Shown piece by piece: positions 1-64,000 of a stretch of DNA of 64,000 nt. Positions within the stretch are counted from its first letter, which is position 1, and each line of letters opens with the position of its first letter. The notes below the pieces were generated by a model. That model worked only from the letters and a program-made list of their open reading frames with translations, made no database searches and had not been told where the DNA came from. The stretch lies in IMG/VR virus record IMGVR_UViG_3300028048_001497, positions 64,001 through 128,000 of that record, one strand, 5' to 3'. Source of the DNA: a virus. Its lineage: Duplodnaviria; Caudoviricetes. The translations under genes and the position numbers were made by a program.

Positions 1-12
1 GTTTCACAACAT

Positions 13-243
13 ATGGAAAATTTAGATGGTAGTGGTTATCCTAGTGGATTAGATGTCAACAATATCCATTTGTATTCCATTATGATACATTTATGCGATT
101 TTTATGATAGTTGTCGTATGAATGGCGATTCACATAATACTGCAACAACAAAGATTCGTAAGCAAACAGATGTTATGTTCCCAAAAAAGATGATTACACC
201 ATTTATTAAAATGCTCGTAACGGATGATTTAGACTTGTGGTGA
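13..243 (+). CDS. hypothetical protein (may extend beyond the window start)
   Basis: ORF track; no recognisable motif. Confidence 0.5.
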   Translation: MENLDGSGYPSGLDVNNIHLYSIMIHLCDFYDSCRMNGDSHNTATTKIRKQTDVMFPKKMITPFIKMLVTDDLDLW

Positions 244-247
244 TGAT

Positions 248-481
248 ATGACAGGAAAAATTATAGGTCATATGAAAAAATTAGGATATAGATATTTTAA
301 AGACCCATTAGGTCATTATTTTGATAAGGGAGATACACGTTTATCAGTAATGATGTCTGGACCAGTTTGGAATTGTTATTGTAATAAAATGATAAATGGT
401 CAATTTCAATTGCAGGATAAACAAATTAATCTTATTAATGATGATTTCGTTTATCGTTGGTTGTTATTACATATTAATTAA
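248..481 (+). CDS. hypothetical protein
   Basis: 77-aa ORF followed directly by a terminator hairpin. Confidence 0.7.
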   Translation: MTGKIIGHMKKLGYRYFKDPLGHYFDKGDTRLSVMMSGPVWNCYCNKMINGQFQLQDKQINLINDDFVYRWLLLHIN

Positions 482-483
482 CA

Positions 484-515
484 AAAAGGACGTATATTAA
501 ATTGTACGTCCTTTT
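484..515 (+). terminator. intrinsic terminator
   Basis: aaaaggacgta / tacgtcctttt inverted repeat. Confidence 0.75.
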
Positions 516-528
516 ATTTAATATGTAG
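515..528 (+). promoter_or_regulatory. putative phage late promoter TATTT-N6-TAG
   Basis: tattt aatatg tag; one of nine exact intergenic copies. Confidence 0.6.
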
Positions 529-554
529 AGAAATTATTGCGGAGGAAATAAATT

Positions 555-848
555 ATGTTAATAGATTTTAAAGTAGAAGAAGATGAATATGGATATTATG
601 TTGTAGCTTATCGTATGGTTGGTGGCGTAGAGATACAATTTAATACAAATAAAACATTGGCTATGACATTAAATCTATTACCAGAAGATATTAAATATTT
701 TTTGTTTGAACAGTATCATTCAGACGAAAAATCTAAAAACGATAGGATGCATTTTCAAGATTATGATTTGGCAGTTGATTGTGCAGATGGATTACGTGAT
801 TTAATTCCTAAAGCGATTGCAACAGGAAATTTGCATTTAGCAGAATAA
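555..848 (+). CDS. hypothetical protein
   Basis: GGAGG RBS at 541-545; 97-aa ORF. Confidence 0.8.
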   Translation: MLIDFKVEEDEYGYYVVAYRMVGGVEIQFNTNKTLAMTLNLLPEDIKYFLFEQYHSDEKSKNDRMHFQDYDLAVDCADGLRDLIPKAIATGNLHLAE

Positions 849-857
849 GGTGATAAA

Positions 858-3590
858 ATGGTAAATCGTGATATAGTATTCTCTTTTGATGAAAATAAAT
901 ATGAACACCTTATGGAAGATATAAAAGATGTTTGGGTCGCTAGGGAATATATATATAATTTTACATTTAATTTTACTGTTAATAATTTAGAAGCACCGAT
1001 TAATAATATTATTATTTATAAAAATGGTGAGGTTTATAAAGATTATAAAATTAATCAGCGTTCTAGCATTAAATATGAGATTAAAGATGATAACTGGTTG
1101 GGTTTTGGTAATTACAATTATGCAGTAGAATTAATTCTTGAAGGTGGAAGAACTTTTAAGAATGATTTTTATTTTAAAATTGTTTATTCAAATGTACTAG
1201 ATGATATAAAGGTAAGAAGTTTTTCAACATATGGTTTACATGAAAATTATTCTTATTTAGATATTATCCTAAATCTTCAAACAGAATATCAAATAGATAA
1301 AATCTTGCTTTATACGCATATATTACCATTAACTGAAATAGATGAACATAGCAGAATATCGAAAGAATCATTAACTAATAACCATTATGATAGTGTGGAT
1401 ATTAAATGGAGTTATTTAGGAACGATGGAAATAAAAGATTATCAATATTTTTATCGTCAGTTACTTTTTGATACCACACTAAAAGAAGTTAGAACTGTGT
1501 TATATAAAGCAGTAATTATAACCACAAATGGAATAACAAAACCTGTTATTATGTCCACTTTGATTCAACCAAATTCATTGTCGTTAAATCAAATATCATA
1601 TATAAATGCAGATACAGATGAACAATATGGCATATATGGCGGTATTGTTGGAAAAATTGATAACAATTTAGATAATAATGCAGATGTAAATTTGGTTAAT
1701 CCTGAATATAATGGTAAAATATTTGAAATGGTAATAGATAAACGAGATAAATATAAGAATTTTATTGAAATAAAAGTAGACAATTATCTATTCCATGCAG
1801 AAAAATTTTCTACAGAATATTTAAGAAAAAAGTTTAGAAAACACGCAACCAATAAAAATCCAAACTCTTTTGTATTTAAAGGAAAAGGAATTATTACTAA
1901 AGTAATTGATGAATATAGGAATATTGTTCACAAAGATACATGTACATTCGTTATTTCGTTGTATTGTGGTGATGATATATTTACTTCTTTTACAATTCAA
2001 CCACAACATGATAATACATTGGCTTTAAGCACAAGAAAAACAGGAAATAGTATCGTTAAGTATAGTAAAGATAAAACAAATATTACATTTGATTCAACGT
2101 ATATAGATAAAACAGTTGATGCAGATGCTTTAACAGGGTATTTTACTTTGAATAAAAAGAAAAATGAGTTGACATTTAATTATCCAACATCAGACTATAC
2201 TTCAGAAACAATACCGTCTATATCAAAAATGCCTGTTCCAATTGGCACGCTTAACGAAAAATATTTTCAATACGATTATGTAACATATAATGATACGTAT
2301 TTCTTCTTTGTTGATTTTGATGAATTTGGAATACATTTAGTTCAATATGATGGAATTAATTATGATAAGTTCGATTATGACGTTCGTTTAACAGAGGAAA
2401 CGCTACAATATGTACGTACACATGATATTGGTTGCTTTGACAAAAAAGATAATCTAACATTAAAATTTTTAAATTTTGATGGGAAAAGCATATTGCAGAA
2501 AGTTATGGTAGAGAATTATGAACTATCTGTTATTAATTGTAATGATATGGTAACAAACATTTATGGTTCTTTAAGAACAAAACTTGTTGCATATATACAA
2601 GATATACCAGATATAATTGTTGATGGAGTTACATATGAATTAAAATACAATACAAAGTCTGCTTATAAAACGATTAGCTATGGCTTTGTTGATATGGGTT
2701 ATACAGATTTTAATTTGAAATTTTCTGCGCAAATGTTTTCATATAAAATAAAAATTCCAATTATTGCTAAATTTAATAATTCAAGTACAAATGTTAATGT
2801 TAGATTTAATGCAGATATGGAAGTTACTTGTAGGGAAGATTGTTTAATATATGATGATAATTTTTCTGAAGGAAATCCGAGATATGATATAGATATAGAC
2901 AATGTAAATGTTACATATCATGCGAAGGATAATGGATTGAATTTAATTCCGCAGACAGGTTATGAAAGTCTGAATGATAGATTTTTTGTTAAAGTTTCAA
3001 AACCGTATAAAACAAAGTCAATAGATGACTATGCAATTTTTAGAAATTGTAATTTATATTATGGGAGTATAAATTTATATGCTCCAAAACCACAAGATTT
3101 TTATGGTAATACAGATAAAAGAACATCATTTACATATAAAGATTTGTGTAGAGCGAGAGTATATGAAATTAACGAAAATATTTATATTATATTGAATCGT
3201 GTGAACGGTAAATTAATTAGAACGACTGTAAATGTGCTATTGAAAAAACAAATAGGACAAGAAATTATAGATACAGATGTATATTATAATGATTTGTATA
3301 CTTATTCTCAAAAGCAGTTACAATCATTTGATATGTTACTAAGTAAAGCATATTTGTACGATACAGTTGAAAGAGACATGTATATATTTTCAATAAGCGA
3401 TTTTGATAAGTTGTATTGCGGTGGCTATGATAATGTATATCATCAAATGCAATCCATTACAAGTCTTAGTGGAATTGTTAATGATGATAGAAAAGGATAT
3501 GCATTTAAATATTCATATCAATATCCGTTAAATATTAAAAATAGAAATCTGTATTTAAATGATATGGTGATTAACGAAAAAGGTGAATAA
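858..3590 (+). CDS. large hypothetical protein, possibly virion-associated
   Basis: 910-aa ORF, AAGGTGA RBS, beta-rich composition, downstream of late-promoter motif. Confidence 0.75.
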   Translation: MVNRDIVFSFDENKYEHLMEDIKDVWVAREYIYNFTFNFTVNNLEAPINNIIIYKNGEVYKDYKINQRSSIKYEIKDDNWLGFGNYNYAVELILEGGRTFKNDFYFKIVYSNVLDDIKVRSFSTYGLHENYSYLDIILNLQTEYQIDKILLYTHILPLTEIDEHSRISKESLTNNHYDSVDIKWSYLGTMEIKDYQYFYRQLLFDTTLKEVRTVLYKAVIITTNGITKPVIMSTLIQPNSLSLNQISYINADTDEQYGIYGGIVGKIDNNLDNNADVNLVNPEYNGKIFEMVIDKRDKYKNFIEIKVDNYLFHAEKFSTEYLRKKFRKHATNKNPNSFVFKGKGIITKVIDEYRNIVHKDTCTFVISLYCGDDIFTSFTIQPQHDNTLALSTRKTGNSIVKYSKDKTNITFDSTYIDKTVDADALTGYFTLNKKKNELTFNYPTSDYTSETIPSISKMPVPIGTLNEKYFQYDYVTYNDTYFFFVDFDEFGIHLVQYDGINYDKFDYDVRLTEETLQYVRTHDIGCFDKKDNLTLKFLNFDGKSILQKVMVENYELSVINCNDMVTNIYGSLRTKLVAYIQDIPDIIVDGVTYELKYNTKSAYKTISYGFVDMGYTDFNLKFSAQMFSYKIKIPIIAKFNNSSTNVNVRFNADMEVTCREDCLIYDDNFSEGNPRYDIDIDNVNVTYHAKDNGLNLIPQTGYESLNDRFFVKVSKPYKTKSIDDYAIFRNCNLYYGSINLYAPKPQDFYGNTDKRTSFTYKDLCRARVYEINENIYIILNRVNGKLIRTTVNVLLKKQIGQEIIDTDVYYNDLYTYSQKQLQSFDMLLSKAYLYDTVERDMYIFSISDFDKLYCGGYDNVYHQMQSITSLSGIVNDDRKGYAFKYSYQYPLNIKNRNLYLNDMVINEKGE

Positions 3591-3593
3591 AAA

Positions 3594-3628
3594 TAAAAAG
3601 TAGTATAATATAAATATACTACTTTTTA
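3594..3628. terminator. hairpin / intrinsic terminator
   Basis: taaaaagtagtata / tatactacttttta inverted repeat. Confidence 0.65.
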
Positions 3629-3643
3629 TGGAGCGAAAATATA

Positions 3644-4696
3644 ATGAAACATGTTTTACAAATTCATATGACAAATCAATGTAATTTGAAATGTCCATAT
3701 TGTTATATTCATCAGAATGATAAAAAAATAAGTTTGGATGGATTAAAAAAACAAATTGAGCATATACAAGAATTATCTTTGAGAATTGATGAATTTTTTG
3801 ATGGTGAATATGATGTAACATATTTTGGAGGAGAACCGTTAATTGAATATAACAATATTTTGTTGTTTGATAAATATTTAAAAGAAAATTTAAATATTGT
3901 ACATAGTTTTATTCAAACAAATGGCATTTTATTAAATCAAAATATAAAAAATGAATTAGGCAAAAGAAATATTCATGTTGGGATTAGTTGTGATGGTTGT
4001 GATGATAAGAATCATAAATACATAGAACAATTATATAAAAATAAAATTGTTGAAATGAATCCAAAAATGATGGTAAGTAATTATAATGTATCTGATTTGA
4101 TGAAGAATATTGTCTATTTTTATAAATTGGCTATGAATAATCAAATAGATAATTTTTATATAGATGTATCGTTTGTTAAAGATAACATTTGGGATGAAAA
4201 ATCATTAGGTATATTAAAACAACAATTGAATAGTTTGTATGATTTTATTGTTATGAATTATGACAGTTATCATAGATGGATTTATATAGGATTTGTAGAG
4301 AAGATATTGCAAAATATAAAGAATGGAAAAAGAAATTATGTTTGTTTTGCTGGCAGTAGTGGTTTTAGTTTAACTCCTGAAGGTATTATTTATCCTTGTT
4401 CTAGGTTTTATACAAATCATGAATATCCATTGTTTGATAGTAATAAAAATTTATTTTTTGAAGATAATATACAATTTATAAAATCTATGAATACAACAGT
4501 TGATGATAAATGTAATAAATGTGTTTTGAATCAATTTTGTAATCATGGATGTTTATATTCCCAAATTAAAAATGATGGAATTGTAGATGGATATTGCGAA
4601 GTATTAAAAATGTGTTTTCATATGGTAACAGATTTATATAAATATATGAAAAATAAATACAATATAAATATATTAGAAAGGGTGAATGGTAATTGA
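3644..4696 (+). CDS. radical SAM/SPASM domain protein
   Basis: CNLKCPYC (CxxxCxxC), FGGEP, QTNG; SPASM CFAG...GIIYPC...CNKC...CNHGC. Confidence 0.92.
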   Translation: MKHVLQIHMTNQCNLKCPYCYIHQNDKKISLDGLKKQIEHIQELSLRIDEFFDGEYDVTYFGGEPLIEYNNILLFDKYLKENLNIVHSFIQTNGILLNQNIKNELGKRNIHVGISCDGCDDKNHKYIEQLYKNKIVEMNPKMMVSNYNVSDLMKNIVYFYKLAMNNQIDNFYIDVSFVKDNIWDEKSLGILKQQLNSLYDFIVMNYDSYHRWIYIGFVEKILQNIKNGKRNYVCFAGSSGFSLTPEGIIYPCSRFYTNHEYPLFDSNKNLFFEDNIQFIKSMNTTVDDKCNKCVLNQFCNHGCLYSQIKNDGIVDGYCEVLKMCFHMVTDLYKYMKNKYNINILERVNGN

Positions 4697-5757
4697 GAAC
4701 ACCAATGGCGGTTTCTATTAATATGGGAAGTGCTTGTAATTTTCGTTGCAAATATTGTTTTGAAGTAAAAAATGGTGCAGTAGAAAAGAATGAAAGTATT
4801 CCTGAAAAAGTATTTAATCGAATTTTAGATGTTTTACATGAATTGGCAGATATAAATGATTTGCGAATTGAATTTTGGGGTGGAGAACCAACAGTATATT
4901 TTAAAGATATAAAACGAATTATATCAGAATTTTATGATAATGAAAATGTAAATTTCTTTATGTATACAAATGGTTCATTGGTACAATCGTTCAAAGATGA
5001 TTTGCTTGGAATAAAAAGTCATGTTAATGATAGGCTTCAAATACAAGTATCATATGACTATCAAAATATAGAAAACAATCAACGTTTGCAATTAAATCAT
5101 AGCATTGAAGAAACAGATAAAATGGTTCGAGAAGCAATTAAATGGTTGGATAAAAATAATTTTCATTTTGGTACAAAGTCAACATGTACAATGAAAGATT
5201 TGGAAGAACATTTATTTGAACAATATTTGAACTATGAGGATTTAAATAGGGAATTGAAACATAAAATTCCATTTGCTTTAACTCCTGATACATTAAATGT
5301 TGGTGATATTGATTATGATAAAATGAATTGTCAATTTGTAAAACTAATTCGCTATTTTTTAAAGAATAAAGAGTATGGACAAACAGGTTTTTTGTGGTTT
5401 GACCAGCCAAATAGTAATGCGGATTGTTCTGGTGGACATAATTCATTTCAAATAGATACAAATGGTGATGTATCATATTGTCATGGATGTTTGTATGGGA
5501 AAAAAGATTTAGTATATACAAATATTTTTGAAGATAATTTTTTGCATAAAGTAGATTGTAACTATTTAGTTGCAAATAATATGTTTAAAAAGAATGAACA
5601 ATGTTCAAAATGTGAATCGTTGTTTTGCTTTAGATGTAATGCAATAAATAGCAAAGGCAAAAAGGAAAATTGGAACAAGTCAAATAATCCTAAAGTTTGT
5701 AAGTTGTATAATAAAATCTCTGATTACATTAGAGCTTATTTTAAGCTAACTCATTGA
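4693..5757 (+). CDS. radical SAM/SPASM domain protein
   Basis: CNFRCKYC, WGGEP, YTNG; SPASM CSGG...GDVSYCHGC...CSKC...CFRC; start overlaps the upstream stop. Confidence 0.92.
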   Translation: MRTPMAVSINMGSACNFRCKYCFEVKNGAVEKNESIPEKVFNRILDVLHELADINDLRIEFWGGEPTVYFKDIKRIISEFYDNENVNFFMYTNGSLVQSFKDDLLGIKSHVNDRLQIQVSYDYQNIENNQRLQLNHSIEETDKMVREAIKWLDKNNFHFGTKSTCTMKDLEEHLFEQYLNYEDLNRELKHKIPFALTPDTLNVGDIDYDKMNCQFVKLIRYFLKNKEYGQTGFLWFDQPNSNADCSGGHNSFQIDTNGDVSYCHGCLYGKKDLVYTNIFEDNFLHKVDCNYLVANNMFKKNEQCSKCESLFCFRCNAINSKGKKENWNKSNNPKVCKLYNKISDYIRAYFKLTH

Positions 5758-5771
5758 TATTTATTATATAG
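5758..5771 (+). promoter_or_regulatory. putative phage late promoter TATTT-N6-TAG
   Basis: tattt attata tag. Confidence 0.55.
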
Positions 5772-5829
5772 TAGTATGAAAATTTTTAAATTTTTAATAT
5801 AAAAATAATTATTAATGGAGTTGATATAG

Positions 5830-7242
5830 ATGTCTGAAGTACAAACTATGGATAAATACGTAGAAGGATTTTATCAGATTATTAAAGATTCGGACGTAGT
5901 TGGTGGAACATCCAGATTTCCAATTTGTAAACCATATCAAAGTGAAGATGGAGCTATTGGTGATAAAAACCATGTTTTTTCTACAAGTGTATGGAATGAT
6001 TTTGGCGATTCTGAAAAGAATTGGTTATCTGCAAATAACTATCAAAATCGCTCTACGAAATTACGTGAAGATTTTACAGATAATCCAATAACAAATAATG
6101 AATGGAACGCATTACTTGTTAAAATACGTGAAGAATTTATGATACGTAATAATTTCTTGTCAAATTATGGTAGTTTAAAACCACGTATTAATAACATGTA
6201 TATACAGAATGGTCATCAGGGGTATTTTGCAACAGGTGATACAATTAGGCAAGATGATATATCACGTATCTTTGATGATATATTAACATTGTTGAGTATT
6301 GAAGTTCCTTCTGTTGCGCGGTCAGGAAGTTCGGTTAATAACCGTTTACCATTAAATACTTTATCTTCGGATGTTGCAAAAACAATAGATGTAGCACAAT
6401 CAAATGGGTCATATACAAAAGTAAAAGTTGAACCACACAACGTAGATTTTGCACAACTAGCTTATAATTTAAATGCTTATGATATAAACGAAGGTTCTCA
6501 TAAAGGAAATAACTGGTTTACTGGTTCACATATGCGTGAATATGTATATCGTCATTCAGGTATTAGAACGGAAGAAACAAGTTCTGTCGATGGTACAGTA
6601 AATAATGGTATTGTTCCTACACATGAACCAACAGATTTGACAACAAGTACAACATACGGTTATGCTGAAGAACCCCCTAGAAATAATAGTACTAGTTCTC
6701 AATTAATTACACATCGTAGACCATTTGGTAATATTGATTATGTAAAATTGGTAAAAGATGGTTCTTTGAAAAAGCCAATTATTGATGGCGATGGATATGT
6801 TGTTTCTGATGAATATATGGAAATGGTGCATACTCGTTGGGCATTTTTGGGTTCAGTTGCCAATGCAGGAAAAATTAGTCCAATGTATGTAAAACATATT
6901 ATAGGGACAAGAGAAATAGTTGTTAAAGATAAAGACGGAAATGTTATGAAAGATACATATGGCAATCCAATTAAACAAATAGAAACAAAAGATTTTTCTG
7001 CTGATACTAACATAACAGTTCCAGACTTCTGTAAGAATCCATTATCAATTACGCATGGAGAATATACATTAAATATAGCTGCATCTAATGTTGCTACATA
7101 TTTTATGAAAGTTATGAATTTAATTTCATCTAAATGTGTATGTAATTGCAACTTTTGTTCTTGCTTTGGTCATGAAGCTGCGTGTGCTTGCTATGTTGTA
7201 AAAGTAACAGGTTGGTGCTATACATATCAGTATATTCTTTAA
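5830..7242 (+). CDS. putative virion protein with Cys-rich C-terminus (candidate radical SAM substrate)
   Basis: ends ...KCVCNCNFCSCFGHEAACACYVVKVTGWCYTYQYIL; follows the rSAM/SPASM pair. Confidence 0.6.
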   Translation: MSEVQTMDKYVEGFYQIIKDSDVVGGTSRFPICKPYQSEDGAIGDKNHVFSTSVWNDFGDSEKNWLSANNYQNRSTKLREDFTDNPITNNEWNALLVKIREEFMIRNNFLSNYGSLKPRINNMYIQNGHQGYFATGDTIRQDDISRIFDDILTLLSIEVPSVARSGSSVNNRLPLNTLSSDVAKTIDVAQSNGSYTKVKVEPHNVDFAQLAYNLNAYDINEGSHKGNNWFTGSHMREYVYRHSGIRTEETSSVDGTVNNGIVPTHEPTDLTTSTTYGYAEEPPRNNSTSSQLITHRRPFGNIDYVKLVKDGSLKKPIIDGDGYVVSDEYMEMVHTRWAFLGSVANAGKISPMYVKHIIGTREIVVKDKDGNVMKDTYGNPIKQIETKDFSADTNITVPDFCKNPLSITHGEYTLNIAASNVATYFMKVMNLISSKCVCNCNFCSCFGHEAACACYVVKVTGWCYTYQYIL

Positions 7243-7260
7243 TGGAAAGGAATTTTAACT

Positions 7261-7530
7261 TTGTTAAAAGAACAAACAAAAGAAGAAAGACAAAAAATGA
7301 TGGAATTTATGCTAACAGAACATAAATTCCTAGAATTAAACAGACAAATGATTTATCCTATAGATAAAGTTGCATATCAAGCAATTAATAATATTTTATC
7401 TATGTCAATGATTAGTATGGGAAGAAAATACGGACTTGACTATGATGAAAATGTTCAACTAAAAGAAGAAAAACAAGATAAAAATATAGATAGTATTATT
7501 GATGAAATAAATAAGGGGACAGAAGAATAA
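7261..7530 (+). CDS. hypothetical protein
   Basis: GGAAAGGA RBS, TTG start, coupled to the next gene. Confidence 0.75.
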   Translation: MLKEQTKEERQKMMEFMLTEHKFLELNRQMIYPIDKVAYQAINNILSMSMISMGRKYGLDYDENVQLKEEKQDKNIDSIIDEINKGTEE

Positions 7531-8165
7531 TGGCAACAATGAATTTTTATAGCAAACTTCTTGAACAGAGTGATAAGAAATTTTTAATTGAGCCTTTTGA
7601 AAAATTAGATGTAGAGCCAATTTTGCTAGACACAAAAGATTATGTTTGGCTTACTCCTGATGCATATACTTATGTAAAAACAAAATTGGATATTGAGCAT
7701 CGTGAACCACAGATGAAAATTTATATTACAGGAGAAGTTGACCCGAATAAAGCATATGATGTTTCGGATTTACAAGAGGTAGAACGTGTTCAAGAAGAAA
7801 CTGATGAAGATGTACTAGATGCTTATAAAGAAAAAACATTACGTTTGATTAATGAACAAATTAGTAATCAATTAATGATTTCAAATTTTGAATTATATCA
7901 TTTCTTTAAATTAAATCATTATTTGGAATCAAAAGGTTTCTTTATTACAGATGAAAATCGTGAAGAAAAATATTTGGAAGTAATTAATAGCGGTGATACA
8001 GAAGCATTAGAAAAACTTTCAGAATATCTTGATTCACTTGATGATTTTAATGCTATAGATGCAACTTATATGAAATATAAGGAATATAAGAACAAAATTA
8101 AGGCAGCAAAAACTAAAGAGGAAATTAGTGATGCATATTATGAATTGTCAGGGAAACTGTTTTAA
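7530..8165 (+). CDS. hypothetical acidic protein, possibly tail-fibre assembly chaperone-like
   Basis: C-terminal KIKAAKTKEEI resembles the ends of DUF4376-type tail-fibre chaperones. Confidence 0.5.
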   Translation: MATMNFYSKLLEQSDKKFLIEPFEKLDVEPILLDTKDYVWLTPDAYTYVKTKLDIEHREPQMKIYITGEVDPNKAYDVSDLQEVERVQEETDEDVLDAYKEKTLRLINEQISNQLMISNFELYHFFKLNHYLESKGFFITDENREEKYLEVINSGDTEALEKLSEYLDSLDDFNAIDATYMKYKEYKNKIKAAKTKEEISDAYYELSGKLF

Positions 8166-8967
8166 TATAGTTTATATGACAAATCAATCATATTTATTCC
8201 AAACATATGTTTCTATGAAATCACTAAAATATAATAAACATCGTGACATTTGTTACGATGTTTATTTATTATGTATTGAATTTAGAGATATAGGAAAAAT
8301 AAAAGAATTAGATAGTGATGATTTTCATATAAAACCAATTTTTATAGATAAAAACATATTTAAGACTGAAAATAATGCCGGTGTTGTTTATTATAAACTG
8401 TTGTTACATGAACTGTTGGATTGCGATTTTGTTTTTCATATAGATTCTGATACAATCGTAATAAAAGATATATCAGATGTTTTCAAAATAAATATAAATG
8501 ATTATTTTTGTGGTGCAGTTCGTGACAAGATAAATGGATTTTCTTATTTTAATGCAGGGAATGTATTATTCAATTTAAAGAAAATACGAGAAAAGATAAT
8601 AGATAAAGATAAGACAATGTATGTTTATTATGAAGAGTTGAATAATGAGTTGAAAGATAATAAAGGCTTTTTATGGGAACAAGATATTATGAATAAAGCG
8701 TTTAAAAATTATATTAAATATATTGATTATGGGTATAATTTTTTGGCTAATACATATAGCAAATATAAATTTAATGAGTTGGTTCGTTTATATGGAGAAC
8801 CAATTAAATCAGACAATATTAAAATAATTCATTTTGCTAGTAACCCTAAACCTTGGAAAAAAAGTTCATTGTTTGGTGAAATTTGGAAAATGTATGCAGA
8901 AAATAGAATAGATAAAGAATATGAAAATAAAATTTTAAGGATGGCTTGTCGTGAATACAAAAAATGA
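8128..8967 (+). CDS. glycosyltransferase family 8
   Basis: HIDSD (DxD), YFNAGNVLFNL, EQDIMN, IIHFASNPKPW. Confidence 0.92.
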   Translation: MMHIMNCQGNCFNIVYMTNQSYLFQTYVSMKSLKYNKHRDICYDVYLLCIEFRDIGKIKELDSDDFHIKPIFIDKNIFKTENNAGVVYYKLLLHELLDCDFVFHIDSDTIVIKDISDVFKININDYFCGAVRDKINGFSYFNAGNVLFNLKKIREKIIDKDKTMYVYYEELNNELKDNKGFLWEQDIMNKAFKNYIKYIDYGYNFLANTYSKYKFNELVRLYGEPIKSDNIKIIHFASNPKPWKKSSLFGEIWKMYAENRIDKEYENKILRMACREYKK

Positions 8968-10093
8968 TATGTTTATGATGCAATTTTTGTTAGGTAATAA
9001 ATTTGATAAATTAAAACCAAATAATGATACAATTATTGTGACAAATAGCATGGGTCGTAGAGAAGCACATAGTTATTTGTGGGGAGCAGAAAGATATACA
9101 TTAAAAATTTGTACAGAGTTATCAAAAAAATATAAAGTTCATTTGTTTATAGCTGGTGGAAAATTTTTAGATATTCATAATGTTACAATCCATCCAAATA
9201 TAGTTGCTTATTTATCTCGTGGAACAATTAATGATTATGCAATTAAAATTAGAAATTTAAATCCTAAGTGCATTTTTTGTAATGCTAGTTGTGGACAGGA
9301 TGCGTTATTTTGGACAATTATATCTAAAGTTTCAAAAGTACCTATAATTATGTTTTTTCATAATGAGCCTGAATTTATGAAAGATACAATTTCGCATATA
9401 TTAGCTATGGATTATATTAAAAATCAGGATATAATGAAATCAGGAGAAAGATTATATGATGTTGTATTAAAATATTGTGATAGATTAGCGTTTTTATTAC
9501 CACAATATATAGATGAAAGATATAAAAACAAATCATATGTTTTTTATAATTGTATAGATATTCCTAAAAATGTAGATATTATTAAAAAAAGAAAAAATGT
9601 TTTATATGTTGGAAGAATAAATTCAGATACAAAACGAACACAAATTTTATTGGATTGGATAAAAAATACAAAATATGATTGTGATGTTGTTGGATATAGT
9701 TATCATGGATATGGATATATAAACATGGATGAATATAAATTTAGTAATATTCATTATTTTGGTTATCAAGAAGATGTATCTAGGTTTTATAAAAATGCGA
9801 ATGTATTGGTAATTCCATCAAGATATGAAGGATTGCCAACAGTTATGATAGAAGCATTATCATATGGTGTGCCAATTATAGGATTTAAAGAATGTAAGGT
9901 TATGAATTATCTTATTAAAGATGGATATAATGGATGGTTAGTGGATGATAATTTTTCTGATGTTATGAATTATGTATTATCTATAAATGATATGATTAAT
10001 ATTCGACAAAATTGTTTGCAAGAAGCTAAAAAATATGATATTCATAATATTATGAAAAAAATAAATGAATGTATTGAGAGTGTTGCAGAATGA
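8951..10093 (+). CDS. glycosyltransferase family 4 (GT-B)
   Basis: GAER, LYVGRI, PSRYEGLPTVMIEALSYGVP. Confidence 0.92.
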   Translation: MNTKNDMFMMQFLLGNKFDKLKPNNDTIIVTNSMGRREAHSYLWGAERYTLKICTELSKKYKVHLFIAGGKFLDIHNVTIHPNIVAYLSRGTINDYAIKIRNLNPKCIFCNASCGQDALFWTIISKVSKVPIIMFFHNEPEFMKDTISHILAMDYIKNQDIMKSGERLYDVVLKYCDRLAFLLPQYIDERYKNKSYVFYNCIDIPKNVDIIKKRKNVLYVGRINSDTKRTQILLDWIKNTKYDCDVVGYSYHGYGYINMDEYKFSNIHYFGYQEDVSRFYKNANVLVIPSRYEGLPTVMIEALSYGVPIIGFKECKVMNYLIKDGYNGWLVDDNFSDVMNYVLSINDMINIRQNCLQEAKKYDIHNIMKKINECIESVAE

Positions 10094-11001
10094 AAATTAA
10101 TTTGATTTATTTATTTTACGAATTAAATGGAGCATATACATCATTTGAAGATACATTTTATAATTTAAGACGATTTACAAATCATGATATTCGATTTATT
10201 ATTTTATATGAAGATAAAAATTTATTAAGAAGATTTCATGAATATTTAGCTTTTGGTGATGGAATTTGTTATCTTCCATTAGCAGTTGGAAAATACATGG
10301 ATACATATGGAAATACAAATATTATTAAACATAAAAAAATGGTTTATGATATAAAAGGTGATATAAACATTATTAGTTCTGAAATTATTAAATTACAGAA
10401 ACAAAATCGTTTTAAACAATCTGCTAATCAAGAATTTCTTTTATATCCTGCATTTATTTACAAGCAACAAAATAAAAACCAACAAATTTTAAAAGATGAA
10501 ATGGATTATATAAAAGAACATCATGTATTAACAATTTGTAATAAATTTAATTCAAAGTTTGTTGATAATAGTTTTGTTTGGTATATGAAGTTTTCTCCTG
10601 AAAGAATTAATAAACTGAAAAATTTAGTTTCAAATAAAAAAGATGCTCTAGTTGCAGAGGAATATTATCACAGTAAAATAAAAGAAGAAAATATTAAGCC
10701 ATTTGATTATAAAGAATATTTATATTATCGTTATGATAAGAAAAATAATGATAATTTGTATACAGATGATGGTGCTCGGTATTATGAAAACATTGGTAAG
10801 TTACTATTTGAATTTATTTTATTAGGAAAAAATTCAATTTATTTACCAAAAAATAAAAAGTTTGATGATGGATTAACAGAATTTATGAATGATATGGGAT
10901 TAGATGACAATAAAGAGTATAAATTTTCTGATAAAGATAAACAATTTTTTGAGGATAAATTGTTTATGAAGTCGGATGATAAACTTTTAACTATTTTTTA
11001 A
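10090..11001 (+). CDS. hypothetical protein in glycosylation operon
   Basis: 303-aa ORF coupled by ATGA overlap. Confidence 0.75.
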   Translation: MKINLIYLFYELNGAYTSFEDTFYNLRRFTNHDIRFIILYEDKNLLRRFHEYLAFGDGICYLPLAVGKYMDTYGNTNIIKHKKMVYDIKGDINIISSEIIKLQKQNRFKQSANQEFLLYPAFIYKQQNKNQQILKDEMDYIKEHHVLTICNKFNSKFVDNSFVWYMKFSPERINKLKNLVSNKKDALVAEEYYHSKIKEENIKPFDYKEYLYYRYDKKNNDNLYTDDGARYYENIGKLLFEFILLGKNSIYLPKNKKFDDGLTEFMNDMGLDDNKEYKFSDKDKQFFEDKLFMKSDDKLLTIF

Positions 11002-11016
11002 GGAAGAAGTTTTTGT

Positions 11017-12606
11017 ATGAAAATATTAGGAATACAATGTTATCAAGATTATAATGTTACATATTATAATACAGATACAAAAGAAATGAAGTTTTTGGAA
11101 TTAGAAAAATTATTAAAAAAGAAACATTTTTCTTTCCATTCAGATAAAATTGATTATATGTCTGAAATAGATAATATTTATCGTGATAATCTTAGAAATA
11201 ATTTATATAAATGTCAAAAATTAATTCATAAAGAATTTAATGTTGATAAATTTGACGTGATTTGTTGGAATTATAAAACATTTAAAGACGGTTATTTAAA
11301 ACAGGAATCATATGATTTTGTAAAAATGTTAGAGCGTTGTGACATTTTAAAATTTCATCATCAAGAAAATCATGTGTTACCAGCAATAATTGAAAATCAT
11401 TTATCTGATGCGCTTTGTTTATCTATAGATGGTAAGGGTGATGGAAATCATGCTTTTTATCATTGGAAAGATAATAAATTGAATAAATTGTTTCAAGAAC
11501 AAAAATTCTCATATGGTATGTATTATGAAGTGTTGTCCTGCTATTTTTTAGATAAACGTCATAAATATGAACAAGGATTAGAAGGTAAATTTATGGCATA
11601 TGCAGGTTTATCTAATAATTTTGTTCAAATTAAAGATATAGATGTTTTTGAAAAAACAATTAAAGACGTGAATTGGAATATATGGGAAGATAAAGAAAAT
11701 ATAGAAACATATATTTATAATTTCTTAGATGAACAATCTAAAGAATTTGATAAGTATGATTTGGCATATACCATGCAAAAATTGTGGATAGATTGGGTAA
11801 TGAGAGAACTATCTTCTTATAGACATGAAAGTGATATATTAGTCCTTTCTGGTGGTTGTGCTATGAATTGTATGTTAAATTATGTGATTGAAAAAACAGG
11901 TTGGTTTAATCATATATACTATACCCCTGTTGTAGCAGACACAGGTCAATCATATGGTGCAGTTTTAAATTATTTGTTGCATTATAAACCAGATGAATTA
12001 AATTATATTAAGTCTAAAAACTATACTGTTACTCAATCAATGCAAGAAAAAGATTTGTATCAACAACATAGTTCTGAATTTAACGATATAGATATAAACG
12101 CTTTGGTTGAAAAATTGGCTAATGATAAAATTGTTGGTGTTTGTCGTGGGAATATTGAAATGGGTGCAAGAGCCTTGGGTAGACGTAGCATTTTATCTTC
12201 TCCATTTCACAAAGAAATGCATGATAAATTAAATACAATAAAGGGTAGAGAATGGTATCGTCCATATGGAATTATAATTCCTGAAGATAAAATAAGTGAA
12301 TATTTCGATATAGATACTGATGTCCCATACATGAATATTTTAGCAAAACCAAAAATAGATAATTTATTAGGTGCTATGCATAAAGATGGAACAATTCGTA
12401 TACAAACAGTTAGTGAAAAAGATGATAAATGGTTATATAATTTGTTATATGCGTTTGGTAATAAAACAGGAGTTGCAATTTTAATTAATACTTCATTTAA
12501 TGATAGTGGTTTGCCAATTTTTAATTATTTTAGTGATATGTATCGTATGTATCAAGAAAAATTGGATGGATTAATTATTGAAAATAAAGTTTCGTATAAA
12601 GAGTGA
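11017..12606 (+). CDS. NodU/CmcH-family O-carbamoyltransferase
   Basis: HHQENH, DGKGD, EGKFMAYAG, LSGGCAMN, GARALGRRSIL, KGREWYRP, HKDGTIRIQTV, LINTSFN. Confidence 0.93.
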   Translation: MKILGIQCYQDYNVTYYNTDTKEMKFLELEKLLKKKHFSFHSDKIDYMSEIDNIYRDNLRNNLYKCQKLIHKEFNVDKFDVICWNYKTFKDGYLKQESYDFVKMLERCDILKFHHQENHVLPAIIENHLSDALCLSIDGKGDGNHAFYHWKDNKLNKLFQEQKFSYGMYYEVLSCYFLDKRHKYEQGLEGKFMAYAGLSNNFVQIKDIDVFEKTIKDVNWNIWEDKENIETYIYNFLDEQSKEFDKYDLAYTMQKLWIDWVMRELSSYRHESDILVLSGGCAMNCMLNYVIEKTGWFNHIYYTPVVADTGQSYGAVLNYLLHYKPDELNYIKSKNYTVTQSMQEKDLYQQHSSEFNDIDINALVEKLANDKIVGVCRGNIEMGARALGRRSILSSPFHKEMHDKLNTIKGREWYRPYGIIIPEDKISEYFDIDTDVPYMNILAKPKIDNLLGAMHKDGTIRIQTVSEKDDKWLYNLLYAFGNKTGVAILINTSFNDSGLPIFNYFSDMYRMYQEKLDGLIIENKVSYKE

Positions 12607-13367
12607 TAGAATTGAAACATATTCCTTTGATAGAATATCATTTAGTAAATCATTGTAATTTAAATTGTAAGGGGTGTGCTCATTTTGCACCATTGGCAAA
12701 ACATTGGTTTGCAGATATATATGAATTTGAGAAAGATTTAAAACAACTATCTTCATTGGTTGAAATTGATAGACTAACTTTGTTTGGTGGAGAACCATTG
12801 TTAAATGATAATATAAATGATTTTTTAATTATAGCAAGAAAGGTTCTTCCAAATACAGATATTAGTGTTTTGACAAACGGTGTTGTTTTATTAAAAAAAA
12901 TAAGTTCTATGGCAAAAGTTCTAAAAGATAATAATATTTATATTGATATTACTTGTTATCCAATTAATGTTGACTATGAAATAGAATTAAAAATGTTAAA
13001 AGCATTAAAGATACCATATAGAATTTATAATGATTTAGAACGTGTAAAAACATTAAGGCATCATATTTTATCTCATATAAAAAAAGAAAATACATGGGAT
13101 TGTTTAATGATAAATTCAAATTCGGTTCAATTAAGAAATGGTAAATTGTATATATGTCCTTTGCAAGCGTATATTGATATTTTTAATGATTATTTTCACG
13201 AAAATTTTAAAGTAGATAAAAATAATATTTTGGATATTTATAATTGTACGGACGATGATATAGTAAATATGTATCATAGAAAAAATAGTTTTTGTGAATA
13301 TTGTAGAGAACCAATAGAAGGGAATAAATATTCTACATCTAAAAGGGAGAAGTTAGAATGGATGTAA
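12603..13367 (+). CDS. radical SAM protein
   Basis: CNLNCKGCAHFAP, FGGEPLL, LTNG, C-terminal CEYC. Confidence 0.9.
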   Translation: MIELKHIPLIEYHLVNHCNLNCKGCAHFAPLAKHWFADIYEFEKDLKQLSSLVEIDRLTLFGGEPLLNDNINDFLIIARKVLPNTDISVLTNGVVLLKKISSMAKVLKDNNIYIDITCYPINVDYEIELKMLKALKIPYRIYNDLERVKTLRHHILSHIKKENTWDCLMINSNSVQLRNGKLYICPLQAYIDIFNDYFHENFKVDKNNILDIYNCTDDDIVNMYHRKNSFCEYCREPIEGNKYSTSKREKLEWM

Positions 13368-14170
13368 AATATTGTTTAAAAACACAAATTGTGGATGAAT
13401 GTAATTTAAATTGTAAAGGGTGTGACCATTTTGCTCCATTAGCAAAACCTTGGCATCAACCATTAGTAGATTTTGTTAATATGATGAAAACGGTTCGTAA
13501 TACAATTGGAAATAATATCAAGGAAATTGAATTATACGGTGGAGAACCTTTATTACATGAACAATTATATGAAATGATTTTAGTTTTGAAAGTTCTTTTC
13601 AACAATGAAATTATAATTTCAATTGAAACAAATGGCATTTTATTAAATAATTTTTTACAAAGTCATAAAAATTTAATTAATGATAATAAAATAGAAATTA
13701 AAATTACGGAATATAAAAGCACAAAAGGAATTGTAAATAGATTAAAGAATAATTATTTACATAATAATATATATCAAGCAAAAATGTTAAATAAAGAACT
13801 TGAATTAACAAATCATTTTTCATATAAAGAAAACTTGTTTAATGTTAACATTAACAAAAAACAAAATGAACAAATTATTGATGTATATAATAATTGTTAT
13901 GTAAAATGTGAGGAAAAAGATTCTTTGTGTTTAAGAGATTGGATTTTATCTCCATGTCCAATGACAATGTGCTTGAATATTTTTGATGATTTTTTTAATG
14001 AACAATATGATAATAAGAATAATCATGTTGTTGTTACTGATAAATTATCTGTTAAAGATTTAGATAAAATGGCACATTATCCATGTGATTTTTGTAAGCG
14101 ATGTGGAAATATTATTTATGGTATTCCATATGGCATTTCTAAAAAGGATAGAAAAGAATGGCAGATGTAA
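13358..14170 (+). CDS. radical SAM protein (paralog of upstream gene)
   Basis: CNLNCKGCDHFAP, YGGEPLL, ETNG, C-terminal CDFCKRC. Confidence 0.9.
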   Translation: MDVKYCLKTQIVDECNLNCKGCDHFAPLAKPWHQPLVDFVNMMKTVRNTIGNNIKEIELYGGEPLLHEQLYEMILVLKVLFNNEIIISIETNGILLNNFLQSHKNLINDNKIEIKITEYKSTKGIVNRLKNNYLHNNIYQAKMLNKELELTNHFSYKENLFNVNINKKQNEQIIDVYNNCYVKCEEKDSLCLRDWILSPCPMTMCLNIFDDFFNEQYDNKNNHVVVTDKLSVKDLDKMAHYPCDFCKRCGNIIYGIPYGISKKDRKEWQM

Positions 14171-15093
14171 AATTTTATATTATTATTCCAACATATAATC
14201 GTTTTGATAAAATAAAAAAAGCGATACAAAGTGTATTGCAACAGATATATGATAAGTATCATATAATTATAGTTGATGACCATTCAGATAAAAATAATCA
14301 TATACAATTAGAAAAATATACTAATTGTAATGATAGAATATCATATTATTATTTGCCTGAAAATAGAGGTCATTGTTATGCTAGAAATTTTGCGTTAAAT
14401 CATATTGAAGAAATTGATAGTTGGGTAAAATATTTAGATGATGATGATTTAATATTACCAAATTGCTTAAAAGATATTGCAGATTATATATCAAAAAACA
14501 AACAAATAAATGTTTTAACAACAAATTTTGATATATTAAACGAACATGATGAAGTGATTAAGCATATTGAACCTAATTATAATATTGATAGTGTTTTTAA
14601 TGGAAATTTAGACACTTGTTGCATTTGTCATAAATATTCATTGTTTAAAGAAATTGGTGGATGGGATGAATTTTTATATCGTATGGCAGATGATGATTTT
14701 TTCTTTAAATATATTACTAATGGTAAATATGGGTTTTTAGATAAAACAACCTCCGTATTTTATCGGACAAGTGATAAAGGTAGAGTATCGAACCAGACAA
14801 CGAATTTAAAATATGTTAATTATATTGCAGACAAATATAATTATCATTATAATAAAAAATGTTTGATTATATGTGATAATAAATATATTGACAATGTGTT
14901 AAATACTGAATTTAAGATTGAATCATTTATGAAGTTTGATATAAATAAAAAGCCATCAAAAGATTATGATTATTTGATTTATATTAAAGATTTTAACGTT
15001 CTTCAAGATTTGTATGATGAACTATATCGTACTAAGAAAGATTTGGTTAAAATAAAAAATTCTATATTGATAAAAAATAGATTAAAGAATTGA
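14158..15093 (+). CDS. glycosyltransferase family 2
   Basis: IIIPTYNR, IIVDDHS, NRGHCYARN, YLDDDD. Confidence 0.92.
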   Translation: MADVKFYIIIPTYNRFDKIKKAIQSVLQQIYDKYHIIIVDDHSDKNNHIQLEKYTNCNDRISYYYLPENRGHCYARNFALNHIEEIDSWVKYLDDDDLILPNCLKDIADYISKNKQINVLTTNFDILNEHDEVIKHIEPNYNIDSVFNGNLDTCCICHKYSLFKEIGGWDEFLYRMADDDFFFKYITNGKYGFLDKTTSVFYRTSDKGRVSNQTTNLKYVNYIADKYNYHYNKKCLIICDNKYIDNVLNTEFKIESFMKFDINKKPSKDYDYLIYIKDFNVLQDLYDELYRTKKDLVKIKNSILIKNRLKN

Positions 15094-15118
15094 CAAAACA
15101 GAATTACTCATGTATAAT
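15090..15118 (+). promoter_or_regulatory. consensus sigma70/sigmaA promoter
   Basis: TTGACA (15090-15095), 17 bp, TATAAT (15113-15118). Confidence 0.85.
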
Positions 15119-15163
15119 AAATCATATCGAAATATGAATTTGAGAAAGAAAGAGGTATTTGTT

Positions 15164-15388
15164 ATGTCAGACGAATTAAAAACAAATGAACAGGCAGTAG
15201 ATTCAACAACAGCAGTAATGGATAATCTTCAATGGGAAAAATTTGCTAAAGGCGACCTACTCAATTTTCTTGTATCACATGGTCTTGTAAAAATTACAGT
15301 TGATGATGGCGCAGGAAAAAAGGCAACGGTTAAGTTTACTTCCAAGGGTGAATATAATGTTTCTTATACAACGACAGAGTTGATGTAA
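15164..15388 (+). CDS. hypothetical protein
   Basis: start moved to ATG 15164 after AGAGGT RBS (track start lies inside the promoter). Confidence 0.75.
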   Translation: MSDELKTNEQAVDSTTAVMDNLQWEKFAKGDLLNFLVSHGLVKITVDDGAGKKATVKFTSKGEYNVSYTTTELM

Positions 15389-15390
15389 TT

Positions 15391-15708
15391 GTGGAAACAA
15401 AATTTGATACTTATCAAAACAAGAAAGAACAAAAAATAGATTCAATTTTGGAAGGTATTATTACAATAATGCGCCAAATTGAAGAAACAAAAAAAAGTAT
15501 AAAAGAATTATCTTCACGTGTTGATAGATTAGAACATAATCAACAGGTCATTTTGCGTAGTACAGGAGATACTATGATTATGACAAATAACAATACGAAT
15601 GATATAGAGGACATAAAAGGTAATACTGAATCTATATCAGAAAAAATAGATAATTTGGATTATACAGTTAAGAATTTGCGCATATACAAATATTATAATG
15701 GTGAATAA
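15391..15708 (+). CDS. hypothetical coiled-coil protein
   Basis: heptad-like composition; 105 aa. Confidence 0.7.
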   Translation: METKFDTYQNKKEQKIDSILEGIITIMRQIEETKKSIKELSSRVDRLEHNQQVILRSTGDTMIMTNNNTNDIEDIKGNTESISEKIDNLDYTVKNLRIYKYYNGE

Positions 15709-15714
15709 ATATAT

Positions 15715-15746
15715 AGCCCATAGGTATGTTTATCTATGGGTTTTTT
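15715..15746 (+). terminator. intrinsic terminator
   Basis: agcccatagg / tctatgggtt stem plus T run. Confidence 0.75.
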
Positions 15747-15779
15747 GTATAATAAAAGAAAAAGATTGGAGATAAAATA

Positions 15780-16223
15780 ATGCCAAAAGAAGTTAATATA
15801 GGATTCGTTGGGTATTCTGATTCAAAGTTTGATGTTCAGAGAGCCAAACAAATTATATATGATATTTTTCAAGTGATTGAAAGAAAATATTGTACAGAAG
15901 AAAATATGGACATGAAAATTAATATTATTACAGGTGCAACAAATTTAGGAATCCCTGCTCTTGTATATGAAATTGCACATAATGAAAATGTTAAGTATGG
16001 GAATTGGTTTACTTTAGTTGGCTTTATGGCTAAAGAAGGTTATCAATATAAACTATATCCATGCGATGAAATTTATGCTTATGGTGAAAAATTTGGTGAC
16101 GAAAGTTCATATTTTATTGATAGGATTGATGTTCTTTATAAAATTGGAGGAGGAAAACAATCCATTAAAGAGTTTCAAATGGCAAAAGATAAAGGTATAG
16201 AGACAGTTGAATATTCGTTGTAA
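15780..16223 (+). CDS. SLOG/LOG-superfamily nucleotide-binding protein
   Basis: IGFVG, IITGATNLGIP, IGGGKQSIKEFQMAKDKG. Confidence 0.6.
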   Translation: MPKEVNIGFVGYSDSKFDVQRAKQIIYDIFQVIERKYCTEENMDMKINIITGATNLGIPALVYEIAHNENVKYGNWFTLVGFMAKEGYQYKLYPCDEIYAYGEKFGDESSYFIDRIDVLYKIGGGKQSIKEFQMAKDKGIETVEYSL

Positions 16224-16250
16224 TTAAGTTATATTTTATGAAATAATATG

Positions 16251-16264
16251 TATTTTTCCTTTAG
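16251..16264 (+). promoter_or_regulatory. putative phage late promoter TATTT-N6-TAG
   Basis: tattt ttcctt tag. Confidence 0.6.
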
Positions 16265-16301
16265 ATGAAACATTTTAAATAATAGAAAAGGATGATTTGC
16301 T

Positions 16302-16853
16302 TTGTATAAGGTTAAATTAAATGGCAACTATAATGTCTACATTAAAGACCTTAACTTTGAGTTCACTCCTGTTAAACCTGTAAAAACATTCAAAGATGAA
16401 GAATTTGAAAATTCTGATGATATAAAAGTTTTTCTAAATGAATATCTTACGGCAACAAAGGTAGGGAATACAAAGAAAACTGAAAAGGTTTCTGAAACAA
16501 AGGAACTACCAAAAGATGTAAAAGAAGTTCCTGCGAAGAAAACAAAAGAAGAAGATGAAGTAGTTATTAATGCTACTAATGCTTCAAAAACATCTTCTGC
16601 TGATAAGTCAAAAGAAAACAAGAAAACATTAGCAGAAGAAAAACAAGGTAAAAAAGACGATGATGTTGTTGTTGCTGATGGTGCTTCAAAGAGCACACCA
16701 ACATCAAAAGAAACAAAACAGAATGATGATGTTGTTGTTGCTGATGGTGCTTCTAAGAGTGGCGCAAAAAAGACTATTTCAAATACAAAGAAACAAACTC
16801 CTGCGACAAAGAACAAAACAACAAATCGTAAGAGTTCAACTAATAAAAAGTAA
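16302..16853 (+). CDS. Lys/Thr-rich hypothetical protein with low-complexity tail
   Basis: AAAGGA RBS, TTG start; duplicated DDVVVADGASKS. Confidence 0.8.
   Translation: MYKVKLNGNYNVYIKDLNFEFTPVKPVKTFKDEEFENSDDIKVFLNEYLTATKVGNTKKTEKVSETKELPKDVKEVPAKKTKEEDEVVINATNASKTSSADKSKENKKTLAEEKQGKKDDDVVVADGASKSTPTSKETKQNDDVVVADGASKSGAKKTISNTKKQTPATKNKTTNRKSSTNKK
16659..16753 (+). repeat. 29-bp direct repeat, 66-bp period
   Basis: gatgatgttgttgttgctgatggtgcttc at 16659-16687 and 16725-16753. Confidence 0.85.
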
Positions 16854-16892
16854 TATTGTTAAATTTGCAAATTTAAGGATGTGTAAAATGGC

Positions 16893-17690
16893 ATGAAGAA
16901 GATTTCTTGGTTAGAGGATTTTGCAGAATCTCGTAAACAGAGTGCAAGCAAGCAGAAGAAAGTAACTGCTTCAAAAAAGGCTACAAAAAAGAGTGTTGCT
17001 GGAGCGGATATGATTATTATTGCTAAGTCCATGCTCCCAAAGGCAGTTAATGGTAATACAGTTAAGTATCAGAATATTAAGTGGAAGGTTGTAGATGCTT
17101 CTTATAAGGATGCAAAAGGTAGTGGCATTGTAATGAAGAAGATTGCAGGTATTGATACAAAGCCACTTACAAGTCCTGAAACACGTGCTTATACAGACCC
17201 AGGTGCAGTCTATGACTATAATGTTCGTGAGACAACAGAAATTCCTGATTTTGAGGAAGCTGCTCGTCAGACAGAGGAACAGATTGCAAAAGAAGATGCA
17301 GTAGACCATGATACAACACCAGCTGCTCGTTATCAGAACCATGCTCTTATGGGTGATGAAGCTCCTGCTATGGCTCCAGAGACAGAGGATGTAGTTCCTG
17401 ACGCCGAAGTTACAGAAGAAGCTCCTGCTGATGAAGATGCTCCTGTTGTTGAGGAAGAAGAAACAGAAGAAGTTGCTCCAGTAGAGGAAGAAGCTCCTGT
17501 TGATGAAGAAGCAGATGATTTTACATTTGATGATGTAGATGCTGAACCTCTTGATGAAACTCCTGCTGAAGAAGAAACAGAAGATACTCCTGTTGAGGAA
17601 GATAAAGAAGAAAAGAAACCTGTTGCTGCAAGCAAGAAGGTTGCTAAGAGACGTAAGAACCCAATTCTTATGGCTATGTTAAAGCGTTGA
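16893..17690 (+). CDS. acidic Glu/Pro-rich protein, possible scaffold or head-internal protein
   Basis: basic ends with (K/R)xxAS motifs, long acidic EEAP tract, biased codon use. Confidence 0.65.
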   Translation: MKKISWLEDFAESRKQSASKQKKVTASKKATKKSVAGADMIIIAKSMLPKAVNGNTVKYQNIKWKVVDASYKDAKGSGIVMKKIAGIDTKPLTSPETRAYTDPGAVYDYNVRETTEIPDFEEAARQTEEQIAKEDAVDHDTTPAARYQNHALMGDEAPAMAPETEDVVPDAEVTEEAPADEDAPVVEEEETEEVAPVEEEAPVDEEADDFTFDDVDAEPLDETPAEEETEDTPVEEDKEEKKPVAASKKVAKRRKNPILMAMLKR

Positions 17691-17710
17691 TAGAAGGAGA
17701 TTGTTGTACA

Positions 17711-18301
17711 ATGACAAAGGAACAAATGCGTAAGATTATTGAAAAGCATATTCAGGAAAAACGTGCAAGTCGTAAGCGTGTTGCAAGCAAGAAGGTTTTT
17801 CCAAAGCGTAAAGTAGCAAGCCGTGATGCAGTAGCTATGAAGAAAGCTATTGCAGAGCATAAGGTTATTGCGAAGCAAGCAAGTGTTCTTGCAGACCGTT
17901 TTGCAAAGAAACTTGATACTCGTATGGAAAAGATTCTCATGGATGCAGAGCAACTTGTTAAAGAATATTTCCCTGCAAAGTATGTAAGCGCTTCTCTTAC
18001 ACGTCTACAGAAGAAACTTATTAGCGAAGGTATTTCTTGCCGTTTTGACAAGACAATTTCTAAGACTGCTCGTATTAAGACTGCTAAGAGTGATATTACA
18101 CCAGATGAGTGTAAGGAAGCTATTGATAAGATTGCAAAGGCAACAGTTGATGCTACAGAAGAAACACTCGATGCTTGCCATTCTGCAATTCGTAATGTTG
18201 CTAAGAAACATTTCCCAAAACATCGTATTTCTTCTACTCATTCAATCTGCAAGCAGGTTGAAGCTAAGATGAAGGAAACAGGTCTTAACTTTAAGTTTTG
18301 A
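17711..18301 (+). CDS. basic protein, possible head-internal protein
   Basis: GAAGGAG RBS before ATG 17711; repeated RVAS/KVAS/KTA motifs. Confidence 0.7.
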   Translation: MTKEQMRKIIEKHIQEKRASRKRVASKKVFPKRKVASRDAVAMKKAIAEHKVIAKQASVLADRFAKKLDTRMEKILMDAEQLVKEYFPAKYVSASLTRLQKKLISEGISCRFDKTISKTARIKTAKSDITPDECKEAIDKIAKATVDATEETLDACHSAIRNVAKKHFPKHRISSTHSICKQVEAKMKETGLNFKF

Positions 18302-18318
18302 TTAAATTTAATATATAA

Positions 18319-18356
18319 TAAAAACGTAGTTAGTATATAACGCTAACTACGTTTTA
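18319..18356. terminator. intrinsic terminator
   Basis: taaaaacgtagttag / ctaactacgtttta. Confidence 0.75.
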
Positions 18357-18368
18357 TTTTTTATATAG
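18355..18368 (+). promoter_or_regulatory. putative phage late promoter TATTT-N6-TAG
   Basis: tattt tttata tag, directly after the terminator. Confidence 0.6.
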
Positions 18369-18386
18369 ATGAATGGTGGTGATAAT

Positions 18387-19496
18387 ATGGATTTATATAA
18401 AGGAGATACAAAAACTTTATATTATGAATTTCAGAAAGATAACCAAGTTGTTTCTGTAAAAAATCCAAAAGTAAGAGTTCTACATGAACATGATGATAAA
18501 ATTTATGAAGATTTGCCTTGGCAGGATATGAAACCGTTTGATAATGGATATGCTTATAATTTTGATACAAATGTGTGTGAAAATTATGGTAAATATGTTA
18601 TCGTATATCAAGGGGAATATAATGGAGAGAAATTAAATTCCATTGATTATTTTAATATAGTTCCTAAAAATATAGAAGATAATGATACTGTTTATCTTTA
18701 TGGTTATGTTAATGATATAAATAGTAATTGTATTATTAAAGATGTCAAAGTACAAATTATTGATTTAGAAAATAATAATATTGTATATCAAACATTTACA
18801 GATGAAGATGGTAAATGGGATGCCAAAATTTTTCCTAGTGAATATGAATTTAAATTCAATTTAGATGGATATGAAAGTCGTTCAATTAGAGCACAGATTG
18901 GCGATTCAAAAGAAGAAATTCAATTTAATAATATTGGATTAGAAAAACAATCAGATATATCACTAGGAACAGGTATGTTTAAAATCGAAGATGATTTTAC
19001 TGCAAAAAACAAAATGGGCATATCTAATATAACAATTTTGATATATGACACGAATGATTTAGAACATCCTTTAATAGAAACAAAAACAGATAGCAAAGGA
19101 AAATGGAAAGCATTTTTAGATAATGGTTCTTATATTATGCAAATTCAATTACCTTCTGGTACGAAAAAGAAATTTCAGATGAATGTATATAATGATGGTT
19201 CTAAATCTATTGAAGAAATTAAAATTAAAAATACGCAGATTGAAGAAACAAAAGTAGATAATGGTCATGGGACAGAAAAATTAACTGATTTTATATTGGA
19301 TGCTCATGGGAATGGTATTGAAAATGCTATAGTGAAAGCGTATAAATATAATATAGAGACGGATGAATATGAATTAGAGTGTGAAGATGAAACCACTTTA
19401 GAAGGGCAATTTGAGTTAAATCTTAATCATGGAAAATATAAATTGGTTGTAAATTGTGATGGTTTTATTCAAAATAGTCAAATAATAGATGTATAA
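18387..19496 (+). CDS. putative virion protein with three prealbumin-like / carboxypeptidase-regulatory-like repeats
   Basis: repeats TFTDEDGKW, TKTDSKGKW, ETTLEGQF followed by (G)xY; GGTGGTGA RBS. Confidence 0.7.
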   Translation: MDLYKGDTKTLYYEFQKDNQVVSVKNPKVRVLHEHDDKIYEDLPWQDMKPFDNGYAYNFDTNVCENYGKYVIVYQGEYNGEKLNSIDYFNIVPKNIEDNDTVYLYGYVNDINSNCIIKDVKVQIIDLENNNIVYQTFTDEDGKWDAKIFPSEYEFKFNLDGYESRSIRAQIGDSKEEIQFNNIGLEKQSDISLGTGMFKIEDDFTAKNKMGISNITILIYDTNDLEHPLIETKTDSKGKWKAFLDNGSYIMQIQLPSGTKKKFQMNVYNDGSKSIEEIKIKNTQIEETKVDNGHGTEKLTDFILDAHGNGIENAIVKAYKYNIETDEYELECEDETTLEGQFELNLNHGKYKLVVNCDGFIQNSQIIDV

Positions 19497-19501
19497 AATA
19501 T

Positions 19502-19515
19502 TATTTTTTTAATAG
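19502..19515 (+). promoter_or_regulatory. putative phage late promoter TATTT-N6-TAG
   Basis: tattt ttttaa tag. Confidence 0.6.
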
Positions 19516-19543
19516 ATATAAATTTAAAAAAAGGATGATAATT

Positions 19544-19943
19544 ATGAAGAATCGTAAAATTATAGCTAGTTTAAAAGATGATGTAGAGAGTTGTTTATCT
19601 AAAATGAATGTTTATGAATTAATGTCTATTGCTGATGCTTGTAATTCATATGTATTTCAATATGTAGATTTCTTTCCTATGGATGAATTAGATGAATTTT
19701 TAGAAACAAAAGATAAGGAAGAATGTTTTAGACTCGGTTGTTTTTCTGATTTTAATTTTTCAGATGATTTTGTTATGATTGATGGATATGGAAATCTTCG
19801 TTCTTGTTCAGAAAGTTATATCAAAGATTATATTGATATTGAAGATTTGGCAAATGATGTTTATTGAATATGGTGATAGTTCTGATTATCCTTCTGAATT
19901 AAGCGAAATTCTCGAAGATAATGAGGAAGAAACAGAAGAATAA
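19544..19943 (+). pseudogene. acidic phage protein with an apparent +1 frameshift near 19860 (ORF as read ends at 19867)
   Basis: removing one T from gtttatt continues DV-IEYGDSSDYPSELSEILEDNEEETEE* up to the next gene's RBS. Confidence 0.55.
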
Positions 19944-19958
19944 TAACGAGGTGTTGAA

Positions 19959-20195
19959 ATGAAACGCTTAGTTGCTATTACAAATGGTGATTTAAAATAT
20001 ATTGATGTTGAAATTAATCCTCTTGATGGAGAAGATATGATACCATTAAAGGAATTAGACTCGGCAGATGTAAAAAATTATCGTTGTCCTGAATGTGAAT
20101 ATTCTCCTTTAACAGATAAAGAAGGGTATTTGGTTTGTAAAAATTGTGGTACTGCATATAAAATTTTTGATGACGTTGTATATGTGGTAAAATAA
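19959..20195 (+). CDS. small zinc-ribbon protein
   Basis: CPEC...CKNC; GAGGTG RBS. Confidence 0.75.
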   Translation: MKRLVAITNGDLKYIDVEINPLDGEDMIPLKELDSADVKNYRCPECEYSPLTDKEGYLVCKNCGTAYKIFDDVVYVVK

Positions 20196-20197
20196 GG

Positions 20198-20722
20198 GTG
20201 ATGCAGATGAAACCTAGTACAATTTATCCTAGAATGACTTATTATACACGTGTTGTGGATAATGCTACAGGTGAACAGGTATTAGGTTATGCTAGTACCG
20301 CACAAAATAAAAAAATATATTATGGTCATTGTAATGGATTAAAAGGTGGAGAATCCGAATTTATTGTAGAGTTTGATATATGGAACAATGAACCTGCATG
20401 GGATGGTGGCACACCACAGTTAATTTGTCAAAACGCAAATAATTGTAGATTGCGTATTAATATACCTCCTGAAAGTCGTGATTTAAATCCTTTTTTATAT
20501 GCACGTTGTATTACGTATGATATGAAATCAGAATTTCAACCAGTAGATATGTCACATAGAGAATTAAAAGATATACAGGGAAATGCTTCGGACGAATACG
20601 GTGCTATATTAGGTGTATCAGACCATGCAACAATTCAAACAAAAATTAAATTGAAGGAAAATTCTCTTGTAAAGAACCATAAATATTTCTTTACATTAGA
20701 CTTTTTATACAATTATGAATAA
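20198..20722 (+). CDS. hypothetical (likely structural) protein
   Basis: 174-aa ORF in late operon; true start may be 20201 or 20207. Confidence 0.75.
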   Translation: MMQMKPSTIYPRMTYYTRVVDNATGEQVLGYASTAQNKKIYYGHCNGLKGGESEFIVEFDIWNNEPAWDGGTPQLICQNANNCRLRINIPPESRDLNPFLYARCITYDMKSEFQPVDMSHRELKDIQGNASDEYGAILGVSDHATIQTKIKLKENSLVKNHKYFFTLDFLYNYE

Positions 20723-21113
20723 TTTACATTGGGAAATAGAAACAAAAAATGGATTGATATTAAAAGAGTTTGTTAATGATTTTGTATCCGACCCGAAAGA
20801 AGTTAAATTAATGTATTTTACAGATGATGAAATATATTGTGGTATAAAAAACGATTTAACATTTTTTATTAATCATACAGAATTTAATCCAAAATTAAAT
20901 CAAAATATATTAAAATATTTTCAGTACAAAGAAAGTAAGATTGGTTTAATGGATGGTATGAATGGAACAATATATAATATTGGGGTAAATGCAGAAGATA
21001 ATTTATATACTTATCAATATACTTTACAAATATCAGAAACGAATATATGGTTAAATGCAAAGCAGTTTGATGGGTATAAACAAATTAATGAACGAAATAT
21101 TAAATTGTTATGA
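20715..21113 (+). CDS. hypothetical protein
   Basis: overlaps the upstream stop; 132 aa. Confidence 0.75.
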   Translation: MNNLHWEIETKNGLILKEFVNDFVSDPKEVKLMYFTDDEIYCGIKNDLTFFINHTEFNPKLNQNILKYFQYKESKIGLMDGMNGTIYNIGVNAEDNLYTYQYTLQISETNIWLNAKQFDGYKQINERNIKLL

Positions 21114-21127
21114 GAGGTGAAGATTGA

Positions 21128-21901
21128 TTGGCATATAGTAAACAAGTAACATTTCAAGCAAGTTTTGATGTTATAGGTAGACAATCTTCACATGAATGGA
21201 ATTGTTTTTTTGATATAGTATCTGATGAAAAATTTTTATTGGATTTGCATACAAATAATACTGTTATACATAATCCAACAAATTTAGATTTGGTTCGATA
21301 TAAAATAAAACCTGTAAGTGGTATATTGCAAAATAAAGATAAAAGTTATATTAATACAAAACTTGAATTTATTAAAATGAACGAAATTAATAGTTCATTT
21401 GGTAATGTAATATCTGATATTTGTTATACGGATAAAGGTGGTAGATATAACGCATATATCACTTCTGGAATTTATAATATAGATATTTTTATTAATAATC
21501 AGAAAATAACCAAAAGAAATGTGAATGTTCAAAGCAGATTAAAATATGAATATTATTTTACAGTAAGTGGAATGATATATAAAAAGTACAAAGACGTTGT
21601 CCAATTTCATGGAACTGATTATAAAATGATATATGGTAAATTGGTTGATAATAAAAATACACCAATAGAAAAAGCAGAAATTATTATTATAAACGATGAT
21701 GGATTATGTGTATATCGAAAAACGGATAATGATGGAAATTATAATTTTGCATTAAAAAATGGAAGATATAAAGTAAAAATTAGGTCTAAAAATTCTCCAA
21801 TAAAATCTACTGATATAGAATTAGATGATATGCATGGATTTGGAGAACAAATTGGTTCTAATTCAATTTTATTTAATAAAAAACAAATGATTTATTTATA
21901 A
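21128..21901 (+). CDS. putative virion protein with carboxypeptidase-regulatory-like domain
   Basis: IYGKLVD...PIEKAEI...KTDNDGNYNFALKNGRY. Confidence 0.7.
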   Translation: MAYSKQVTFQASFDVIGRQSSHEWNCFFDIVSDEKFLLDLHTNNTVIHNPTNLDLVRYKIKPVSGILQNKDKSYINTKLEFIKMNEINSSFGNVISDICYTDKGGRYNAYITSGIYNIDIFINNQKITKRNVNVQSRLKYEYYFTVSGMIYKKYKDVVQFHGTDYKMIYGKLVDNKNTPIEKAEIIIINDDGLCVYRKTDNDGNYNFALKNGRYKVKIRSKNSPIKSTDIELDDMHGFGEQIGSNSILFNKKQMIYL

Positions 21902-21953
21902 AAGCCTGCTATCAAAAATGAAGGAATGAATAAAAAATATGTGGTGATTTGAT

Positions 21954-22790
21954 ATGAACATCGAAGTTTTTCAAAAGGATTTAAATCCTCCTGTACATAT
22001 AGATATATCATATCCACGTGATAATCGTTGTTCGGTTATTACATGGAATGAAGTAAAAAATCCTGATGAACATAAGAAAATAAAAAAGGTAAAAAAAGTT
22101 TGTTATAATGTTTATAAAGGATTTACTCAAAATGGCATTTTTTATAAACAAAATAATAAACCGTTAGAAACTAATCGTTTTGAAGATTTTGGCGTATCAA
22201 ATAATCCACAAGTACAAAATTGGTATAAAGTATCTACAGTATATGAAACCGATGGAACATATATTGAAGGTAAATTATCACAACCTGTATGTTTTCAAGT
22301 ACATAATACAGACCGTTGGTTTTTGAAAATGAATGAACGTAGTTTATGGATATTAAAGAACACAGGTATGTTATTTGATTTGTATACAAGAAAGAAAGAT
22401 GGAGAACGTTGTCCACGTTGTTTTGACCCAATAAGAGGTAGAGCAGGTACATTAGATTGTCCGGTTTGTTATGGGACAGGATATGTTGGTGGATATGACC
22501 CTGCATTTCAATTGTATGTAAGATTAAAACCTGCTCAATCATCAATGGATGTAACACCAAATCAAATGATGGTATATAATAAACCATGTGGAGCATGGAC
22601 AATTTCAGATACGGAAATAAATAATCGTGATGTATTAATTTCACCAACAGGAACAATTTATCAAGTAATTAATTCTATGATAAACCAAGCTGGCGGTTAT
22701 TTATTTCATCAAGAATTGAATTTGAAACCATATGACCCGAATGACCCGATATATGATATGAAGCGTACAACTTTATACCCTAGATTATAA
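21954..22790 (+). CDS. putative neck / head-closure protein with Zn finger
   Basis: RCPRC...CPVCYGTGYVGGY as in large myovirus neck proteins; upstream of the sheath. Confidence 0.65.
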   Translation: MNIEVFQKDLNPPVHIDISYPRDNRCSVITWNEVKNPDEHKKIKKVKKVCYNVYKGFTQNGIFYKQNNKPLETNRFEDFGVSNNPQVQNWYKVSTVYETDGTYIEGKLSQPVCFQVHNTDRWFLKMNERSLWILKNTGMLFDLYTRKKDGERCPRCFDPIRGRAGTLDCPVCYGTGYVGGYDPAFQLYVRLKPAQSSMDVTPNQMMVYNKPCGAWTISDTEINNRDVLISPTGTIYQVINSMINQAGGYLFHQELNLKPYDPNDPIYDMKRTTLYPRL

Positions 22791-22794
22791 TGAG

Positions 22795-22825
22795 AAAGTC
22801 TACTATAAAATCATAGTAGACTTTT
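22795..22825 (+). terminator. intrinsic terminator
   Basis: aaagtctacta / tagtagacttt. Confidence 0.75.
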
Positions 22826-22912
22826 GTTTATATTTCGTTTTTTAATTACTTTTATATAGCTCTAAACAATTTTGATGATATAGAAACAAAAAATAAAGAT
22901 ATTAATAATGAT

Positions 22913-22926
22913 TATTTAATTTATAG
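22913..22926 (+). promoter_or_regulatory. putative phage late promoter TATTT-N6-TAG
   Basis: tattt aattta tag upstream of the sheath operon. Confidence 0.6.
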
Positions 22927-22957
22927 GAACAAGCGAAATCAGTATAAGATTTAGAAG

Positions 22958-23641
22958 GTGATTTTTTTGGGAATGTTGTTAGAAGATGCAATAAAACATA
23001 CAAAAGATGTTTTTATTACATTTTTAAGAGTATATTTTAATAATCCAAAAAATTATCGTAATAAATTACCTCGTCAAATATCTGATGAACATTTTACTAA
23101 TGCAGTATTTTATGATTCAGAACCAGAAGAATTACGTGAATTCCCTGTTGTTATTTTAAGCGCAGGAAATGGTAATATGGTTACAACTGGTTTGGGAGAT
23201 ATGGGACGAGAAGTCTTAGACCCACGTACAGGAACAGTTATAGCTTACCGTTATGAGGGTGTATATGAGTTTTCAATTACACTTGATATAGCTTGTAGAA
23301 ATCCTTTAGATAGAGAAGTCTTTACTGATTTAGTCGCAAAGGCATTAAGATTTTCTTTGCGTAGATATATCCAAAACCAAGGTATTATTATAAAAGATGC
23401 TTCTTATGCAGGAGAGACAACGGCAGAATATAATTCTGATAAGATTTATATATCTCAATTGAAATTCAATACGTGGTCTACTTGGATAGAAGATGTTGAC
23501 TTGCTTGACCCGAACGAGTTCAATATTCAAATTGAAACTGCCATGAAAATGGCAAAAGGGGATAAAGAAAAGCATACATATGATTCTGCATTGGTAGATA
23601 AAAATGTGAAAGATAATGGTGAACAAAAACCACCGTTATAA
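22958..23641 (+). CDS. putative tail terminator / tail completion protein
   Basis: position just before the sheath; FPVVIL and SITLDIACRNPLDRE fit tail-terminator folds; true start may be 22967 or 22973. Confidence 0.6.
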   Translation: MIFLGMLLEDAIKHTKDVFITFLRVYFNNPKNYRNKLPRQISDEHFTNAVFYDSEPEELREFPVVILSAGNGNMVTTGLGDMGREVLDPRTGTVIAYRYEGVYEFSITLDIACRNPLDREVFTDLVAKALRFSLRRYIQNQGIIIKDASYAGETTAEYNSDKIYISQLKFNTWSTWIEDVDLLDPNEFNIQIETAMKMAKGDKEKHTYDSALVDKNVKDNGEQKPPL

Positions 23642-23667
23642 ATAAATGAAATTGGAGGTATAACAAT

Positions 23668-25833
23668 ATGCCATATAGAGTACCTGGTGCATATGCGAGA
23701 TTTGTAAAATCTGCAAGCACAGTAAATAATGTTGGGCAAACTCGTGTTCTAGGTTTAATTGGCACGGGCGCAAATTATTTTGAAGTTTACAATGAAGCCA
23801 TAAAAAAGAGTGATTCTCAATCTTATGATTCATTGAAATATAAGAATGTTTTTGAAATTATTTCTGTTACAAATAAGGCTTTAAGTAATGGTGCAATTGT
23901 AAAAGGTTCTACTGTTTACAATGAAGGCGCAAATGAAGCCTTTATGTTAAAAGATGGTAATAAAATTGCATGGAATACAATTCAGGACGCAGAGTATAAA
24001 GTAGTTGCACAAGCAAATGAACGTTCCTTACAATTAAAAGACCAAATTACAATTATTCCAAATGATGATTTACAGTATCAGATTGTTGATGGTTCTTATA
24101 CATTAGAAATTACATATTTGGAAGATGCTTTTGACCATGCCGATTCAGCACACGTTAATTGTGGTTGCTATCGTGTAACAGATAATGCTTCTAAGAAAAT
24201 TATGGGTGAATGGTCAGTAAGTGATGATTTTAATATTGCTGCAATCCCAGGTTTAAAATTAAAGATTACTGATTTGTTTGTTCCTGATAGAGACGGCAAT
24301 TCAATTACAAAAGTTGGTGATAGTGTTACAATTAAAACACGAGCACCAAAAACAGAAATTGAACCACAAGTTGTTTTCGATGAAACAATTACACAGTATA
24401 GCCAAAAACTTCGTGAATCTTTCCTTCCATTGAACAAGGATAAGGTTGATGATGAATCTAAATATGAATATTTCATGATTGTTGATTCTTCTAATGTTGT
24501 TGATGGTCAGTTCGTTGTTCAAGTTACAGACCCATTAACAAAAGAAATCAAGATTTATCAAGAAGATATTGCAGGCACAGAAATTACACCTGCTCTGTAT
24601 GAGGGCGCAGTTGGTGCAGTTACAGAATATCTAAATGTAATCCCTGGTATTACATTCATGCTCCCAGATTTTGATAATACTGCAATTACAACAGGTGATT
24701 GTGTTCGTATTATTACAAAGAAAGCAGTCTTTGGTAAAGCAATCGCAGAAAATGAAGTCTATTATGTTTCTTATAAATATAAGAAAGCAGAAGAAGATTA
24801 TGAACCAAAGATTTTCTATACTTACGATGATGTGGTTCAAGAATATGGCAACTATGATGTTACGGCTTCTTCTGTTGTTACAAATTCATTATCATTAGGC
24901 GCAGAATTGGCTTTCCGTGCAGGTGTTACAACAATTTGTTGTGTACAAGCTAAGAACGATTCTGATTATGAAATGAATAAAGCAATTGACAAGTTACAGA
25001 AAGATGTTGCAGGTACAGAAAATGTTAATGCTATCGTTCCTTTAACAACTTCAACCGTTGTTGGTGCTCATGCACAGGCACACGTTGATGCTATGTCAAG
25101 CGAATCAGGCAGACATGAACGTATGGTTTATCTTTCTGCTTATCCTGGTCAGAAGATTAATAAAAATGCAACCGCAGCAGATAAGACATTGGGTATGAAA
25201 CAACAAGCAGAAGCATATAATGATGAACGTGTTGTATATGTAGTCCCTGGTCGTGTTGCTTATGATGTCAAGAATGTTCAAACAGGTCGTATTAATACAC
25301 GTACATTACCAGGTTGCTATCTTGCATTAGGTGTTGCAACAGTTGGTTTTACACATGATGTTGCAGAACCATTAACACGTAAGAAGATTGGTTGCGGATT
25401 CAAAGGACTTCTTGATACATATACAGAAGTAGAAAAGAACGCACTTGCAGAAAGTGGTTGCACAGTTGTACATGAAAAGAGTAATGCTCTTGTAGTTCGT
25501 CATGGTATTACAACTTGTGATGATGAAGTTAATACAACAGAAATTACACTTATCCAGATTAAGGACTATGTAATTGCGCAGGTTCGCAAGACTTGTGATG
25601 AATTGTATGTCGGTATTAAAAACCTTCCATCTGCTAAGAGTAATGTTCAGTATTCTATTAATAGTATTCTTAGCCAGTTTGTAAGTCAGGAAATCATCTT
25701 AGGATATAGTGGCCCGACCGTTTCAGATTCACCAGATGACCCACGTGAAATCTTGGTTAAGTTTGAAATTGAAGCAGTATATCCATTGAATTATATTACA
25801 ATCTCCTTTGGATTTTCTTCAACAGGTTCGTAA
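23668..25833 (+). CDS. contractile tail sheath protein
   Basis: N-terminal YRVPGAY, EPLTRK, VRHGITT, C-terminal VYPLNYITISF; 721 aa. Confidence 0.92.
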   Translation: MPYRVPGAYARFVKSASTVNNVGQTRVLGLIGTGANYFEVYNEAIKKSDSQSYDSLKYKNVFEIISVTNKALSNGAIVKGSTVYNEGANEAFMLKDGNKIAWNTIQDAEYKVVAQANERSLQLKDQITIIPNDDLQYQIVDGSYTLEITYLEDAFDHADSAHVNCGCYRVTDNASKKIMGEWSVSDDFNIAAIPGLKLKITDLFVPDRDGNSITKVGDSVTIKTRAPKTEIEPQVVFDETITQYSQKLRESFLPLNKDKVDDESKYEYFMIVDSSNVVDGQFVVQVTDPLTKEIKIYQEDIAGTEITPALYEGAVGAVTEYLNVIPGITFMLPDFDNTAITTGDCVRIITKKAVFGKAIAENEVYYVSYKYKKAEEDYEPKIFYTYDDVVQEYGNYDVTASSVVTNSLSLGAELAFRAGVTTICCVQAKNDSDYEMNKAIDKLQKDVAGTENVNAIVPLTTSTVVGAHAQAHVDAMSSESGRHERMVYLSAYPGQKINKNATAADKTLGMKQQAEAYNDERVVYVVPGRVAYDVKNVQTGRINTRTLPGCYLALGVATVGFTHDVAEPLTRKKIGCGFKGLLDTYTEVEKNALAESGCTVVHEKSNALVVRHGITTCDDEVNTTEITLIQIKDYVIAQVRKTCDELYVGIKNLPSAKSNVQYSINSILSQFVSQEIILGYSGPTVSDSPDDPREILVKFEIEAVYPLNYITISFGFSSTGS

Positions 25834-25878
25834 TTAATTTAATTAAGTTTTAATATGAAAATTGGTAGGTGATTTTTC

Positions 25879-26517
25879 ATGGCATTAGTCAATGGTACGC
25901 AATCAGCGTATACATCTGATACTAATAAATGGCTAAATACCCAACGTGCTACAGGTATGGTAGGTATTTTGGACAATAGTGCATCATTACCTATTACATC
26001 TACAAACATTGAAATTTATTGCAATAATCAGAGAGTAGGATTTATTCAATCCTTTGCTCCTTCTGAATCACGTACAATAACTCCTATTCAAGAGTTAGGT
26101 ACAGAAGGTGTTGTACAAATGGCACCAGGTAATACAAATGGTGGACAAATTTCCATCAACCGTATTGCACTTTTCAATGGTAATTTGTTTAATGCTCTAG
26201 GTATGACACAGACAGGCCAATTTGCTCCATATTCTACACAAATTCCTGGTAATGCAGTTGTTCAGGGTGGTACGGCGAATACATTAGGTAATCCTTTTAA
26301 GAACTTGAAGGAACAACGTGTACCACTTGAAATTCAGGTTAAAACAAAAATGCCTGATATGGCAACAAAAGCATATTATGTGGAAACATATATTGATTGT
26401 TGGTTAAGTGCTTATTCAAAAGCAATTACTGCTTCACAAATTACAGTTGCAGAAACTGCAACAATCGTATATTCAGATGTATATTCCGATTATGTAACGG
26501 CAAAAGATAGCAATTAA
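25879..26517 (+). CDS. tail tube protein (paralog 1)
   Basis: follows sheath; VGFIQSF..SESR, YIDCWLSAYSK. Confidence 0.8.
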   Translation: MALVNGTQSAYTSDTNKWLNTQRATGMVGILDNSASLPITSTNIEIYCNNQRVGFIQSFAPSESRTITPIQELGTEGVVQMAPGNTNGGQISINRIALFNGNLFNALGMTQTGQFAPYSTQIPGNAVVQGGTANTLGNPFKNLKEQRVPLEIQVKTKMPDMATKAYYVETYIDCWLSAYSKAITASQITVAETATIVYSDVYSDYVTAKDSN

Positions 26518-26532
26518 GGGGTGAAGTAGAAT

Positions 26533-27210
26533 ATGGCTTATGATGCAAGTAAACATTTTAACAACTTTGGTCAGAACACTTCTACGAATACCCATCGTGC
26601 TACGAGAAATGATATTCGTGTTGCAAATAATACAATGCAACCGACTTCATCAAATGATAACTCGTTAATTACGACTTCTACAAATATCTTTGTCTATGCA
26701 AATGGATATATTGTGGGAATGATACAAAGTTTTAATGTTAGTGAAACCAGACAGGTTAATAAACTACAAGCAATCGGTTGGGAAGGTGTTGTACAGGCAG
26801 TTCCAACAAACTACCGTGGTGGCACATTACAAGTAAACCGTATTGCATTATATGAATCTTCTATTTGGAACGCTATTGGTTTAACAACTAATGGTCGTGC
26901 TTTCAATGAAGTTGGTAGTAAAGTTTATAAAGAAAAAGATGGTACATCTAACAATTGGGATGCTCCAACATTGGAAAACGATGATGGTGCAGATAGCTAC
27001 CATGTAAATACACGTAGAGTATTTAAAACTTTGAAAGACCAAAAAGTTCCTTTGGAAATTCAAACAAAAACAAGACGTAATGGTTCTGATGATGAATTTT
27101 ATGTAGAAACTTACATTGATTGTTGGTTGGCTTCTTATTCAAAATCATATACAGTACAAAATATCACAGTTGCAGAATCTGCTTCAATTGCTTATGCAGA
27201 TGTCTATTAA
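26533..27210 (+). CDS. tail tube protein (paralog 2)
   Basis: VGMIQSF..SETR, VPLEIQ, YVETYIDCWLASYSK; clearly homologous to paralog 1. Confidence 0.8.
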   Translation: MAYDASKHFNNFGQNTSTNTHRATRNDIRVANNTMQPTSSNDNSLITTSTNIFVYANGYIVGMIQSFNVSETRQVNKLQAIGWEGVVQAVPTNYRGGTLQVNRIALYESSIWNAIGLTTNGRAFNEVGSKVYKEKDGTSNNWDAPTLENDDGADSYHVNTRRVFKTLKDQKVPLEIQTKTRRNGSDDEFYVETYIDCWLASYSKSYTVQNITVAESASIAYADVY

Positions 27211-27217
27211 TATACAG

Positions 27218-27250
27218 GAAAAGAAATATCGCTATGATATTTCTTTTCTT
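27218..27250 (+). terminator. intrinsic terminator
   Basis: gaaaagaaatatc / gatatttcttttc. Confidence 0.75.
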
Positions 27251-27256
27251 ATATTT

Positions 27257-27270
27257 TATTTTATAAATAG
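27257..27270 (+). promoter_or_regulatory. putative phage late promoter TATTT-N6-TAG
   Basis: tattt tataaa tag. Confidence 0.55.
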
Positions 27271-27294
27271 AAAAATAAAAAAGGATGGATAAAT

Positions 27295-27531
27295 ATGAAA
27301 ACAATTAAATGTGTACTTGATGTAGATTTTGATGATATAGAATATTGTGCAAATGATAGAGCAAGAAAATTTTTACGGAAAGTTGAAGATTTAGGATTAG
27401 AAGACCAATTTATGGATATTTTTGATGAAGAGACATTTGATGAAATTCTTAATTGTTTAAATAGTGATTTAGGATTAAGAATGATATGTCATTGGATGGA
27501 TATTCCTGAGAAAGATTATTTAGATGTATGA
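27295..27531 (+). CDS. small acidic protein (probable paralog of 34038..34289)
   Basis: shared DFDD..C...A...L...ED.G....FM pattern. Confidence 0.75.
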   Translation: MKTIKCVLDVDFDDIEYCANDRARKFLRKVEDLGLEDQFMDIFDEETFDEILNCLNSDLGLRMICHWMDIPEKDYLDV

Positions 27532-27535
27532 TGAT

Positions 27536-27566
27536 AAAGAGGAACAATGAAATGTTCCTCTTTTTT
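27536..27566 (+). terminator. intrinsic terminator
   Basis: aaagaggaaca / tgttcctcttt plus T run. Confidence 0.8.
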
Positions 27567-27928
27567 ATATAATATTTTGGTGATAAATATGTCTAAATTC
27601 GTTGATTTGACAAATCAAGTTTTCGGTGATTTGACGGTTATAAAACGTGCAGAAGATAGATATGGTAGAACAAGATGGTTATGCAGATGTTCCTGTGGAA
27701 AATATGTAGAACGATATGCGTATGATTTAAAACATGGAAATACAACATCTTGTGGTTGTAAAAAATATGAGAAAATATCAAAAAAAGAAAAATTACACGG
27801 TATGTCTAAGACAAAATTTTATAAAAAATTTTATGGAATGAAAAGTCGTTGCTATAATCCAAATAATAAACGATATAAAAATTATGGTGGTAGAGGAATT
27901 AAAGTAGAATGGAATAGTTTTGAAGAAT

Positions 27929-28105
27929 TTGACATCTTTCCCCACCTAAAGAGGTGGGGGATTCCTACTTCTTTGACCGTAGCGTATGCGGTGAAACCGC
28001 ATGAGGTATGGCGTAGCCATGCCTTTGGTACGTCTTACACAATCTCCATAGGCTTAGTTTTATACTGATTCCGCAAGCCCTGCGGTACAGTTTTTATATG
28101 GTTTA
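27929..28105 (-). ncRNA. omegaRNA (reRNA) scaffold of the TnpB element
   Basis: structured region between the tnpB stop and the right end; conserved in the MITE at 49.1-49.3 kb; 5' boundary approximate. Confidence 0.65.
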
Positions 28106-29215
28106 GGCTACTGAAAGTAGCCTTTTACCTTCTTTTAAGATATTTATGCTTGCGTTTATATCTCGGTCATGCGTAGCATGACATTTCGGACATTCCCATT
28201 CTCTGATTGACAAATCTTTTACTTTTAGATTTTTATATCCACAAGAACTACAAATCTGAGAACTAGGAAAGAAAGTATCTACCTTTACTACTTGGCAATT
28301 GCATTGCCATTTTGCTTTGTATTCAAGCATAGTAACAAATTTATTCCATGAAGAATCCTGAATACTTTTAGCTAATCTATGATTTTTTACCATATTTTTG
28401 ATTTTTAAATTTTCAATAGCTATGACTTGGTTTTCATCTACTATCTTTCTTGAAAATTTGTGAAAGAAATCATTTTTAAAATTGGTAATTTTTTCATATT
28501 GAATAGCTAATTTAATTCTTCTTTTTTCATGGTTTTGAGATTTAGGCATTGTTCTTGAAAATTGTTTTTGCAATCTTTTTAATTTCTTTTCAAGTTTTTT
28601 AATATGCTCTGTGTCCATGTGGTACTTCGTACCGTTGGACAGGATAGCAAAATCTTTAATACCCAAATCAATGCCAACTTCGTTGGTTTGTGAGACACCG
28701 TAGGTGTCTTTTTCTTCCACAAGAAGTGAAACAAAATACTTATTAGATGGTGTCTTTGACACGGTAGCATTTTTGATTATTCCATTGAAGAATCTACTCT
28801 GCCTTACTTTTACAAGAGTTTTGAGTTTAGGCAAGCGTAGCTTGCTATTCTCAAATCTCACATTATTATTTGTTGTAGAAGTAGTATAAGAATTCATTCC
28901 ATGTTTTTTATGAAATTTTGGAAATCCTGCTCTTTTTTCAAAGAAATTTTTATAAGCGGTTTGCAACCGCTTTGCAGACCAAAACAACGAATTTGAATCA
29001 CTCAATTTCAACCATTTATATTCAGGATATTTTTTTAAATCTGTAATGTGTTTTGTCATTTGAGAAAAATTCATAGATTTCTTTTCATTTTGCCAAAGGT
29101 CTTTTCTAAGACCTAACAAATGATTGTAAACAAATCTACAATTCCCAATGTTTTGGTCAAAAAATTGTTTTTGTTCTTCATTAGGATATAATCTAAATTT
29201 GTATGCTTTTAGCAT
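28103..29215 (-). CDS. tnpB: RNA-guided endonuclease TnpB
   Basis: [12 protein letters not shown]; Ruv[20 protein letters not shown]; Zn finger CSSCG..CPKC; catalytic D-E-D intact. Confidence 0.96.
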
Positions 29216-29238
29216 TTTGTTTCACCTCCTTTGATTTA

Positions 29239-29267
29239 ATTGTATCACTATTTGCAAAAATAGTCAA
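29239..29267 (-). promoter_or_regulatory. sigma70-type promoter of tnpB
   Basis: TTGACT-17-TACAAT with TG extension on the minus strand, followed by AAAGGAGGTG RBS. Confidence 0.7.
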
Positions 29268-29871
29268 GAGTTGATATTGGTCATCCCCCACTTTCGTTAC
29301 TCGGTAGCCTAACGGCTACCTCGTAGCTTAGAAGTGGGGGACTTCACTGACGTTTAAAAAAAAGAAAAAAATAAATAAAATAACAAAAGAACTATTATCA
29401 TATGATGATTATAAAAATGAAATTATATCAATTTCGACAAGAAAAAATTTTAACAATTTAATTGGACAAAAATTTGGAGCACTCACAGTTGTTGCAAGAT
29501 TAACAAATAAAAAAGGGAAAATAAGATGGTTATGTAGGTGCGATTGTGGAAACTATTGTGATAAATTAGGAAATAGTTTAACAACAAATCATACCACTTC
29601 TTGTGGATGTAAGATTAATCGAATCGGAATTACATCAATAAATAAAGAAGAATATACCGTGTGGAATAATATAAAACAATGGTGTAATAATAAAAATAAT
29701 CCTAAATACAAATACTATGGTGAAAAAGGAATTTCTATATGTAAACAATGGGAAAGTAGTTTTGAAACATTTTTAAATGATGTTGGGAACAAACCAAAAA
29801 ATTCGATTTTTTGTAGGAAAAATGAATTTGGCAATTTCACAAAAGAAAATTGTTATTGGAAGGTAATATAA

Positions 29872-30900
29872 ATGCCGAATATTATTGATTTAACGAATCA
29901 AAGATTTGGAAATTTAACAGTTATTTGTAGAGCGAAAGGAAAAAATAATCGTGCTTATTGGTTATGTAAATGTGATTGTGGTAATGAAAAAATTATTAAT
30001 GGTGCTAATTTAATTCATCAAAAAACAAAAACTTGTGGAAATTGTAAAATAAAAGATATTCCTTCAAAGGGAACATATGGTATTCATTCTGTTTTTCATA
30101 CATTGGAAGAATGGAGTGACATCACAGGATTATCTGTTGATGATGTAAAAGAATGTTTTGAAAATCATATTTCGTTTCTTGATTTTATGAAAAACAATCA
30201 AACAATAGATGAAACAGGTAAAAAATATGGTCATTTGACAGTATTAAAAAGAGTAAAAAATGATAAATATAATCGTGCTTGTTGGTTGTGTAAATGCGAT
30301 TGTGGAAATGAAATAGTTGTAGAAGGTGCGCAATTAAGAAATGGTCATTATATATCATGTGGATGTGAAAAAAATAAGAAACTAAAAGAATTATCACGGA
30401 CGCATGGATTATCAAATACATCAACATATCAATCTTGGTTAGGAATGAAAAGTAGATGTTACAATAAAAAAAATCCTAGATATAAACATTATGGTGGCAG
30501 AGGAATTGTTGTTTGTGAACAATGGAAAAATAATTTTCAACAATTTGTAAATGATATGGGAGAAAAGCCAAATTCTAGTTATTCAATTGATAGAATAGAT
30601 GTGGATGGCAACTATGAACCGTATAATTGCAGATGGGCAACTAGCATACAACAAGCTAATAACAAACAAAATTCAAATCATAATTATAAAAATAAATTAA
30701 AAATAATTTATTTAAACATTAAATCAAACAAAAATATGCTAGGATGGGCAACATTTATTGAATTTTATCAAGATATGCTAAAATCTTATGTTGAACATTG
30801 TGAAAAATATGGAGAAAAGAACACATTTATCAATAGAATAAATAAATCAAATGGTTTTTCAAAAGAAAATTGTTATTGGGGGTGCGCTTCGGAATTATGA
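29872..30900 (+). CDS. HNH-type homing endonuclease with repeated Zn-binding modules
   Basis: two WLCKCDCGNE modules, YGGRGI, SIDRIDVDGNYEPYNCRWAT. Confidence 0.88.
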   Translation: MPNIIDLTNQRFGNLTVICRAKGKNNRAYWLCKCDCGNEKIINGANLIHQKTKTCGNCKIKDIPSKGTYGIHSVFHTLEEWSDITGLSVDDVKECFENHISFLDFMKNNQTIDETGKKYGHLTVLKRVKNDKYNRACWLCKCDCGNEIVVEGAQLRNGHYISCGCEKNKKLKELSRTHGLSNTSTYQSWLGMKSRCYNKKNPRYKHYGGRGIVVCEQWKNNFQQFVNDMGEKPNSSYSIDRIDVDGNYEPYNCRWATSIQQANNKQNSNHNYKNKLKIIYLNIKSNKNMLGWATFIEFYQDMLKSYVEHCEKYGEKNTFINRINKSNGFSKENCYWGCASEL

Positions 30901-30929
30901 AAAAAGATGTTTTGTAAGACCTAGAAAAT

Positions 30930-31295
30930 TTGGTTCAAAGTATATATAATAAATTTGATATACAAATACCTAGTATTGAATATTATAAATTACTAAGAGA
31001 TTTAAACATTACAATTAAATACAAAAGCAATATAGATATTTTGTATGATAATTGTATTCAAAAACATGACGAAAGTTATATATTTTTAATTTGTAATAGA
31101 ATTGGGAAACATCAGGAAAATTTTGATATAGTTAGAATGATAGGAAATATTATTTTAGATGTTCCATATAATACTAGAGATTTTAATTTAGAAAATTTAA
31201 TTTCTCATTTTGCCATTATGTATTTAGTACCAAAAAATACCATTCAAAAAAATACAAATATTAAATTAGTAAGCGAGAAGTTTGTGCTAGAATAA
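30930..31295 (+). CDS. degenerate ImmA/IrrE-like protein lacking HExxH
   Basis: QENFDIVRMIGNIIL where RxNFTIAHELGH is typical; LENLISHFAIMYLVP matches E.EAN.FA..LL.P. Confidence 0.45.
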   Translation: MVQSIYNKFDIQIPSIEYYKLLRDLNITIKYKSNIDILYDNCIQKHDESYIFLICNRIGKHQENFDIVRMIGNIILDVPYNTRDFNLENLISHFAIMYLVPKNTIQKNTNIKLVSEKFVLE

Positions 31296-31342
31296 AAATT
31301 GTTGAATCTGAACTATAAATTTGTTTGAAAGGAAATCATATT

Positions 31343-32059
31343 ATGGAAAAAATCGTTGATTTTGTTCAACCAAAAGGGAAATGGGAATTTAACGAAGAAG
31401 TGGCAAAATGTTTTGATAATATGCTAGAGCGTTCTATTCCTGATTATAATAATATGAGAAAGTTAGAAAAACTCATTGTTAAAAATTCAATACCAGATAA
31501 AAACACAATGTTAGATATTGGTTGTTCAAATGGTATTAATATTGATGATTTTTGTAATGATATGAAATGTTATGGTATTGATGTAAGTGAACCAATGTTG
31601 CAACAAGCTAGAAACAGATTTATTAAAAATAAAAATGTAACTATTGAAAAATATAATATTATTGATGGTTTAAATACTTTGTGTGGTAAATTTGGTTTGG
31701 ACGGATTTGATGTAATTACTTCTGTTTTAACCGTTCAATTTACTCCCATTGAATATAGACAATCTATTTTATCCGATATTTATAATCATTTAAATAAAAA
31801 TGGTGTTTTTATCTTTGTTGAAAAGATTTTGGGTTCTGATAATGTAATTAATAATATGTTAGTAAAATCATATTATGATATAAAATCAGATAATGGATAT
31901 AGTTATGATGCTATTCATAGAAAGAAAAAATCTTTAGAAGGGGTATTAGTTCCTGTTACATCGAATTGGAATAAAGATTTATTGAAACAGGCAGGATTTA
32001 CTAAAATGGAAACATTTTGGAAATGCTTAAATTTTGAAGGTATTGTAGCTTTGAAATGA
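31343..32059 (+). CDS. cmoA: CmoA-like SAM-dependent enzyme (putative carboxy-SAM synthase)
   Basis: WEFNEEVAKCFDNMLERSIPDY, LDIGCSNG, FIFVEK, KKKSLEGVL, WKCLNF all match CmoA signatures. Confidence 0.8.
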   Translation: MEKIVDFVQPKGKWEFNEEVAKCFDNMLERSIPDYNNMRKLEKLIVKNSIPDKNTMLDIGCSNGINIDDFCNDMKCYGIDVSEPMLQQARNRFIKNKNVTIEKYNIIDGLNTLCGKFGLDGFDVITSVLTVQFTPIEYRQSILSDIYNHLNKNGVFIFVEKILGSDNVINNMLVKSYYDIKSDNGYSYDAIHRKKKSLEGVLVPVTSNWNKDLLKQAGFTKMETFWKCLNFEGIVALK

Positions 32060-32068
32060 GGTAAAATT

Positions 32069-33973
32069 GTGAAGATAAAATATGCAGATATGTTTTGCGG
32101 TATCGGCGGTTTTCGATTAGCATTAAATACTGTTCCTTCTGAATGTGTATTTAGTTCTGATTACGATAAAAATGCACAGATTTGTTACCAAGCATTACAC
32201 GGAGAATTACCATATACAAAAGATATTCGTACTTATGATTACCACGATATTCCTGATATAGATTTGTTATGTGGCGGTTTTCCGTGCTTTACAGGAGATA
32301 CTTTGGTAACTACAGACGACGGGTTGGTTGCAATAAAAGACATTAAAAATGGTGATAAGGTTCTTACACATGACGGAACATATAAAACAGTTTCCGCAAT
32401 ATTAGAGCAAGGCGAAAAGGAAATTTGGGACGTTGATGCTATGGCTACTGCGGGGTTAAGGACTACAGAAAATCATCTTTTTTATGTTAGAAAAAAATAT
32501 AGAGAAGGACATAAAAGTGTTCGTAAGTTTACGAATCCGACGTGGGTTGAATGTAAAAATTTAACAAAAGAACATTATATGGGGTTTCCCGTTAATGATA
32601 AAAATAATGAACCATGTATTTCGGGATATACTAATATTGATTTGTCCGAAGAAACTATTTGGTATTTGGCAGGTAGATATTTGGGAGACGGTTGGATTAG
32701 AGCACGCAAAGACCGTAGCACAGGTGTTGGTGGAGTAATTGTTTGCTGTGGTAAACACAAAGCTGACAAGTTTGAAACTATCATTGGGGAAAAATATCAT
32801 TATACTAAAGTTGAAGAAAAAACTGTTAATAAATATATTTTCTCGAACGTTGAAATGGCTAATTTCTTTGCAAAAATGGGTAAAGGTGCAGAAAATAAAT
32901 TTATACCACAAGAGTTTATTGATTTGAACCCTAAATATTTATCTAAAATTATTGAGGGGTATCTTGATAGTGACGGTTATTTTACAAAACAAAAAAAATA
33001 TCGTATTACTACAATTAGTCAAAAATTAGCGTATACTTTTTCGCAGGTTGTTGCGAAAGTTTATCGTCGTCCAACGTCTATTTATTTTAGAAACAATGCA
33101 AAAACCCGTGTTATTGAGGGTAGAACCGTTAATTGCCGTCCTTTTTATATTGTAGAATTTAAAAAAGAAACAAGTTCCCAAGACAAGGCTTTTTATGAAA
33201 ATGGATATATTTGGTTTCCAATAAAGAAAGTTGAAAAAGCCAATGTTCGAGAATTTGTTTATGATATTACTGTAGAAGAAAATCATTCTTTTGTTGCTAA
33301 TAATTGTATTGCTCATAATTGTGCCAAATTTTCTATGGCAGGAGATAGAACAGGTTTTGCTTCAAAAGACCCTAGAGCACAGATGTTTTGGGAGCTTGCT
33401 AAAATATTAGAAATTAAAAAACCAACGATGTTTTGGTTTGAAAATGTGAAAGGACTGTTGAGTCACGATGAAGGAAATTCCTTTAGAACAATATTGCGGA
33501 AGTTGGATGAATTGGGGTATGATGTCGAATGGTTTTGTCCAAACGCAAAAGATACAGGCTACCCCATCATCAGAGAAAGGGTATTCATTGTCGGACATTT
33601 TAGAGAAAAACCCACAGAAAAAGTTTTTCCTATCGAAACCAAGAGTTTCACATATGATAGAAACATTAAAGTCTACCAATATAGGAGAAAAAGATTTAGA
33701 ATTACTGAAGGATATGTACCAACTTTAACGGCTTCTATGGGGACAGGTGGCAATAATGTTCCTATGGTAATAACTGATAACCAGTTGAGAAAAATAACGC
33801 CTAGGGAGTGTTTTAGGCTACAAGGAATGAATGATTCTGATATAGATAAATTACTTAATACAGGATTATCAAATTCCGCTTTATATGAACGCGCAGGTAG
33901 AACAATTTTTCAACCAATAGCTAAAAAAATAGCACAAAATATTTATAATGTATTGAATATAAAACATAAATAA
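32069..33973 (+). CDS. C5-cytosine DNA methyltransferase with intein (candidate carboxymethyltransferase)
   Basis: motif I DMFCGIGG, IV GGFP|C, VI ENVKGL, VIII RERVFIVG, IX TPRECFRLQG, X AGR instead of AGN. Confidence 0.92.
   Translation: MKIKYADMFCGIGGFRLALNTVPSECVFSSDYDKNAQICYQALHGELPYTKDIRTYDYHDIPDIDLLCGGFPCFTGDTLVTTDDGLVAIKDIKNGDKVLTHDGTYKTVSAILEQGEKEIWDVDAMATAGLRTTENHLFYVRKKYREGHKSVRKFTNPTWVECKNLTKEHYMGFPVNDKNNEPCISGYTNIDLSEETIWYLAGRYLGDGWIRARKDRSTGVGGVIVCCGKHKADKFETIIGEKYHYTKVEEKTVNKYIFSNVEMANFFAKMGKGAENKFIPQEFIDLNPKYLSKIIEGYLDSDGYFTKQKKYRITTISQKLAYTFSQVVAKVYRRPTSIYFRNNAKTRVIEGRTVNCRPFYIVEFKKETSSQDKAFYENGYIWFPIKKVEKANVREFVYDITVEENHSFVANNCIAHNCAKFSMAGDRTGFASKDPRAQMFWELAKILEIKKPTMFWFENVKGLLSHDEGNSFRTILRKLDELGYDVEWFCPNAKDTGYPIIRERVFIVGHFREKPTEKVFPIETKSFTYDRNIKVYQYRRKRFRITEGYVPTLTASMGTGGNNVPMVITDNQLRKITPRECFRLQGMNDSDIDKLLNTGLSNSALYERAGRTIFQPIAKKIAQNIYNVLNIKHK
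32285..33319 (+). mobile_element. 345-aa intein with LAGLIDADG homing endonuclease
   Basis: starts CFTGDT; block B TTENH; LAGRYLGDG and IEGYLDSDG; ends VYDITVEENHSFVANNCIAHN; +1 residue Cys. Confidence 0.93.
33468..33728 (+). CDS. nested alternative-frame ORF, putative methyltransferase beta subunit
   Basis: WMNWGMMSNG...SLSDILEKNPQKKFFLS, resembling the LxDILE...KYxLS element of C5-MTases and the overlapping beta peptide of M.EcoHK31I. Confidence 0.55.
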   Translation: MKEIPLEQYCGSWMNWGMMSNGFVQTQKIQATPSSEKGYSLSDILEKNPQKKFFLSKPRVSHMIETLKSTNIGEKDLELLKDMYQL

Positions 33974-34037
33974 GAATATATTTTGTTATTGTAAAAAGAA
34001 AATTTTGTTAACTTTTTAGAAGGAATGATATATATAT

Positions 34038-34289
34038 ATGGCAACAGTTACAGTTACAAATGAAATGGACTTTGATGATTTAATGAATTTTTGTTGGAGA
34101 GGTGCAGTTGATACGCTTAAAGTTATCGAAGATAATGGTAAGCAGGAAGAATTTATGTCCATGCTTTCAGATTTGTTTAATGAGGGTGCTACTCTTACAG
34201 AAATTAATGAGTATCTTTGGCTCGATGATGATTCCATTTTTGCAGACCTAGGCATTTCAGATGATGAAGATGAGGGCGCAGAAGAATAA
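34038..34289 (+). CDS. small acidic phage protein
   Basis: AAGGA RBS; CWRGAVDTL...TLTEINEYLW. Confidence 0.8.
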   Translation: MATVTVTNEMDFDDLMNFCWRGAVDTLKVIEDNGKQEEFMSMLSDLFNEGATLTEINEYLWLDDDSIFADLGISDDEDEGAEE

Positions 34290-34298
34290 ATAAAATGA

Positions 34299-34326
34299 AG
34301 GAGTGGATAAAACCACTCCTATTTTT
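34299..34326 (+). terminator. intrinsic terminator
   Basis: aggagtgg / ccactcct plus attttt. Confidence 0.75.
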
Positions 34327-34393
34327 ATATGGAGCGCCGTAAAACCCCGCCCTTTAGGGCTGGTGATATAAGGTGCGAGAACTGAATTAAGTA

Positions 34394-34422
34394 TTGACAA
34401 GTTTCAACATTTGTAGTATAAT
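34394..34422 (+). promoter_or_regulatory. consensus sigma70 promoter of tnpB
   Basis: TTGACA-17-TATAAT. Confidence 0.8.
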
Positions 34423-34453
34423 ATAAACAAAACAACAAAAAGGAAGTGAGAAA

Positions 34454-35575
34454 ATGGAAAAATATATTAAGGGGTTTAAGTTTAGAATCTATCCTAACAA
34501 GACACAACAACAACTCATTAATAGTATTTTAGGCTGTTGCAGGTTTGTATATAATCATTTTCTCGACATCCGTAAAAATGAATGGAAAGCAAATCATAAC
34601 TCACTGACCTATGCTAAGACAAGTAAACTTCTCACAGACTTAAAAAAGCGAGAGGACACATCATGGCTAAAAGAAGCAGATAGTACTGCATTACAGCAGT
34701 CTTTGCGTGACCTTGACCGTGCCTATGAAAACTTCTTCAAAAAGAGAGCAGGCTATCCGCGTTTTAAGTCAAAGCATAGTAGCAGTCAGTCCTATCGTAC
34801 AATCAATCAAAAAGATGGTATTCGCATCGTAGATAAAAAGATAAAACTTCCTAAGATTGGTTTTGTGAAAATCAAGCAAAGCCGTACTTTTGAAGGTCGT
34901 ATCTTAAACGCTACGATAAGCCATATAGCTTCAGGAAAATACTTTATTTCTCTTTGTGTAGAGATGGATAAAGAAAAACTAATTTCAACTAACGATGGTA
35001 AACAGATTGGTATTGATGTTGGTTTGAAAGAATTCTATACTGATAGTAACGAAAACATCATTGCTAATCCTAGAGTTCTCAAAAAACTATCAAAAAAGTT
35101 AGCTAGAGAACAAAGGAGACTTTCTCATAAAATTCCTAAATCTAGGAATAGAGAAAAAGCTCGTATTCGTGTAGCTAAAGTTTACGAACGTATTACAAAC
35201 ATTCGCAAAGACTTTTTACACAAGTTGTCTACACGACTTGCTCGTGAAAACCAAACGATAGCCGTGGAGCACTTGAATATCAAAGGGATGTTAAAGAACC
35301 ATAGACTAGCAAAGTCTATTTCAGATGTAAGTTGGTCAGAGTTCTTCCGTCAGCTTGAGTACAAAACAGAATTACATGGTGGAGAACTACTCAAAATAGA
35401 TATGTTCTATCCATCAAGTCAAATTTGTTCTAATTGTGGTTATCAAAATGCAGAAATTAAAAATCTTAGCATCAGGGAGTGGGTTTGTCCTAAATGTGGA
35501 GCACACCATGATAGGGATATTAACGCAGCAAAGAATGTTTTGCGTAAAGCACTAGAAGAAAAACAAACAGCTTAA
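34454..35575 (+). CDS. tnpB: RNA-guided endonuclease TnpB
   Basis: KFRIYP, GIDVG, IAVEHL, CSNCG..CPKC, HDRDINAA. Confidence 0.96.
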   Translation: MEKYIKGFKFRIYPNKTQQQLINSILGCCRFVYNHFLDIRKNEWKANHNSLTYAKTSKLLTDLKKREDTSWLKEADSTALQQSLRDLDRAYENFFKKRAGYPRFKSKHSSSQSYRTINQKDGIRIVDKKIKLPKIGFVKIKQSRTFEGRILNATISHIASGKYFISLCVEMDKEKLISTNDGKQIGIDVGLKEFYTDSNENIIANPRVLKKLSKKLAREQRRLSHKIPKSRNREKARIRVAKVYERITNIRKDFLHKLSTRLARENQTIAVEHLNIKGMLKNHRLAKSISDVSWSEFFRQLEYKTELHGGELLKIDMFYPSSQICSNCGYQNAEIKNLSIREWVCPKCGAHHDRDINAAKNVLRKALEEKQTA

Positions 35576-35579
35576 TGAT

Positions 35580-35705
35580 ATATAAATACCGTGGGGCACA
35601 CGGGAATCAACGCTTGGGGAGAGTGTGTAAGACACCAATTCTTTGGAGGCGGTGCAACGCTCAATGAACCAAGAATCCCCTACCTTTAGGCATGGGGAGT
35701 GTCAA
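35580..35705 (+). ncRNA. omegaRNA (reRNA) scaffold of the second TnpB element
   Basis: accgtggggcacacggga...gtaagac...gaaccaagaatcccc typical of TnpB right ends; 5' boundary approximate. Confidence 0.65.
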
Positions 35706-35719
35706 ATGGGGGTGAGTGT

Positions 35720-36034
35720 ATGGAAGATAATTTATTGACGTATGATAAATTAAAAGAAGATTATGGTGATATAAAAACAAAAGATGGAGAATTTATTATT
35801 ATAAATGAAGTTCCATATTATGATTCGATATATAAGGGGCATAATAAGCAAGAATATTATAAAGGTGTTGCTATTAAAATTGGTGATAAAATAGATAGTG
35901 ATGGTTTCGTTCCCGCCTATGAATTAAAATGGGATATTATAGATAAAAATCAAAATCCTCCTTGTGATTGGGATAAGCCAAAAGAAATAAATGAAAACGG
36001 ATATTATCAAGTAATTGAACAAATAATAGAATGA
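35720..36034 (+). CDS. hypothetical protein
   Basis: GGGGTGAG RBS just outside the IS right end; ATG 35720. Confidence 0.75.
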   Translation: MEDNLLTYDKLKEDYGDIKTKDGEFIIINEVPYYDSIYKGHNKQEYYKGVAIKIGDKIDSDGFVPAYELKWDIIDKNQNPPCDWDKPKEINENGYYQVIEQIIE

Positions 36035-36039
36035 TATAT

Positions 36040-36068
36040 AAGCTATAACAGATTTGTTATAGCTTTTT
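36040..36068 (+). terminator. intrinsic terminator
   Basis: aagctataaca / tgttatagctt plus T run. Confidence 0.75.
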
Positions 36069-36104
36069 CTATATCTAAAAAGTAATGAAGGTGTTAGTAA
36101 GTTT

Positions 36105-36118
36105 TATTTTATTATTAG
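36105..36118 (+). promoter_or_regulatory. putative phage late promoter TATTT-N6-TAG
   Basis: tattt tattat tag. Confidence 0.6.
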
Positions 36119-36154
36119 ATAAAATTTGTGCGAAAGGTTTAGGTGTTCATAACT

Positions 36155-37132
36155 ATGGATGAAAAAGAGAAAAAAGATGAAGAATTAGAAAAAGAGAATA
36201 TTATATCTGACATTATTTTCAAAGGTTATGGAACAAAAGTAATTAATAAATTTGATAAAGAATGGGAATTTCGCACGTTAAGTTCGGAAGAATATAAAAA
36301 AGTCTGGTCAATTGCAAGTATTGAAGATGATGATGCTACAAATTATATGGTTTTAAAAAAGACAATGTTACAGTCTGCATTATTATCTATCAATCATGTA
36401 GAACCAACAAGTGATATGAAAGATAAAATATTTGAAAAGCTTCCACCAAAAGTTATTGACATATTATATCAAGAATATCAAAAATTGGAACAAATACAAA
36501 TGCAAGCAACCGCAGATGTTAATATAATTAAAAAAATATCTAAAAATCCGTATAGTAAGATTAAATTTAAAGTTATGTCTTACTTTAAAAAATTACCAAC
36601 GGATAAAGAGTTTTATAATTTAAATGACCATCAACTAATGTGGTTATATGAAAATATTTCTAACGAAGAAATAGAAGAAGAAAAAAAGAACAAGATGAAA
36701 ATGGATTATTTGGCCTATTATATTAATCCTGAAATGGCACAAGCAGTTCGTGACAATGAAAAAAATAGAGAAATGTTTACAAGTGAAAACGGAGATAATA
36801 TAACTAGAGTTAAAGAGCACGATGAACAAAATCCATATAATCCAAATGAAGTAATTCATTATGGTGATACGATTGTTGACGATGATTTTGACAAAAAAAT
36901 AAAAATGTTTGTGGATAAAGACGAGAAATTTACTGTATTGGACGATGATACGCATAAGGGTAATGCAACAGAAAGTAAAAACGATTTCTTGTCTCGTGTT
37001 ATTGGTGCGCAGAATATAATTAACGAAGAAAATGATAAAATTATGAAAAACTTAGAAAATGACGCAAAACAAGCAGGAGTAAAACCTGAAGATTTGGATG
37101 TCATAATGGTAAACGATGATGAAGAAAAATAA
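36155..37132 (+). CDS. tail assembly chaperone, long (G-T-like) form
   Basis: precedes tape measure; WEFRTLSSEEY N-domain plus LPTDKEFYNLNDHQLMWLY second domain. Confidence 0.7.
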   Translation: MDEKEKKDEELEKENIISDIIFKGYGTKVINKFDKEWEFRTLSSEEYKKVWSIASIEDDDATNYMVLKKTMLQSALLSINHVEPTSDMKDKIFEKLPPKVIDILYQEYQKLEQIQMQATADVNIIKKISKNPYSKIKFKVMSYFKKLPTDKEFYNLNDHQLMWLYENISNEEIEEEKKNKMKMDYLAYYINPEMAQAVRDNEKNREMFTSENGDNITRVKEHDEQNPYNPNEVIHYGDTIVDDDFDKKIKMFVDKDEKFTVLDDDTHKGNATESKNDFLSRVIGAQNIINEENDKIMKNLENDAKQAGVKPEDLDVIMVNDDEEK

Positions 37133-37151
37133 AGAAAGGAGGATAATATAA

Positions 37152-40100
37152 ATGGCAGATAATGGTGTTGAAAATAGTAAAATTTTTGATGTAAGCGGTG
37201 TTAATAAAACGAATGAAACAGGAACATCTATAACCGAAGGTGCTACTCAAACAAAAATTAATATGCAGAGTGATTTTACTAGCATTGGCAACAGTATTAA
37301 TGGATTAAAAGATGCTTTAAAATCGGTTCAAAATGTAAGTAATCTGTATAGTATTGACGGAGCATTACAGACAATACAAAAGTTGTCACAACAAATAAAT
37401 GATTTGTCTAATTCAAACAATGTTACATTAGATGGTTCTAGCGAAATACAACATTTAACAAATATTATTCAACAAATACAACAAGAAGAAGCAAATGTTA
37501 AGAATGATTTGGAAACTGCTATAAATGTAGCAATTGATAATTCTGATACGCAAAGAGCAAATGAATATGAACAGGTTTTATCTAAAGCAGAAGATGCCGT
37601 TAGAGAAGTAACAGGCGCATTAACTCAATCTGTCAATAAAATGAGAGATGCTGGGGAGAAAAGCCAAGAAATTATTATACAACAAGCTGAACAATTAAAA
37701 CAATCAGGACATGTTGTATCAACTGCTATAAATGAAGTGGAACAGGCTACCAGCAAAGCGACAGAAAGCACACAAGGATTAGCAGAGCAGACTAAAAATC
37801 AAGTAGCAGATGTTAATGCTTTAATACAAGATTTGGAAAAATCTACAGGAACGACTAGACAATTAATCGATTCTATTTCTGATTTGTCAAAAACGTTCGT
37901 AGAACAAGGCGAAAATGGAATTGCACAAGGGTTAGAAGAATTAAAAACCCAATTAGAAGATACCCAAGCAAATCCTACTTTAGATAGTGTTTCAACTAGT
38001 GTATCTAATATAACAACGTCTGTAAATAATACATTAGCTAATTTGTCTGATTTACAAGCAACTGAAAATGGTTCTAATACAGAAATGTTGATTGGCAGAC
38101 AAAGACTATTAGAAAAAGTTAGAGATAGTTTTAACGATAAACTAGAACAAACGATAGCATTATTACAATTAAAGAACAACAATCATATTTTTGATAAAAA
38201 TATTGAAAATATGCAAAAAACTCTTAGTGAGTTAAATAGTAAATTATCTACTTCATTAGATAATAATCATAATGAATTTTTAAAAGCTATTGATAATGCT
38301 AAAACAAATTTTTTAAATATTCAAAAAAACGCAATAACTAGCGGAACAACTGAATATAATTCTATTAGTCAACAAATGGCTAAAGATAGCCTAGCTGGTA
38401 TTAAATTTAATGATTTAGCATCAGGTGCTAATGACGCTTTAATTTCACTTGAATATTCACAAGGGAAAAATACGCCTTGGTATCAGTATGTAACAACAGG
38501 AAATTTATTAGGAAATAAAACCACTTTAGCACATAATTTTAAAAATACGCAAAGAGAAGCCGTTGCAGCAGATGGTTCTTATCAATCATTAGTTAATGCA
38601 GTTATGAACGGAACGGTTGATAAAGATAATGATAATGCAAAAAAAGCAGAATTAATCGGTAATTTAGCAGGGGACACTTTATCCATGAGTGGTTCTGTCA
38701 GAAATACTGCACAAGGTATGCATTTGTTAGCTGGCGGTGGGAAAAATTTAACTGCTGAAGATAAAAAAGTCTTTGAAACTTTCCAAAAACAGATTGATAA
38801 TTCATTAGAAAATTTAACTAGAACAATTAATGCTATAGAAGATTTAGACCCTAAAAACAAGACATTAAAACAATTACGTGAAGAACAAAAAGCGTTAATT
38901 GATTTAAAGAATAAGGCAGATAAAGCGAAAGAAAGTTCTTCCGCTCTTTCAAACATATTTTCAGATATAGCAAAAGGTTTAGGAAAATTAAAGAGTTTAC
39001 TTGCAGGTGGATTGTCCTTCTTAGGATTAGGAGCATTATTGTCTCCTATGCAAATGATAAGAGGTGCTATTGGGCAAGAAGAAGCTGAAGGTAAACGTAG
39101 ATACCAAGTAGCAATTAATGACTTCTCTATGGGAGCAAATCTTAATGGTGGTCGTATTGCAGATATAGCTCGTTATAGAGCAAATGAATATTTTAAAATG
39201 ACTAACGGTATGGTTAAAGAAGATGATTATCTTAATCATTATAAAACTTTAACACAAACTGTTGGTGGACATTATAATTCTGACCCAAATTCTAATATGC
39301 AAGATATTGCTCAAATGACAGAGAATACTTTTGCATGGGGCTTAACAAATGGTGTAGATGGCTCTACCATTGGTGCTTTTTATAAAAATACATATAAAGA
39401 TTTAGGTATGTCTGCAAGTGAAGCTACACAGGCTTTGGTCAATGTAGGACAAGCTGCACAAGCAGCAGGAATACCTGTAAAACAATATGTATCAACAGTA
39501 AATCAGCTATCATCTAATTTAATTAATCATGGTGTAAGTGCACGTCAAGTTATGGCTACTATGGCACGTTTGACTGTTGGTAGAGGTATGCGTATAGAAG
39601 ATGCATCAGGATTAATTCAAAGTACTGCCAATGCTAATGAAAATATGGCAAAAGATATGAATAATAGTGCTTTTTATGGCATGATGGCAGGCCAAGGTGG
39701 TAATCCTTTTGAATTAATTTTACAAGGATTTAAGCCATATAACAAAGATGGTAGACCAAATGAGGATTATTATTCCATGATGGCTGACCGTGTATTTGCA
39801 CAGGCAGATTTAATGGGAGGTATTGGCGGTAATGGTGCTCTAGGTGGAGTTATGTATATTCAAAACCTTATGAGTCAAGGATATTCAAGAGCACAGGCTT
39901 CACAACTAGAAGATGCAAGAGCACATGGAGATAAAGGATTATTTAGAGATTTAATTAAAAAATTCGATGAAGAAAAAGACGGCGGAAAGACTGCTTATAC
40001 AGAAGCAATAGGAAAAGCAAAAGAACAATTAAAAGCTGCTGGTGACCAAGTTTCTATATTCCAAAAATTAGAAACAGATTTAGTAGAAGCCCAAAAGAAA

Positions 40101-43022
40101 TTAGGTTGGGCTATTAATAAATATTTGTCTGGGCCACTTTCAGAATTTCGTAAAGGATTCGCTAATGTTTTAGATAGATTAACTAAAACTGTTGGTGAAT
40201 TAATGAAAGCTATTGCAGATTTTGTAGGTAAACATGATATACCTGGTGCTATTAGTAATGTAGCTAATTTTGCAGAAGAAAATTCTGCACTTACTGCTAC
40301 TGCTGCGATTGGAGCACCATTAGCTTTAATTGGTGGTGGAGCAGTTGCTAAGAACTTTTTAACCAAATCTATGGCAAATTCTAACTCTAAAGTGGCACAA
40401 AACATATTAAAATATGGTTCAAAAGTGCCAGGAGCAGGAAAAATCGTAGCAGGTGGATTAGCATTAGCGGCTGGTGCAGCAGTACTTGGTTCAGGTGCAT
40501 TATCAGCATTAGTAGGAATGTTTAAAACAGGTGATGCTAAAGCACAAGCAACAAATCAAGGTTCAGAAGCAAATGATGGAATTGCAGAACAAGCGATTCA
40601 AAATTTAAATTCTAGTTTAGAATACAATGCTAATAGTGACGTTGCAAATTCTGAAGGTACTACACCTAGTTCTAGTTATAGTAGCGAGTATGCAAGTGAA
40701 CATGCTGGCGATGAAAACAGTTATTATTATGGTACAGGATGGTCAGAAGATTATAGTCAAATTGACTCTGCTTTAATAGATAAAAAAGGAGACTATAATG
40801 AAAGTCTAAGTAATGCAGAATTTTTAAATCAATCTATCAAAGAACGCTATGGCGATGAAATAGAGAATTATAAAATAGCAAATCCAAATGATGTTTATGT
40901 AAATGCAAATACAGGTGAAGCTGCAGAAGATTGGGAACAACGTGAAAAAAATCTTGACAAAACAACATTAATTAATAATGCAGGATTAATCGCAGGTGGA
41001 ACGATTGCAGTTCCTGGTGCAGCTGCATTGGCAGTTGCTAAAAAATATAATTTGATTAATAAAGATAGATGGGATGCATTAAATAATGTTGCAAAAAAAG
41101 GCAAATGGTGGTCAAGATTTGCCAAATTAGGTAAATTTGGCGGTCCTCTTGGAGCTGGGATTACTCTTGCAGACGAAATAATTAACGAATTTAGTGACGA
41201 AAATAGCGATAACTATAGTATGGGACAACACGTAGCAAGAGTTGCTTTTAGAGGTGGCGGTGCAATTGCAGGTGGTCTAGCAGGTGCAAAATTAGGAGCT
41301 TTAGCAGGTTCTTTGGTTGGCCCAGCTGGTACTATTGTTGGAGGATTTTTAGGTGGTACGGCAGGTGCTCTAATTGGTGGATTTGCAGGAGAAGGATTAC
41401 AAAATTCATCTGTTGGTGATGCATTAGGAATTTCAGATAAATCTGCCATTAAAACTGCCCATGATTCTTATGCTGCAAAAGTAAAACAATCAGCTAGTTT
41501 ATATGGTGATGCAACAAAGAGCATAGTTTCATCTAATGATAATAGACAAAAAGCAGCTGCGCGTGCTCTTTCTGAACATGGAATTAAATTGGAAGATTTA
41601 ACAAATGACCAAGAACAATACATTAATAATGTATATAATGATTTAAAGTCTCGTGGATTGGCAGATGAAGTTGCTGCGTTTGTTGCAGGATTAGCTGCAG
41701 GTACAGTAGCAGATAAGCAAAAAAATGATGCAGAATATGCTTTTAATAATGATGAAATATCAAAAGGCAAAGGAATGAAAAAAACGGCAGAGGTTGCAGC
41801 TAATGAGTGGATGACAGATGAACAAAAAGAACAAGGATTTGAAAGTTTAGACCCAAATGAATTATCAGGGCATGATACAACTTGGTCTTTGAAACTCGGA
41901 GGTATGTATTTAGAAGATGGTGGGAAAGATAATAATCTTTCTATAGAAGAAAAGAAACAACGCTTAAGTTTGTTAGGTCAAATTATGGGTGGAACGAATG
42001 CTGGTTCTGGTGAAGATAAAATTGCAAATGCTATTATGAATGATAGCGATTGGACAGATATAGCCGGTCATTTAGTTTCAGGTCCATTTAGAAACGGAGA
42101 TAGAGCAACAATAGCTAATATATTCCAAGATTCTAATTTAGAAAATTTTAGTGATGAAGATATTAATAAAGCATATAATATGGCTTATAATGAAGTTGCT
42201 TATGTTTCGTCTACACAAAATGAAGATGCCATAAAGAAAAATATGGAAAGCGTTGTCTCTACTACGCCTAATCCTAAAGATGTTGGAGACAAAATGCAAC
42301 TCAACAAGCCAAATCCTCCTGATAATCCAAATAAGGATAAGGATAAAGAACAACCTAAGAAAAATGAAAAACAAGGTGGAACTCTTGAAAGCAATATGGA
42401 TAATGCTATGAAAAACATAGAAAATATGCAAGGACAAATTGGTGAATTAGCAGGACTAAAAAATAGAGATTTGTTAAGAGATAAAATTGCTACAGGTCAA
42501 TTGCTTTTAGATGGTGCAACTGCTTTATCATCAAACGGCAAAATGTTATCTTTGCGTGGAGCTAGAGATTTGTTTAGAGCTTATTCTGGTGTAAGAGATA
42601 ATGATTTGTATGGTTCTAGCTTGCAAGGTGCATATGGTCCAAAAGGTGAAATTTTAGAAGGCGCTGGAGTATTTGATATTGGCAGAAAAATGGATGAAAA
42701 ACAACATGTAGCGTTTAAAAAATATACTGCTAGTTCTGAATATCGTAGAGACACAAGTGGACTAGATAGTGCTATGGAAGCCTTAAAACAATCCTATGAT
42801 AAAGTCCACGAACAAAATAGAGAAATTTATGATACAAAAAAAGAAGAACAAGCCAAAAAAGAAATGGAAAAGAATCAACAAATATATAAAAGTGCAGAAA
42901 TTAATATAATCAACAATAGAAAAGACGTTTATATTAATCAAGCAAAACCAATAGCAGAAACTTCTGAAGCTCAAAAAGTTGCTGAGGATAATGCAGCAAA
43001 GGCACAAGCAGGAGTTAGTTAA
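37152..43022 (+). CDS. tape-measure-like protein 1
   Basis: 1956 aa, helical Q/N/A-rich, hydrophobic GG-rich segments, follows a chaperone. Confidence 0.8.
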   Translation: MADNGVENSKIFDVSGVNKTNETGTSITEGATQTKINMQSDFTSIGNSINGLKDALKSVQNVSNLYSIDGALQTIQKLSQQINDLSNSNNVTLDGSSEIQHLTNIIQQIQQEEANVKNDLETAINVAIDNSDTQRANEYEQVLSKAEDAVREVTGALTQSVNKMRDAGEKSQEIIIQQAEQLKQSGHVVSTAINEVEQATSKATESTQGLAEQTKNQVADVNALIQDLEKSTGTTRQLIDSISDLSKTFVEQGENGIAQGLEELKTQLEDTQANPTLDSVSTSVSNITTSVNNTLANLSDLQATENGSNTEMLIGRQRLLEKVRDSFNDKLEQTIALLQLKNNNHIFDKNIENMQKTLSELNSKLSTSLDNNHNEFLKAIDNAKTNFLNIQKNAITSGTTEYNSISQQMAKDSLAGIKFNDLASGANDALISLEYSQGKNTPWYQYVTTGNLLGNKTTLAHNFKNTQREAVAADGSYQSLVNAVMNGTVDKDNDNAKKAELIGNLAGDTLSMSGSVRNTAQGMHLLAGGGKNLTAEDKKVFETFQKQIDNSLENLTRTINAIEDLDPKNKTLKQLREEQKALIDLKNKADKAKESSSALSNIFSDIAKGLGKLKSLLAGGLSFLGLGALLSPMQMIRGAIGQEEAEGKRRYQVAINDFSMGANLNGGRIADIARYRANEYFKMTNGMVKEDDYLNHYKTLTQTVGGHYNSDPNSNMQDIAQMTENTFAWGLTNGVDGSTIGAFYKNTYKDLGMSASEATQALVNVGQAAQAAGIPVKQYVSTVNQLSSNLINHGVSARQVMATMARLTVGRGMRIEDASGLIQSTANANENMAKDMNNSAFYGMMAGQGGNPFELILQGFKPYNKDGRPNEDYYSMMADRVFAQADLMGGIGGNGALGGVMYIQNLMSQGYSRAQASQLEDARAHGDKGLFRDLIKKFDEEKDGGKTAYTEAIGKAKEQLKAAGDQVSIFQKLETDLVEAQKKLGWAINKYLSGPLSEFRKGFANVLDRLTKTVGELMKAIADFVGKHDIPGAISNVANFAEENSALTATAAIGAPLALIGGGAVAKNFLTKSMANSNSKVAQNILKYGSKVPGAGKIVAGGLALAAGAAVLGSGALSALVGMFKTGDAKAQATNQGSEANDGIAEQAIQNLNSSLEYNANSDVANSEGTTPSSSYSSEYASEHAGDENSYYYGTGWSEDYSQIDSALIDKKGDYNESLSNAEFLNQSIKERYGDEIENYKIANPNDVYVNANTGEAAEDWEQREKNLDKTTLINNAGLIAGGTIAVPGAAALAVAKKYNLINKDRWDALNNVAKKGKWWSRFAKLGKFGGPLGAGITLADEIINEFSDENSDNYSMGQHVARVAFRGGGAIAGGLAGAKLGALAGSLVGPAGTIVGGFLGGTAGALIGGFAGEGLQNSSVGDALGISDKSAIKTAHDSYAAKVKQSASLYGDATKSIVSSNDNRQKAAARALSEHGIKLEDLTNDQEQYINNVYNDLKSRGLADEVAAFVAGLAAGTVADKQKNDAEYAFNNDEISKGKGMKKTAEVAANEWMTDEQKEQGFESLDPNELSGHDTTWSLKLGGMYLEDGGKDNNLSIEEKKQRLSLLGQIMGGTNAGSGEDKIANAIMNDSDWTDIAGHLVSGPFRNGDRATIANIFQDSNLENFSDEDINKAYNMAYNEVAYVSSTQNEDAIKKNMESVVSTTPNPKDVGDKMQLNKPNPPDNPNKDKDKEQPKKNEKQGGTLESNMDNAMKNIENMQGQIGELAGLKNRDLLRDKIATGQLLLDGATALSSNGKMLSLRGARDLFRAYSGVRDNDLYGSSLQGAYGPKGEILEGAGVFDIGRKMDEKQHVAFKKYTASSEYRRDTSGLDSAMEALKQSYDKVHEQNREIYDTKKEEQAKKEMEKNQQIYKSAEINIINNRKDVYINQAKPIAETSEAQKVAEDNAAKAQAGVS

Positions 43023-43043
43023 TAAAACAAGGGGTTATGTGAT

Positions 43044-46000
43044 ATGGATTACACCGAAAAATTACAACAAAAGACAAGCATTGACAAAAAAATAGCGGAA
43101 ATCTCTGACGGTGTAAGAATGGCACTTAACGAAAAACAAGCACTTGTAACAGAATTTCTTTCAAATGAAGATAATTTAGGCAAGAATGTCAAAAAAGAAT
43201 TTGAAGGTTTTGGAGACACTATTAATAAATTATCTACTATTTTAAATGTTTTTGCAAAATTACAACAATCTAGTCAATCAGGATTTATTGCAAACAATGT
43301 TAAAATGCAGGAAGATTTTTTATCGTCTTTAAGAACAATCCAAGATATGATTAAAAACGATGAAAATCTTAAACATACATTAATTAGTGTGCAAACTGGT
43401 GATGGTAAAAAAAGACAAGTATTTCGATTAATCAATAATTTTGGTAATATGATTGACGAGTTTCAAAACGAAACAGATATATCTAAATTACAATCATTAC
43501 CATTATTAAATAATTTTGATTTATCTACAATTGGTAGTGAAGATTTAAAACATATTTATGAAGCATATCAATCTCCGAATCAAATAGTTGATGTAAATGG
43601 TACAACAAAAACTTTATTTGATTTGGTTAATAATCAGTATGTAAATAAAATTTCAGATATTATTGAAAGAGCTACACATCAAGTAAAATACGCAAAAGAA
43701 GAAACACATAAAACATCAAATCAGATTTTACTAGAATTGGTCAATCAAGTAAAAGATGAAAAGTTTAGTGGTAAAACAGAAAAAGAACAAAAAGAAATAA
43801 TAAATCAACTGTTTCGTCTCAAATCATATGCAGATAAAGTAGTTGAAGAATATAGTCAAACTCCAATTGATACAAATCAAGGGAATTATGATAAAATTAA
43901 TCAATTTATTCGTTTGGCAAAAGATATTCAAAAAGAATTAGACGAACAACAAGAAGAAGAAGAAAATAAGAAAAAAACAGATGTAGATAAATTTAATAAT
44001 ATACAGGGGTTTATTGCCAATTTCTTTAGTACGATTTATGATGAAGAAACTAAAGGAACGGTAACTGATTTAAATGCATTGAATGAAGTATTAACACAAG
44101 GTTCATTTCGTGGTAAAATAAATAATCTTGCGGATGAAATGAATTATGCTAATACAAGTATAAATGATGATAATAAAGGAAAAAAAGAAAAATACGATGC
44201 AATTATTCAACAACAAAGAACACAGGTAGCTACAAAAACTTCTTTTGATAATAAAGCATTAACGGATATATCTTCTTATTTAAAAATTAATCCGACAGAC
44301 AATGATTTATTTGATGTAAGTAATGCACAGTTTGCTAATGTTGTTGATAATGTTCGTAGGAAAAACGTAGCTTTTAATAATTTAACAAAAGACTTTTTTG
44401 GTAATACTTCTTTAACTTTTAGAGCAAATGAAAATAGTAGTTTGCTAAAACCAATGATGGTTGGTGCTTATGATGTTACAAAAGCAAATAGAGAAATGCT
44501 TTCACAAGTAAGTACAAATCCAATTAGTTATGCTTTATTTACAAATGATGAAGATAAACAAAAATTACAAGAATTGTCTCAAACTGTCCATCAAACGGTA
44601 GATAAATTAAACAAAATATTGTTTGCTTATTCTAATTTGGAACAAAAACCGAATGAATATTATAAATTAAAAGATGAAAAAGAAGCACTCGAATTACAAT
44701 TACATCATATAGATGATTTACAACAATCTTTAAATGGGTTTGCAGATACATTAAGATATTTAAGAATATTTAAAGACAAGATGCTAGGTTTATTAGCAGG
44801 TGGTTTATCATTTCTAGGTATTGGTGCAATTTTACATCCATTACAGATGTTACACGATGTTACAGAACAGGCAAAACAAAATGGTCAAATGCGTTATAAT
44901 ATTGCTTTAACTGATACTGCATTTGGTGCAAATCCAAGTCAAAGCAATATTTATGATTTAAGCTATTACGCTCCGTCACATTATTTTATGGCTACTTATG
45001 GACAAATACCATATCAAACAGTAAGTGAAATGTATCGTGGATTTCAATCTTCTATTGGTGGACAATATGGTAACGGTCCTGAAGCTAACCGTAGAGATAT
45101 GGCATGGCTATCAAAAAATTTAGTCCCAGATAAAGTACTTTTAAATGTTGATAGTGGCAATTTACAAAGTTTTATGAAAACTTTTTATCGTGACATGAGA
45201 ATGTCTGCGCAAGATGCTACGATTAAATTAAGGTCTTTAGAAACATTTGCTCAAAATAACGGCATACCTGTAAATAATTTACTTCAAGCATTTAATTCAA
45301 GTAATGAAGCTATGCGCCAATTAGGTATGAACCAAGAAAAATATTTGGATGCTATGACTTCATTAATTGGAGTAAATAATATGCGTATGGAGGATGCAAA
45401 TGCATTAGTTCAACAAACTGCTCATAATACTGGTACATTCGCAGAAGATTGGTCCAGGAATATGTTTTGGGGATTATGGAAAAATCCTGAAAAATCATCA
45501 TTTGATGTGCTATTATCAGGATATAAATCGCATGATAGAAATGGTAAACCAATAGATTCATATTATGATAATTTAATTGATAGAATGTTCGCGGAACAAG
45601 ATTTCTTTGGTTCTCGTTTTGGTGGTATTCATACAACAATGGGACAAGTAAGTGCATTTAATAAAATCTTAGAACAAGGTTACACTATTAAACAAGCACA
45701 AGAGATTGTTCAATTAAAAGAAGAAGGTCGTAATGAGGAATTAAAAGAAAAATTAAAAGGTTGGGATAAATTAAAAAATGACCCTATGGCTTTACCACAT
45801 ACGACACAAGAATATACTGCTCAATTACATCAGGCAGGAGAACAATTAAGTGAATTTACAAAAATTCAAGCTACTTACAAACAATTTATTAATAACATTT
45901 CTTTCTTATTAGAAACTACCATGTCAAAAGAGTTGGAAATTGGATTAAAAGCATTAGAAAAAATTATTGATACATTTACTTCTGTTATGGTAGAAATAAT

Positions 46001-48935
46001 AAGACAGATTGGTGGGTTCTTTAATTCTCCATTGGGGAAAGCATATATGAACTCGTTTAAAAGTTCTCCATTTTTAACTATTGGCGGTACATTATTGGGT
46101 GCAGTTGCTTTAAGAAAAGGAGCAGGGTATCTTGTTAAGGGTGGTTTTAATGCGTTAAAAAATGTTGCTATGGGAAAACCATCAGGAATAAGTAAGGCAA
46201 AAGTTTTGGGTGGCGGTGCAGTAGCTCTATTAGGTGCAGGTGGTCTTGCATGGAATCAATATGAAGGATTGCAAGAACAAGCAAATAAATTAGGAGAAAA
46301 ACCACCACAAAACGAATTGGCAGAAATGTTTGCCAATGGTACTGCTAAAATGCAATTAATTATTAATCCTGATAAAAAAGATTATACAATTTTAAAGTAT
46401 GCAAGTTTGTTGGCTTTAGCAGGTGTTCCTATTTATTTGATTTCTCGATTGTTAAATAAAATGTCATTGAAAGGTAAAACAAAATATGCAAATGAATTAA
46501 AACTTTTAAGACATTTATCTAAAAATTCAAATAGACAATTAAAAGCATTTACAAATCCAAGAAAAACACGTAGATTTGCAAAATTAAGACAACAATTAAA
46601 AGAACATAAAAAACTAACTAGAAGAAAGTTTCAAAAATATCAAAGAGAACGTAAATTATATGTGCAACAAATAAAAAAAGCGAGAGCAATACAAAAGCAT
46701 AATCAAATAATTCGAGCAAGAATACAAGCTAAAAGAAAACTTGCTAGAGAAAAACTTGCACAACATTTGAAATGGTCAAAAAGATTTAAATATGCAAAAC
46801 GTAGTGGCTTGTTAGCAATTGGAGCTGCGTTTTTAACAAGTTTATTTGATAAAGATGTAAGAAATAGTACTATTGGTTCTATTGATGCAGGTTTAGCAGG
46901 TGCTTTTATTGGTGGTGCTTTAGGTGGTACAAAAGGAGCTATGCTTGGTGGTGCAATTGGAGCAGGTGCGTCTGAATTGTTACAGACAAATGATGAAAAA
47001 GCAAGTCAAGCATTGGCGAGTGAAATGAAACAAGAAGCAGAAATGCAGAAAGATGATAGTTTAGCAGGTCTAGTTCTTGATTCACCATCTAAAAAACAAA
47101 CAGAAACGCAACAATATAAAGCTAGTCATGCAGATGAACAATCTAAAAAACAATCAAAACAATTTAATCAATATGTTAATTACAAAAAAGCAGAAACAGA
47201 AGCATATAACAAAGAAAAAGAAATGGAAATACAACGTAAAACCATTGATGATTCATCTGAAATGATTAATGCGACAAATGATTTGTATACACAAGAAAAA
47301 CGTCAAAGTTTAGAATCTCATGGTATTCAATGGGGACAAGTTGCAACTCATGAAAAACAAATTTGGCAAACAACTTATGAAAATTTCTTAGCAGTTTATC
47401 AAGATAGAAAAATGGCATTGGAAATGGCTGCGAAAGCACTCATAGCTTGTAAGAGTATGGGTGGCGGTAGTGGAATAAATGGTGCTCCAACATCATTTGT
47501 TGAATATGGTAATAGAATGTTACAAAGTGCTCCACCAGAAATACGTCAAATGATAAAAAATGCGCATGATAAATATCCAAATGTTCCTGAGTTTGTTATT
47601 GCGGCAATTGCCGCACATGAAAGCGGATTTCAAAATGTAATGAATGGTCAAGGCTCTGGTGCAACAGGTATGATGCAAATAATGCCTGGTACAGCCGCAG
47701 GTGTTGGATATGGAGATACAGATAGATTACTTCATGACCCACAATATAATTTAATGGCAGGTACAGCATATGTAAGCACTTTAGCATCTAATTATGATTC
47801 ATGGGCAAAAACTATAGCTGCATATAGTTTAGGTGGTGGAGCGATTGATGGTTTAATTAAAAAATATGGAAATGATTGGTATAGACATTTGGAAGAAGCA
47901 GATGAAGCGTCAGGTGTACCTGGTCAAACAACAAATTATTTAAAAAGTTTGGGATTAATGGATGAAAATGGAAATTTAAAACCTGAAAATGCAAGTTCCG
48001 TATCTATATCTCCTAGTGTGTCTAGTCCTCCAGGCGCAGAATATAGTGGGGATTTAGGTGTTGATTTTTCTCATTTAAGATGGAGTGGATTCGTAGCAGA
48101 AAAAGGATGGGACCATAGTTATGATGCACATGCAAATTCTGCACAATATATTGCCATGGATATTGGTAGATTAACTCCAAAAGCGAAACAAAGATTAAAT
48201 GCATTAACACAATTATATGCAAAATATAGTAATGGTGGAACATTAGAATGGAACGTAGCTACATTAGGGCATGACCCTGGTACGGCACATACTACAGGAA
48301 GAAAAATTGATATTGCTAGTGGTGGAGTTAATGAAGAAGCACTAATTAAAGCAGGTAATGAAGCTCATGTTGGTGTAGATAGAGAAGACCCTTATCACTA
48401 TGATTTGTTATTAGAAGGTACAGGTTCAAATCATTTGGGACCAGTTATAACAGAAAGATTTTCTTGGGATGATGCAAATTCAAATGGTGATTCAGGAGCA
48501 AATCCAAAATTAAATCTTAATTTGAATCTTGAAGATATAAAACCAAAAACATTAAAAGAACAATGGGATGACAGTTGGAAAGCGTATAAAAAAGCAGTTC
48601 ATAATGGTAAAGCAAAGCATGGTGCTCTAGTTAATGGTGTTTATATTGATACATCAAAACCATATCAATCTATTGAAGCAATAGGAAAAGAAATAAGAGA
48701 AAAAAATAGAAAACAATGGGGTGGATTGGAGGATTATGTAAAAGAAAAAGATAAACAAAGTAATTTTAATGGAATAAAACAACAACAAGAAGTATTAGAC
48801 CATGAAGATATTCAAATGAAACTAACCAGAGAACAAATGGATTCAAATCAAATTGTTAATTTTGTTAAGGATGTTAAAGACGCTTTAAGTGCTTTGTATG
48901 AACCATCAGGCTTTAATGTAGCTTGTGTTGTATAA
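43044..48935 (+). CDS. tape-measure-like protein 2 with lytic transglycosylase (SLT) and M15-peptidase-like domains
   Basis: AHESG...GATGMMQIMPGTA...AAYSLG; HTTGRKID...HYD; shared core with TMP1 and TMP3. Confidence 0.8.
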   Translation: MDYTEKLQQKTSIDKKIAEISDGVRMALNEKQALVTEFLSNEDNLGKNVKKEFEGFGDTINKLSTILNVFAKLQQSSQSGFIANNVKMQEDFLSSLRTIQDMIKNDENLKHTLISVQTGDGKKRQVFRLINNFGNMIDEFQNETDISKLQSLPLLNNFDLSTIGSEDLKHIYEAYQSPNQIVDVNGTTKTLFDLVNNQYVNKISDIIERATHQVKYAKEETHKTSNQILLELVNQVKDEKFSGKTEKEQKEIINQLFRLKSYADKVVEEYSQTPIDTNQGNYDKINQFIRLAKDIQKELDEQQEEEENKKKTDVDKFNNIQGFIANFFSTIYDEETKGTVTDLNALNEVLTQGSFRGKINNLADEMNYANTSINDDNKGKKEKYDAIIQQQRTQVATKTSFDNKALTDISSYLKINPTDNDLFDVSNAQFANVVDNVRRKNVAFNNLTKDFFGNTSLTFRANENSSLLKPMMVGAYDVTKANREMLSQVSTNPISYALFTNDEDKQKLQELSQTVHQTVDKLNKILFAYSNLEQKPNEYYKLKDEKEALELQLHHIDDLQQSLNGFADTLRYLRIFKDKMLGLLAGGLSFLGIGAILHPLQMLHDVTEQAKQNGQMRYNIALTDTAFGANPSQSNIYDLSYYAPSHYFMATYGQIPYQTVSEMYRGFQSSIGGQYGNGPEANRRDMAWLSKNLVPDKVLLNVDSGNLQSFMKTFYRDMRMSAQDATIKLRSLETFAQNNGIPVNNLLQAFNSSNEAMRQLGMNQEKYLDAMTSLIGVNNMRMEDANALVQQTAHNTGTFAEDWSRNMFWGLWKNPEKSSFDVLLSGYKSHDRNGKPIDSYYDNLIDRMFAEQDFFGSRFGGIHTTMGQVSAFNKILEQGYTIKQAQEIVQLKEEGRNEELKEKLKGWDKLKNDPMALPHTTQEYTAQLHQAGEQLSEFTKIQATYKQFINNISFLLETTMSKELEIGLKALEKIIDTFTSVMVEIIRQIGGFFNSPLGKAYMNSFKSSPFLTIGGTLLGAVALRKGAGYLVKGGFNALKNVAMGKPSGISKAKVLGGGAVALLGAGGLAWNQYEGLQEQANKLGEKPPQNELAEMFANGTAKMQLIINPDKKDYTILKYASLLALAGVPIYLISRLLNKMSLKGKTKYANELKLLRHLSKNSNRQLKAFTNPRKTRRFAKLRQQLKEHKKLTRRKFQKYQRERKLYVQQIKKARAIQKHNQIIRARIQAKRKLAREKLAQHLKWSKRFKYAKRSGLLAIGAAFLTSLFDKDVRNSTIGSIDAGLAGAFIGGALGGTKGAMLGGAIGAGASELLQTNDEKASQALASEMKQEAEMQKDDSLAGLVLDSPSKKQTETQQYKASHADEQSKKQSKQFNQYVNYKKAETEAYNKEKEMEIQRKTIDDSSEMINATNDLYTQEKRQSLESHGIQWGQVATHEKQIWQTTYENFLAVYQDRKMALEMAAKALIACKSMGGGSGINGAPTSFVEYGNRMLQSAPPEIRQMIKNAHDKYPNVPEFVIAAIAAHESGFQNVMNGQGSGATGMMQIMPGTAAGVGYGDTDRLLHDPQYNLMAGTAYVSTLASNYDSWAKTIAAYSLGGGAIDGLIKKYGNDWYRHLEEADEASGVPGQTTNYLKSLGLMDENGNLKPENASSVSISPSVSSPPGAEYSGDLGVDFSHLRWSGFVAEKGWDHSYDAHANSAQYIAMDIGRLTPKAKQRLNALTQLYAKYSNGGTLEWNVATLGHDPGTAHTTGRKIDIASGGVNEEALIKAGNEAHVGVDREDPYHYDLLLEGTGSNHLGPVITERFSWDDANSNGDSGANPKLNLNLNLEDIKPKTLKEQWDDSWKAYKKAVHNGKAKHGALVNGVYIDTSKPYQSIEAIGKEIREKNRKQWGGLEDYVKEKDKQSNFNGIKQQQEVLDHEDIQMKLTREQMDSNQIVNFVKDVKDALSALYEPSGFNVACVV

Positions 48936-49029
48936 AAATTTTATCGTAAGATAAGACCCCCACTTCTAAGCTACGAGGTAGCCGTTAGGCTACCGAGTAA
49001 CGAAAGTGGGGGATGACTAATACTAACTC

Positions 49030-49058
49030 TTGACTATTTTTACAAATAGTGATACAAT
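49030..49058 (+). promoter_or_regulatory. retained tnpB promoter in the MITE
   Basis: TTGACT-17-TACAAT. Confidence 0.65.
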
Positions 49059-49139
49059 TAAATCAAAGGAGGTAAAACAAAATGCTAAAAGCGTACAAAT
49101 TCAAATATCTTGAATGAAGGTAAAAGGCTACTAAAAGTA

Positions 49140-49319
49140 GCCTAAACCATATAAAAACTGTACCGTAGGGCTTACGGAATCAGTATAAAACTAAGCCTAT
49201 GGAGATTGTGTAAGACGTAAAAATGTATGGCTACGCCATACCTCATGCGGTTTCACCGCATACGCTACGGTCTGAGAAGTAGGAATCCCCCCACCTCTTT
49301 AGGTGGGGGAGGATGTCAA
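49140..49319 (+). ncRNA. omegaRNA scaffold carried by the MITE
   Basis: homologous to the reverse complement of 27929-28105; changes such as ccgtagggcttacgg vs ccgcagggcttgcgg preserve the stem. Confidence 0.65.
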
Positions 49320-49404
49320 TTGATATAATATTTCCAATAAAATTATCTATATTTTAATTAGATGATAAAAATTTTTCATAATAGGAAGGATTTGACATAA
49401 TATT

Positions 49405-49815
49405 ATGGCAACTAAAAATAAAAATGATAAATTGATTTCTGAAATGCTTGCAGATTTGATTGACCCCAGTGAGGAAACAGAAGTTGTAGAAAAGTATGGT
49501 AAGAAATGGGCTATGCGTCCGATTTCTTCACAGGAATATCTTGAAGCATTAAAGGAAAGTCAGAGTTATAATAAAGATGATTTAACTCGTATGTTCGGTA
49601 TGCAGATTAGTATTCTTAAACATGCTTTGGTTTCTGTAAACGATTTGGTTCTTACAGATGAACAAAAGACAAAGGTTCTAAATGCAATTAGTCCTGCCGT
49701 TCTTACAACATTGTATAATGAGTTTGAAGTTATTCGTCATAAGAATGATGATGAAATTTCAAAGATTGAAAATGCTTCAGCAGAAAAAACAAAAAATGAC
49801 ACAATTGATGCTTAA
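49405..49815 (+). CDS. tail assembly chaperone, short (G-like) form
   Basis: KYGKKWAMRPISSQEY...LKHALVSVN...LYNEF aligns with the N-domain of 36155..37132. Confidence 0.7.
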   Translation: MATKNKNDKLISEMLADLIDPSEETEVVEKYGKKWAMRPISSQEYLEALKESQSYNKDDLTRMFGMQISILKHALVSVNDLVLTDEQKTKVLNAISPAVLTTLYNEFEVIRHKNDDEISKIENASAEKTKNDTIDA

Positions 49816-49828
49816 CAATTTTTAATAA

Positions 49829-49860
49829 AAAAGTGGTTCTACTTGAATAGAACCACTTTT
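49829..49860. terminator. intrinsic terminator
   Basis: aaaagtggttcta / tagaaccactttt. Confidence 0.8.
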
Positions 49861-49866
49861 ATTTTG

Positions 49867-49880
49867 TATTTTTTTTATAG
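49867..49880 (+). promoter_or_regulatory. putative phage late promoter TATTT-N6-TAG
   Basis: tattt ttttta tag. Confidence 0.6.
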
Positions 49881-49917
49881 GTATTATACGAAAAATAGAA
49901 GTTGGTGAGATTAAATA

Positions 49918-52900
49918 ATGGCTGAACAGATTGTTACATTATCTGATACACAGATAGAACAAACAAAAGAAAAGTTTGAAAAACTTACAAAAGAAATTAA
50001 TCATTTTAATGAACAATTAAATACATTAGTACAAAAATCTTTTGATAACAATAAATTCCAAGAATTATCGGTTGTAATTGAAAAAGTAGCACAGATGAAA
50101 AACAATCAGCAGGAATTTATGGATTTGTTGATGTCTGATTTGTCAGATAAAAGTTTACAACCATTATATGATGGATTAATCAATCAACGTAATATAGCTT
50201 TAACTATTATTTCTAGGATTGGCAAAATTAATGAAAAATCATCAAAGAGTTTAGACGATTTTACAAAGAATGTTGTTGATACATTAACAAAAATTTCTGA
50301 TGATTTTGCTAAAAACGTTGAAGATACAACAGATGTAATTCAAAATTTATCTTCTAATTTTAAAACAAAAGAAGATAAAATTTTAATAGACAGAAAAGTT
50401 TTTTTGAATACAATGCTACAAATGTATTCAGATTTAAAACAAGTTGATATTGCAAAACTTGATGCTTTAACAAATCTTAATGAAGAAGCAGCTAATAAAG
50501 TTATTAATAGATATTCTGGTCAGTCAAAAGCTAAATTAACCAATTTAATTAAGCGTGTTACAGAAGAAGTTAATCAAACTGTTCGAGATAATACTGTTAC
50601 AGATGGTTCTTTAAGTTTACTTGCACAAATAAAAGAAATTCGAGAATTAAATATTAATAATTCAGGTGACGTTAGAGACGTAACTAGAATGAGTAATATT
50701 TTGACTCGTTTAGCAGATGTTAATAAAGACAATCTGGAACAAAGAAAAAATGGATTACTTAGTTCTGTTTCATCTGGTAATTTTTCTGATTTTGCAAAAA
50801 TAGATAAATTTGTTACATTATCTACAGAAAAAGCAACCAAAAATATGCAAGAAATTGTATCTATGAGTGAATCCATTAGTAATAGTAATCCTGATAATCC
50901 AACTGTTGCAAAAATAAATAATGATAAAATAGTACCACAAATTCAAACTTTGATAGAAGATGTTTATAAAGCAAATTCGGAAGTTTTAACCTCTGCTATA
51001 ACAGAATTTGGCAATCAATTTGACGAAGAAGCACATGGTAATGATGAAACTCATTATAATAATGTTCAAGCATTAAATTTGTCTAATGCTTTTACTATGT
51101 CAAGAACATCAAATTATAATAATTTCCGTTTTAATAATGCTTTCAATGGCATGTTTTCTTCTGATACAGAATTAAATCAATTATACAACAATTATAACAG
51201 AAGTACATATGTCTATAATAATGAGATTAAAAGTATATTAAGTAATGAAGAAAACACATCAAAAAAATATGGTATAGATAAAAATGATTTATTGTTGAAT
51301 GATATAAAATCAGGGAGATTATCTTACGGATTAGGGAGTAGCAATCAAAATCTAATACAATTATCTCACGAATTTAATCAACGTAAATTATCTGGAGCAA
51401 ATAAACATGATGAAGAAACTGCTAAAGACATGAGTAAGATGTTGGCAGAAGCTATTCATCAAACGTATCAACAGATATATGTTACTTCTCGTTTTGACCC
51501 AGATTCTAAATTATTAAAAACATTAAAAGAACAAGCAAAACAATTAGAAGAAGAAAAAAATGATTTAGACGAAAGTATCAAGAACAAAGAACTGCAAAAA
51601 CACCATAGTTTATTTAAAGATATAAAAAGTGTAGCAGGATTTTTTGGTAAAGCACTTGCTTTAATGGGGCTAGGTGGACTATTTTCTATTCATAGTTGGA
51701 TGGATAAGATTAAAAATAGAGCCAATGCTAATGGTGAAATGTTGTATAACAACTATTTAGCAAATGCTTCTATTGGTGCTCCCATGTCTCAAAATGCGAA
51801 TGAACTTGTATTTGGATTGGGACAAAATCTTTATACTGCTTCTTATGGACAAATAGATTTTGGTGTTCCATCAGCATTTTATAGAAGTTTAGCTGGTTCT
51901 ATATTAGGTGGTCAAGGTGGACAAAAAGCAAGTGATTTAATGAATTTTACACGTGCTTTTGTTGTACCGTCACAATTATATGGAATTGATGCAGGTACAT
52001 TTTCACAAGGGATAAATGCGTTTTATTACGAAAATCGCATGTCTGCAAAAGAAACGATTGGTATGATGTATCGTGTTATGGCAGACGCTAAAAAAGCACA
52101 AATACCAATTAATCAATACATGAATCTTATTTCGCAGATGGTAACTCAATATAGAACATTAGGTTATAACGGAAAACAAACTGTTGATAACATGAGTTAC
52201 ATGATTGCAGAAGGTTATCGTGCAGAAGATGCAAAATCTTTTATTGGACAGATGTATGATGCACAACAAAACTTTTCTGCAAATTTATATAATTCTGTCT
52301 ATTCTGTTATTGGCGGTGGCGCGGATAACATGTGGCAGGGTATGTATGCTAATTTAAAAACTGTAGATAGATTTGGTAATCCATATAAAGATAGACAAAA
52401 ATATGTTGGTTCTCAAATGTTAGCTAAATTGCATATGGTTACAGATATGTTTGACAATCCTATTATGAAACAATTTGGTGCATATCAGGTAACTAAAGGA
52501 ATGGGTTTGAATATGAAAAATTCAGATGCTATTCTATATGCGATAGAAGATGGTGATGAATCAAAACTTGAAACACTTTTTGAAGGAGCACAACAAGACG
52601 AATTAAGCAAAAATCAAGCTGCAACAGAAGCTACTAAAGGTTTCACGCAGGAATTACAACAAGCGTCTAGCTTATTGTCAGAAACACAAAAGAATAAAGC
52701 AGAAATGATGGCTTCTGCTAATAAATTATCTGATAATTTTGTTGGTCATGGACAAGCTATGCAACAATTTGAACAGATAGCAGAAGAAGGTATCAATAAA
52801 GTAGAGCAGGTAATGGAGCAATTAATTGCTTTGGTTGGACAAATACCTGATTTAATAAAAAAATCCCCATTATTATCACAAGCATTTATGTTTGTAGGCC

Positions 52901-55900
52901 AACATCCATTTTTAACATTGGCAGGTGGTTTGGTAGGATGGTCATTATTAAAAAATGGTGCTAAACACGTTTTTAATTTTGCAAAAGAAAAAGCATTTGG
53001 TCATTGGAATGATGTAAAACATAAAGATGTAACAGACGAAGTTAAAGAAACTACACCGTCTGAAACAAAAACATTAAAAGAAGAAACCCCAAAATTAAAC
53101 AATAATAAAGGTTTCTTTAATAATATGAAATCCAGATTAGCGGATTGGAAACCAAAGTCATTTAATAGTAAATCATTATCTAGTTTAACAAAGAAAATCC
53201 CACATAAGGGATTGATGGGTGTTGTTGGAACAGGTATGACATTAGGGGCTATGTTATTGGGAAGTTCTTCTAGTGCTTCTGCAAATCCTTCTGAACAGGG
53301 GGACGAGAATCAATCAGAAGAACAAGATGATGAACAAAGCATAAATTCTATGTATATTATGTTCAAAACTGGTAATTCAAAAGTTACTTTCTATAACAAA
53401 GACGGTAAATTAATTGATGTAACAGGAAGAACAGGCATTGAATCGTGGTTAATGCAAAATGGATTTAGTTTGTTTAGTGCATTAACTGTTGCTACTGCTG
53501 CAGGTGCTAGTGGAAAATTTGCATATGACAAACTTAAACAGTTTAAAGAAGCAAAATTTCCAAAATTTCCTAGTGTAAAAATGCCAAAAGAAATATCTGA
53601 AAAAGATATACAAAATACAGAAAAATTAGCTAATCCATCAACAAAACCATCAATGCTAGATGCAACTCTTACTTTTTTGGGTTTAAAACCGGGTTCTGAA
53701 AAAGGTAAACCAAAAGGAAAAGAAAAATTATCTGAAAAAGAAAAAGTACCAAAAGAAAGTAATTGGTCTAAATGGGGTGGAAGATTATTTAATTTCCTTA
53801 CTGTTGCTGGTTCAGTTGGTAGTGAATTATTATCTGATGATGATAGAACAACAGGACAAAAAGTTGTAGCAGGTGGAATAGAAGCAGGTACGGAATTAGC
53901 TACATATAAAGTTTTGGATAAAACAGTAGGTAGAATACCGTATATTGGCAAACCATTAGCTTTATTATTGCCTTTTGCTGATTCTTTATCAGGTACTAAT
54001 ATAATGTCTAAAATATCAGAAAAAGCAAAGGCATTTGCAGGTGTACAGGCTAAATATAAATCTGGTAATGAAATGTTCCTTGATGCAATGAATAATCAAA
54101 CAGGAATGACAGGTGCAAGTTTTGAGAAATTAATTCATTCTGAAACTGCGCAAGGTAATTATTTTAGAAGTTATTTATCTGCAAACGGTATTGAATATGA
54201 CAAATTAAATGAACAAGAAAAATTATTCTTTAAATTGCAGATGGATGAATTAGCATTTGTGCAACAAAGTGTTGCTAAAGTTCTTGCATTAGCTATTATT
54301 GCATTAAAAAATGCACAAATATCAGGTAATTTTAATTTAAATGATGATGACGATTCTATCTTTAAAAAAGATGGAAAGAAATTAAAAGATGATATTATTC
54401 AAAAAATAAAACAAGATGCTCAAGATTCATTTCCAGAAGGTGGTCATGATTTTGAGAATATTAATCAAGCTGCACATTTTGTAAAATATGGTCAACGTTT
54501 ATATGAAAAATTAAACGATGAAGGGTATGATTCTGAAAAATTAAATCAATTAGCAAGTGCGATTACTTATGCTAAATATAGCGTTTGGGCTATGAATGGT
54601 TTTCAAGATTATGATTTGGATTATTATGGAACAACATGGACAATTACGAACCCATATGAAGATGATTCTTCTGATAGAACTGAAAGCGAAGATATTGCAG
54701 ATACCACCTATTCTGGAGGTATAACACCGGTACTTAAAGAAATTTGGGATAGGTGTCATGGAAAATCTTCGGAAGAAATATCTCGTGAACAAGCTCAAAA
54801 AATTAAAGAAGATTTACAAGAACAGTATGGCGAAACAATTGCAGAACAAATATCAAGTGGATATAATAATTTAATTTTTGCTGGTTGGGTTGGTCCTGTA
54901 AAAAAACAATATATGACTGAATATGCACAAGAAAAAATGGAAAATCCTGATAATATGGAAGATGATACACAACAAAATTCAAATCAAGCTCCAGATTTTT
55001 CAAATGCGAATGCTGGAGCATATGCAAGTATGGTAGAACAAGCTAAAATGATTTCTCAATTAACTGGTTTACCAGCAGATATAATATTTGCGCAATTAGC
55101 ATTTGAAACAGGTCAAAATCCATCTGATATGGCATATTCTGATAAAATTCATAATTATGGTGGGACTACTGTTGATATGGGGCATGGAAAAAATGATAGT
55201 GGCTTTGGTATTTATGTAAACAATAAAGAGGGCGCAGAAGCATATGTAAAAGGTACAGTCCCAGTTAGAGACCAATTACCACAATTAAAGGAAGCAATCG
55301 CACAAGGCGATTTGAAAAAATATGTACATTTATTAAAATATGGTATGGAAGAGTCTGGTAAAGGAAATTATCAATATTTTACTGGCGATGAAAATGAATA
55401 TTTAAATGGTATAATGTCTTATTTATCATTAGCTCATAAATTAGGATTGAATGGTGTAACACCTAATGGTACATTTAATTTTTCAAATTATACTCCTAGA
55501 ACTTTAAAAGAACAAAGTGATAAAGCATGGGAAGATTATAGAAAAGCAGTTGGGAATGGAAAAAAAATAAGCGGTTATTTGGTCAATGGTATTTACATTG
55601 ATACAAGTAGGCAATATCAATCTGTTGAAGAACAAGGTAAAAAATTACGTGAAGCTATGAGGGATGGTTCTTATTATACAGACCCACAAAAAGTATATCA
55701 AGAATTAGACGAACTAAACAAGAAAAATGCAAAGAAAATTGTTGAAGATACTAATACTCAAATCAAAAAACAACAAGAAAGTCAAAAACAAATACAAGAA
55801 ATGGCAAAAAAAGAAGCAGATGCAAAAAAACAACAACAGGAACAAGAAAATAAAGATAAGACTGTTTGTAGTTTGTCTGTTATGGGTACATTAAAACAAG

Positions 55901-55992
55901 GAATAGAATTAGAACAAGTATTAGATGTTATTAAAGCTATTGCGCAAGCAGACGGATTTAATACTGATACGAAAATGGTTCAACAGGGGTAA
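49918..55992 (+). CDS. tape-measure-like protein 3 with glucosaminidase (GH73)-like domain
   Basis: 2024 aa; IIFAQLAFETG...HNYGG...YVHLLK...YFT; shared TMP core and C-terminal block with TMP2. Confidence 0.78.
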   Translation: MAEQIVTLSDTQIEQTKEKFEKLTKEINHFNEQLNTLVQKSFDNNKFQELSVVIEKVAQMKNNQQEFMDLLMSDLSDKSLQPLYDGLINQRNIALTIISRIGKINEKSSKSLDDFTKNVVDTLTKISDDFAKNVEDTTDVIQNLSSNFKTKEDKILIDRKVFLNTMLQMYSDLKQVDIAKLDALTNLNEEAANKVINRYSGQSKAKLTNLIKRVTEEVNQTVRDNTVTDGSLSLLAQIKEIRELNINNSGDVRDVTRMSNILTRLADVNKDNLEQRKNGLLSSVSSGNFSDFAKIDKFVTLSTEKATKNMQEIVSMSESISNSNPDNPTVAKINNDKIVPQIQTLIEDVYKANSEVLTSAITEFGNQFDEEAHGNDETHYNNVQALNLSNAFTMSRTSNYNNFRFNNAFNGMFSSDTELNQLYNNYNRSTYVYNNEIKSILSNEENTSKKYGIDKNDLLLNDIKSGRLSYGLGSSNQNLIQLSHEFNQRKLSGANKHDEETAKDMSKMLAEAIHQTYQQIYVTSRFDPDSKLLKTLKEQAKQLEEEKNDLDESIKNKELQKHHSLFKDIKSVAGFFGKALALMGLGGLFSIHSWMDKIKNRANANGEMLYNNYLANASIGAPMSQNANELVFGLGQNLYTASYGQIDFGVPSAFYRSLAGSILGGQGGQKASDLMNFTRAFVVPSQLYGIDAGTFSQGINAFYYENRMSAKETIGMMYRVMADAKKAQIPINQYMNLISQMVTQYRTLGYNGKQTVDNMSYMIAEGYRAEDAKSFIGQMYDAQQNFSANLYNSVYSVIGGGADNMWQGMYANLKTVDRFGNPYKDRQKYVGSQMLAKLHMVTDMFDNPIMKQFGAYQVTKGMGLNMKNSDAILYAIEDGDESKLETLFEGAQQDELSKNQAATEATKGFTQELQQASSLLSETQKNKAEMMASANKLSDNFVGHGQAMQQFEQIAEEGINKVEQVMEQLIALVGQIPDLIKKSPLLSQAFMFVGQHPFLTLAGGLVGWSLLKNGAKHVFNFAKEKAFGHWNDVKHKDVTDEVKETTPSETKTLKEETPKLNNNKGFFNNMKSRLADWKPKSFNSKSLSSLTKKIPHKGLMGVVGTGMTLGAMLLGSSSSASANPSEQGDENQSEEQDDEQSINSMYIMFKTGNSKVTFYNKDGKLIDVTGRTGIESWLMQNGFSLFSALTVATAAGASGKFAYDKLKQFKEAKFPKFPSVKMPKEISEKDIQNTEKLANPSTKPSMLDATLTFLGLKPGSEKGKPKGKEKLSEKEKVPKESNWSKWGGRLFNFLTVAGSVGSELLSDDDRTTGQKVVAGGIEAGTELATYKVLDKTVGRIPYIGKPLALLLPFADSLSGTNIMSKISEKAKAFAGVQAKYKSGNEMFLDAMNNQTGMTGASFEKLIHSETAQGNYFRSYLSANGIEYDKLNEQEKLFFKLQMDELAFVQQSVAKVLALAIIALKNAQISGNFNLNDDDDSIFKKDGKKLKDDIIQKIKQDAQDSFPEGGHDFENINQAAHFVKYGQRLYEKLNDEGYDSEKLNQLASAITYAKYSVWAMNGFQDYDLDYYGTTWTITNPYEDDSSDRTESEDIADTTYSGGITPVLKEIWDRCHGKSSEEISREQAQKIKEDLQEQYGETIAEQISSGYNNLIFAGWVGPVKKQYMTEYAQEKMENPDNMEDDTQQNSNQAPDFSNANAGAYASMVEQAKMISQLTGLPADIIFAQLAFETGQNPSDMAYSDKIHNYGGTTVDMGHGKNDSGFGIYVNNKEGAEAYVKGTVPVRDQLPQLKEAIAQGDLKKYVHLLKYGMEESGKGNYQYFTGDENEYLNGIMSYLSLAHKLGLNGVTPNGTFNFSNYTPRTLKEQSDKAWEDYRKAVGNGKKISGYLVNGIYIDTSRQYQSVEEQGKKLREAMRDGSYYTDPQKVYQELDELNKKNAKKIVEDTNTQIKKQQESQKQIQEMAKKEADAKKQQQEQENKDKTVCSLSVMGTLKQGIELEQVLDVIKAIAQADGFNTDTKMVQQG

Positions 55993-56018
55993 TCATTATT
56001 TTAATAATGATTACTTTT
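55989..56018 (+). terminator. intrinsic terminator
   Basis: gtaatcattatt / aataatgattac plus tttt. Confidence 0.65.
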
Positions 56019-56031
56019 ATTTTTTTATTAG
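56018..56031 (+). promoter_or_regulatory. putative phage late promoter TATTT-N6-TAG
   Basis: tattt ttttat tag. Confidence 0.6.
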
Positions 56032-56055
56032 AGAAACTTTATGGTGGTGAATAAA

Positions 56056-58245
56056 ATGGCAATTATGGTTGGCGGAGGTTTTGGTGGTTTTCAATCGTCT
56101 AGTTCTGGTACTACATTTAGTGGTGGTAGTGGTTTGGGGCGAGATTTACAATCCCCAATAGATTCAATAGATTCTTCTACAACAGGGACTACATTTTCAG
56201 GAGGGGCTACATTTCCAAGTAAAAGTAATGATGGTACATCTACATCATCAACAGGAATAACAAGTCACCCTGGTAGTGAAAGAGTTTGGAAAACAGTAGG
56301 TACTGCGGTTTTAAGTGGTGTATTAGGTAAACAATTTAATAAAGTTATAGGAAAATTAACAGGCCAAAAACAACAAGACTATAGTATGGAAGGTGCGCCT
56401 ATTGATATACCAGGTACATTGATGGGTAATTTAAAAAATGTACAAGGTACAAAAACATATTTAAATAATTATGCTCGTTATAATAATTATTTAACATGTA
56501 ATTTGGGTATGGCACAAATGGCTTCTGATAGATATATGTCTATTAAAGAACGTATACCTATGTCTTTTGAATATTATGAAACTCCAAAAAAGAAAAAAGA
56601 AGTTGTTATGTATATTAACCCTGAAAACATGACAATTAGTACATCAAAAATAAAACAGAAAGTTATTACTCGTGGAGGAATATATTTTCATCATTACGGT
56701 GATGATGTATGGAGTATGAAATTGTCAGGTACAGTTGGTTATGCGCAAATGCGTGGTATAGAAGCGTTGGAAGAAATATATTTTCATTCAGGGGCATTAT
56801 TAAAATATAACCATATTGCGGTAGATACAGTACATACGAACAAAATTACATCTGCCACAAGCAGTTCTATTAGTGATAGATTAGAAGAATTAAGAAAAAC
56901 TGGGCCAATAGGTAATTATCTTGCAAAAGTAATTGGTACTGCTACAGATGCTTTAGGGTATACACAAGGTAAAGATGGGAAATCGGATAATAGCTTAGTT
57001 ACCAAATTAGGTAAGCATGGTGGTCTATTGGGTAAAATTTTCAATAATAAAAAATCTAGTGAACAAAGCGGTAAAGAATTATTTGCTTGTTTAGCTAATT
57101 CTAGTAAAAATTTACAAGATGGTATTAACAATAAAGCTAAACGTAAAAAAGCTGGTGGTATTTCTCGAAAAGAAGTACAAGAATTAATGGCAGTAGGCTC
57201 ATTAATTACAGGTAAACCAACACAACAAAAGGCTATGTTTAATAGTATTTTTGCTAATCTAAAAAATACTATGGGTAACTTTTGTAGTAAAAGTATATTA
57301 GGCGCAATAGCAGCAGATATGACCGAAACATTAAGTACAGGTAAATCTTCTAATCAAAAGATGATGGATTTAATGGGTTTATTAAATAGTGGAACAAAAG
57401 ATTTTTTCCAAAGCACATTAGATGTATTAACAGGACATGGTTCAGATACAGATACAGGTACTTCTATTGCTCCTTCATCTGCAATTAATGGTAATTATTA
57501 TTCATTTGATATAAATTCTCGTATGGATTTAAATAATGTGGTTAGAACAGTTGCTTCTTATGGCGCAGACCATACTATTGATAAAAAACAGGCATATGAA
57601 CAGTATAAAGATTTAGAGGGAGAATTGACAGACCGATATCGCCCACGTCAAATTATTATGTATTTTGATGATAGAGTATATATTGGTCATTTTGATAGTT
57701 TTAACTATAGCAGAAAAGCTACGACACCATTAATTTATTATGATATGACTTTTACTATTACGAGACAAATTAAAATTACACCAAAATCATTGTATAAGAA
57801 TAAGAATAAATCTTCTTTAGGCGATTTGCTAGGAATGATGGTAGCAGGACAAGTATTTGGCGGATTTGGTGATGGAACAGATACAGGTTCTTCATCGAAT
57901 AATAAAAAAGATAGAAAAAAAGACAATAGTAAAGGTTCTTCTTCTACTACTACTAAAACTGGAACAAAATCTTCTAGTGGAATAGATTATAAAGATTCTG
58001 CTTATGATAGTATTTATGAATATGAGAAAAATGCACAATATTATGAAGCACATGGCGAAACATCAAGAGCAGGGATTTATCATGAAATGGCACACCAACA
58101 AGCTATGTTAAAAGGTAATGGATTGAATTATTCTAGGTCAAATGTAAATACTGCTGAAAAATTGGTTGATGATGTAATGAGAGGACATGGTGAACCAAGA
58201 AGCTATGACTTAAAAATTAAAGAAAGTAAAATTCATGAAGATTAA
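56056..58245 (+). CDS. putative baseplate / tail-tube initiator protein
   Basis: MYINPENMTIS..K..TRGG..HYGDD..MKLSGT and YIGHFDSFNYS..PLIYYDMTFTI resemble tube-like initiator folds; follows the TMPs. Confidence 0.65.
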   Translation: MAIMVGGGFGGFQSSSSGTTFSGGSGLGRDLQSPIDSIDSSTTGTTFSGGATFPSKSNDGTSTSSTGITSHPGSERVWKTVGTAVLSGVLGKQFNKVIGKLTGQKQQDYSMEGAPIDIPGTLMGNLKNVQGTKTYLNNYARYNNYLTCNLGMAQMASDRYMSIKERIPMSFEYYETPKKKKEVVMYINPENMTISTSKIKQKVITRGGIYFHHYGDDVWSMKLSGTVGYAQMRGIEALEEIYFHSGALLKYNHIAVDTVHTNKITSATSSSISDRLEELRKTGPIGNYLAKVIGTATDALGYTQGKDGKSDNSLVTKLGKHGGLLGKIFNNKKSSEQSGKELFACLANSSKNLQDGINNKAKRKKAGGISRKEVQELMAVGSLITGKPTQQKAMFNSIFANLKNTMGNFCSKSILGAIAADMTETLSTGKSSNQKMMDLMGLLNSGTKDFFQSTLDVLTGHGSDTDTGTSIAPSSAINGNYYSFDINSRMDLNNVVRTVASYGADHTIDKKQAYEQYKDLEGELTDRYRPRQIIMYFDDRVYIGHFDSFNYSRKATTPLIYYDMTFTITRQIKITPKSLYKNKNKSSLGDLLGMMVAGQVFGGFGDGTDTGSSSNNKKDRKKDNSKGSSSTTTKTGTKSSSGIDYKDSAYDSIYEYEKNAQYYEAHGETSRAGIYHEMAHQQAMLKGNGLNYSRSNVNTAEKLVDDVMRGHGEPRSYDLKIKESKIHED

Positions 58246-58339
58246 TAACAATATAGAAAGAAGTATATTATTAATGTTAAAAGTACATAATAATTTTTAT
58301 CAAAGCAAAATAATATTAGTTGGAAAGTGGTGAAAATAA

Positions 58340-61300
58340 TTGAGTTCTACAAATGACACACAAAATGCATCTGAAAATTCAAAACAAGAAGCTACGGCAA
58401 AACAAAAAGATGCTAACACACAATCATCAACACCTGATAGTACTGTAAAATCACAAACTAACGGTGATGGAGATTATAATGCTGCTAAAAATGGCGGTAC
58501 TCATTCTACAGGTAATTACTATTCTAATGGTAATTTAGAAATGAGTGTTGGTAGAGACATTTTAGATGGCTCTACATTTAAAAAATACGAACACCCTGAA
58601 CGTCTTGTTGGGACACAATTACAATATCGCAATAACGGTAATATGAAAGTTATCAACTTCAAGCAAGATTATGTTGTTTTAATAAGAAAAAAGTTGTATT
58701 ATGCTGCAAATTCTGTTATGAATATGAAAACAAATGCGCATGTGCAGGATGGATATTATGTTCGTAGTTATAAGTTGGATAATTGGATAAACCTTAGAAC
58801 CAATATTAGTATTAGTGGCACACCGGGAAATTGTCAAATTTCTCTAAAGGGTGGAGAAAAAGTGTTATGTTGGGAAGAAATGTCAGTAACAAATTATGGT
58901 GTACCTGTTGTAACACAAGATTATAATGGTATGGTAAGTGATGAATTTCCTGATAATACAGCTCAAATAAAAGATGTAGCTAATAATGTTGATATGACAT
59001 CAAAGGTTAAAGACAATTCAGAAAATATTCAAAATAAAGAAGATACAGGTAATAAAAATACACAAGCTACTACAAATGCAGAAAAGGCTAAATTAGCAGA
59101 AAAAGCAGTAGATGAAGCAAAAGGTAAAGCATATAATGTAGAAACTCCACAGAATTTAGATGATAATCACACATGGACTTCTGAACTATCCGAAGATGGT
59201 ACTTTTAGAACAATTTATATAAAAAGCAAAAAACCGAATGAACAAGGTAAATATGAAGAACAAACAATTGAATTACCTGTTGGTACGTCAAAAGAACCAA
59301 ATGGCTCAAATGGTGATGTAACATTAAATAACTTAGAGTCTGGTTATAAAATAGCAGAAAAATGTGACTGGGAACCAATGGATGAAGTCTGGATTTATGG
59401 TAAATCAAATTTTGAACGTGATGCTAGTGGTGATTTCAAAATGAACCAAATATTTTTTGGTTACATTGATACAGTTACAAAATCCCATCAAGCAGGTAAA
59501 ACGGCTGGTTGTACCATTGAAATTTCTGCTACAGACCAATTGAAATTATTAGATTTGTCTTATATGACAACAAATCCGTCTATGACACCTGGTGCTAGTG
59601 GTGCTACAGGTTTGGATTTGCGTTATTCAAATCAAGATGAAAAACATTTTGGTACATTTGAAATTTTTAATCCATTTGCAGTTACACAGTTAATGGGATT
59701 GAATTGTGACGCTTCTACGGCTTCAGAAGCACAAAAAGCAGTATTGCGTAGTGCATGGCGTTACTTTACATTAACAAATGTTTTTGCAGGTAAGCCTGTT
59801 TGTGAGATTATTAAAACGCTATGCCTAGATGCAGGTATACCACCCTGGTATTTACGTGATAGACTTGAACCAATTAAATTTCCTCCATTTACATATTCAT
59901 TTAAACAAGCAGATTCTAAGTCTTTATTTAATGGACAAATGATGAAACGTTTGAATGAATGTAATGCTGCTGCAAGAAAATTAATGTTGGAATTTTTCGC
60001 TGATGAAAAAGGTAATATTGTTTTAAAATGCCCGAACTATGCTTTAGGCGTTAATTCCAAGCCTGCAAATAATATGGGACTAGAAAGCTCTACTTTACTA
60101 ATTAACAAAATAGATGTTGATAAGATAGAACCATATTATGCAGTAACAACAGGAGATACTTATGCAACAGATAATTTAAATGGTTTAACTTCTGACCAAA
60201 AAGCTAGAATTAAATATTTAAAAGCAAATTGCAATAACGTGGAACAAGTAAAACAATATTACAGAATTAGTTCTTTGGAAAAATTAACTAATATTACAGG
60301 TGATACGAAAAAAGCATCTTCTGCTTTGTCAGCAATAGATAAAAAACTATCTACGAATGAAGCAAAAACGGAACTTGCTTTTGTTAATAGTACTACCTCC
60401 TATAATAACACATATGGTAAAGCACTAGGGACAAAATCTATAGTTACTTATACTGTAAAACCTGGTGATACCTTTACAACTATAGCAAAAGCTAATTTAG
60501 GTAATGAAGATGGATGGGCAGATATATATGAACAAGCGAAAGAACAATTTGCTAATGACCCAACAGTAAATATTAAAGATAAAGATGATTGTCAAGCTAT
60601 ATATGGAAAGGTATTAAAGATAGAACTAAATCGCAGATATGGAAATAATGGATATATTAGTAAGAGTGCGCAAAGTTTAAGTGAATCCTTATCTAAGAAA
60701 TATGGTAATGATACAACCACATGGATGAATCAAGCGCAGGAAGAAGATAAAAATAACCAAGAAGAAATGAATAAGATTATGAGTGGAAAATCTGCTCAAT
60801 ATACAGAGAAAGTTCGTAAGCAATATTCAGGTACATTATCTGAAATGACAGACGCTTTAATTCCCGAAATACCACAAGAGTTTATTACATCATTCTCCTT
60901 AACTGATACAGATAAGAATATTTATAACATGTATGAAGTCAATATAGAGGGGGATTTTGGTGTATTTGATAAAGGTGGTCCACTTCAAAAGATTTCACGT
61001 GTATTCCCTGATATAGCGTCTATGATACGATTTGGTTGCAGACCATCACCGAATGTATATACTGTTCCATATATGGGTAACAAAGAAAATGCTCATCTAT
61101 TAGGATTTATGTTATCTGCTCAATCATTAGCTAGAAGAAATTCAGGTTCTTTATCTATGATAGAAGATTCTTTTATTCATGTAGGCGACCCAATTCGTTT
61201 CTTTGCCTATGATGAACACCCTGACGTTCCATTACAAGAACAATTAGGTGACGCAGTAGTGGACAATTCCGTATTAAATGAAATGTCTATGAAGAAAGAT

Positions 61301-63814
61301 AAAGGATTAGTTTCTGAAAAATCATTAGAAGTAGTAGAGAGAGAACATTATGGTGAATTAAATCAAGAATTTGAGTCGGAGCAACAAAACGAAAAAGAAA
61401 TACAAAAGAATAAAAAAGCGACCGATGAAAAAAATAGTCATGATAATAGAAAACCAGAAGATTTGGCAAAAGAAGCAGATAAAGTACAAGGAACAGGAGT
61501 AAAGAAAGATACAAACAAAGACGATGGCAAAGTACATATTACCTTTGAAAAAGGTGATGCATTAAATCTATCTACAACTTCTACATCAACGAAAAAGACG
61601 TATGAATTTGCTCCAGCTTCAAAAGTAGCTATGAAAACGGATGCACAATCCATTTATTACGTAGAATCAGTATCTCGTAGTATAAGCGCACAAGGTTCTT
61701 CTACCATGACACTAAGTTTAAGTTGTGGTAGAATGATGGGTAAACCTAGTGTAATGGATTATATGTTACTGTTATATAAAACATATTTTGACCCCGCATT
61801 GGGTTTTTGTGCAGATATTACAGAGATTAATGATTTAAGATATAAGTACAATGGAAAAACCAAAACATATCAAATACAATCTTCTGATTCATTAATGACA
61901 ATTGCATATAAAGAATACGCATTAAAAGGTGAATATCAGGACGCTTATACGGCGCAACAATTAAACGATGCAACAAAAACAGTAGAAAATGATGAAAGTG
62001 CAGAATATCCTTATTCACTAAAAAATCTTTGTAATGAAGAAAAATGTAGTCAATTAAAAATAGATGGATTAACTCATTTTGAAAAAGAAGGAGTACAGTC
62101 TATTAATCTAATTGATTTCATTGATTTGTTTAAACGTATAAAAGATTATTCACAAGATAAATTCACAAATTTAACGAGTATTCAATATGGACGTTTTGTT
62201 GGTTCAAATCCTGACGATGCAAATGATTATACACTAATGTTTAATTTCATTGTATTTTATTTTGATGGTAATCCAACAGAGTGGTCTTGTGTAAGAACAG
62301 GGTTTAATGGATTAGTTGGTTCAAATGGTAAACCAGGTGAATGGTTATATCAGAAAAAAGATGATGTGCATGATATGTTCAAAGATACATATCATATGCT
62401 ACCAAACCATACATCTATATCAGGTGCAGAAGTTTTTGATTATTGGGTAGAAGCACAATGGTTGACGAATTTAAAAACGCAAGTATCACAACCGACAATA
62501 GGAGATAATAGAGATTTTTATATTACATCATGGAATAAAAATATAAGAGACGATATTATACAAGAAGCGGTAGCAATAAGTAAAGGCTCATTAGATATTA
62601 ACAATATAGAAGTTAAAAAAGCAACAGAAGGACAAAGAAAAATTGAAGAATTGCATCATGCTATTATTGCCTTAAATGTAGATAAATTTGGTAATACATT
62701 AAATATTAATTTAACACAATTTGATGGTACTTTAATGCAACACGTAGGTGAAACAATTGTTATTCCGAATGAAATTATATTAGATGGTGAATCGAAAAAA
62801 GAAATACCTGCGGAAAAAACAGAAACAGTATCAGATTCAGATATTACTGATGAAGAAAAAGCTAAATTTGGTGATGACGTTAAAAAATTCCATATGATAA
62901 GAAATGGTAAATATGTTACTAGATATGAAGGTAGCAAAATGATTGCGCAGTACACATTTGCGGATGATGGATATAATGATAAATTATGTGTAGAACCAAA
63001 ATGTCAAACAAATCTAGGCTTGTTAGATGCTTATGAAAAAGAACAAACTCCTAGAAGTAAAGATGGTAAAACTTGTTATCAGTCGCAATTGTCAAAACTT
63101 GTTACTATGAAAGATGGAAATCAATGTAGAGTTGTAGTAGTACAATATTGTTCTGATAAACAAGGACAAAATATTAATGAAGATTATAGTAAATGTTATT
63201 TCGGTATTAATGGTGTAGCAAAAGAATGTGAATTACAAGATAAAAGCACAGGAAAAGGTGTTACGTTTGGAAAGGTTGTAAGTACAGTTTCTACTTATGG
63301 TCAAGGTGGAAATAATAATATTGATAAACTGTTAAAAGAATCAACAGAATTTACTATAAAAGGAAATAATATATTAACGTTTACTGAAGATGGTAGTGGA
63401 AAAATAGATGATAATGTTGAAACAACATCGAATAATACAAAGAGCACTAAAAAAACAAAAAATAAAAAATCTAAGAAAGAAAAATCAGATAACAATAAAT
63501 CTACAAAAGGAAAAGAAAACACTATGCAGCCACTTTCTCAAAACAATGAAACTGCCAATGTAAATAATAAAAAAGAAGATTATAGAGAAGAAAGTAAAAA
63601 AGTATTAGGCGAAGCCGTAAAAGATAATCCCGATTTATTAAGTTCTCAAAAAGTAGGAACAAAAGCAAAAACATACAAAGAATTTAGTGCTAAACATTAT
63701 AAAGAATGTTATGAATCACAAAAGAAGAATTCACCAAATTCTCCAGATAGAATTATACAATATCATGCAGAACGTGCATGTAAAGTGATGTATTATAGTC
63801 AAAAGAAACGATAA
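58340..63814 (+). CDS. putative baseplate hub protein with LysM domain(s)
   Basis: IFFGYIDTV, LEFFADEKGNIVLK, YYVESVSRSI hub-like motifs; LysM YTVKPGDTFTTIAK. Confidence 0.7.
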   Translation: MSSTNDTQNASENSKQEATAKQKDANTQSSTPDSTVKSQTNGDGDYNAAKNGGTHSTGNYYSNGNLEMSVGRDILDGSTFKKYEHPERLVGTQLQYRNNGNMKVINFKQDYVVLIRKKLYYAANSVMNMKTNAHVQDGYYVRSYKLDNWINLRTNISISGTPGNCQISLKGGEKVLCWEEMSVTNYGVPVVTQDYNGMVSDEFPDNTAQIKDVANNVDMTSKVKDNSENIQNKEDTGNKNTQATTNAEKAKLAEKAVDEAKGKAYNVETPQNLDDNHTWTSELSEDGTFRTIYIKSKKPNEQGKYEEQTIELPVGTSKEPNGSNGDVTLNNLESGYKIAEKCDWEPMDEVWIYGKSNFERDASGDFKMNQIFFGYIDTVTKSHQAGKTAGCTIEISATDQLKLLDLSYMTTNPSMTPGASGATGLDLRYSNQDEKHFGTFEIFNPFAVTQLMGLNCDASTASEAQKAVLRSAWRYFTLTNVFAGKPVCEIIKTLCLDAGIPPWYLRDRLEPIKFPPFTYSFKQADSKSLFNGQMMKRLNECNAAARKLMLEFFADEKGNIVLKCPNYALGVNSKPANNMGLESSTLLINKIDVDKIEPYYAVTTGDTYATDNLNGLTSDQKARIKYLKANCNNVEQVKQYYRISSLEKLTNITGDTKKASSALSAIDKKLSTNEAKTELAFVNSTTSYNNTYGKALGTKSIVTYTVKPGDTFTTIAKANLGNEDGWADIYEQAKEQFANDPTVNIKDKDDCQAIYGKVLKIELNRRYGNNGYISKSAQSLSESLSKKYGNDTTTWMNQAQEEDKNNQEEMNKIMSGKSAQYTEKVRKQYSGTLSEMTDALIPEIPQEFITSFSLTDTDKNIYNMYEVNIEGDFGVFDKGGPLQKISRVFPDIASMIRFGCRPSPNVYTVPYMGNKENAHLLGFMLSAQSLARRNSGSLSMIEDSFIHVGDPIRFFAYDEHPDVPLQEQLGDAVVDNSVLNEMSMKKDKGLVSEKSLEVVEREHYGELNQEFESEQQNEKEIQKNKKATDEKNSHDNRKPEDLAKEADKVQGTGVKKDTNKDDGKVHITFEKGDALNLSTTSTSTKKTYEFAPASKVAMKTDAQSIYYVESVSRSISAQGSSTMTLSLSCGRMMGKPSVMDYMLLLYKTYFDPALGFCADITEINDLRYKYNGKTKTYQIQSSDSLMTIAYKEYALKGEYQDAYTAQQLNDATKTVENDESAEYPYSLKNLCNEEKCSQLKIDGLTHFEKEGVQSINLIDFIDLFKRIKDYSQDKFTNLTSIQYGRFVGSNPDDANDYTLMFNFIVFYFDGNPTEWSCVRTGFNGLVGSNGKPGEWLYQKKDDVHDMFKDTYHMLPNHTSISGAEVFDYWVEAQWLTNLKTQVSQPTIGDNRDFYITSWNKNIRDDIIQEAVAISKGSLDINNIEVKKATEGQRKIEELHHAIIALNVDKFGNTLNINLTQFDGTLMQHVGETIVIPNEIILDGESKKEIPAEKTETVSDSDITDEEKAKFGDDVKKFHMIRNGKYVTRYEGSKMIAQYTFADDGYNDKLCVEPKCQTNLGLLDAYEKEQTPRSKDGKTCYQSQLSKLVTMKDGNQCRVVVVQYCSDKQGQNINEDYSKCYFGINGVAKECELQDKSTGKGVTFGKVVSTVSTYGQGGNNNIDKLLKESTEFTIKGNNILTFTEDGSGKIDDNVETTSNNTKSTKKTKNKKSKKEKSDNNKSTKGKENTMQPLSQNNETANVNNKKEDYREESKKVLGEAVKDNPDLLSSQKVGTKAKTYKEFSAKHYKECYESQKKNSPNSPDRIIQYHAERACKVMYYSQKKR

Positions 63815-63840
63815 AAATATATTTCATATGGTGATGTAAA

Positions 63841-64000
63841 TTGAATATATATGTAAGTTATTTTCAAAAAATGAAAAGTGGAAATCTTTCAGAAACATTA
63901 TCTACTGCAAAGAAAGCATTAAATGGAATAAAAAATGCTAAAGGGTTAATTTCTAATGCAAAGGGTGCATTAAAAGGAGCAGTAAAAAATAAAGTAAATG
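63841..64000 (+). CDS. hypothetical protein, truncated by the window end
   Basis: GGTGA RBS, TTG start, open to the window end (LNIYVSYFQKMKSGNLSET...). Confidence 0.6.
   Translation, partial: MNIYVSYFQKMKSGNLSETLSTAKKALNGIKNAKGLISNAKGALKGAVKNKVN

Follow-up and report, generated by a model that had tools for sequence, protein, structure and literature searches.

Which protein do two adjacent radical SAM (rSAM) enzymes of a giant phage act on, and is their target the Cys-rich end of the protein encoded directly downstream? The question is raised by a locus in a window of 64,000 nucleotides (IMGVR_UViG_3300028048_001497:64001-128000), that is, the whole stretch of DNA analysed here. The phage is uncultured, and its genome is AT-rich. 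In a preliminary description of this DNA, a RiPP-like modification of a virion protein was suggested. From sequence comparisons, we consider that the two enzymes, rsA and rsB, are probably PapB-like maturases which cross-link the C-terminal Cys motif of the downstream ORF470, itself likely a particle protein.

Organisation of the locus

The features of the locus are given below.

3599..3627, + strand: AT-only inverted repeat, AGTAGTATA ... TATACTACT, plus a T-run, between a 910-aa gene and rsA
3644..4696, + strand: rsA, radical SAM/SPASM enzyme of 350 aa (Pfam, NCBIfam, Cys pattern)
4693..5757, + strand: rsB, second radical SAM/SPASM-like enzyme, 354 aa (Pfam, NCBIfam, invariant Cys)
5830..7242, + strand: ORF470, Cys-tailed orphan protein of 470 aa, with Cys at 33, at 401 and then in the tail
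5830..7071, + strand: body of ORF470, residues 1-414, clade-specific, fast-evolving, without family match
7072..7134, + strand: helix before the motif, residues 415-435, NIAASNVATYFMKVMNLISSK (hhalign, AF2)
7135..7242, + strand: Cys tail, residues 436-470 and stop codon; CVCNCNF, CSCFGHE, then AACACYVVKVTGWCYTYQYIL
7261..7530, + strand: ORF89, small helical protein of 89 aa, syntenic in the whole ORF470 clade
7530..8165, + strand: p211, 211 aa, N-terminal beta domain and long helical bundle (AF2 pLDDT 90)

All ORF470 relatives whose flanking sequence is long enough have the gene order rsA, rsB, Cys-tail protein, ORF89 and p211, even where DNA methyltransferase genes or small ORFs have been inserted. 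With a start at TTG 4693, rsB overlaps rsA by 4 nt; with a start at ATG 4705, a gap of 8 nt separates the two. The 910-aa gene precedes rsA, and the AT-only repeat between them looks like a terminator, after which a new transcription unit may begin. A terminator scan did not call this repeat, because its stem has no G-C pairs.

ORF470 had been credited with a late-promoter motif. The sequence in question, AGTAGTAT, is found upstream of both rsA and ORF470, and it occurs four times in the window, against 2.2 expected. Upstream of 44 genes, no promoter k-mer was clearly enriched (enrichment was weak), and a sigma-70 scan stayed at shuffle level. The late-promoter assignment was not confirmed.

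Downstream, the locus runs on into an operon of glycosyltransferase, carbamoyltransferase and rSAM genes, in which alternative substrates of rsA and rsB are conceivable. GT8, GT4 and carbamoyltransferase were considered as universal parts of the module and rejected, being confined to the ORF470 clade. A tail sheath gene lies 16 kb downstream of ORF470, on the same strand. The same genome has a second twin-rSAM cassette, which ends with another Cys-dense protein.

The rSAM enzymes

Both enzymes passed the Pfam Radical_SAM model (PF04055, cut-off 29.5), rsA with 50.1 bits and rsB with 43.0 bits. The CX3CX2C motif is found at residues 13-20 of rsA (CNLKCPYC) and 15-22 of rsB (CNFRCKYC), and GGEP motifs are present. 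SPASM domains (TIGR04085 / PF13186) are recognised by seven Cys near the C-terminus, with CX2CX5CX3C among them, which serve two auxiliary [4Fe-4S] clusters. rsA passed the NCBIfam model TIGR04085 (38.7 bits, cut-off 27), and its SPASM Cys are spaced C290-x2-C293-x5-C299-x3-C303. For rsB itself, no SPASM model match was listed in NCBIfam. The C-terminal half of rsB has a variant block, CX2CX4CX2C, together with C245, C263, C266 and C336, all of them invariant; the complete set of invariant Cys is 15, 19, 22, 165, 245, 263, 266, 304, 307, 312, 315 and 336. Two rSAM/SPASM genes thus precede the 470-aa Cys-tailed protein, as was first described, with the Radical_SAM model passed by both products and the SPASM model by rsA.

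The two enzymes are non-paralogous, with an identity of just 27% over 120 residues, and rsA is without an N-terminal RRE domain. The best NCBIfam match of both was PapB (NF047865), along the full length, with 113.5 bits for rsA and 68.3 bits for rsB; both fail the cut-off of 340 bits, so that they resemble PapB and are not members of its family. Lower-ranked matches included SCIFF, QhpD and CcpM-type thioether maturases, and the scores lay far under every curated family cut-off. By sequence, Cys-thioether maturases are what rsA and rsB resemble most. Because they fall so far below the family cut-offs, the reaction could differ, for example C-C cyclophane formation or oxidation.

ORF470 and its Cys tail

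The Cys residues of ORF470 are at positions 33, 401, 436, 438, 440, 443, 445, 452, 454 and 463. Only two of them precede residue 436, and the last 35 residues contain the other eight (all within 436-463). The tract starts at nt 7135, and the distribution agrees with that reported earlier. The tail begins with CVCNCNF (436-442, one full heptad), continues with CSCFGHE and ends with AACACYVVKVTGWCYTYQYIL, about one and a half heptads in all. It was nearly invariant among relatives with 28-58% overall identity, far beyond chance. Tail codons showed synonymous third-position changes among these relatives, which points to selection acting on the tail protein. The tail is rich in invariant aromatics, and its Cys/aromatic cap, CSCFGHE..CxCYVVKV.GWCY.YQY, is confined to the ORF470 clade.

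The body had zero matches in Pfam, PHROG or NCBIfam, and it has an invariant N-terminal motif of its own, FPIC[KRH]P[YF], which contains Cys33. Relatives of ORF470 are rare: about 14 were found among 1.8 billion representatives, all from one syntenic clade, with lengths from 255 to 525 aa. No match was found by blastn with the region and tblastn with ORF470 in 50,697 phage records, or by a scan for the tail-motif DNA in 185k prokaryote genomes. The AF2 model of ORF470, from a 7-row alignment, had a mean pLDDT of 40 and was unusable for fold searches; ESM Atlas feature and structure searches returned just weak, uninformative rows. AF2 placed a helix at 421-434, and we infer that the helix segment 415-435 is a candidate recognition element. 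The Cys tail that follows it is the proposed substrate core. A complex prediction with rsB, ORF470 residues 408-470, three 4Fe-4S clusters and SAM scored 0.01 and gave no answer.

A family of Cys-heptad proteins

The ORF470 tail opens with a single heptad unit, C-x-C-[N/D]-C-N-[Y/F]. A DNA-pattern scan for this heptad revealed 47 viral and 7 MAG contigs, in which it is repeated in tandem, in 2-25 copies, in small proteins. The consensus of 227 units was C-T-C-[N/D]-C-N-Y. A separate search, started from rsB, led to distant phage contigs in which the gene after the rsB orthologue encodes 9-20 tandem C-T-C-[N/D]-C-N-Y heptads. A helix motif, I.A..[IV]N.L...[IL]N, precedes the heptads. When the ORF470 clade was aligned with the heptad family by hhalign, the probability was 93%, over 34 columns that correspond to the helix and the first heptad. 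A profile search of all fetched ORFs with the ORF470 body revealed no relative outside its own clade. The Cys-heptad protein family was found in no paper.

The preliminary description had proposed to test whether Cys-tailed proteins and rSAM/SPASM pairs occur together in phage genomes, and the outcome was positive and broad. The count covers 40 distinct loci of the motif, each with 3 kb or more of upstream sequence, and takes in enzymes on the same strand and within 6 kb. An rsA- or rsB-type enzyme was present at 32 of the 40 loci, and both at 30. The rsA-type orthologues, with 24-32% identity, adjoin heptad proteins in many contigs, as do the rsB-type orthologues. Among the 65 neighbouring rSAM enzymes, 61 matched the PapB model at E <= 1e-5, and none was reported above the PapB cut-off. 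Motif loci without an rsA- or rsB-type gene nearby, which would speak against a link, amounted to about 6 of the 40 (L040, L041, L042, L062, L064 and L078); the three viral records among them that were checked are fragments, 7-33% complete, with no rSAM match elsewhere in them. The converse, an enzyme pair without a motif gene, was seen at L024.

Proteins with Cys-heptads in other phages share with ORF470 the helix before the motif, the heptad unit, the rsA-/rsB-type neighbours and the p211-type partner. The ORF470 locus has all of these, with one full unit only. ORF470 differs from them by its large, unrelated and fast-evolving body, its own cap and the lack of an S74 domain.

Small downstream proteins

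For ORF89, jackhmmer gave 20 matches, all within the ORF470 clade, with 37-83% identity, and no family match in Pfam, PHROG or NCBIfam. For p211, it gave 56 ORFs, which come from the ORF470 clade and from most of the heptad loci, and p211 homologues adjoin the Cys-motif gene at most motif loci. Fold searches with p211 (Foldseek against PDB and BFVD, VIA-align wide, Atlas) showed a generic likeness to helical bundles (Z <= 8.8) and weak matches to uncharacterised phage proteins. The two small genes had been described as possible chaperones or recognition partners, one of them ending like a tail-fibre chaperone. The sole basis for the latter was a weak PHROG match of p211 residues 173-200 (E 3.7e-4), and this part was not upheld. 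By its recurrence at most motif loci, p211 is a conserved partner. A chaperone or recognition role of the small proteins is at most putative, ORF89 being clade-specific and the fold matches of p211 uninformative.

Evidence for a likely virion location

The Pfam S74 tail-fibre chaperone domain was found in eight of 39 heptad proteins, and about 14 further heptad proteins end with an SDxRLK-type cleavage motif. One heptad protein comes from a cultured Campylobacter phage: gene 3-9 of IBB_35 (534 aa, 60,317 Da, 6 heptads) is among the virion proteins identified by MS (PMC3322345 Table S2), with a sequence coverage of 2.6% (PMC3322345). The corresponding gene of CP220 (gp140) sits among tail-fibre attachment and baseplate genes. 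Like the ORF470 family, these Firehammervirus proteins have the motif, as six heptads and further CxC pairs, and an rsB-type rSAM gene, 2.3 kb downstream. They differ from ORF470 in their length of 534 aa and internal position of the heptads, in having no rsA-type or p211 gene adjacent, and in showing no similarity beyond the motif.

The proposal that ORF470 is a structural fibre protein is thus favoured by the S74 domains of motif relatives and by one motif protein in a virion proteome, and it is weakened by ORF470 itself, which has no S74 domain (Pfam) and no SDxRLK autocleavage site. Judging from these distant motif relatives, from which the virion role is borrowed, ORF470 is most likely a particle protein, associated with the tail or fibre.

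Comparison with known systems

The PapB/PapA ranthipeptide system (freyrasin, NF047865) gives the best-scoring model for rsA, rsB and 61 of the 65 neighbouring enzymes. The likeness extends over the full length, with an rSAM core and SPASM and no N-terminal RRE extension, and the PapA substrate has repeated Cys near Asp/Asn/Glu. In contrast to PapB/PapA, the scores here are 68-113 bits against 340, the substrate would be a 470-aa protein and not a short peptide, the enzymes are two and non-paralogous, and the genes belong to a phage. The motif is C-x-C-[N/D]-C-N-Y here and C-x3-D in PapA.

CteB/SCIFF, QhpD and anSME belong to the same superfamily, share its domain logic and all match rsA and rsB. 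They are SPASM enzymes for Cys-rich peptides or, in the case of QhpD and anSME, for whole proteins. The scores of all three groups were far below their cut-offs, and the alignments with CteB and QhpD begin at about model position 95-99, so the N-terminal domain is missing in rsA and rsB.

A large protein substrate has been described for CrpC, a SPASM rSAM enzyme of Methanococcus voltae, which forms ranthionine thioethers on CrpA, a large Cys-rich repeat protein encoded adjacent to it, at C-x-x-Q/D-type motifs (PMC13692751, 2026). The shared feature is a SPASM enzyme with a neighbouring Cys-rich protein substrate (PMC13692751). CrpC differs in having an RRE and in belonging to another family (TIGR04463; 35.6 bits for rsB, against a cut-off of 525). 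CrpA is a cellular, archaeal protein with 17-residue repeats, and phages go unmentioned in that paper (PMC13692751).

Proposed maturation and its alternatives

In ranthipeptides and sactipeptides, a Cys sulfur is bonded to the side chain or the alpha-carbon of an acceptor residue, with a loss of 2 Da per link. The substrate of rsA and rsB would be the C-terminal Cys motif of ORF470, the product of the gene directly downstream, and the enzymes would recognise the amphipathic helix before this motif. Each enzyme would cleave SAM reductively, take a hydrogen from an acceptor residue and bond this residue to a Cys sulfur. Likely acceptors would be Asn/Asp, which are conserved in the C-x-x-[N/D] registers, or else Glu449 (C445-x3-E449). 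Several small thioether rings would result, and the ~35 residues at the C-terminus would form a rigid knot with no oxidant required. The stapled tail would be a structural or host-contacting end of ORF470, with p211 as a conserved partner. A RiPP-like modification of a virion protein, as first suggested, is in this form a predicted cross-linking; it is favoured by the co-occurrence, the likeness to thioether maturases, and the S74-bearing and virion relatives. Metallation, which had been put on a par with it, was retained as a rival.

With a metal-binding tail, the eight Cys in 35 residues would form a thiolate cluster with Zn, Fe or Cu, or a metal "wire" running along the axis of a trimeric fibre, and the rSAM enzymes would act elsewhere or aid metal loading. 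The CxCxC spacing and Cys density fit thiolate clusters, alternating CxCxC being a classic metal pattern. The trimeric fibre tip of T4, the gp37 needle, is stacked on metal at HxH iron sites, a comparable case of periodic metal ligands at a fibre tip; it has His instead of Cys, and no dedicated enzymes are known to be involved. The His after the second tail unit is often kept, but it is replaced by Asn or Asp in some relatives. No Zn-finger or metallothionein family matched the tail in Pfam/NCBIfam (the AF2 model of the tail is of low confidence), and Asn/Asp and Tyr, which are invariant in the heptad, are atypical as thiolate-cluster ligands. The motif is specifically accompanied by two orthogroups of SPASM maturases in very different genomes, and for a plain metal site these would be unnecessary. 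We regard metal binding as the sole function of the tail as unlikely, although stapling and metal binding can coexist, with some Cys stapled and others metal-bound.

The enzymes could also perform another reaction, such as C-C cyclophane links at Tyr/Phe/Trp or anSME-like oxidation of Cys to formylglycine, or their target could be Cys33. Cyclophane maturases (YhhB, GrrM and DynA) and anSME did match rsA and rsB, with E 1e-13 to 1e-17, and aromatics abound in the tail. Yet PapB, SCIFF and CcpM-type models scored best across 61 of the 65 neighbours. The C-x-P at Cys33 loosely recalls the sulfatase C-x-P-x-R, but Cys33 is followed by x-P-[Y/F]-[G/Q] and not by x-P-x-R, and the loci all have the Cys heptad in common but not the N-terminal motif. 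Such a reaction is improbable. We give still less weight to ORF470 as a giant RiPP precursor, in which a leader body of ~435 residues would release the stapled ~35-residue tail as a bioactive peptide, for instance against competing bacteria or phages. The leader-like helix before a C-terminal core and the RiPP-type enzymes fit, and large precursors are known in other RiPP classes, e.g. borosins. A classical precursor is a short leader-core peptide with a protease or exporter; ORF470 has 470 aa but a helix-plus-core arrangement, and no protease or transporter/exporter family was found in the conserved module. The body has invariant motifs of its own, and the S74 domains and virion occurrence of motif relatives speak for the particle. 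Finally, the genes might be neighbours through shared descent in one phage clade, with no functional link, since every ORF470 relative comes from one syntenic clade. The absence of a functional link is disfavoured and very improbable, as the motif is found together with the two enzyme orthogroups in many contigs that lack synteny and have quite different flanking genes.

Significance

Beyond the cross-linking of ORF470, we tentatively propose a wider possibility: phages with a dedicated rSAM/SPASM pair may install thioether staples, possibly interchain, in a Cys-heptad element that ends a particle protein. Formed independently of oxygen, these staples might stand in for disulfides and harden a host-contacting tip or give it its shape. 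A single heptad with a Cys/aromatic cap might suffice, and the element could be grafted onto large, rapidly diversifying bodies. The ORF470 locus has the most reduced motif (about 1.5 heptads and the cap) on the largest body, and so helps to delimit the smallest element needed for recognition.

Thioether formation by radical SAM enzymes is known for small RiPPs and, since 2026, for one archaeal Cys-rich protein. We found no paper that ties such chemistry to a virus particle, and literature searches on phage rSAM with fibre, thioether or ranthipeptide gave nothing relevant. The many rSAM genes of Campylobacter phages had been noted and left unexplained (PMC2853527). If our proposal is true, it would explain the long-noted abundance of radical SAM genes in Campylobacter and other big phages, and helix, Cys motif and two enzymes would offer protein engineers a compact module. 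Among the enzymatic post-translational modifications of structural proteins in viruses, it would form a new class. Many large phages with anaerobic and aquatic hosts would then encode the enzymes that covalently staple a component of their tail or fibre, and such staples would be a new factor in the stability of virions or in host recognition.

Radical SAM enzymes and a Cys-tailed protein

Two radical SAM/SPASM-type genes, rsA and rsB, precede the gene of a 470-aa protein, ORF470, the proposed substrate. The pair had been described as rSAM-SPASM genes from the sequence alone, and ORF listing and family scans agreed that both encode radical SAM proteins.

Genes of the proposed enzyme-substrate locus and tail genes in the window.
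3644-4696: rsA, radical SAM; passed Pfam Radical_SAM, CX3CX2C near the N-terminus
4693-5757: rsB, radical SAM; passed Pfam Radical_SAM, CX3CX2C near the N-terminus
5830-7242: ORF470, open reading frame without family match
23668-25833: tail sheath gene, same strand as the rsA-rsB-ORF470 locus
56041-58245: 734-aa tube-initiator-like gene with a weak tail-tube initiator match, same strand as the locus

The SPASM domain model was passed by rsA; the invariant Cys block of rsB is a variant of the SPASM block. The two share 27% identity over 120 residues and are not recent paralogues. For both, the best NCBIfam model was the PapB ranthipeptide maturase, with a full-length alignment, and lower-ranked matches included SCIFF, QhpD, CcpM, CXXX-repeat and anSME-type models; all these maturase matches were far under the curated cut-offs. 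Alignments to the CteB and QhpD models started only at about position 95-99, indicating that rsA and rsB, like PapB, lack the recognition domain found at the N-terminus of those enzymes.

Scans of Pfam, PHROGs and NCBIfam assigned ORF470 to no family, and its AF2 model had a pLDDT of 40. Its Cys residues (33, 401, 436, 438, 440, 443, 445, 452, 454, 463) are distributed exactly as the preliminary description had it; the late-promoter motif proposed there was not borne out by the search. In protein sets of 5.8 and 1.8 billion entries, only ~14 relatives were found, 255-525 aa long and 28-58% identical. Enzyme identity within this clade is 54-83%, and that of p211, a 211-aa protein encoded downstream (7530-8165), is 45-82%. 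The last ~35 residues are near-invariant (C[VI]CNCN[FY]CSC[FY]G[HND]E[AV]xCxCYVVK[VA]xGWCYxY); with body identity this low, ORF470 thus combines a fast-evolving body with a conserved tail, and because third codon positions in the tail vary, the constraint acts on the protein. Some relatives run 3-14 residues past the tail, which is therefore not a strict C-terminal signal.

Every clade contig with enough flank kept the order rsA, rsB, substrate, ~88 aa, ~210 aa, which survives inserted DNA methyltransferases or small ORFs. Since all these contigs represent one syntenic clade, conserved order alone is weak evidence. The ~88-aa position is held here by ORF89, an 89-aa protein specific to the clade. 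In a short-form lineage (255-256 aa), rsB is separated from the gene of the Cys-tailed protein by one or two DNA methyltransferase genes, with the module intact.

Methyltransferase insertions in contigs of the short-form lineage.
L010:1186-3407
L017:2535-3737
L018:6737-7939

Many relatives (L003, L004, L005, L007, L022-L024) have a small ORF (80-148 aa) between rsA and rsB, absent from the window. In L022-L024 it has three Cys in a C-terminal CxxCxxxxC-like patch, and its product could be accessory or a second substrate.

The Cys motif in independent phage lineages

When viral contigs were searched with the rsB alignment, three distant ones matched (28-32% identity). Two of these have, directly behind the rsB orthologue, a gene for a protein of 203 or 291 aa that consists of 9-20 tandem C-T-C-[N/D]-C-N-Y heptads, a unit that ORF470 contains as CVCNCN[F/Y]; the loci also contain orthologues of rsA and homologues of p211. 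A DNA-pattern scan with two consecutive heptads as query found heptads in 47 viral and 7 MAG contigs. The 227 units gave the consensus C-T-C-[N/D]-C-N-Y and recur every 7 or 8 residues. Profile-profile comparison matched ORF470 to the heptad family at 93% over 34 columns, comprising the pre-motif helix and the first heptad; the remainder of ORF470 had no counterpart in that family.

Co-occurrence of the Cys motif with radical SAM genes, proposed as a check from the window alone, was seen across phages. Of the distinct motif loci, 40 had at least 3 kb of upstream sequence; 32 of these had a same-strand gene of the rsA or rsB type no more than 6 kb away, and 30 had both types. Two of the eight negative loci (L035, L039) end just before the enzyme position of close relatives; the other six (L040, L041, L042, L062, L064, L078) are unexplained, three of them viral records that are 7-33% complete fragments. 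Conversely, the 8.6-kb contig L024 has the enzyme pair and no motif gene. The neighbouring enzymes fall into the rsA- and rsB-type orthogroups, with a shorter third type at some loci, and 61 of 65 matched the PapB model at E <= 1e-5. Most motif loci yielded p211 homologues (56 ORFs). The AF2 model of p211 (pLDDT 90) has a beta domain and a long helical bundle, and fold searches gave no informative match; its suggested tail-fibre-chaperone-like ending comes down to one weak PHROG match.

Virion context

The Pfam S74 intramolecular chaperone domain directly follows the last heptad in 8 of 39 heptad proteins, and an SDxRLK-type cleavage motif terminates ~14 more. On contig L023 (L023:7094-7998), with tail-fibre-like genes upstream, a frame change separates the S74 domain from the heptad gene: the heptad protein terminates in SDIRLKTEIIYF and the remainder of S74 is encoded by the next ORF, which could reflect a frameshift, an error of assembly or a genuine split. 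Two further contigs (L038:4721-7285, L046:7386-9443) carry three or four tandem paralogues, each with exactly four terminal CTCNCNY heptads and a stop ~12 residues past the last, inside an SDE[QR][LV]K cleavage-site-like motif; on L038, the next gene begins at the very next base.

Cultured Campylobacter phages carry rsB-type genes, and the abundance of radical SAM genes in these phages has been remarked on as unexplained (PMC2853527). CP220 gp140 (534 aa, six annotated 21-bp repeats) neighbours RnlA, a 'tail fibre attachment catalyst', an rsB-type gene and baseplate genes. Its IBB_35 orthologue, the tenth CDS of contig 3, has 6 heptads, 35 Cys and a computed mass of 60,317 Da. Gene 3-9, of 60,318 Da, was identified by MS in purified IBB_35 virions at 2.6% coverage (PMC3322345, Table S2); gene 3-0 (19,413 Da) and gp48, which the paper assigns to gene 3-1, confirm the numbering, so gene 3-9 is this tenth CDS. 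At least one heptad protein is thus a particle component. A virion role is supported for the motif relatives, and ORF470 would share it.

Genome setting

The source record is 174.5 kb long at a CheckV completeness of 35%, which implies a very large phage. With its tail sheath and tube-initiator-like genes, it is a myovirus. GC content was 25-36%. Immediately upstream of rsA, a 910-aa orphan protein (858-3590) is kept across the entire ORF470 clade at 44-74% identity, without a family match; an AT-only hairpin and T-run lie directly 3' of its gene. An unbroken operon (8128-15093) encodes GT8, GT4, a 303-aa protein of unknown function, a NodU/CmcH-type carbamoyltransferase, two short radical SAM proteins (254 and 270 aa) and GT2. 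Three of these products (GT8, GT4 and the carbamoyltransferase) are confined to the clade; the 303-aa protein has homologues in some heptad loci and a paralogue at L009:1958-2794, upstream in the same genome.

The stretch 37152-63814 contains four giant ORFs, of 1956, 1963, 2024 and 1824 aa. Three of them are back to back, and a 136-aa ORF and the 734-aa ORF lie among the four; the giant ORF that was scanned, at 37152-43022, had no Pfam match. Two IS605 OrfB/TnpB-type genes (28103-29215, minus strand; 34454-35575, plus strand) have HTH, OrfB_IS605 and Cas12f-like TNB domains.

A second cassette lies 10.3 to 6.1 kb before the window start (L009:7737-11869): the rSAM/SPASM gene rsC, a 192-aa ORF, rsD (a paralogue 43% identical to rsC), a 297-aa protein (to L009:11496, ~6.5 kb upstream of the window) and a 104-aa hydrophobic protein. 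The 297-aa protein has ~22 Cys, with a dense C-Q/C-E repeat making up its C-terminal part. The arrangement parallels rsA/rsB/ORF470, but enzymes and Cys grammar differ.

Putative modification of the tail

The SPASM enzyme CrpC modifies its neighbour CrpA, a Cys-rich repeat protein, with ranthionine thioethers; C-x-x-Q/D motifs were noted, and phages go unmentioned there (PMC13692751, 2026). The heptad holds two overlapping C-x-x-[N/D] registers, C1-x-C3-[N/D]4 and C3-[N/D]4-C5-N6, and each might be served by one of the two enzymes. In ORF470 there is also C445-x3-E449, whose Glu is invariant. The main alternative is that the tail binds metal, and metal binding and stapling may coexist. Comparative evidence supports the pairing of rsA and rsB with ORF470 well, as enzymes and substrate of a putative modification. 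Thioether maturation by SPASM enzymes is known chemistry; the biological setting here is one that the literature searched does not describe.

What the first reader, a model, noticed from the sequence alone, without database searches (positions are those of the whole stretch)
31343..33973. Probable DNA carboxymethyl-cytosine system: CmoA-like Cx-SAM synthase plus C5-MTase with motif X Asn-to-Arg
Seen: a CmoA-like gene ends 9 bp before a C5-cytosine MTase. Motif X, normally (Q/x)xGNSV, reads YERAGRTI (Arg codon 33899-33901, precursor R611). The spliced motif IV reads PCAKFS rather than PCQxFS. The CmoA-like protein has Lys (KKKSLEGV) where E. coli CmoA has the Cx-SAM-binding Arg (KRSMLENV). Established: CmoA converts SAM plus prephenate to carboxy-SAM, and replacing the motif X Asn with a basic residue (engineered M.MpeI N374K) makes a C5-MTase transfer carboxymethyl groups. 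From memory, a natural cyanophage enzyme of this kind has been reported, so the chemistry has precedent. Inference: this phage makes its own Cx-SAM and writes 5-carboxymethylcytosine into DNA as anti-restriction armour. No CmoB or tRNA target is nearby. The combination with an intein and a nested beta-like ORF is one I do not recognise.
Basis: partly seen in the sequence, partly recalled or inferred. Interest (0 to 1): 0.92.

Follow-up and report, generated by a model that had tools for sequence, protein, structure and literature searches.

The report
Phage carboxymethylcytosine genes, intein, nested ORF
A giant phage carries the two-gene system, first proven in December 2025, that most likely puts carboxymethyl groups on its DNA cytosines; this copy is unusual because the transferase gene holds a recently arrived intein at its catalytic cysteine and a conserved second gene hidden in another reading frame.

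Summary
A CmoA homologue (31343-32059) ends 9 bp before a C5-cytosine transferase gene (32069-33973). That gene is split by a 345-aa LAGLIDADG intein at the catalytic Cys. Arg611 aligns with M.HhaI Asn304 and with SpCmoX Arg350.

This copy is a variant in these respects:
- The transferase is of GFPC type and would fail that paper's SPPC filter. It is only about 26% identical to SpCmoX.
- Motif X Arg covaries with loss of the motif IV Gln (71/71 against 50/50).
- CmoA has Lys at the Arg199 position, as do 38 of 123 relatives.
- No CmoY ligase exists here or in a 98%-complete relative.
- The intein is 97% identical to one in a host gene only 74% identical, and the closest relative has an empty site, so homing was recent.

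The least expected result concerns the 86-aa +1-frame ORF (33468-33728). It stays open in 8 of 8 clade members, main-frame synonymous sites are constrained only there, and its product is predicted to bind the transferase (0.91 against a best control of 0.00). That recalls M.EcoHK31I alpha/beta. Its translation is untested.

The parts
31343..32059 (+). cmoA homologue, a predicted carboxy-SAM synthase. It is 238 aa from the ATG; an upstream TTG at 31325 gives the 244-aa form that gene callers use. Lys195 (AAA, 31925-31927) sits at the E. coli Arg199 position.
   Evidence: TIGR00740 CmoA E 1.2e-43, 149.5 bits, full model length. E. coli CmoA 4GEK E 3e-26 and H. influenzae YecO E 3e-28. The active SpCmoA scores lower, 115.6 bits. 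The Arg199 column holds R 83, K 38, E 1, Q 1.
32060..32068 (+). 9-nt intergenic spacer. Together with the cmoA stop it forms GAGG, 7 nt before the MTase GTG start, so translational coupling is likely.
   Evidence: Sequence read.
32069..33973 (+). Precursor gene of a CmoX-type C5-cytosine transferase (634 aa; 289 aa after splicing).
   Evidence: PF00145 E 1e-58 in 3 stretches, plus Hint/intein/LAGLIDADG_3 domains. It is the only PF00145 gene on the contig.
32069..32284 (+). N-extein (72 aa): motif I FCGIGGF (32093-32113) and the first half of motif IV, GGFP (32273-32284).
32285..33319 (+). Class-1 intein of 345 aa. It has Cys1, block B T..H (32462-32476), two LAGLIDADG motifs (32666-32695 and 32948-32980) and a terminal His-Asn. 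It is inserted immediately before the catalytic Cys.
   Evidence: Pfam Intein_splicing, Hint_2 and LAGLIDADG_3; NCBIfam intein N- and C-terminal models. It is a precise insertion relative to the empty allele in L012: the two extein DNA blocks abut at L012 coordinate 10950. It is 97.4% identical to the L013 intein, while the exteins are 74.4% identical.
33320..33973 (+). C-extein (217 aa). Its features are Cys418, which is both the intein +1 residue and the MTase catalytic Cys (CAKFS, no Gln); motif VI ENV (33437-33454); motif VIII RERVFIVG (33572-33595); a short TRD with PTLTAS; motif IX (33788-33826); and motif X YERAGRTI (33884-33907) with Arg611 at 33899-33901.
   Evidence: M.HhaI alignment, SpCmoX alignments, coordinates. 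Motif X Arg covaries with a non-Gln motif IV in 71/71 sequences, against Asn with Gln in 50/50.
33468..33728 (+). Nested ORF of 86 codons in the +1 frame of the C-extein (ATG 33468, TAA 33726-33728; the frame is open from 33462). AAAGGA lies about 12 nt upstream of the ATG. It overlaps motifs VII-VIII and the start of the TRD. It is a candidate small subunit.
   Evidence: The frame is open with the same bounds in 8/8 clade genes; synonymous-shuffle P is 0.0055 or less in 7 and 0.047 in 1. Synonymous constraint is 0.75 in the overlap against 0.55 and 0.49 in the flanks. An ATG and a purine-rich upstream element are present in all 8. Predicted complex with the transferase: 0.91 against a best control of 0.00. 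The C-terminal half matches the L.DILE..KYYLS element that longer MTases carry in cis. A nested CDS is annotated in Streptococcus phage P0094.

Best explanation
This is a phage CmoA-CmoX DNA cytosine carboxymethylation module.

Proposed mechanism:
1. CmoA converts SAM and host prephenate into carboxy-SAM (inferred from homology).
2. The downstream gene, probably translationally coupled, is made as a 634-aa precursor. Its intein must splice itself out to join GGFP to the catalytic Cys418, so the enzyme is inactive until it splices (inferred from intact splicing residues).
3. The 289-aa product flips out a target cytosine. Cys418 attacks C6. The carboxymethyl group of Cx-SAM, whose carboxylate is held by Arg611, is transferred to C5, giving 5-carboxymethylcytosine (inferred by analogy with SpCmoX).
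4. No CmoY-type amide ligase is found here or in a near-complete close relative, so the end product is probably plain 5cxmC and not the glycine amide.

The modification most likely shields phage DNA from host restriction. The 86-aa product of the nested +1-frame ORF probably binds the transferase around motifs VI-IX. It would supply in trans a TRD-proximal element that longer enzymes carry in cis. The target sequence is unknown.
For: Published precedent (PMC12783734):
- SpCmoA makes Cx-SAM.
- SpCmoX makes 5cxmdC only with Cx-SAM, in vitro and in E. coli in a cmoA-dependent way.
- Arg350 contacts the carboxymethyl group in 8YF3, and the R350N mutant is dead.

This locus:
- CmoA family match over the full length, scoring above the active SpCmoA.
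- Arg611 aligns to HhaI Asn304 and SpCmoX Arg350 within a shared ER.GR motif.
- Among 122 relatives, GR always goes with a non-Gln motif IV and GN with PCQ.
- 49 of 80 viral cmoA loci have a C5-MTase in the flanks, nearly all ER.GR.
- 5 of 5 sampled members of the window's own clade lie beside a CmoA-like gene, and 2 of them also have an Asn-synthase-type ligase.
- No CmoB is present on the contig or in the 98%-complete 281-kb relative, and the window has no tRNA gene.
- No PF00733 ligase is present on the contig or in that relative.

Intein:
- All splicing blocks are present.
- There is an empty site in L012.
- It is 97.4% identical to the L013 intein, against 74.4% for the exteins.

Nested ORF.
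Against: - Nothing here is biochemical. Product identity, target motif and splicing are all inferred.
- The transferase is only 22-27% identical to SpCmoX, has GFPC and not the SPPC used to define the published set, and is overall closer to ordinary GN methyltransferases (about 42%).
- CmoA has Lys where E. coli uses Arg199 as the only carboxylate contact.
- CmoA scores below the NCBIfam equivalog cut-off (149.5 against 193.3).
- The contig is a fragment (CheckV 35%), so a ligase could lie elsewhere.
- For the nested ORF: every conserved word is the +1 reading of a conserved main-frame word; AF2 alone gives pLDDT 65.6; there is no Pfam or Atlas match; many database 'homologues' are +1-frame calls on broken GN genes; and there is no evidence of expression.
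Confidence: 0.85

Rival explanations
1. The transferase is an ordinary SAM-dependent 5-methylcytosine methyltransferase, and the neighbouring CmoA-like enzyme serves another purpose. That purpose could be host tRNA cmo5U modification or a small-molecule pathway such as the TglE or MccS routes.
For: - Overall sequence is closer to GN-type 5mC methyltransferases of Streptococcus phages (about 42% over the C-extein) than to SpCmoX (22-27%).
- CmoA homologues also serve 3-thiaglutamate and microcin C pathways (PMC10491745).
Against: - Arg at the Asn304 position, with the same ER.GR context as the crystallographic Cx-SAM contact.
- GR versus GN covaries perfectly with motif IV.
- cmoA adjacency holds in 5 of 5 clade members and in most viral cmoA loci.
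- Wild-type SpCmoX does not accept SAM.
- No CmoB is present.
Confidence: 0.06
2. The module is inactive. The intein-interrupted gene is a decaying remnant that no longer yields a working transferase, or the Lys-for-Arg CmoA no longer makes Cx-SAM.
For: - The intein sits at the catalytic Cys, so any splicing defect kills the enzyme.
- Lys replaces the only carboxylate-binding Arg of E. coli CmoA.
- The locus is crowded with selfish elements: two TnpB genes and two HNH genes.
Against: - Both reading frames are intact.
- All intein splicing residues (Cys1, T..H, His-Asn, +1 Cys) and both LAGLIDADG motifs are present.
- The same intein is 97% identical in a diverged host gene, the pattern of recent homing and not decay.
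- Lys is a recurrent state, found in 38 of 123 relatives, and the active SpCmoA has Glu at that column.
Confidence: 0.05
3. The nested +1 ORF is not a gene. The open frame and the synonymous constraint would reflect a nucleotide-level element (RNA structure, a regulatory or recombination signal) or codon choices tied to the highly conserved motifs VI-VIII. The predicted complex would then be a model artefact.
For: - WMNWGMMSNG, SLSDILE and KKYFLS are the +1 readings of LDELGYDVEW, FIVGHLR and EKVFPI, so much of the conservation is inherited.
- There is no Pfam or Atlas match.
- AF2 alone gives pLDDT 65.6.
- Database relatives are largely +1-frame calls on frameshifted or nonsense GN genes.
- The complex used my own alignments, so its calibration holds only roughly.
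Against: - Synonymous shuffles that keep the main-frame protein almost never leave the frame open: P is 0.0055 or less in 7 of 8 genes, and 0 of 5000 in phage P0094.
- The bounding stops are conserved.
- The synonymous constraint is specific to the overlap at equal amino-acid conservation.
- A start codon and a purine-rich upstream element are present in all copies.
- SPPC-type CmoX genes, which have the same motifs, mostly lack the open frame.
- The part downstream of the forced words still matches the cis element of longer MTases.
Confidence: 0.35

Closest known systems
CmoA-CmoX(-CmoY) system of Synechococcus phage S-B43 (Yang et al., Nat Commun 2025, PMC12783734; SpCmoX structure PDB 8YF3)
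   Same: - A phage-encoded CmoA homologue sits next to a C5-cytosine transferase.
- The transferase has Arg at the M.HhaI Asn304 position within an ER.GR motif X.
- Motif IV lacks the usual Gln (PCSAFS in SpCmoX, PCAKFS here).
- There is no CmoB.
- The same chemistry is expected: Cx-SAM, then 5cxmC.
   Different: - The transferase is only 22-27% identical to SpCmoX.
- Its motif IV is GFPC, not SPPC, so it fails the paper's sequence filter.
- It is 289 aa against 372 aa, with a much shorter TRD.
- It carries an intein.
- It has a conserved nested +1 ORF, which SPPC-type genes lack.
- No CmoY ligase is present, so 5cxmC and not 5gcxmC is expected.
- CmoA has Lys, not Glu (SpCmoA) or Arg (E. coli), at the Arg199 column.
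- The target motif is unknown, whereas SpCmoX targets GC.
Erwinia phage vB_EamM_Y3 (KY984068): CmoA Y3_017, Asn synthase Y3_018 and the intein-bearing C5-MTase Y3_050
   Same: - It is a jumbo phage.
- Its CmoA is the closest cultured-phage homologue (about 42%).
- Its transferase has ER.GR and an intein at exactly the same site, before the catalytic Cys (SPP|C...HN|CKGFS).
   Different: - The Y3 transferase is of SPPC type (27% identical) and lies 17 kb from cmoA.
- Its intein is only 21% identical to this one.
- Y3 has a CmoY-type ligase next to cmoA.
M.EcoHK31I, a heterodimeric C5-methyltransferase (described in PMC2836561)
   Same: [quoted passage not shown]
   Different: - The EcoHK31I beta chain carries motif IX. 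Here motif IX is in the main frame, and the nested product instead resembles the L.DILE..KYYLS element that follows motif VIII.
- A requirement for the nested product is untested here.
- The nested ORF here is shared by a whole family of short GFPC-type phage MTases, both GN and GR.
Engineered M.MpeI N374K carboxymethyltransferase (cited in PMC12783734 as the only earlier source of 5cxmC)
   Same: A basic residue at the motif X Asn position redirects a C5-MTase to Cx-SAM.
   Different: - That enzyme is an engineered single substitution with Lys.
- This one is natural, has Arg, and has coupled changes: ER before the Gly, and loss of the motif IV Gln.
E. coli CmoA / H. influenzae YecO (PDB 4GEK, 4IWN, 1IM8)
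   Same: Full-length homology (E 3e-26 to 3e-28), the SAM-binding DxGCSxG motif, and a conserved C-terminal K-[RK]-x-S-L-E-G-V block.
   Different: - It has Lys at Arg199.
- It is partnered with a DNA transferase and not with CmoB.
- It scores below the equivalog cut-off, as does the proven SpCmoA.

Membership tests
CmoX (phage DNA cytosine C5-carboxymethyltransferase, PMC12783734) | C5-MTase fold with the catalytic Pro-Cys of motif IV, the ENV of motif VI and the Arg of motif VIII | tested here: met
   PF00145 E 1e-58. After intein removal the protein has GGFP-C, ENV and RERVFIVG.
CmoX (phage DNA cytosine C5-carboxymethyltransferase, PMC12783734) | Arg at the position of SpCmoX Arg350 / M.HhaI Asn304 (the carboxymethyl contact) | tested here: met
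   Arg611 aligns to HhaI Asn304 and to SpCmoX Arg350, in a shared ER.GR context.
CmoX (phage DNA cytosine C5-carboxymethyltransferase, PMC12783734) | 'SPPC' motif IV, used by the authors as a search filter | tested here: not met
   Motif IV is GGFPC. This is a bioinformatic filter and not a mechanistic requirement. The catalytic PC is present, and the GFPC-type GR clades are cmoA-linked.
CmoX (phage DNA cytosine C5-carboxymethyltransferase, PMC12783734) | Genomic association with a phage cmoA | tested here: met
   There is a 9-nt gap to cmoA. All 5 sampled clade members lie beside a CmoA-like gene. L012 and L013 have the same order.
CmoX (phage DNA cytosine C5-carboxymethyltransferase, PMC12783734) | Transfers carboxymethyl from Cx-SAM to cytosine C5 and does not use SAM | not testable with these tools
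   This needs enzyme assays or LC-MS of DNA.
CmoX (phage DNA cytosine C5-carboxymethyltransferase, PMC12783734) | Common descent with SpCmoX, as opposed to an independent Asn-to-Arg switch | tested here: inconclusive
   - The free tree splits GR enzymes into at least 3 supported clades separated by GN enzymes.
- The AU test does not reject GR monophyly, and the constrained tree is better by 30.5 lnL (p-AU 0.85).
- The nested +1 ORF is shared with GFPC-type GN enzymes but is mostly absent from SPPC-type CmoX genes.
CmoA (carboxy-SAM synthase, TIGR00740) | Full-length match to the CmoA model above the curated cut-off | tested here: not met
   149.5 bits against a cut-off of 193.3, although the match covers model positions 12-239 of 239. 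The experimentally active SpCmoA scores 115.6, so the cut-off excludes proven phage members.
CmoA (carboxy-SAM synthase, TIGR00740) | Arg199, the only contact to the Cx-SAM carboxylate in E. coli CmoA | tested here: not met
   Lys195 is at that column. The charge is kept. The column holds K in 38 and R in 83 of 123 relatives, and SpCmoA has Glu.
CmoA (carboxy-SAM synthase, TIGR00740) | Makes Cx-SAM from SAM and prephenate | not testable with these tools
   This needs an enzyme assay.
Class-1 intein with LAGLIDADG homing endonuclease | Cys/Ser1, block B T..H, terminal His-Asn, a +1 Cys/Ser/Thr, two LAGLIDADG motifs, and insertion at a conserved site with empty alleles in relatives | tested here: met
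   for the motifs, for the empty site in L012, and for 97.4% intein identity against 74.4% extein identity.
Two-polypeptide C5-MTase with an alternative-frame subunit (M.EcoHK31I type) | A second ORF wholly inside the MTase gene in another frame, kept by selection | tested here: met
Two-polypeptide C5-MTase with an alternative-frame subunit (M.EcoHK31I type) | The small chain carries motif IX, which is missing from the large chain | tested here: not met
   Motif IX (RKITPRECFRLQG) is in the main frame. The nested product matches the post-motif-VIII element instead.
Two-polypeptide C5-MTase with an alternative-frame subunit (M.EcoHK31I type) | Both chains associate and both are needed for activity | tested here: inconclusive
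   The predicted complex scores 0.91 in three runs against a best control of 0.00, a mark reached by 58 of 80 solved complexes and 2 of 110 mismatched pairs. Partner pLDDT is 87 and the runs agree in at least 95% of contacts. This is a model, not a measurement, and a requirement for activity is untested.

The most novel reading that the evidence does not exclude
The transferase of this lineage works as a two-chain enzyme. An 86-aa polypeptide, read from the +1 frame of the transferase's own gene across motifs VII-VIII, docks onto the short main-frame protein. It supplies the TRD-proximal element that longer C5-MTases carry in cis. The same hidden gene (up to about 140-200 codons) runs through the whole family of short GFPC-type phage C5-methyltransferases, including cultured Streptococcus phages. 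That would make it a widespread overlapping gene that has gone largely unannotated, and a second natural case of the M.EcoHK31I architecture with a different division of labour.
Probability: 0.5. Interest if true: 0.75.

Novelty: new variant of a known kind. Interest (0 to 1): 0.55.

Why it matters
The core system is already published, so this locus mainly adds a member. It still matters in four ways.

1. **The published census is probably incomplete.** It required an SPPC motif, but there are whole cmoA-linked clades of GFPC-type Arg enzymes. These include this 280-300-aa clade and a clade of about 360 aa with a YERCGR motif X.

2. **There is a better sequence signature for telling carboxymethyl from methyl transferases.** The signature has three sites: ER.GR in motif X plus loss of the motif IV Gln. 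It also suggests residues to change when engineering such enzymes.

3. **A ligase-free module in a near-complete relative predicts phages whose DNA carries plain 5cxmC.** That base has so far been seen only as an intermediate or in engineered systems.

4. **The nested reading frame, if translated, changes how these genes should be handled.** It bears on the annotation, expression and engineering of a large family of small phage cytosine methyltransferases. It would also be one of the better-supported long same-strand overlapping genes in phages.

The intein at the catalytic cysteine makes enzyme activity strictly dependent on splicing. The presence/absence and identity pattern shows it is still spreading among these phages.

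Tried and rejected
1. **Independent (convergent) origin of the Arg-type enzymes.** The quick ML tree suggested at least 3 GR clades and 4 state changes. The AU test did not reject one clade, and the constrained tree scored higher. The claim is dropped and the question left open.

2. **Nested ORF as a relic of a frameshifted longer TRD.** None of the 120 closest relatives carries its words in the main frame. Its conserved words lie over motifs VII-VIII, so a simple frameshift cannot explain it.

3. **Database 'homologues' of the nested product as independent support.** The DNA of three of them (L097, L098, L099) shows ordinary GN MTase genes with a frameshift or nonsense codon, where the gene caller took the +1 frame. 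They were not used as evidence of a protein family.

4. **Searches that found nothing.**
   - Pfam, phmmer and ESM Atlas searches with the nested product.
   - CmoY (PF00733) and ParB_N (PF02195) on the contig, and PF00733 on the L012 and L013 contigs.
   - CmoB (PF08003) on the contig and on L012's contig.
   - Literature searches for inteins in cytosine methyltransferases and for overlapping genes in MTase genes. This is weak evidence of absence, because subscription journals are not held.

5. **Kim et al. 2013 on CmoA.** The paper could not be fetched. The role of Arg199 is cited from PMC4482062 instead.

6. **Not attempted.** The target sequence of the transferase, and fold comparison with 8YF3. 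All C5-MTases share the fold, and the tools do not report residue-level superposition.


Full report
**1. What is there**

The window is part of a 174,540-bp IMG/VR virus contig that CheckV rates 35% complete. It has about 29% G+C, and nearly all genes are on one strand. A tail sheath and virion proteins lie just upstream, and four proteins of 1,800-2,000 aa lie downstream. It is therefore a fragment of a large contractile-tailed phage.

The finding's two genes are real.
- **CmoA-like gene.** It runs 31343-32059 and encodes 238 aa from the ATG. A TTG at 31325 gives the 244-aa form that gene callers use.
- **Junction.** The TGA stop is followed by 9 nt that form GAGG with the stop, and then by the GTG start of the transferase at 32069.
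- **Transferase precursor.** It is 634 aa. The Pfam DNA_methylase match (E 1e-58) is broken into three stretches by Hint, intein and LAGLIDADG_3 domains. It is the only PF00145 gene on the contig.

**2. The transferase**

The intein is aa 73-417 (nt 32285-33319). It begins CFTGDTLV and ends IAHN, and the next residue, Cys418, is the catalytic cysteine of motif IV. Splicing would therefore join GGFP to CAKFS and give a 289-aa enzyme.

Motif X evidence:
- HMMER aligns the C-extein to M.HhaI with 'yerAGRti' under 'ykqFGNsv', so Arg611 (AGA, 33899-33901) stands at Asn304.
- Synechococcus phage S-B43 was fetched (MN018232). Its CmoX equals PDB 8YF3.
- MAFFT and BLASTP place Arg611 on Arg350 within a shared ER.GR motif: window YERAGRTI, SpCmoX TERVGRMV and Erwinia Y3 WERLGRIC.

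Among 122 relatives, all 71 GR proteins with a readable motif IV lack the Gln (A, F, C or S), and all 50 GN proteins have PCQ. The two residues before the Gly switch from KQ to ER. Among 150 more diverse representatives the Arg state again never occurs with Gln, although five GN proteins have PCP.

**3. CmoA**

The protein matches the NCBIfam CmoA model over its whole length (E 1.2e-43). It also matches E. coli CmoA and H. influenzae YecO. Its 149.5 bits are below the curated 193.3, but the biochemically proven SpCmoA scores only 115.6.

Lys195 aligns with E. coli Arg199. PMC4482062 describes that Arg as the only contact to the Cx-SAM carboxylate. Across the 120 closest homologues plus three references the column holds Arg 83, Lys 38, Glu 1 (SpCmoA) and Gln 1. 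The Lys is therefore a recurrent state that keeps the charge, not a lesion.

**4. Precedent and context**

Yang et al. (Nat Commun, Dec 2025, PMC12783734) showed the following:
- SpCmoA makes Cx-SAM.
- SpCmoX makes 5cxmC only from Cx-SAM.
- Arg350 contacts the carboxymethyl group.
- A neighbouring Asn-synthase-like ligase, CmoY, adds glycine.
- 5,615 candidates carry SPPC plus Arg350.

The window's enzyme has GFPC, so it would fail that filter. Its clade is nevertheless firmly linked to cmoA:
- In 80 viral loci found with a CmoA profile, 49 have a C5-MTase in the flanks, nearly all with ER.GR.
- All five sampled members of the window's own 280-300-aa clade sit beside a CmoA-like gene, and two of them have an Asn-synthase gene in between.

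No PF00733 ligase, ParB_N or CmoB is on this contig. The closest relative is L012, whose CmoA is 87% and whose transferase is 91% identical. It lies on a 281-kb contig rated 98% complete that also lacks PF00733 and CmoB. The lineage therefore appears to run a two-gene module, and plain 5cxmC is the likely end product.

**5. The intein is a recent arrival**

DNA alignment to L012 shows the two extein blocks (window 30877-32291 and 33326-34332) abutting at one L012 coordinate, so L012 has an empty site.

| Locus | Intein vs window | Extein vs window | CmoA vs window |
|---|---|---|---|
| L012 | none (empty site) | 90.6% | 87% |
| L013 | 97.4%, same site | 74.4% | 59% |
| Erwinia phage Y3 | 21%, same site | 27.4% | about 42% |

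All splicing residues and both LAGLIDADG motifs are intact. This is the pattern of active homing. It also means the enzyme is inactive until it splices.

The locus is a hotspot for selfish DNA. Relative to L012, the window also has a TnpB element inserted at 34333-35718 and another near 27931-29352, and HNH endonuclease genes lie at 27547-28068 and 29872-30900.

**6. One origin or several?**

A quick maximum-likelihood tree, built with the trait residues masked, placed GR enzymes in at least three supported clades separated by GN enzymes: SPPC-type including SpCmoX and Y3, the window's short clade, and a YERCGR clade.

An AU test did not reject a single GR clade, and the constrained tree had the higher likelihood (p-AU 0.85). 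I therefore do not claim convergence. The nested ORF described below is shared with GFPC-type GN enzymes and is mostly absent from SPPC-type CmoX genes, so the question stays open.

**7. The nested +1-frame ORF**

The finding's 'nested beta-like ORF' is at 33468-33728 (86 codons; the frame is open from 33462). I expected chance, because each of its conserved words is the +1 reading of a conserved main-frame word:

| +1 frame | Main frame |
|---|---|
| WMNWGMMSNG | LDELGYDVEW |
| SLSDILE | FIVGHLR |
| KKYFLS | EKVFPI |

The tests say otherwise.

- (a) **Open frame.** In all eight clade genes for which I had DNA, down to about 60% protein identity, the +1 frame is open for 88-91 codons with the same bounding stops. 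Elsewhere in the genes, +1 stops occur at 0.06-0.10 per codon. Synonymous shuffles that keep each protein give P of 0.0055 or less in seven genes and 0.047 in one.
- (b) **Synonymous constraint.** At equal main-frame conservation (0.60 in the overlap against 0.62 and 0.67 in the flanks), identical amino acids use identical codons in 75% of comparisons inside the overlap, against 55% and 49% in the flanks. Among invariant residues, 13 of 28 use a single codon in the overlap, against 7 of 42 and 1 of 27. Single pairs reach p = 1e-7.
- (c) **Start signals.** Every copy has an ATG within the first three codons and AAAGGA or AAGGGG 9-13 nt upstream.
- (d) **Family distribution.** GN relatives have the frame too, and longer. 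It is 141 codons in an intact metagenomic gene, 198 codons in a YERCGR-clade gene, and 139 codons in cultured Streptococcus phage P0094. In P0094 the depositors annotated it as CDS P0094_43, it matches the window-clade profile at 5e-23, and 0 of 5,000 shuffles keep it open.
- (f) **Resemblance to a cis element.** The product's C-terminal half matches the L.DILE..V.eKYYLS-plus-helix element that directly follows motif VIII in the main frame of intact longer MTases (E 1e-6 to 1e-3 in a set of 270 sequences). The window's short main frame lacks that element.
- (g) **Predicted binding.** A complex prediction of the intein-less homologue P0124 with the nested product scored 0.91 in three runs against a best control of 0.00. 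That mark was reached by 58 of 80 solved complexes and 2 of 110 mismatched pairs. Partner pLDDT was 87, and the runs agreed in at least 95% of contacts. The interface covers residues 119-239 of the large chain, spanning motifs VI-IX. Alone, the product folds poorly (pLDDT 65.6), as a subunit that folds on binding would.

Cautions:
- The complex is a model made with my own alignments.
- Many database 'homologues' are +1-frame calls on broken GN genes and do not count as support.
- Pfam and the Atlas find nothing.
- There are no expression data.

The known precedent is M.EcoHK31I, whose beta chain is encoded within another frame of the alpha gene and carries motif IX (PMC2836561). Here motif IX is in the main frame, so the division of labour would differ.

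**8. Verdict**

One earlier case was the Erwinia phage with an intein, another was a ligase-free separate lineage, and others had Arg-less transferases beside cmoA.
- The locus is best filed as a new variant of a known kind.
- Its added value lies in five things: the GFPC lineage outside the published filter, the three-site signature, the ligase-free state, the freshly homed intein at the catalytic Cys, and above all the evidence that a second gene is hidden in the transferase's +1 frame.

Noticed in passing
window 28103-29215 (-) and 34454-35575 (+): There are two TnpB (IS605 OrfB / Cas12f-like TNB) genes with no tnpA. Both are absent from the syntenic region of the close relative L012: window 34333-35718 and about 27931-29352 are insertions.
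   Followed up: partly
window 29353-29856: This 504-bp stretch is 99.6% identical to L012 6457-6960, while the surrounding syntenic DNA is only 77-89% identical. It lies between a TnpB gene and an HNH endonuclease gene, which suggests recently exchanged mobile DNA.
   Followed up: no
window 27547-28068 and 29872-30900: There are two HNH homing-endonuclease genes (phrog_374, E 2.5e-40 and 1.6e-91) just upstream of the module. Together with the intein and the TnpBs, they make this a hotspot of selfish elements.
   Followed up: partly
window 34038-34289: An 83-aa, very acidic ORF (Asp/Glu-rich C-terminus) lies directly after the transferase gene. The region is conserved in L012 and has no Pfam match. 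Its position and charge would fit a DNA-mimic anti-restriction protein, but this was not tested.
   Followed up: no
window 3644-15093: This is a cluster of four radical-SAM genes, GT8, GT4 and GT2 glycosyltransferases and a carbamoyltransferase. The GT2 has a weak, sub-threshold match to the TET-associated glycosyltransferase family (E 7.7e-5). It could tailor a glycan or a DNA base. No link to 5cxmC was shown.
   Followed up: no
L014 10828-11772, L019 7876-8925, L025 5840-6865, L038 6707-7654: In these viral loci, the MTase-like ORF next to cmoA lacks the ER.GR motif X (it reads NDEKYGDLL at the regex hit). This looks like the Arg-less transferase lineage beside cmoA that earlier notes of this scan describe.
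   Followed up: no
L099 2347-3603: A Streptococcus-like GN MTase gene has a single in-frame TGA exactly where the conserved Gly of ENVKGLL stands (ENVK*LLNHD). It is either a nonsense lesion or a contig that reads TGA as Gly.
   Followed up: no
L092 6022-7092 and L093 4907-5869: Two members of the window's transferase clade are followed by a second C5-MTase gene in the same cassette, so some of these phages carry two writers.
   Followed up: no
L097 2303-3557 and L098 2326-3601: These are GN MTase genes on conjugative-element-like contigs (ArdA, DUF4314 and Fic neighbours). Motifs I-VIII are in one frame and motifs IX-X in the +1 frame, and the frame switch is at a different point in the two genes. 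The P0267 cluster has 160 member sequences, so this may not be mere assembly error.
   Followed up: partly

Follow-up and report, generated by a model that had tools for sequence, protein, structure and literature searches.

To our knowledge, the tape measure of every long-tailed phage studied so far is encoded by one gene and acts as a ruler in the form of a homo-oligomer. In tails of solved structure, tape-measure proteins (TMPs) are arranged as trimers or as bundles of six helices, and their three ends come together as a tripod; in Anabaena phage A-1(L), a helical bundle lies in the tube lumen and its three distal ends make a tripod within a trimeric hub (PMC10966104). The tape measure can also contain a wall hydrolase, as in mycobacteriophage TM4 and in phiCbK, in which gp95 (1,964 aa; tail ~295 nm) has a CHAP domain (PMC3556154). 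In Bacillus phage 0305phi8-36, the G/GT relation of the tail assembly chaperones is produced by two separate genes that have one homologous domain, with no frameshift (PMC2147016). The tail module of Bacillus phage G (Donellivirus; gp178–gp189) is ordered sheath, two tube-like genes, chaperone, tape measure and baseplate; the only annotated tape measure of this phage, gp183 (2,893 aa), has lysin activity by annotation and follows the frameshifted chaperones gp181/182.

The window analysed here is a 64,000-nucleotide stretch of the IMG/VR record IMGVR_UViG_3300028048_001497 (positions 64,001 to 128,000), in which three consecutive large proteins, T1, T2 and T3, are encoded (Table 1). They belong to the contractile-tail genes of a large, uncultured myophage that resembles phage G. 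The genes are ordered sheath, two tube paralogs, ORF A, T1, T2, ORF B, T3, tube-initiator-like and LysM hub-like, as in the phage G module, and the same order is found in relatives without a mobile-DNA insert. The sheath is 43% identical to gp178 of phage G (tblastn 3e-109), and a gene pair at the position of the tube paralogs is also present in the relatives and in phage G (gp179, gp180). The gene syntenic with the tube-initiator-like gene gives weak or faint matches to PF23980 in the relatives, and the LysM hub-like protein is syntenic with LysM/CHAP proteins in relatives that have a single TMP. In contrast to the 2,893-aa tape measure and frameshifted gp181/182 of phage G, this module encodes three TMPs of ~2,000 aa, a fused GT chaperone and a separate G chaperone; both have hydrolase cargo, that of phage G by annotation.

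Table 1. Features of the tail module (positions are those of the window).
Feature	Coordinates	Strand	Description and evidence
Tail sheath	23668..25833	+	721 aa; phrog_2839 2.4e-36, phrog_279
Tube-like paralog 1	25879..26517	+	212 aa; phrog_985 7e-21
Tube-like paralog 2	26533..27210	+	225 aa; phrog_985 2.9e-18
ORF A, GT-type tail assembly chaperone in one frame	36143..37132	+	329 aa; G-like ~1-125, T-like ~145-326
TMP1 (T1)	37152..43022	+	1956 aa; core aa 573-1135 (38868-40556)
TMP2 (T2)	43044..48935	+	1963 aa; core aa 539-1106 (44658-46361)
SLT transglycosylase in T2	47568-47870		aa 1509-1609; Pfam SLT 8e-19
ORF B, stand-alone G-type chaperone	49405..49815	+	136 aa; paralog of ORF A N-terminus
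Terminator-like hairpin	49829..49860	+	13-bp stem + T run, between ORF B and T3
TMP3 (T3)	49918..55992	+	2024 aa; core aa 534-1160 (51517-53397)
Tube-initiator-like protein	56041..58245	+	734 aa; PF23980 Phage_tail_tube_init 1.1e-4, below cut-off
LysM-containing hub-like baseplate protein	58340..63814	+	1824 aa; phrog_14367 9e-99; weak LysM

In place of the G/GT chaperone usually made by frameshifting, this module has two genes, a fused GT gene before T1 and a G gene before T3, and no frameshift is involved. The N-terminus of ORF A matches ORF B (3e-14) and the G116 ORFs of the single-TMP relatives (~1e-10), and its C-terminus matches the T167/T194 ORFs of those relatives (1e-17 to 7.5e-23). 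Orthologs of ORF A match the phage G chaperone gp181 (1e-10, 1e-6), and a Foldseek search with the AF2 model of ORF A places the tail assembly chaperone of HK97 first (2ob9_A; probability 1.00, TM 0.61 by target, E 0.11). The ORF B orthologs (116–150 aa) occupy the T2–T3 interval in every relative and match both G116 of the single-TMP relatives and gp181. The two chaperone genes of 0305phi8-36 are adjacent and accompany one TMP, and the single-TMP relatives have adjacent G (115–116 aa) and T (167–194 aa) ORFs before the tape measure, whereas here the two genes are 12 kb apart.

A sequence-only reading of this DNA had proposed that T1, T2 and T3 are paralogs that have collinear motifs. The reading frames are exact at the coordinates in Table 1, contain no internal stops and form 6-kb open frames in DNA of ~30% GC. 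By BLASTP, T1 matches T2 with an E value of 7e-63 (28% identity over 620 aa), T2 matches T3 with 1e-32 and T1 matches T3 with 5e-18, and pairwise hhalign comparisons of ortholog-alignment profiles give 1e-101, 5e-96 and 1.5e-79. These values bear out the paralogy far beyond chance, with a core identity of only 22–28%. Every quoted motif was found in the same order in all three proteins (LLAGGLSFLG[LI]GA/KALALMGLGG, GKRRY/GQMRY/GEMLY, MSASEA/MSAQDA/MSAKET, IPVKQY/IPVNN/IPINQY, RIEDA/RMEDA/RAEDA and MFKTGDAK/MFANGTAK/MFKTGNSK), and the C-terminal block that had been noticed in T2 and T3 was recovered by BLASTP (6e-18) and by hhalign (2e-24 over 130 columns).

The description of these proteins as tape-measure-like is supported by synteny, by the adjoining G/GT-type chaperone genes and by their cores, which by sequence comparison appear to be a divergent PhageMin_Tail/TMP_3 domain homologous to gp183 of phage G. 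The T2 core matches gp183 directly (tblastn 4e-16, 23.7% identity), and the core profile recovers gp183 at 1.2e-51. Across the family, PF10145 PhageMin_Tail is matched by 25 of 64 cores (best 5.5e-7) and PF20155 TMP_3 by 10 of 64. The window's own three proteins fall below the curated TMP thresholds in Pfam and NCBIfam (T2 core against TMP_3, E 0.0082 and 16 bits, for a curated cut-off of 41), and NCBIfam returned no TMP match for any of them. The AF2 model of the core is all-helical, with pLDDT >90 over ~310 aa. A Foldseek search of the PDB with this model gave designed helical repeats as the best match (E 0.011) and no convincing structural relative; its best Z in a wide VIA search, 5.9, is inside the noise for helical proteins, and a sequence-profile search of the PDB returned only coiled-coil noise. 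Three consecutive large internal proteins, one of which has an SLT domain, could also denote a podovirus ejectosome of the T7 gp14-gp15-gp16 type, in a tail-less or short-tailed phage without sheath, tube or TMP. This assignment is ruled out by the sheath, tube and G/GT chaperones, and is further contradicted by the mutual paralogy of the three proteins and their homology to a myophage TMP. A crAss-like cargo-protein assignment was dropped after the sheath, tube and chaperones had been found.

The arrangement of a GT-like gene, T1, T2, a G-like gene and T3 is repeated in ~10 metagenomic lineages, among which the identity of the cores falls to 36% (seen in L002–L004, L006, L007, L010, L013–L015 and L017–L021). 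The triplet is intact in each relative whose contig spans the locus; in L005, T3 was not found within 10 kb after ORF B. Instead of one tape-measure gene per genome, three paralogs are kept in these lineages. In the tree, the T1, T2 and T3 orthologs each group in a clade of their own (SH-aLRT 97–100), and the inner topologies of the three are congruent. Because these clades are united in a single one (98) that branches from within the single-copy TMPs (L011, 2,300 aa; L012, 2,405 aa; P0059, 2,142 aa), the triplet goes back to one ancient triplication, and the identities of T1, T2 and T3 have been distinct since before the clade diversified.

All three paralogs retain the full plan of their single-copy ancestor: an N arm of ~530–570 aa, the all-helical core of ~565–630 aa and a C arm of ~820–865 aa, with landmarks such as the core limits (Table 1) offset by no more than ~40 residues. 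From N- to C-terminus, the plan consists of a Pro-poor N arm (0–3 Pro per 100 aa), a hydrophobic Gly-rich segment, the PhageMin_Tail/TMP_3-type helical core, a Gly-zipper (~aa 1370–1415 in T1), a conserved block B, a swappable peptidoglycan-hydrolase slot and a C-terminal module. Hydrophobic segments lie at ~575–630 and ~1090–1140. The single-copy TMPs of L011, L012 and P0059 belong to the same family, are flanked by the same genes and are likewise divided into N arm, core and C arm. The C-terminal module is common to T2 (aa 1826–1962) and T3 (aa 1845–2023). T1 has its own (aa 1707–1952), for which homology to T2 (E 0.1) or T3 (8e-4) is not detectable, and none of these modules was found in any single-copy family member searched. 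The unlike C-terminus of T1 would be awkward if all three ends docked onto identical sites of a symmetric hub.

The enzyme cargo differs between the paralogs. T2 contains an SLT transglycosylase and is the only one of the three with PHROGs matches (phrog_6700, 1.9e-15, plus SLT families); its SLT matches extend to YomI-type TMPs (SPbeta YomI SLT). For aa 1610–1830 of T2, an LAS/M15-type peptidase assignment (HxxGxxxD) found no support from Pfam or from a phmmer search of the PDB. T3 has a weak glucosaminidase/FlgJ-like stretch at aa 1708–1809 (Pfam Glucosaminidase 0.013, below cut-off; FlgJ 0.089), and domain searches recognized no hydrolase in T1. In the relatives, T1 occurs with NlpC/P60 or M23, T3 with SLT, and T2 with Peptidase_C39_2 beside the SLT or replacing it. 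The single-copy TMPs carry hydrolases in their C arms as well (Glucosaminidase and NlpC/P60 in L012, a VgrG3-like C domain in L011), but the two hydrolases of L012 are in one TMP, whereas those of the triple clade are spread over the paralogs. TM4, phiCbK gp95 and SPbeta YomI are likewise single genes that form homo-oligomers; here there are three genes.

Cassettes that differ by paralog and are exchanged between lineages might indicate that the three proteins form alternative homotrimers, one paralog per tail, such that a burst would contain up to three virion types with similar tail lengths and different payloads, a form of bet-hedging on host walls. Similar, non-identical lengths would suit interchangeable rulers, and the triplet has two chaperone genes and what appear to be two units of transcription. 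However, rulers that can replace one another at a single hub and terminator should have retained the same ends, whereas the paralogs have been separate throughout the history of the clade, are deeply diverged in their cores and differ in the C-terminal module of T1. There is also a single GT-type chaperone rather than one per TMP. We consider this explanation improbable, and we know of no phage with alternative homo-oligomeric tape measures.

The lengths of the three proteins bear on how they might measure a tail. The equal length that had been claimed is an approximate match, with a spread of 3.4% in the window. Seven complete triplets span 1,713–2,248 aa, against 1,700–4,400 aa across the wider family, and the difference within a genome is usually 3–7%. 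All three are lengthened in L013 (2,248/2,165/2,155, ~200–290 aa longer), whereas those of L014 are unequal (2,037/1,867/1,713, a 16% spread). Between the subclade of the window and L002 and that of L003, L004 and L006, T1 differs by +70 to +100 aa and T2 and T3 by -30 to -100 aa, because enzyme cassettes have been swapped. Length is correlated between T2 and T3 (r 0.82; C arms, r 0.91) and between T1 and T2 (r 0.75), and poorly between the N arms of T1 and T3 (r -0.23); a column-permutation test that ignores kinship gives p ~0.013 for co-variation. The proposal of conserved length thus holds for the narrow range and for the joint lengthening in L013, and fails for L014 and for the opposite shift of T1; the lengths are only partly in step. 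A head-to-tail or staggered arrangement, in which tail length would reflect the summed ~5,900 aa, is suggested by the close sums in four genomes (5,943, 5,904, 5,877 and 5,905), and the folded helical-repeat cores, as predicted, might not fit three abreast in the lumen. The sum is not kept in L013 (6,568) or L014 (5,617), however, a tail of ~900 nm would be required, and each paralog is built, from its N- to its C-terminus, like an entire tape measure of the single-copy kind. Such a serial ruler, for which we know of no precedent, is very unlikely.

Transcription could divide the triplet. A hairpin and T run are found at the site between ORF B and T3 in nine lineages, with differing stem sequences. 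T3 is cut off from T1, T2 and ORF B by this conserved terminator-like element, so expression of the three need not be equimolar. A candidate promoter motif 3′ of the hairpin (TGTATT-N6-9-TAGR) shows no enrichment over the window, where it occurs 5 times and 2.4 occurrences are expected. Because T3 lies beyond the conserved terminator-like element and would share a transcript with the tube-initiator and hub genes, it is a candidate for sole ruler. T1 and T2 would then be accessory lumen or ejection proteins that are carried along in the tail, or that work once ejected as a membrane channel or in wall hydrolysis, and neither would set the length. The separate C-terminal module of T1, the loosely matched lengths in L014, and the hydrolase cassettes and Gly-zipper or TM-like segments, which suggest roles in envelope penetration, are in keeping with this division of labour. 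On the other hand, all three have every part of the TMP plan at the same residue positions, the PhageMin_Tail-type core included; a passenger could lengthen or shorten without constraint, but all stay within the narrow range given above; and the shared C-terminal module belongs to T2 as well as T3. On balance, we regard it as unlikely that a single paralog sets the length.

These observations are best accounted for by a single tail whose tape measure would be a heteromer of the anciently triplicated TMPs, loaded together; we place the probability of this reading at about 0.5. Because tape measures in solved tails are trimers or six-helix bundles with a three-ended tripod, three paralogs match the known symmetry, although all chains of the A-1(L) bundle are copies of one protein (gp13) and here there are three paralogs. 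One GT and one G chaperone for three TMPs fits a single assembly line. T1, T2 and T3 would enter one tail tube abreast and in register, at 1:1:1 if the bundle is a trimer or at 2:2:2 if it has six helices, and would jointly set a tail of roughly 290–300 nm. At 0.15 nm per residue, the expected length of the tail is ~293–304 nm (scaling as in PMC3556154). On ejection, each paralog would deliver a different wall-degrading payload, which in this phage may be an SLT and a further domain from T2, a possible glucosaminidase from T3 and none from T1. Three unlike chains would break the three-fold equivalence of the lumen. When the C-terminal 250 aa of each paralog were submitted to complex prediction, with alignments of their orthologs as input and without controls, the scores were 0.15 and 0.07 against a mark of 0.32, which speaks neither for nor against binding. 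The stricter form of this proposal, an obligate 1:1:1 or 2:2:2 heteromer of three diverged paralogs, in register in one tube and jointly setting its length, each with its own hydrolase and with separate G and GT chaperone genes, is held tentatively, at a little short of even odds.

No description of a phage with more than one TMP gene emerged from a literature search, which was not exhaustive. In this clade, three diverged rulers of similar length have been maintained from a time before its diversification, and this prompts the questions of how length is read from a mixed bundle, how unlike C-termini dock onto a symmetric hub, and whether splitting hydrolases over paralogs allows a larger enzyme kit to pass through a narrow tube. 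The clade is also a natural experiment on length co-variation and, with its two-gene G/GT chaperone, would represent a second, frameshift-free solution to tail assembly.

The three tape-measure-like proteins described in the sequence-only reading are present as open reading frames T1, T2 and T3 with the positions and lengths tabulated here, as is every motif quoted from them. Their paralogy was confirmed by highly significant alignments. BLASTP related T1 to T2 at 7e-63 (28% identity over 620 aa), T2 to T3 at 1e-32 (a C-terminal block matching apart at 6e-18) and T1 to T3 at 5e-18, and hhalign with ortholog profiles matched T1 454–1071 to T2 425–1035 (1e-101), T1 505–1499 to T3 468–1446 (1.5e-79) and T2 468–1028 to T3 460–1016 (5e-96), with weaker collinear blocks beyond. 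With boundaries set by the core HMM, the N arm, core and C arm span 571, 564 and 821 aa in T1, 538, 569 and 856 aa in T2, and 532, 628 and 864 aa in T3; conserved columns of a 16-protein alignment differ in residue number by at most ~40 among the three. All three paralogs keep the full tape-measure protein (TMP) plan at matching positions. The C terminus of T1 differs from that of T2/T3, and both types of C-terminal module are restricted to the triple-TMP clade.

Positions of features in the window and in metagenomic relatives (L numbers)
Feature	Sequence	Positions	Length
Tube-like paralog pair	window	25879-27210	
Tube-like paralog pair	L003	980-2302	
Tube-like paralog pair	L001	9014-10332	
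Mobile/modification genes	window	27547-35575	~8 kb
ORF A	window	36143-37132	329 aa
T1	window	37152-43022	1956 aa
T1 core, modelled as helical domain	window	38868-40556	
T2	window	43044-48935	1963 aa
T2 core, modelled as helical domain	window	44658-46361	
Non-coding element	window	48945-49339	~390 nt
ORF B	window	49405-49815	136 aa
Intergenic stretch with hairpin and T run	window	49816-49917	
T3	window	49918-55992	2024 aa
T3 core, modelled as helical domain	window	51517-53397	
Split T1	L015	1904-9481	
Locus with T1 (cut), T2, ORF B and minus-strand genes in place of T3	L005	9453-19430	

The only cultured phage matched by the T2 core was Bacillus phage G, through gp183 (2893 aa), which carries the annotation 'tapemeasure' and lies downstream of a sheath gene, two virion protein genes and gp181/182, the chaperones made by frameshifting. 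A core-profile search of 1.84 billion proteins retrieved 116 cluster representatives, the complete ones 1700–4400 aa long, and matched a 2893-aa protein, taken as gp183, at 1.2e-51. PF10145 (PhageMin_Tail) was matched by 25/64 family cores and PF20155 (TMP_3) by 10/64; the window T2 core was sub-threshold in this search (0.0082). An AlphaFold2 core model from a 64-sequence alignment is all-helical, with ~310 residues at pLDDT >90, and looks like a compact helical-repeat domain predicted with very high confidence; a search of the PDB for structural relatives of the model gave no convincing match and no solved relative. The gp183 match, the family profile, the PF10145 and PF20155 matches and the helical model identify the T1/T2/T3 core as a tape-measure core.

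Conservation of the triplet, a check proposed by the sequence-only reading, was seen in metagenomic assemblies, on contigs as long as 500 kb, where the order ~310–330 aa, T1, T2, ~116–150 aa, T3, ~520–690 aa recurs. The orthologs of T1, T2 and T3 fall into three separate clades (SH-aLRT 97–100) whose inner branching is congruent. A family tree of 128 rows unites T1, T2 and T3 in one clade (98), which sits within TMPs that occur once per genome (L011, 2300 aa; L012, 2405 aa; P0059, 2142 aa). The nesting points to a single ancient event behind the triplication of what is a true tape-measure gene. All three copies were then kept, each as an open frame of 6 kb in DNA rich in AT; none of the papers searched describes a phage with more than one TMP gene. 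In L015, T1 lies in two ORFs (1035 and 1264 aa) separated by a non-coding, AT-rich stretch of ~675 nt with a run of N (scaffold gap), and a split TnpB lies just upstream; an intron, a mobile insert or an assembly artefact could account for the split. In the distant relative L005, T1 is cut, T2 has 2130 aa and a Peptidase_C39_2 domain, and ORF B is of the G type. No T3 was found there within 10 kb after ORF B, its place being taken by genes on the minus strand (AAA, PNKP/Hen1 RNA repair, NusG-like) over >9 kb; T3 is displaced or lost.

T1 is preceded by ORF A, a fused GT-type chaperone gene, and T3 by ORF B, a G-type one. The ORF A N-terminal domain (~115 aa) is paralogous to ORF B (3e-14). Single-TMP relatives have a 115–116-aa and a 167–194-aa ORF upstream of the TMP; ORF A resembles the former at its N terminus and the latter at its C terminus (1e-17 to 7.5e-23), whereas ORF B matches the former and not the latter, and orthologs of both match phage G gp181. 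G and GT are therefore encoded by two separate genes without a frameshift. Foldseek ranked 2ob9_A, the tail assembly chaperone of HK97, as the best match of the ORF A model (prob 1.00, TM 0.61 by target, E 0.11). This two-gene arrangement has one prior description, in phage 0305phi8-36 (PMC2147016); in contrast to that phage, the window's two genes flank T1 and T2.

A strong hairpin with a T run separates ORF B from T3 and occupies the same place in L002, L003, L004, L006, L007, L013, L014 and L015 (9/9 lineages with the window). Its stems differ in sequence by lineage (compensatory changes), and a TGTATT-N-TAGA-like sequence lies 3′ of it in most. Hairpin and motif may be a conserved terminator and late promoter, making the tail module two transcription units. 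The T2–ORF B spacer, 470 nt in the window versus ~60–130 nt in relatives, is occupied by the non-coding element.

The window covers bases 64001–128000 of a single contig of 174,540 bp (G000; GC ~30%) with nearly all genes on the + strand. Contigs of close relatives reach 281–500 kb, and the 174.5-kb record may therefore be an incomplete jumbo-phage genome. The genes upstream of the TMPs include a tail sheath (phrog_2839), 43% identical to gp178 of phage G, along with a pair of tube-like paralogs (phrog_985). Downstream, a 734-aa protein matches a tube initiator weakly and an 1824-aa protein contains LysM. The adjacent tube-like pair (~205–229 aa each in the window and metagenomic relatives) is kept in both triple-TMP and single-TMP relatives, so the tube-gene duplication appears to predate the TMP triplication; in phage G the corresponding position is taken by gp179 and gp180, virion structural genes that lie side by side. 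Between tube genes and ORF A, the window holds two HNH endonucleases, two IS605-type TnpB genes on opposite strands, a CmoA-like methyltransferase and a C5 DNA methylase split by an intein. This spot is almost empty in L003 and L014 and holds only methyltransferases, without an intein, in L002.

TMP lengths (aa) in individual genomes
Genome	T1	T2	T3
Window	1956	1963	2024
L002	1940	1952	2012
L003	2028	1900	1949
L004	2027	1917	1961
L006	2054	1932	1925 (from P0037, core identical to the L006 T3 fragment)
L020	2037	1855	1865 (first-start ORF calls for all three; outside length statistics)
L013	2248	2165	2155
L014	2037	1867	1713

The conserved length claimed in the sequence-only reading holds in part. 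The spread within a genome is mostly 3–7%, the triple-TMP clade covers 1713–2248 aa versus 1700–4400 aa family-wide, and in L013 all three paralogs are longer, with C arms of 995/1016/1058 aa against ~785–930 aa elsewhere, save L014 T3 (698 aa). Across seven genomes, lengths correlate at 0.82 (T2–T3), 0.75 (T1–T2) and 0.38 (T1–T3), and T2–T3 C arms at 0.91; N arms correlate poorly. A permutation test of the co-variation gave p ~0.013, uncorrected for shared ancestry. However, the three lengths are unequal in L014, and between two subclades T1 is longer while T2 and T3 are shorter. One T1 site holds ~110 aa in the window versus ~250 aa, including NlpC/P60, in L003; in T1 at least, the altered length goes with a replaced cassette.

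The hydrolase cassettes have diversified among the paralogs. None was recognised in window T1 (NlpC/P60 or M23 in relatives); window T2 has SLT (8e-19) and a second domain without family assignment (Peptidase_C39_2 in relatives, with SLT in L013 and without it in L005); window T3 has a possible, sub-threshold glucosaminidase (SLT in relatives). The single-copy TMP of L012 bears Glucosaminidase and NlpC/P60 on one chain.

The different T1 C terminus, the conserved terminator-like hairpin before T3 and the L005 locus without a nearby T3 call for caution about assembly into one tail. However, TMP bundles in solved tails are three-fold or six-fold (PMC10966104), a symmetry that three paralogs match, the lengths are bounded and partly co-varying, and there is a single GT and a single G chaperone. 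From these observations we infer that T1, T2 and T3, whose triplication is accompanied by a two-gene chaperone set, may co-assemble in one tail.
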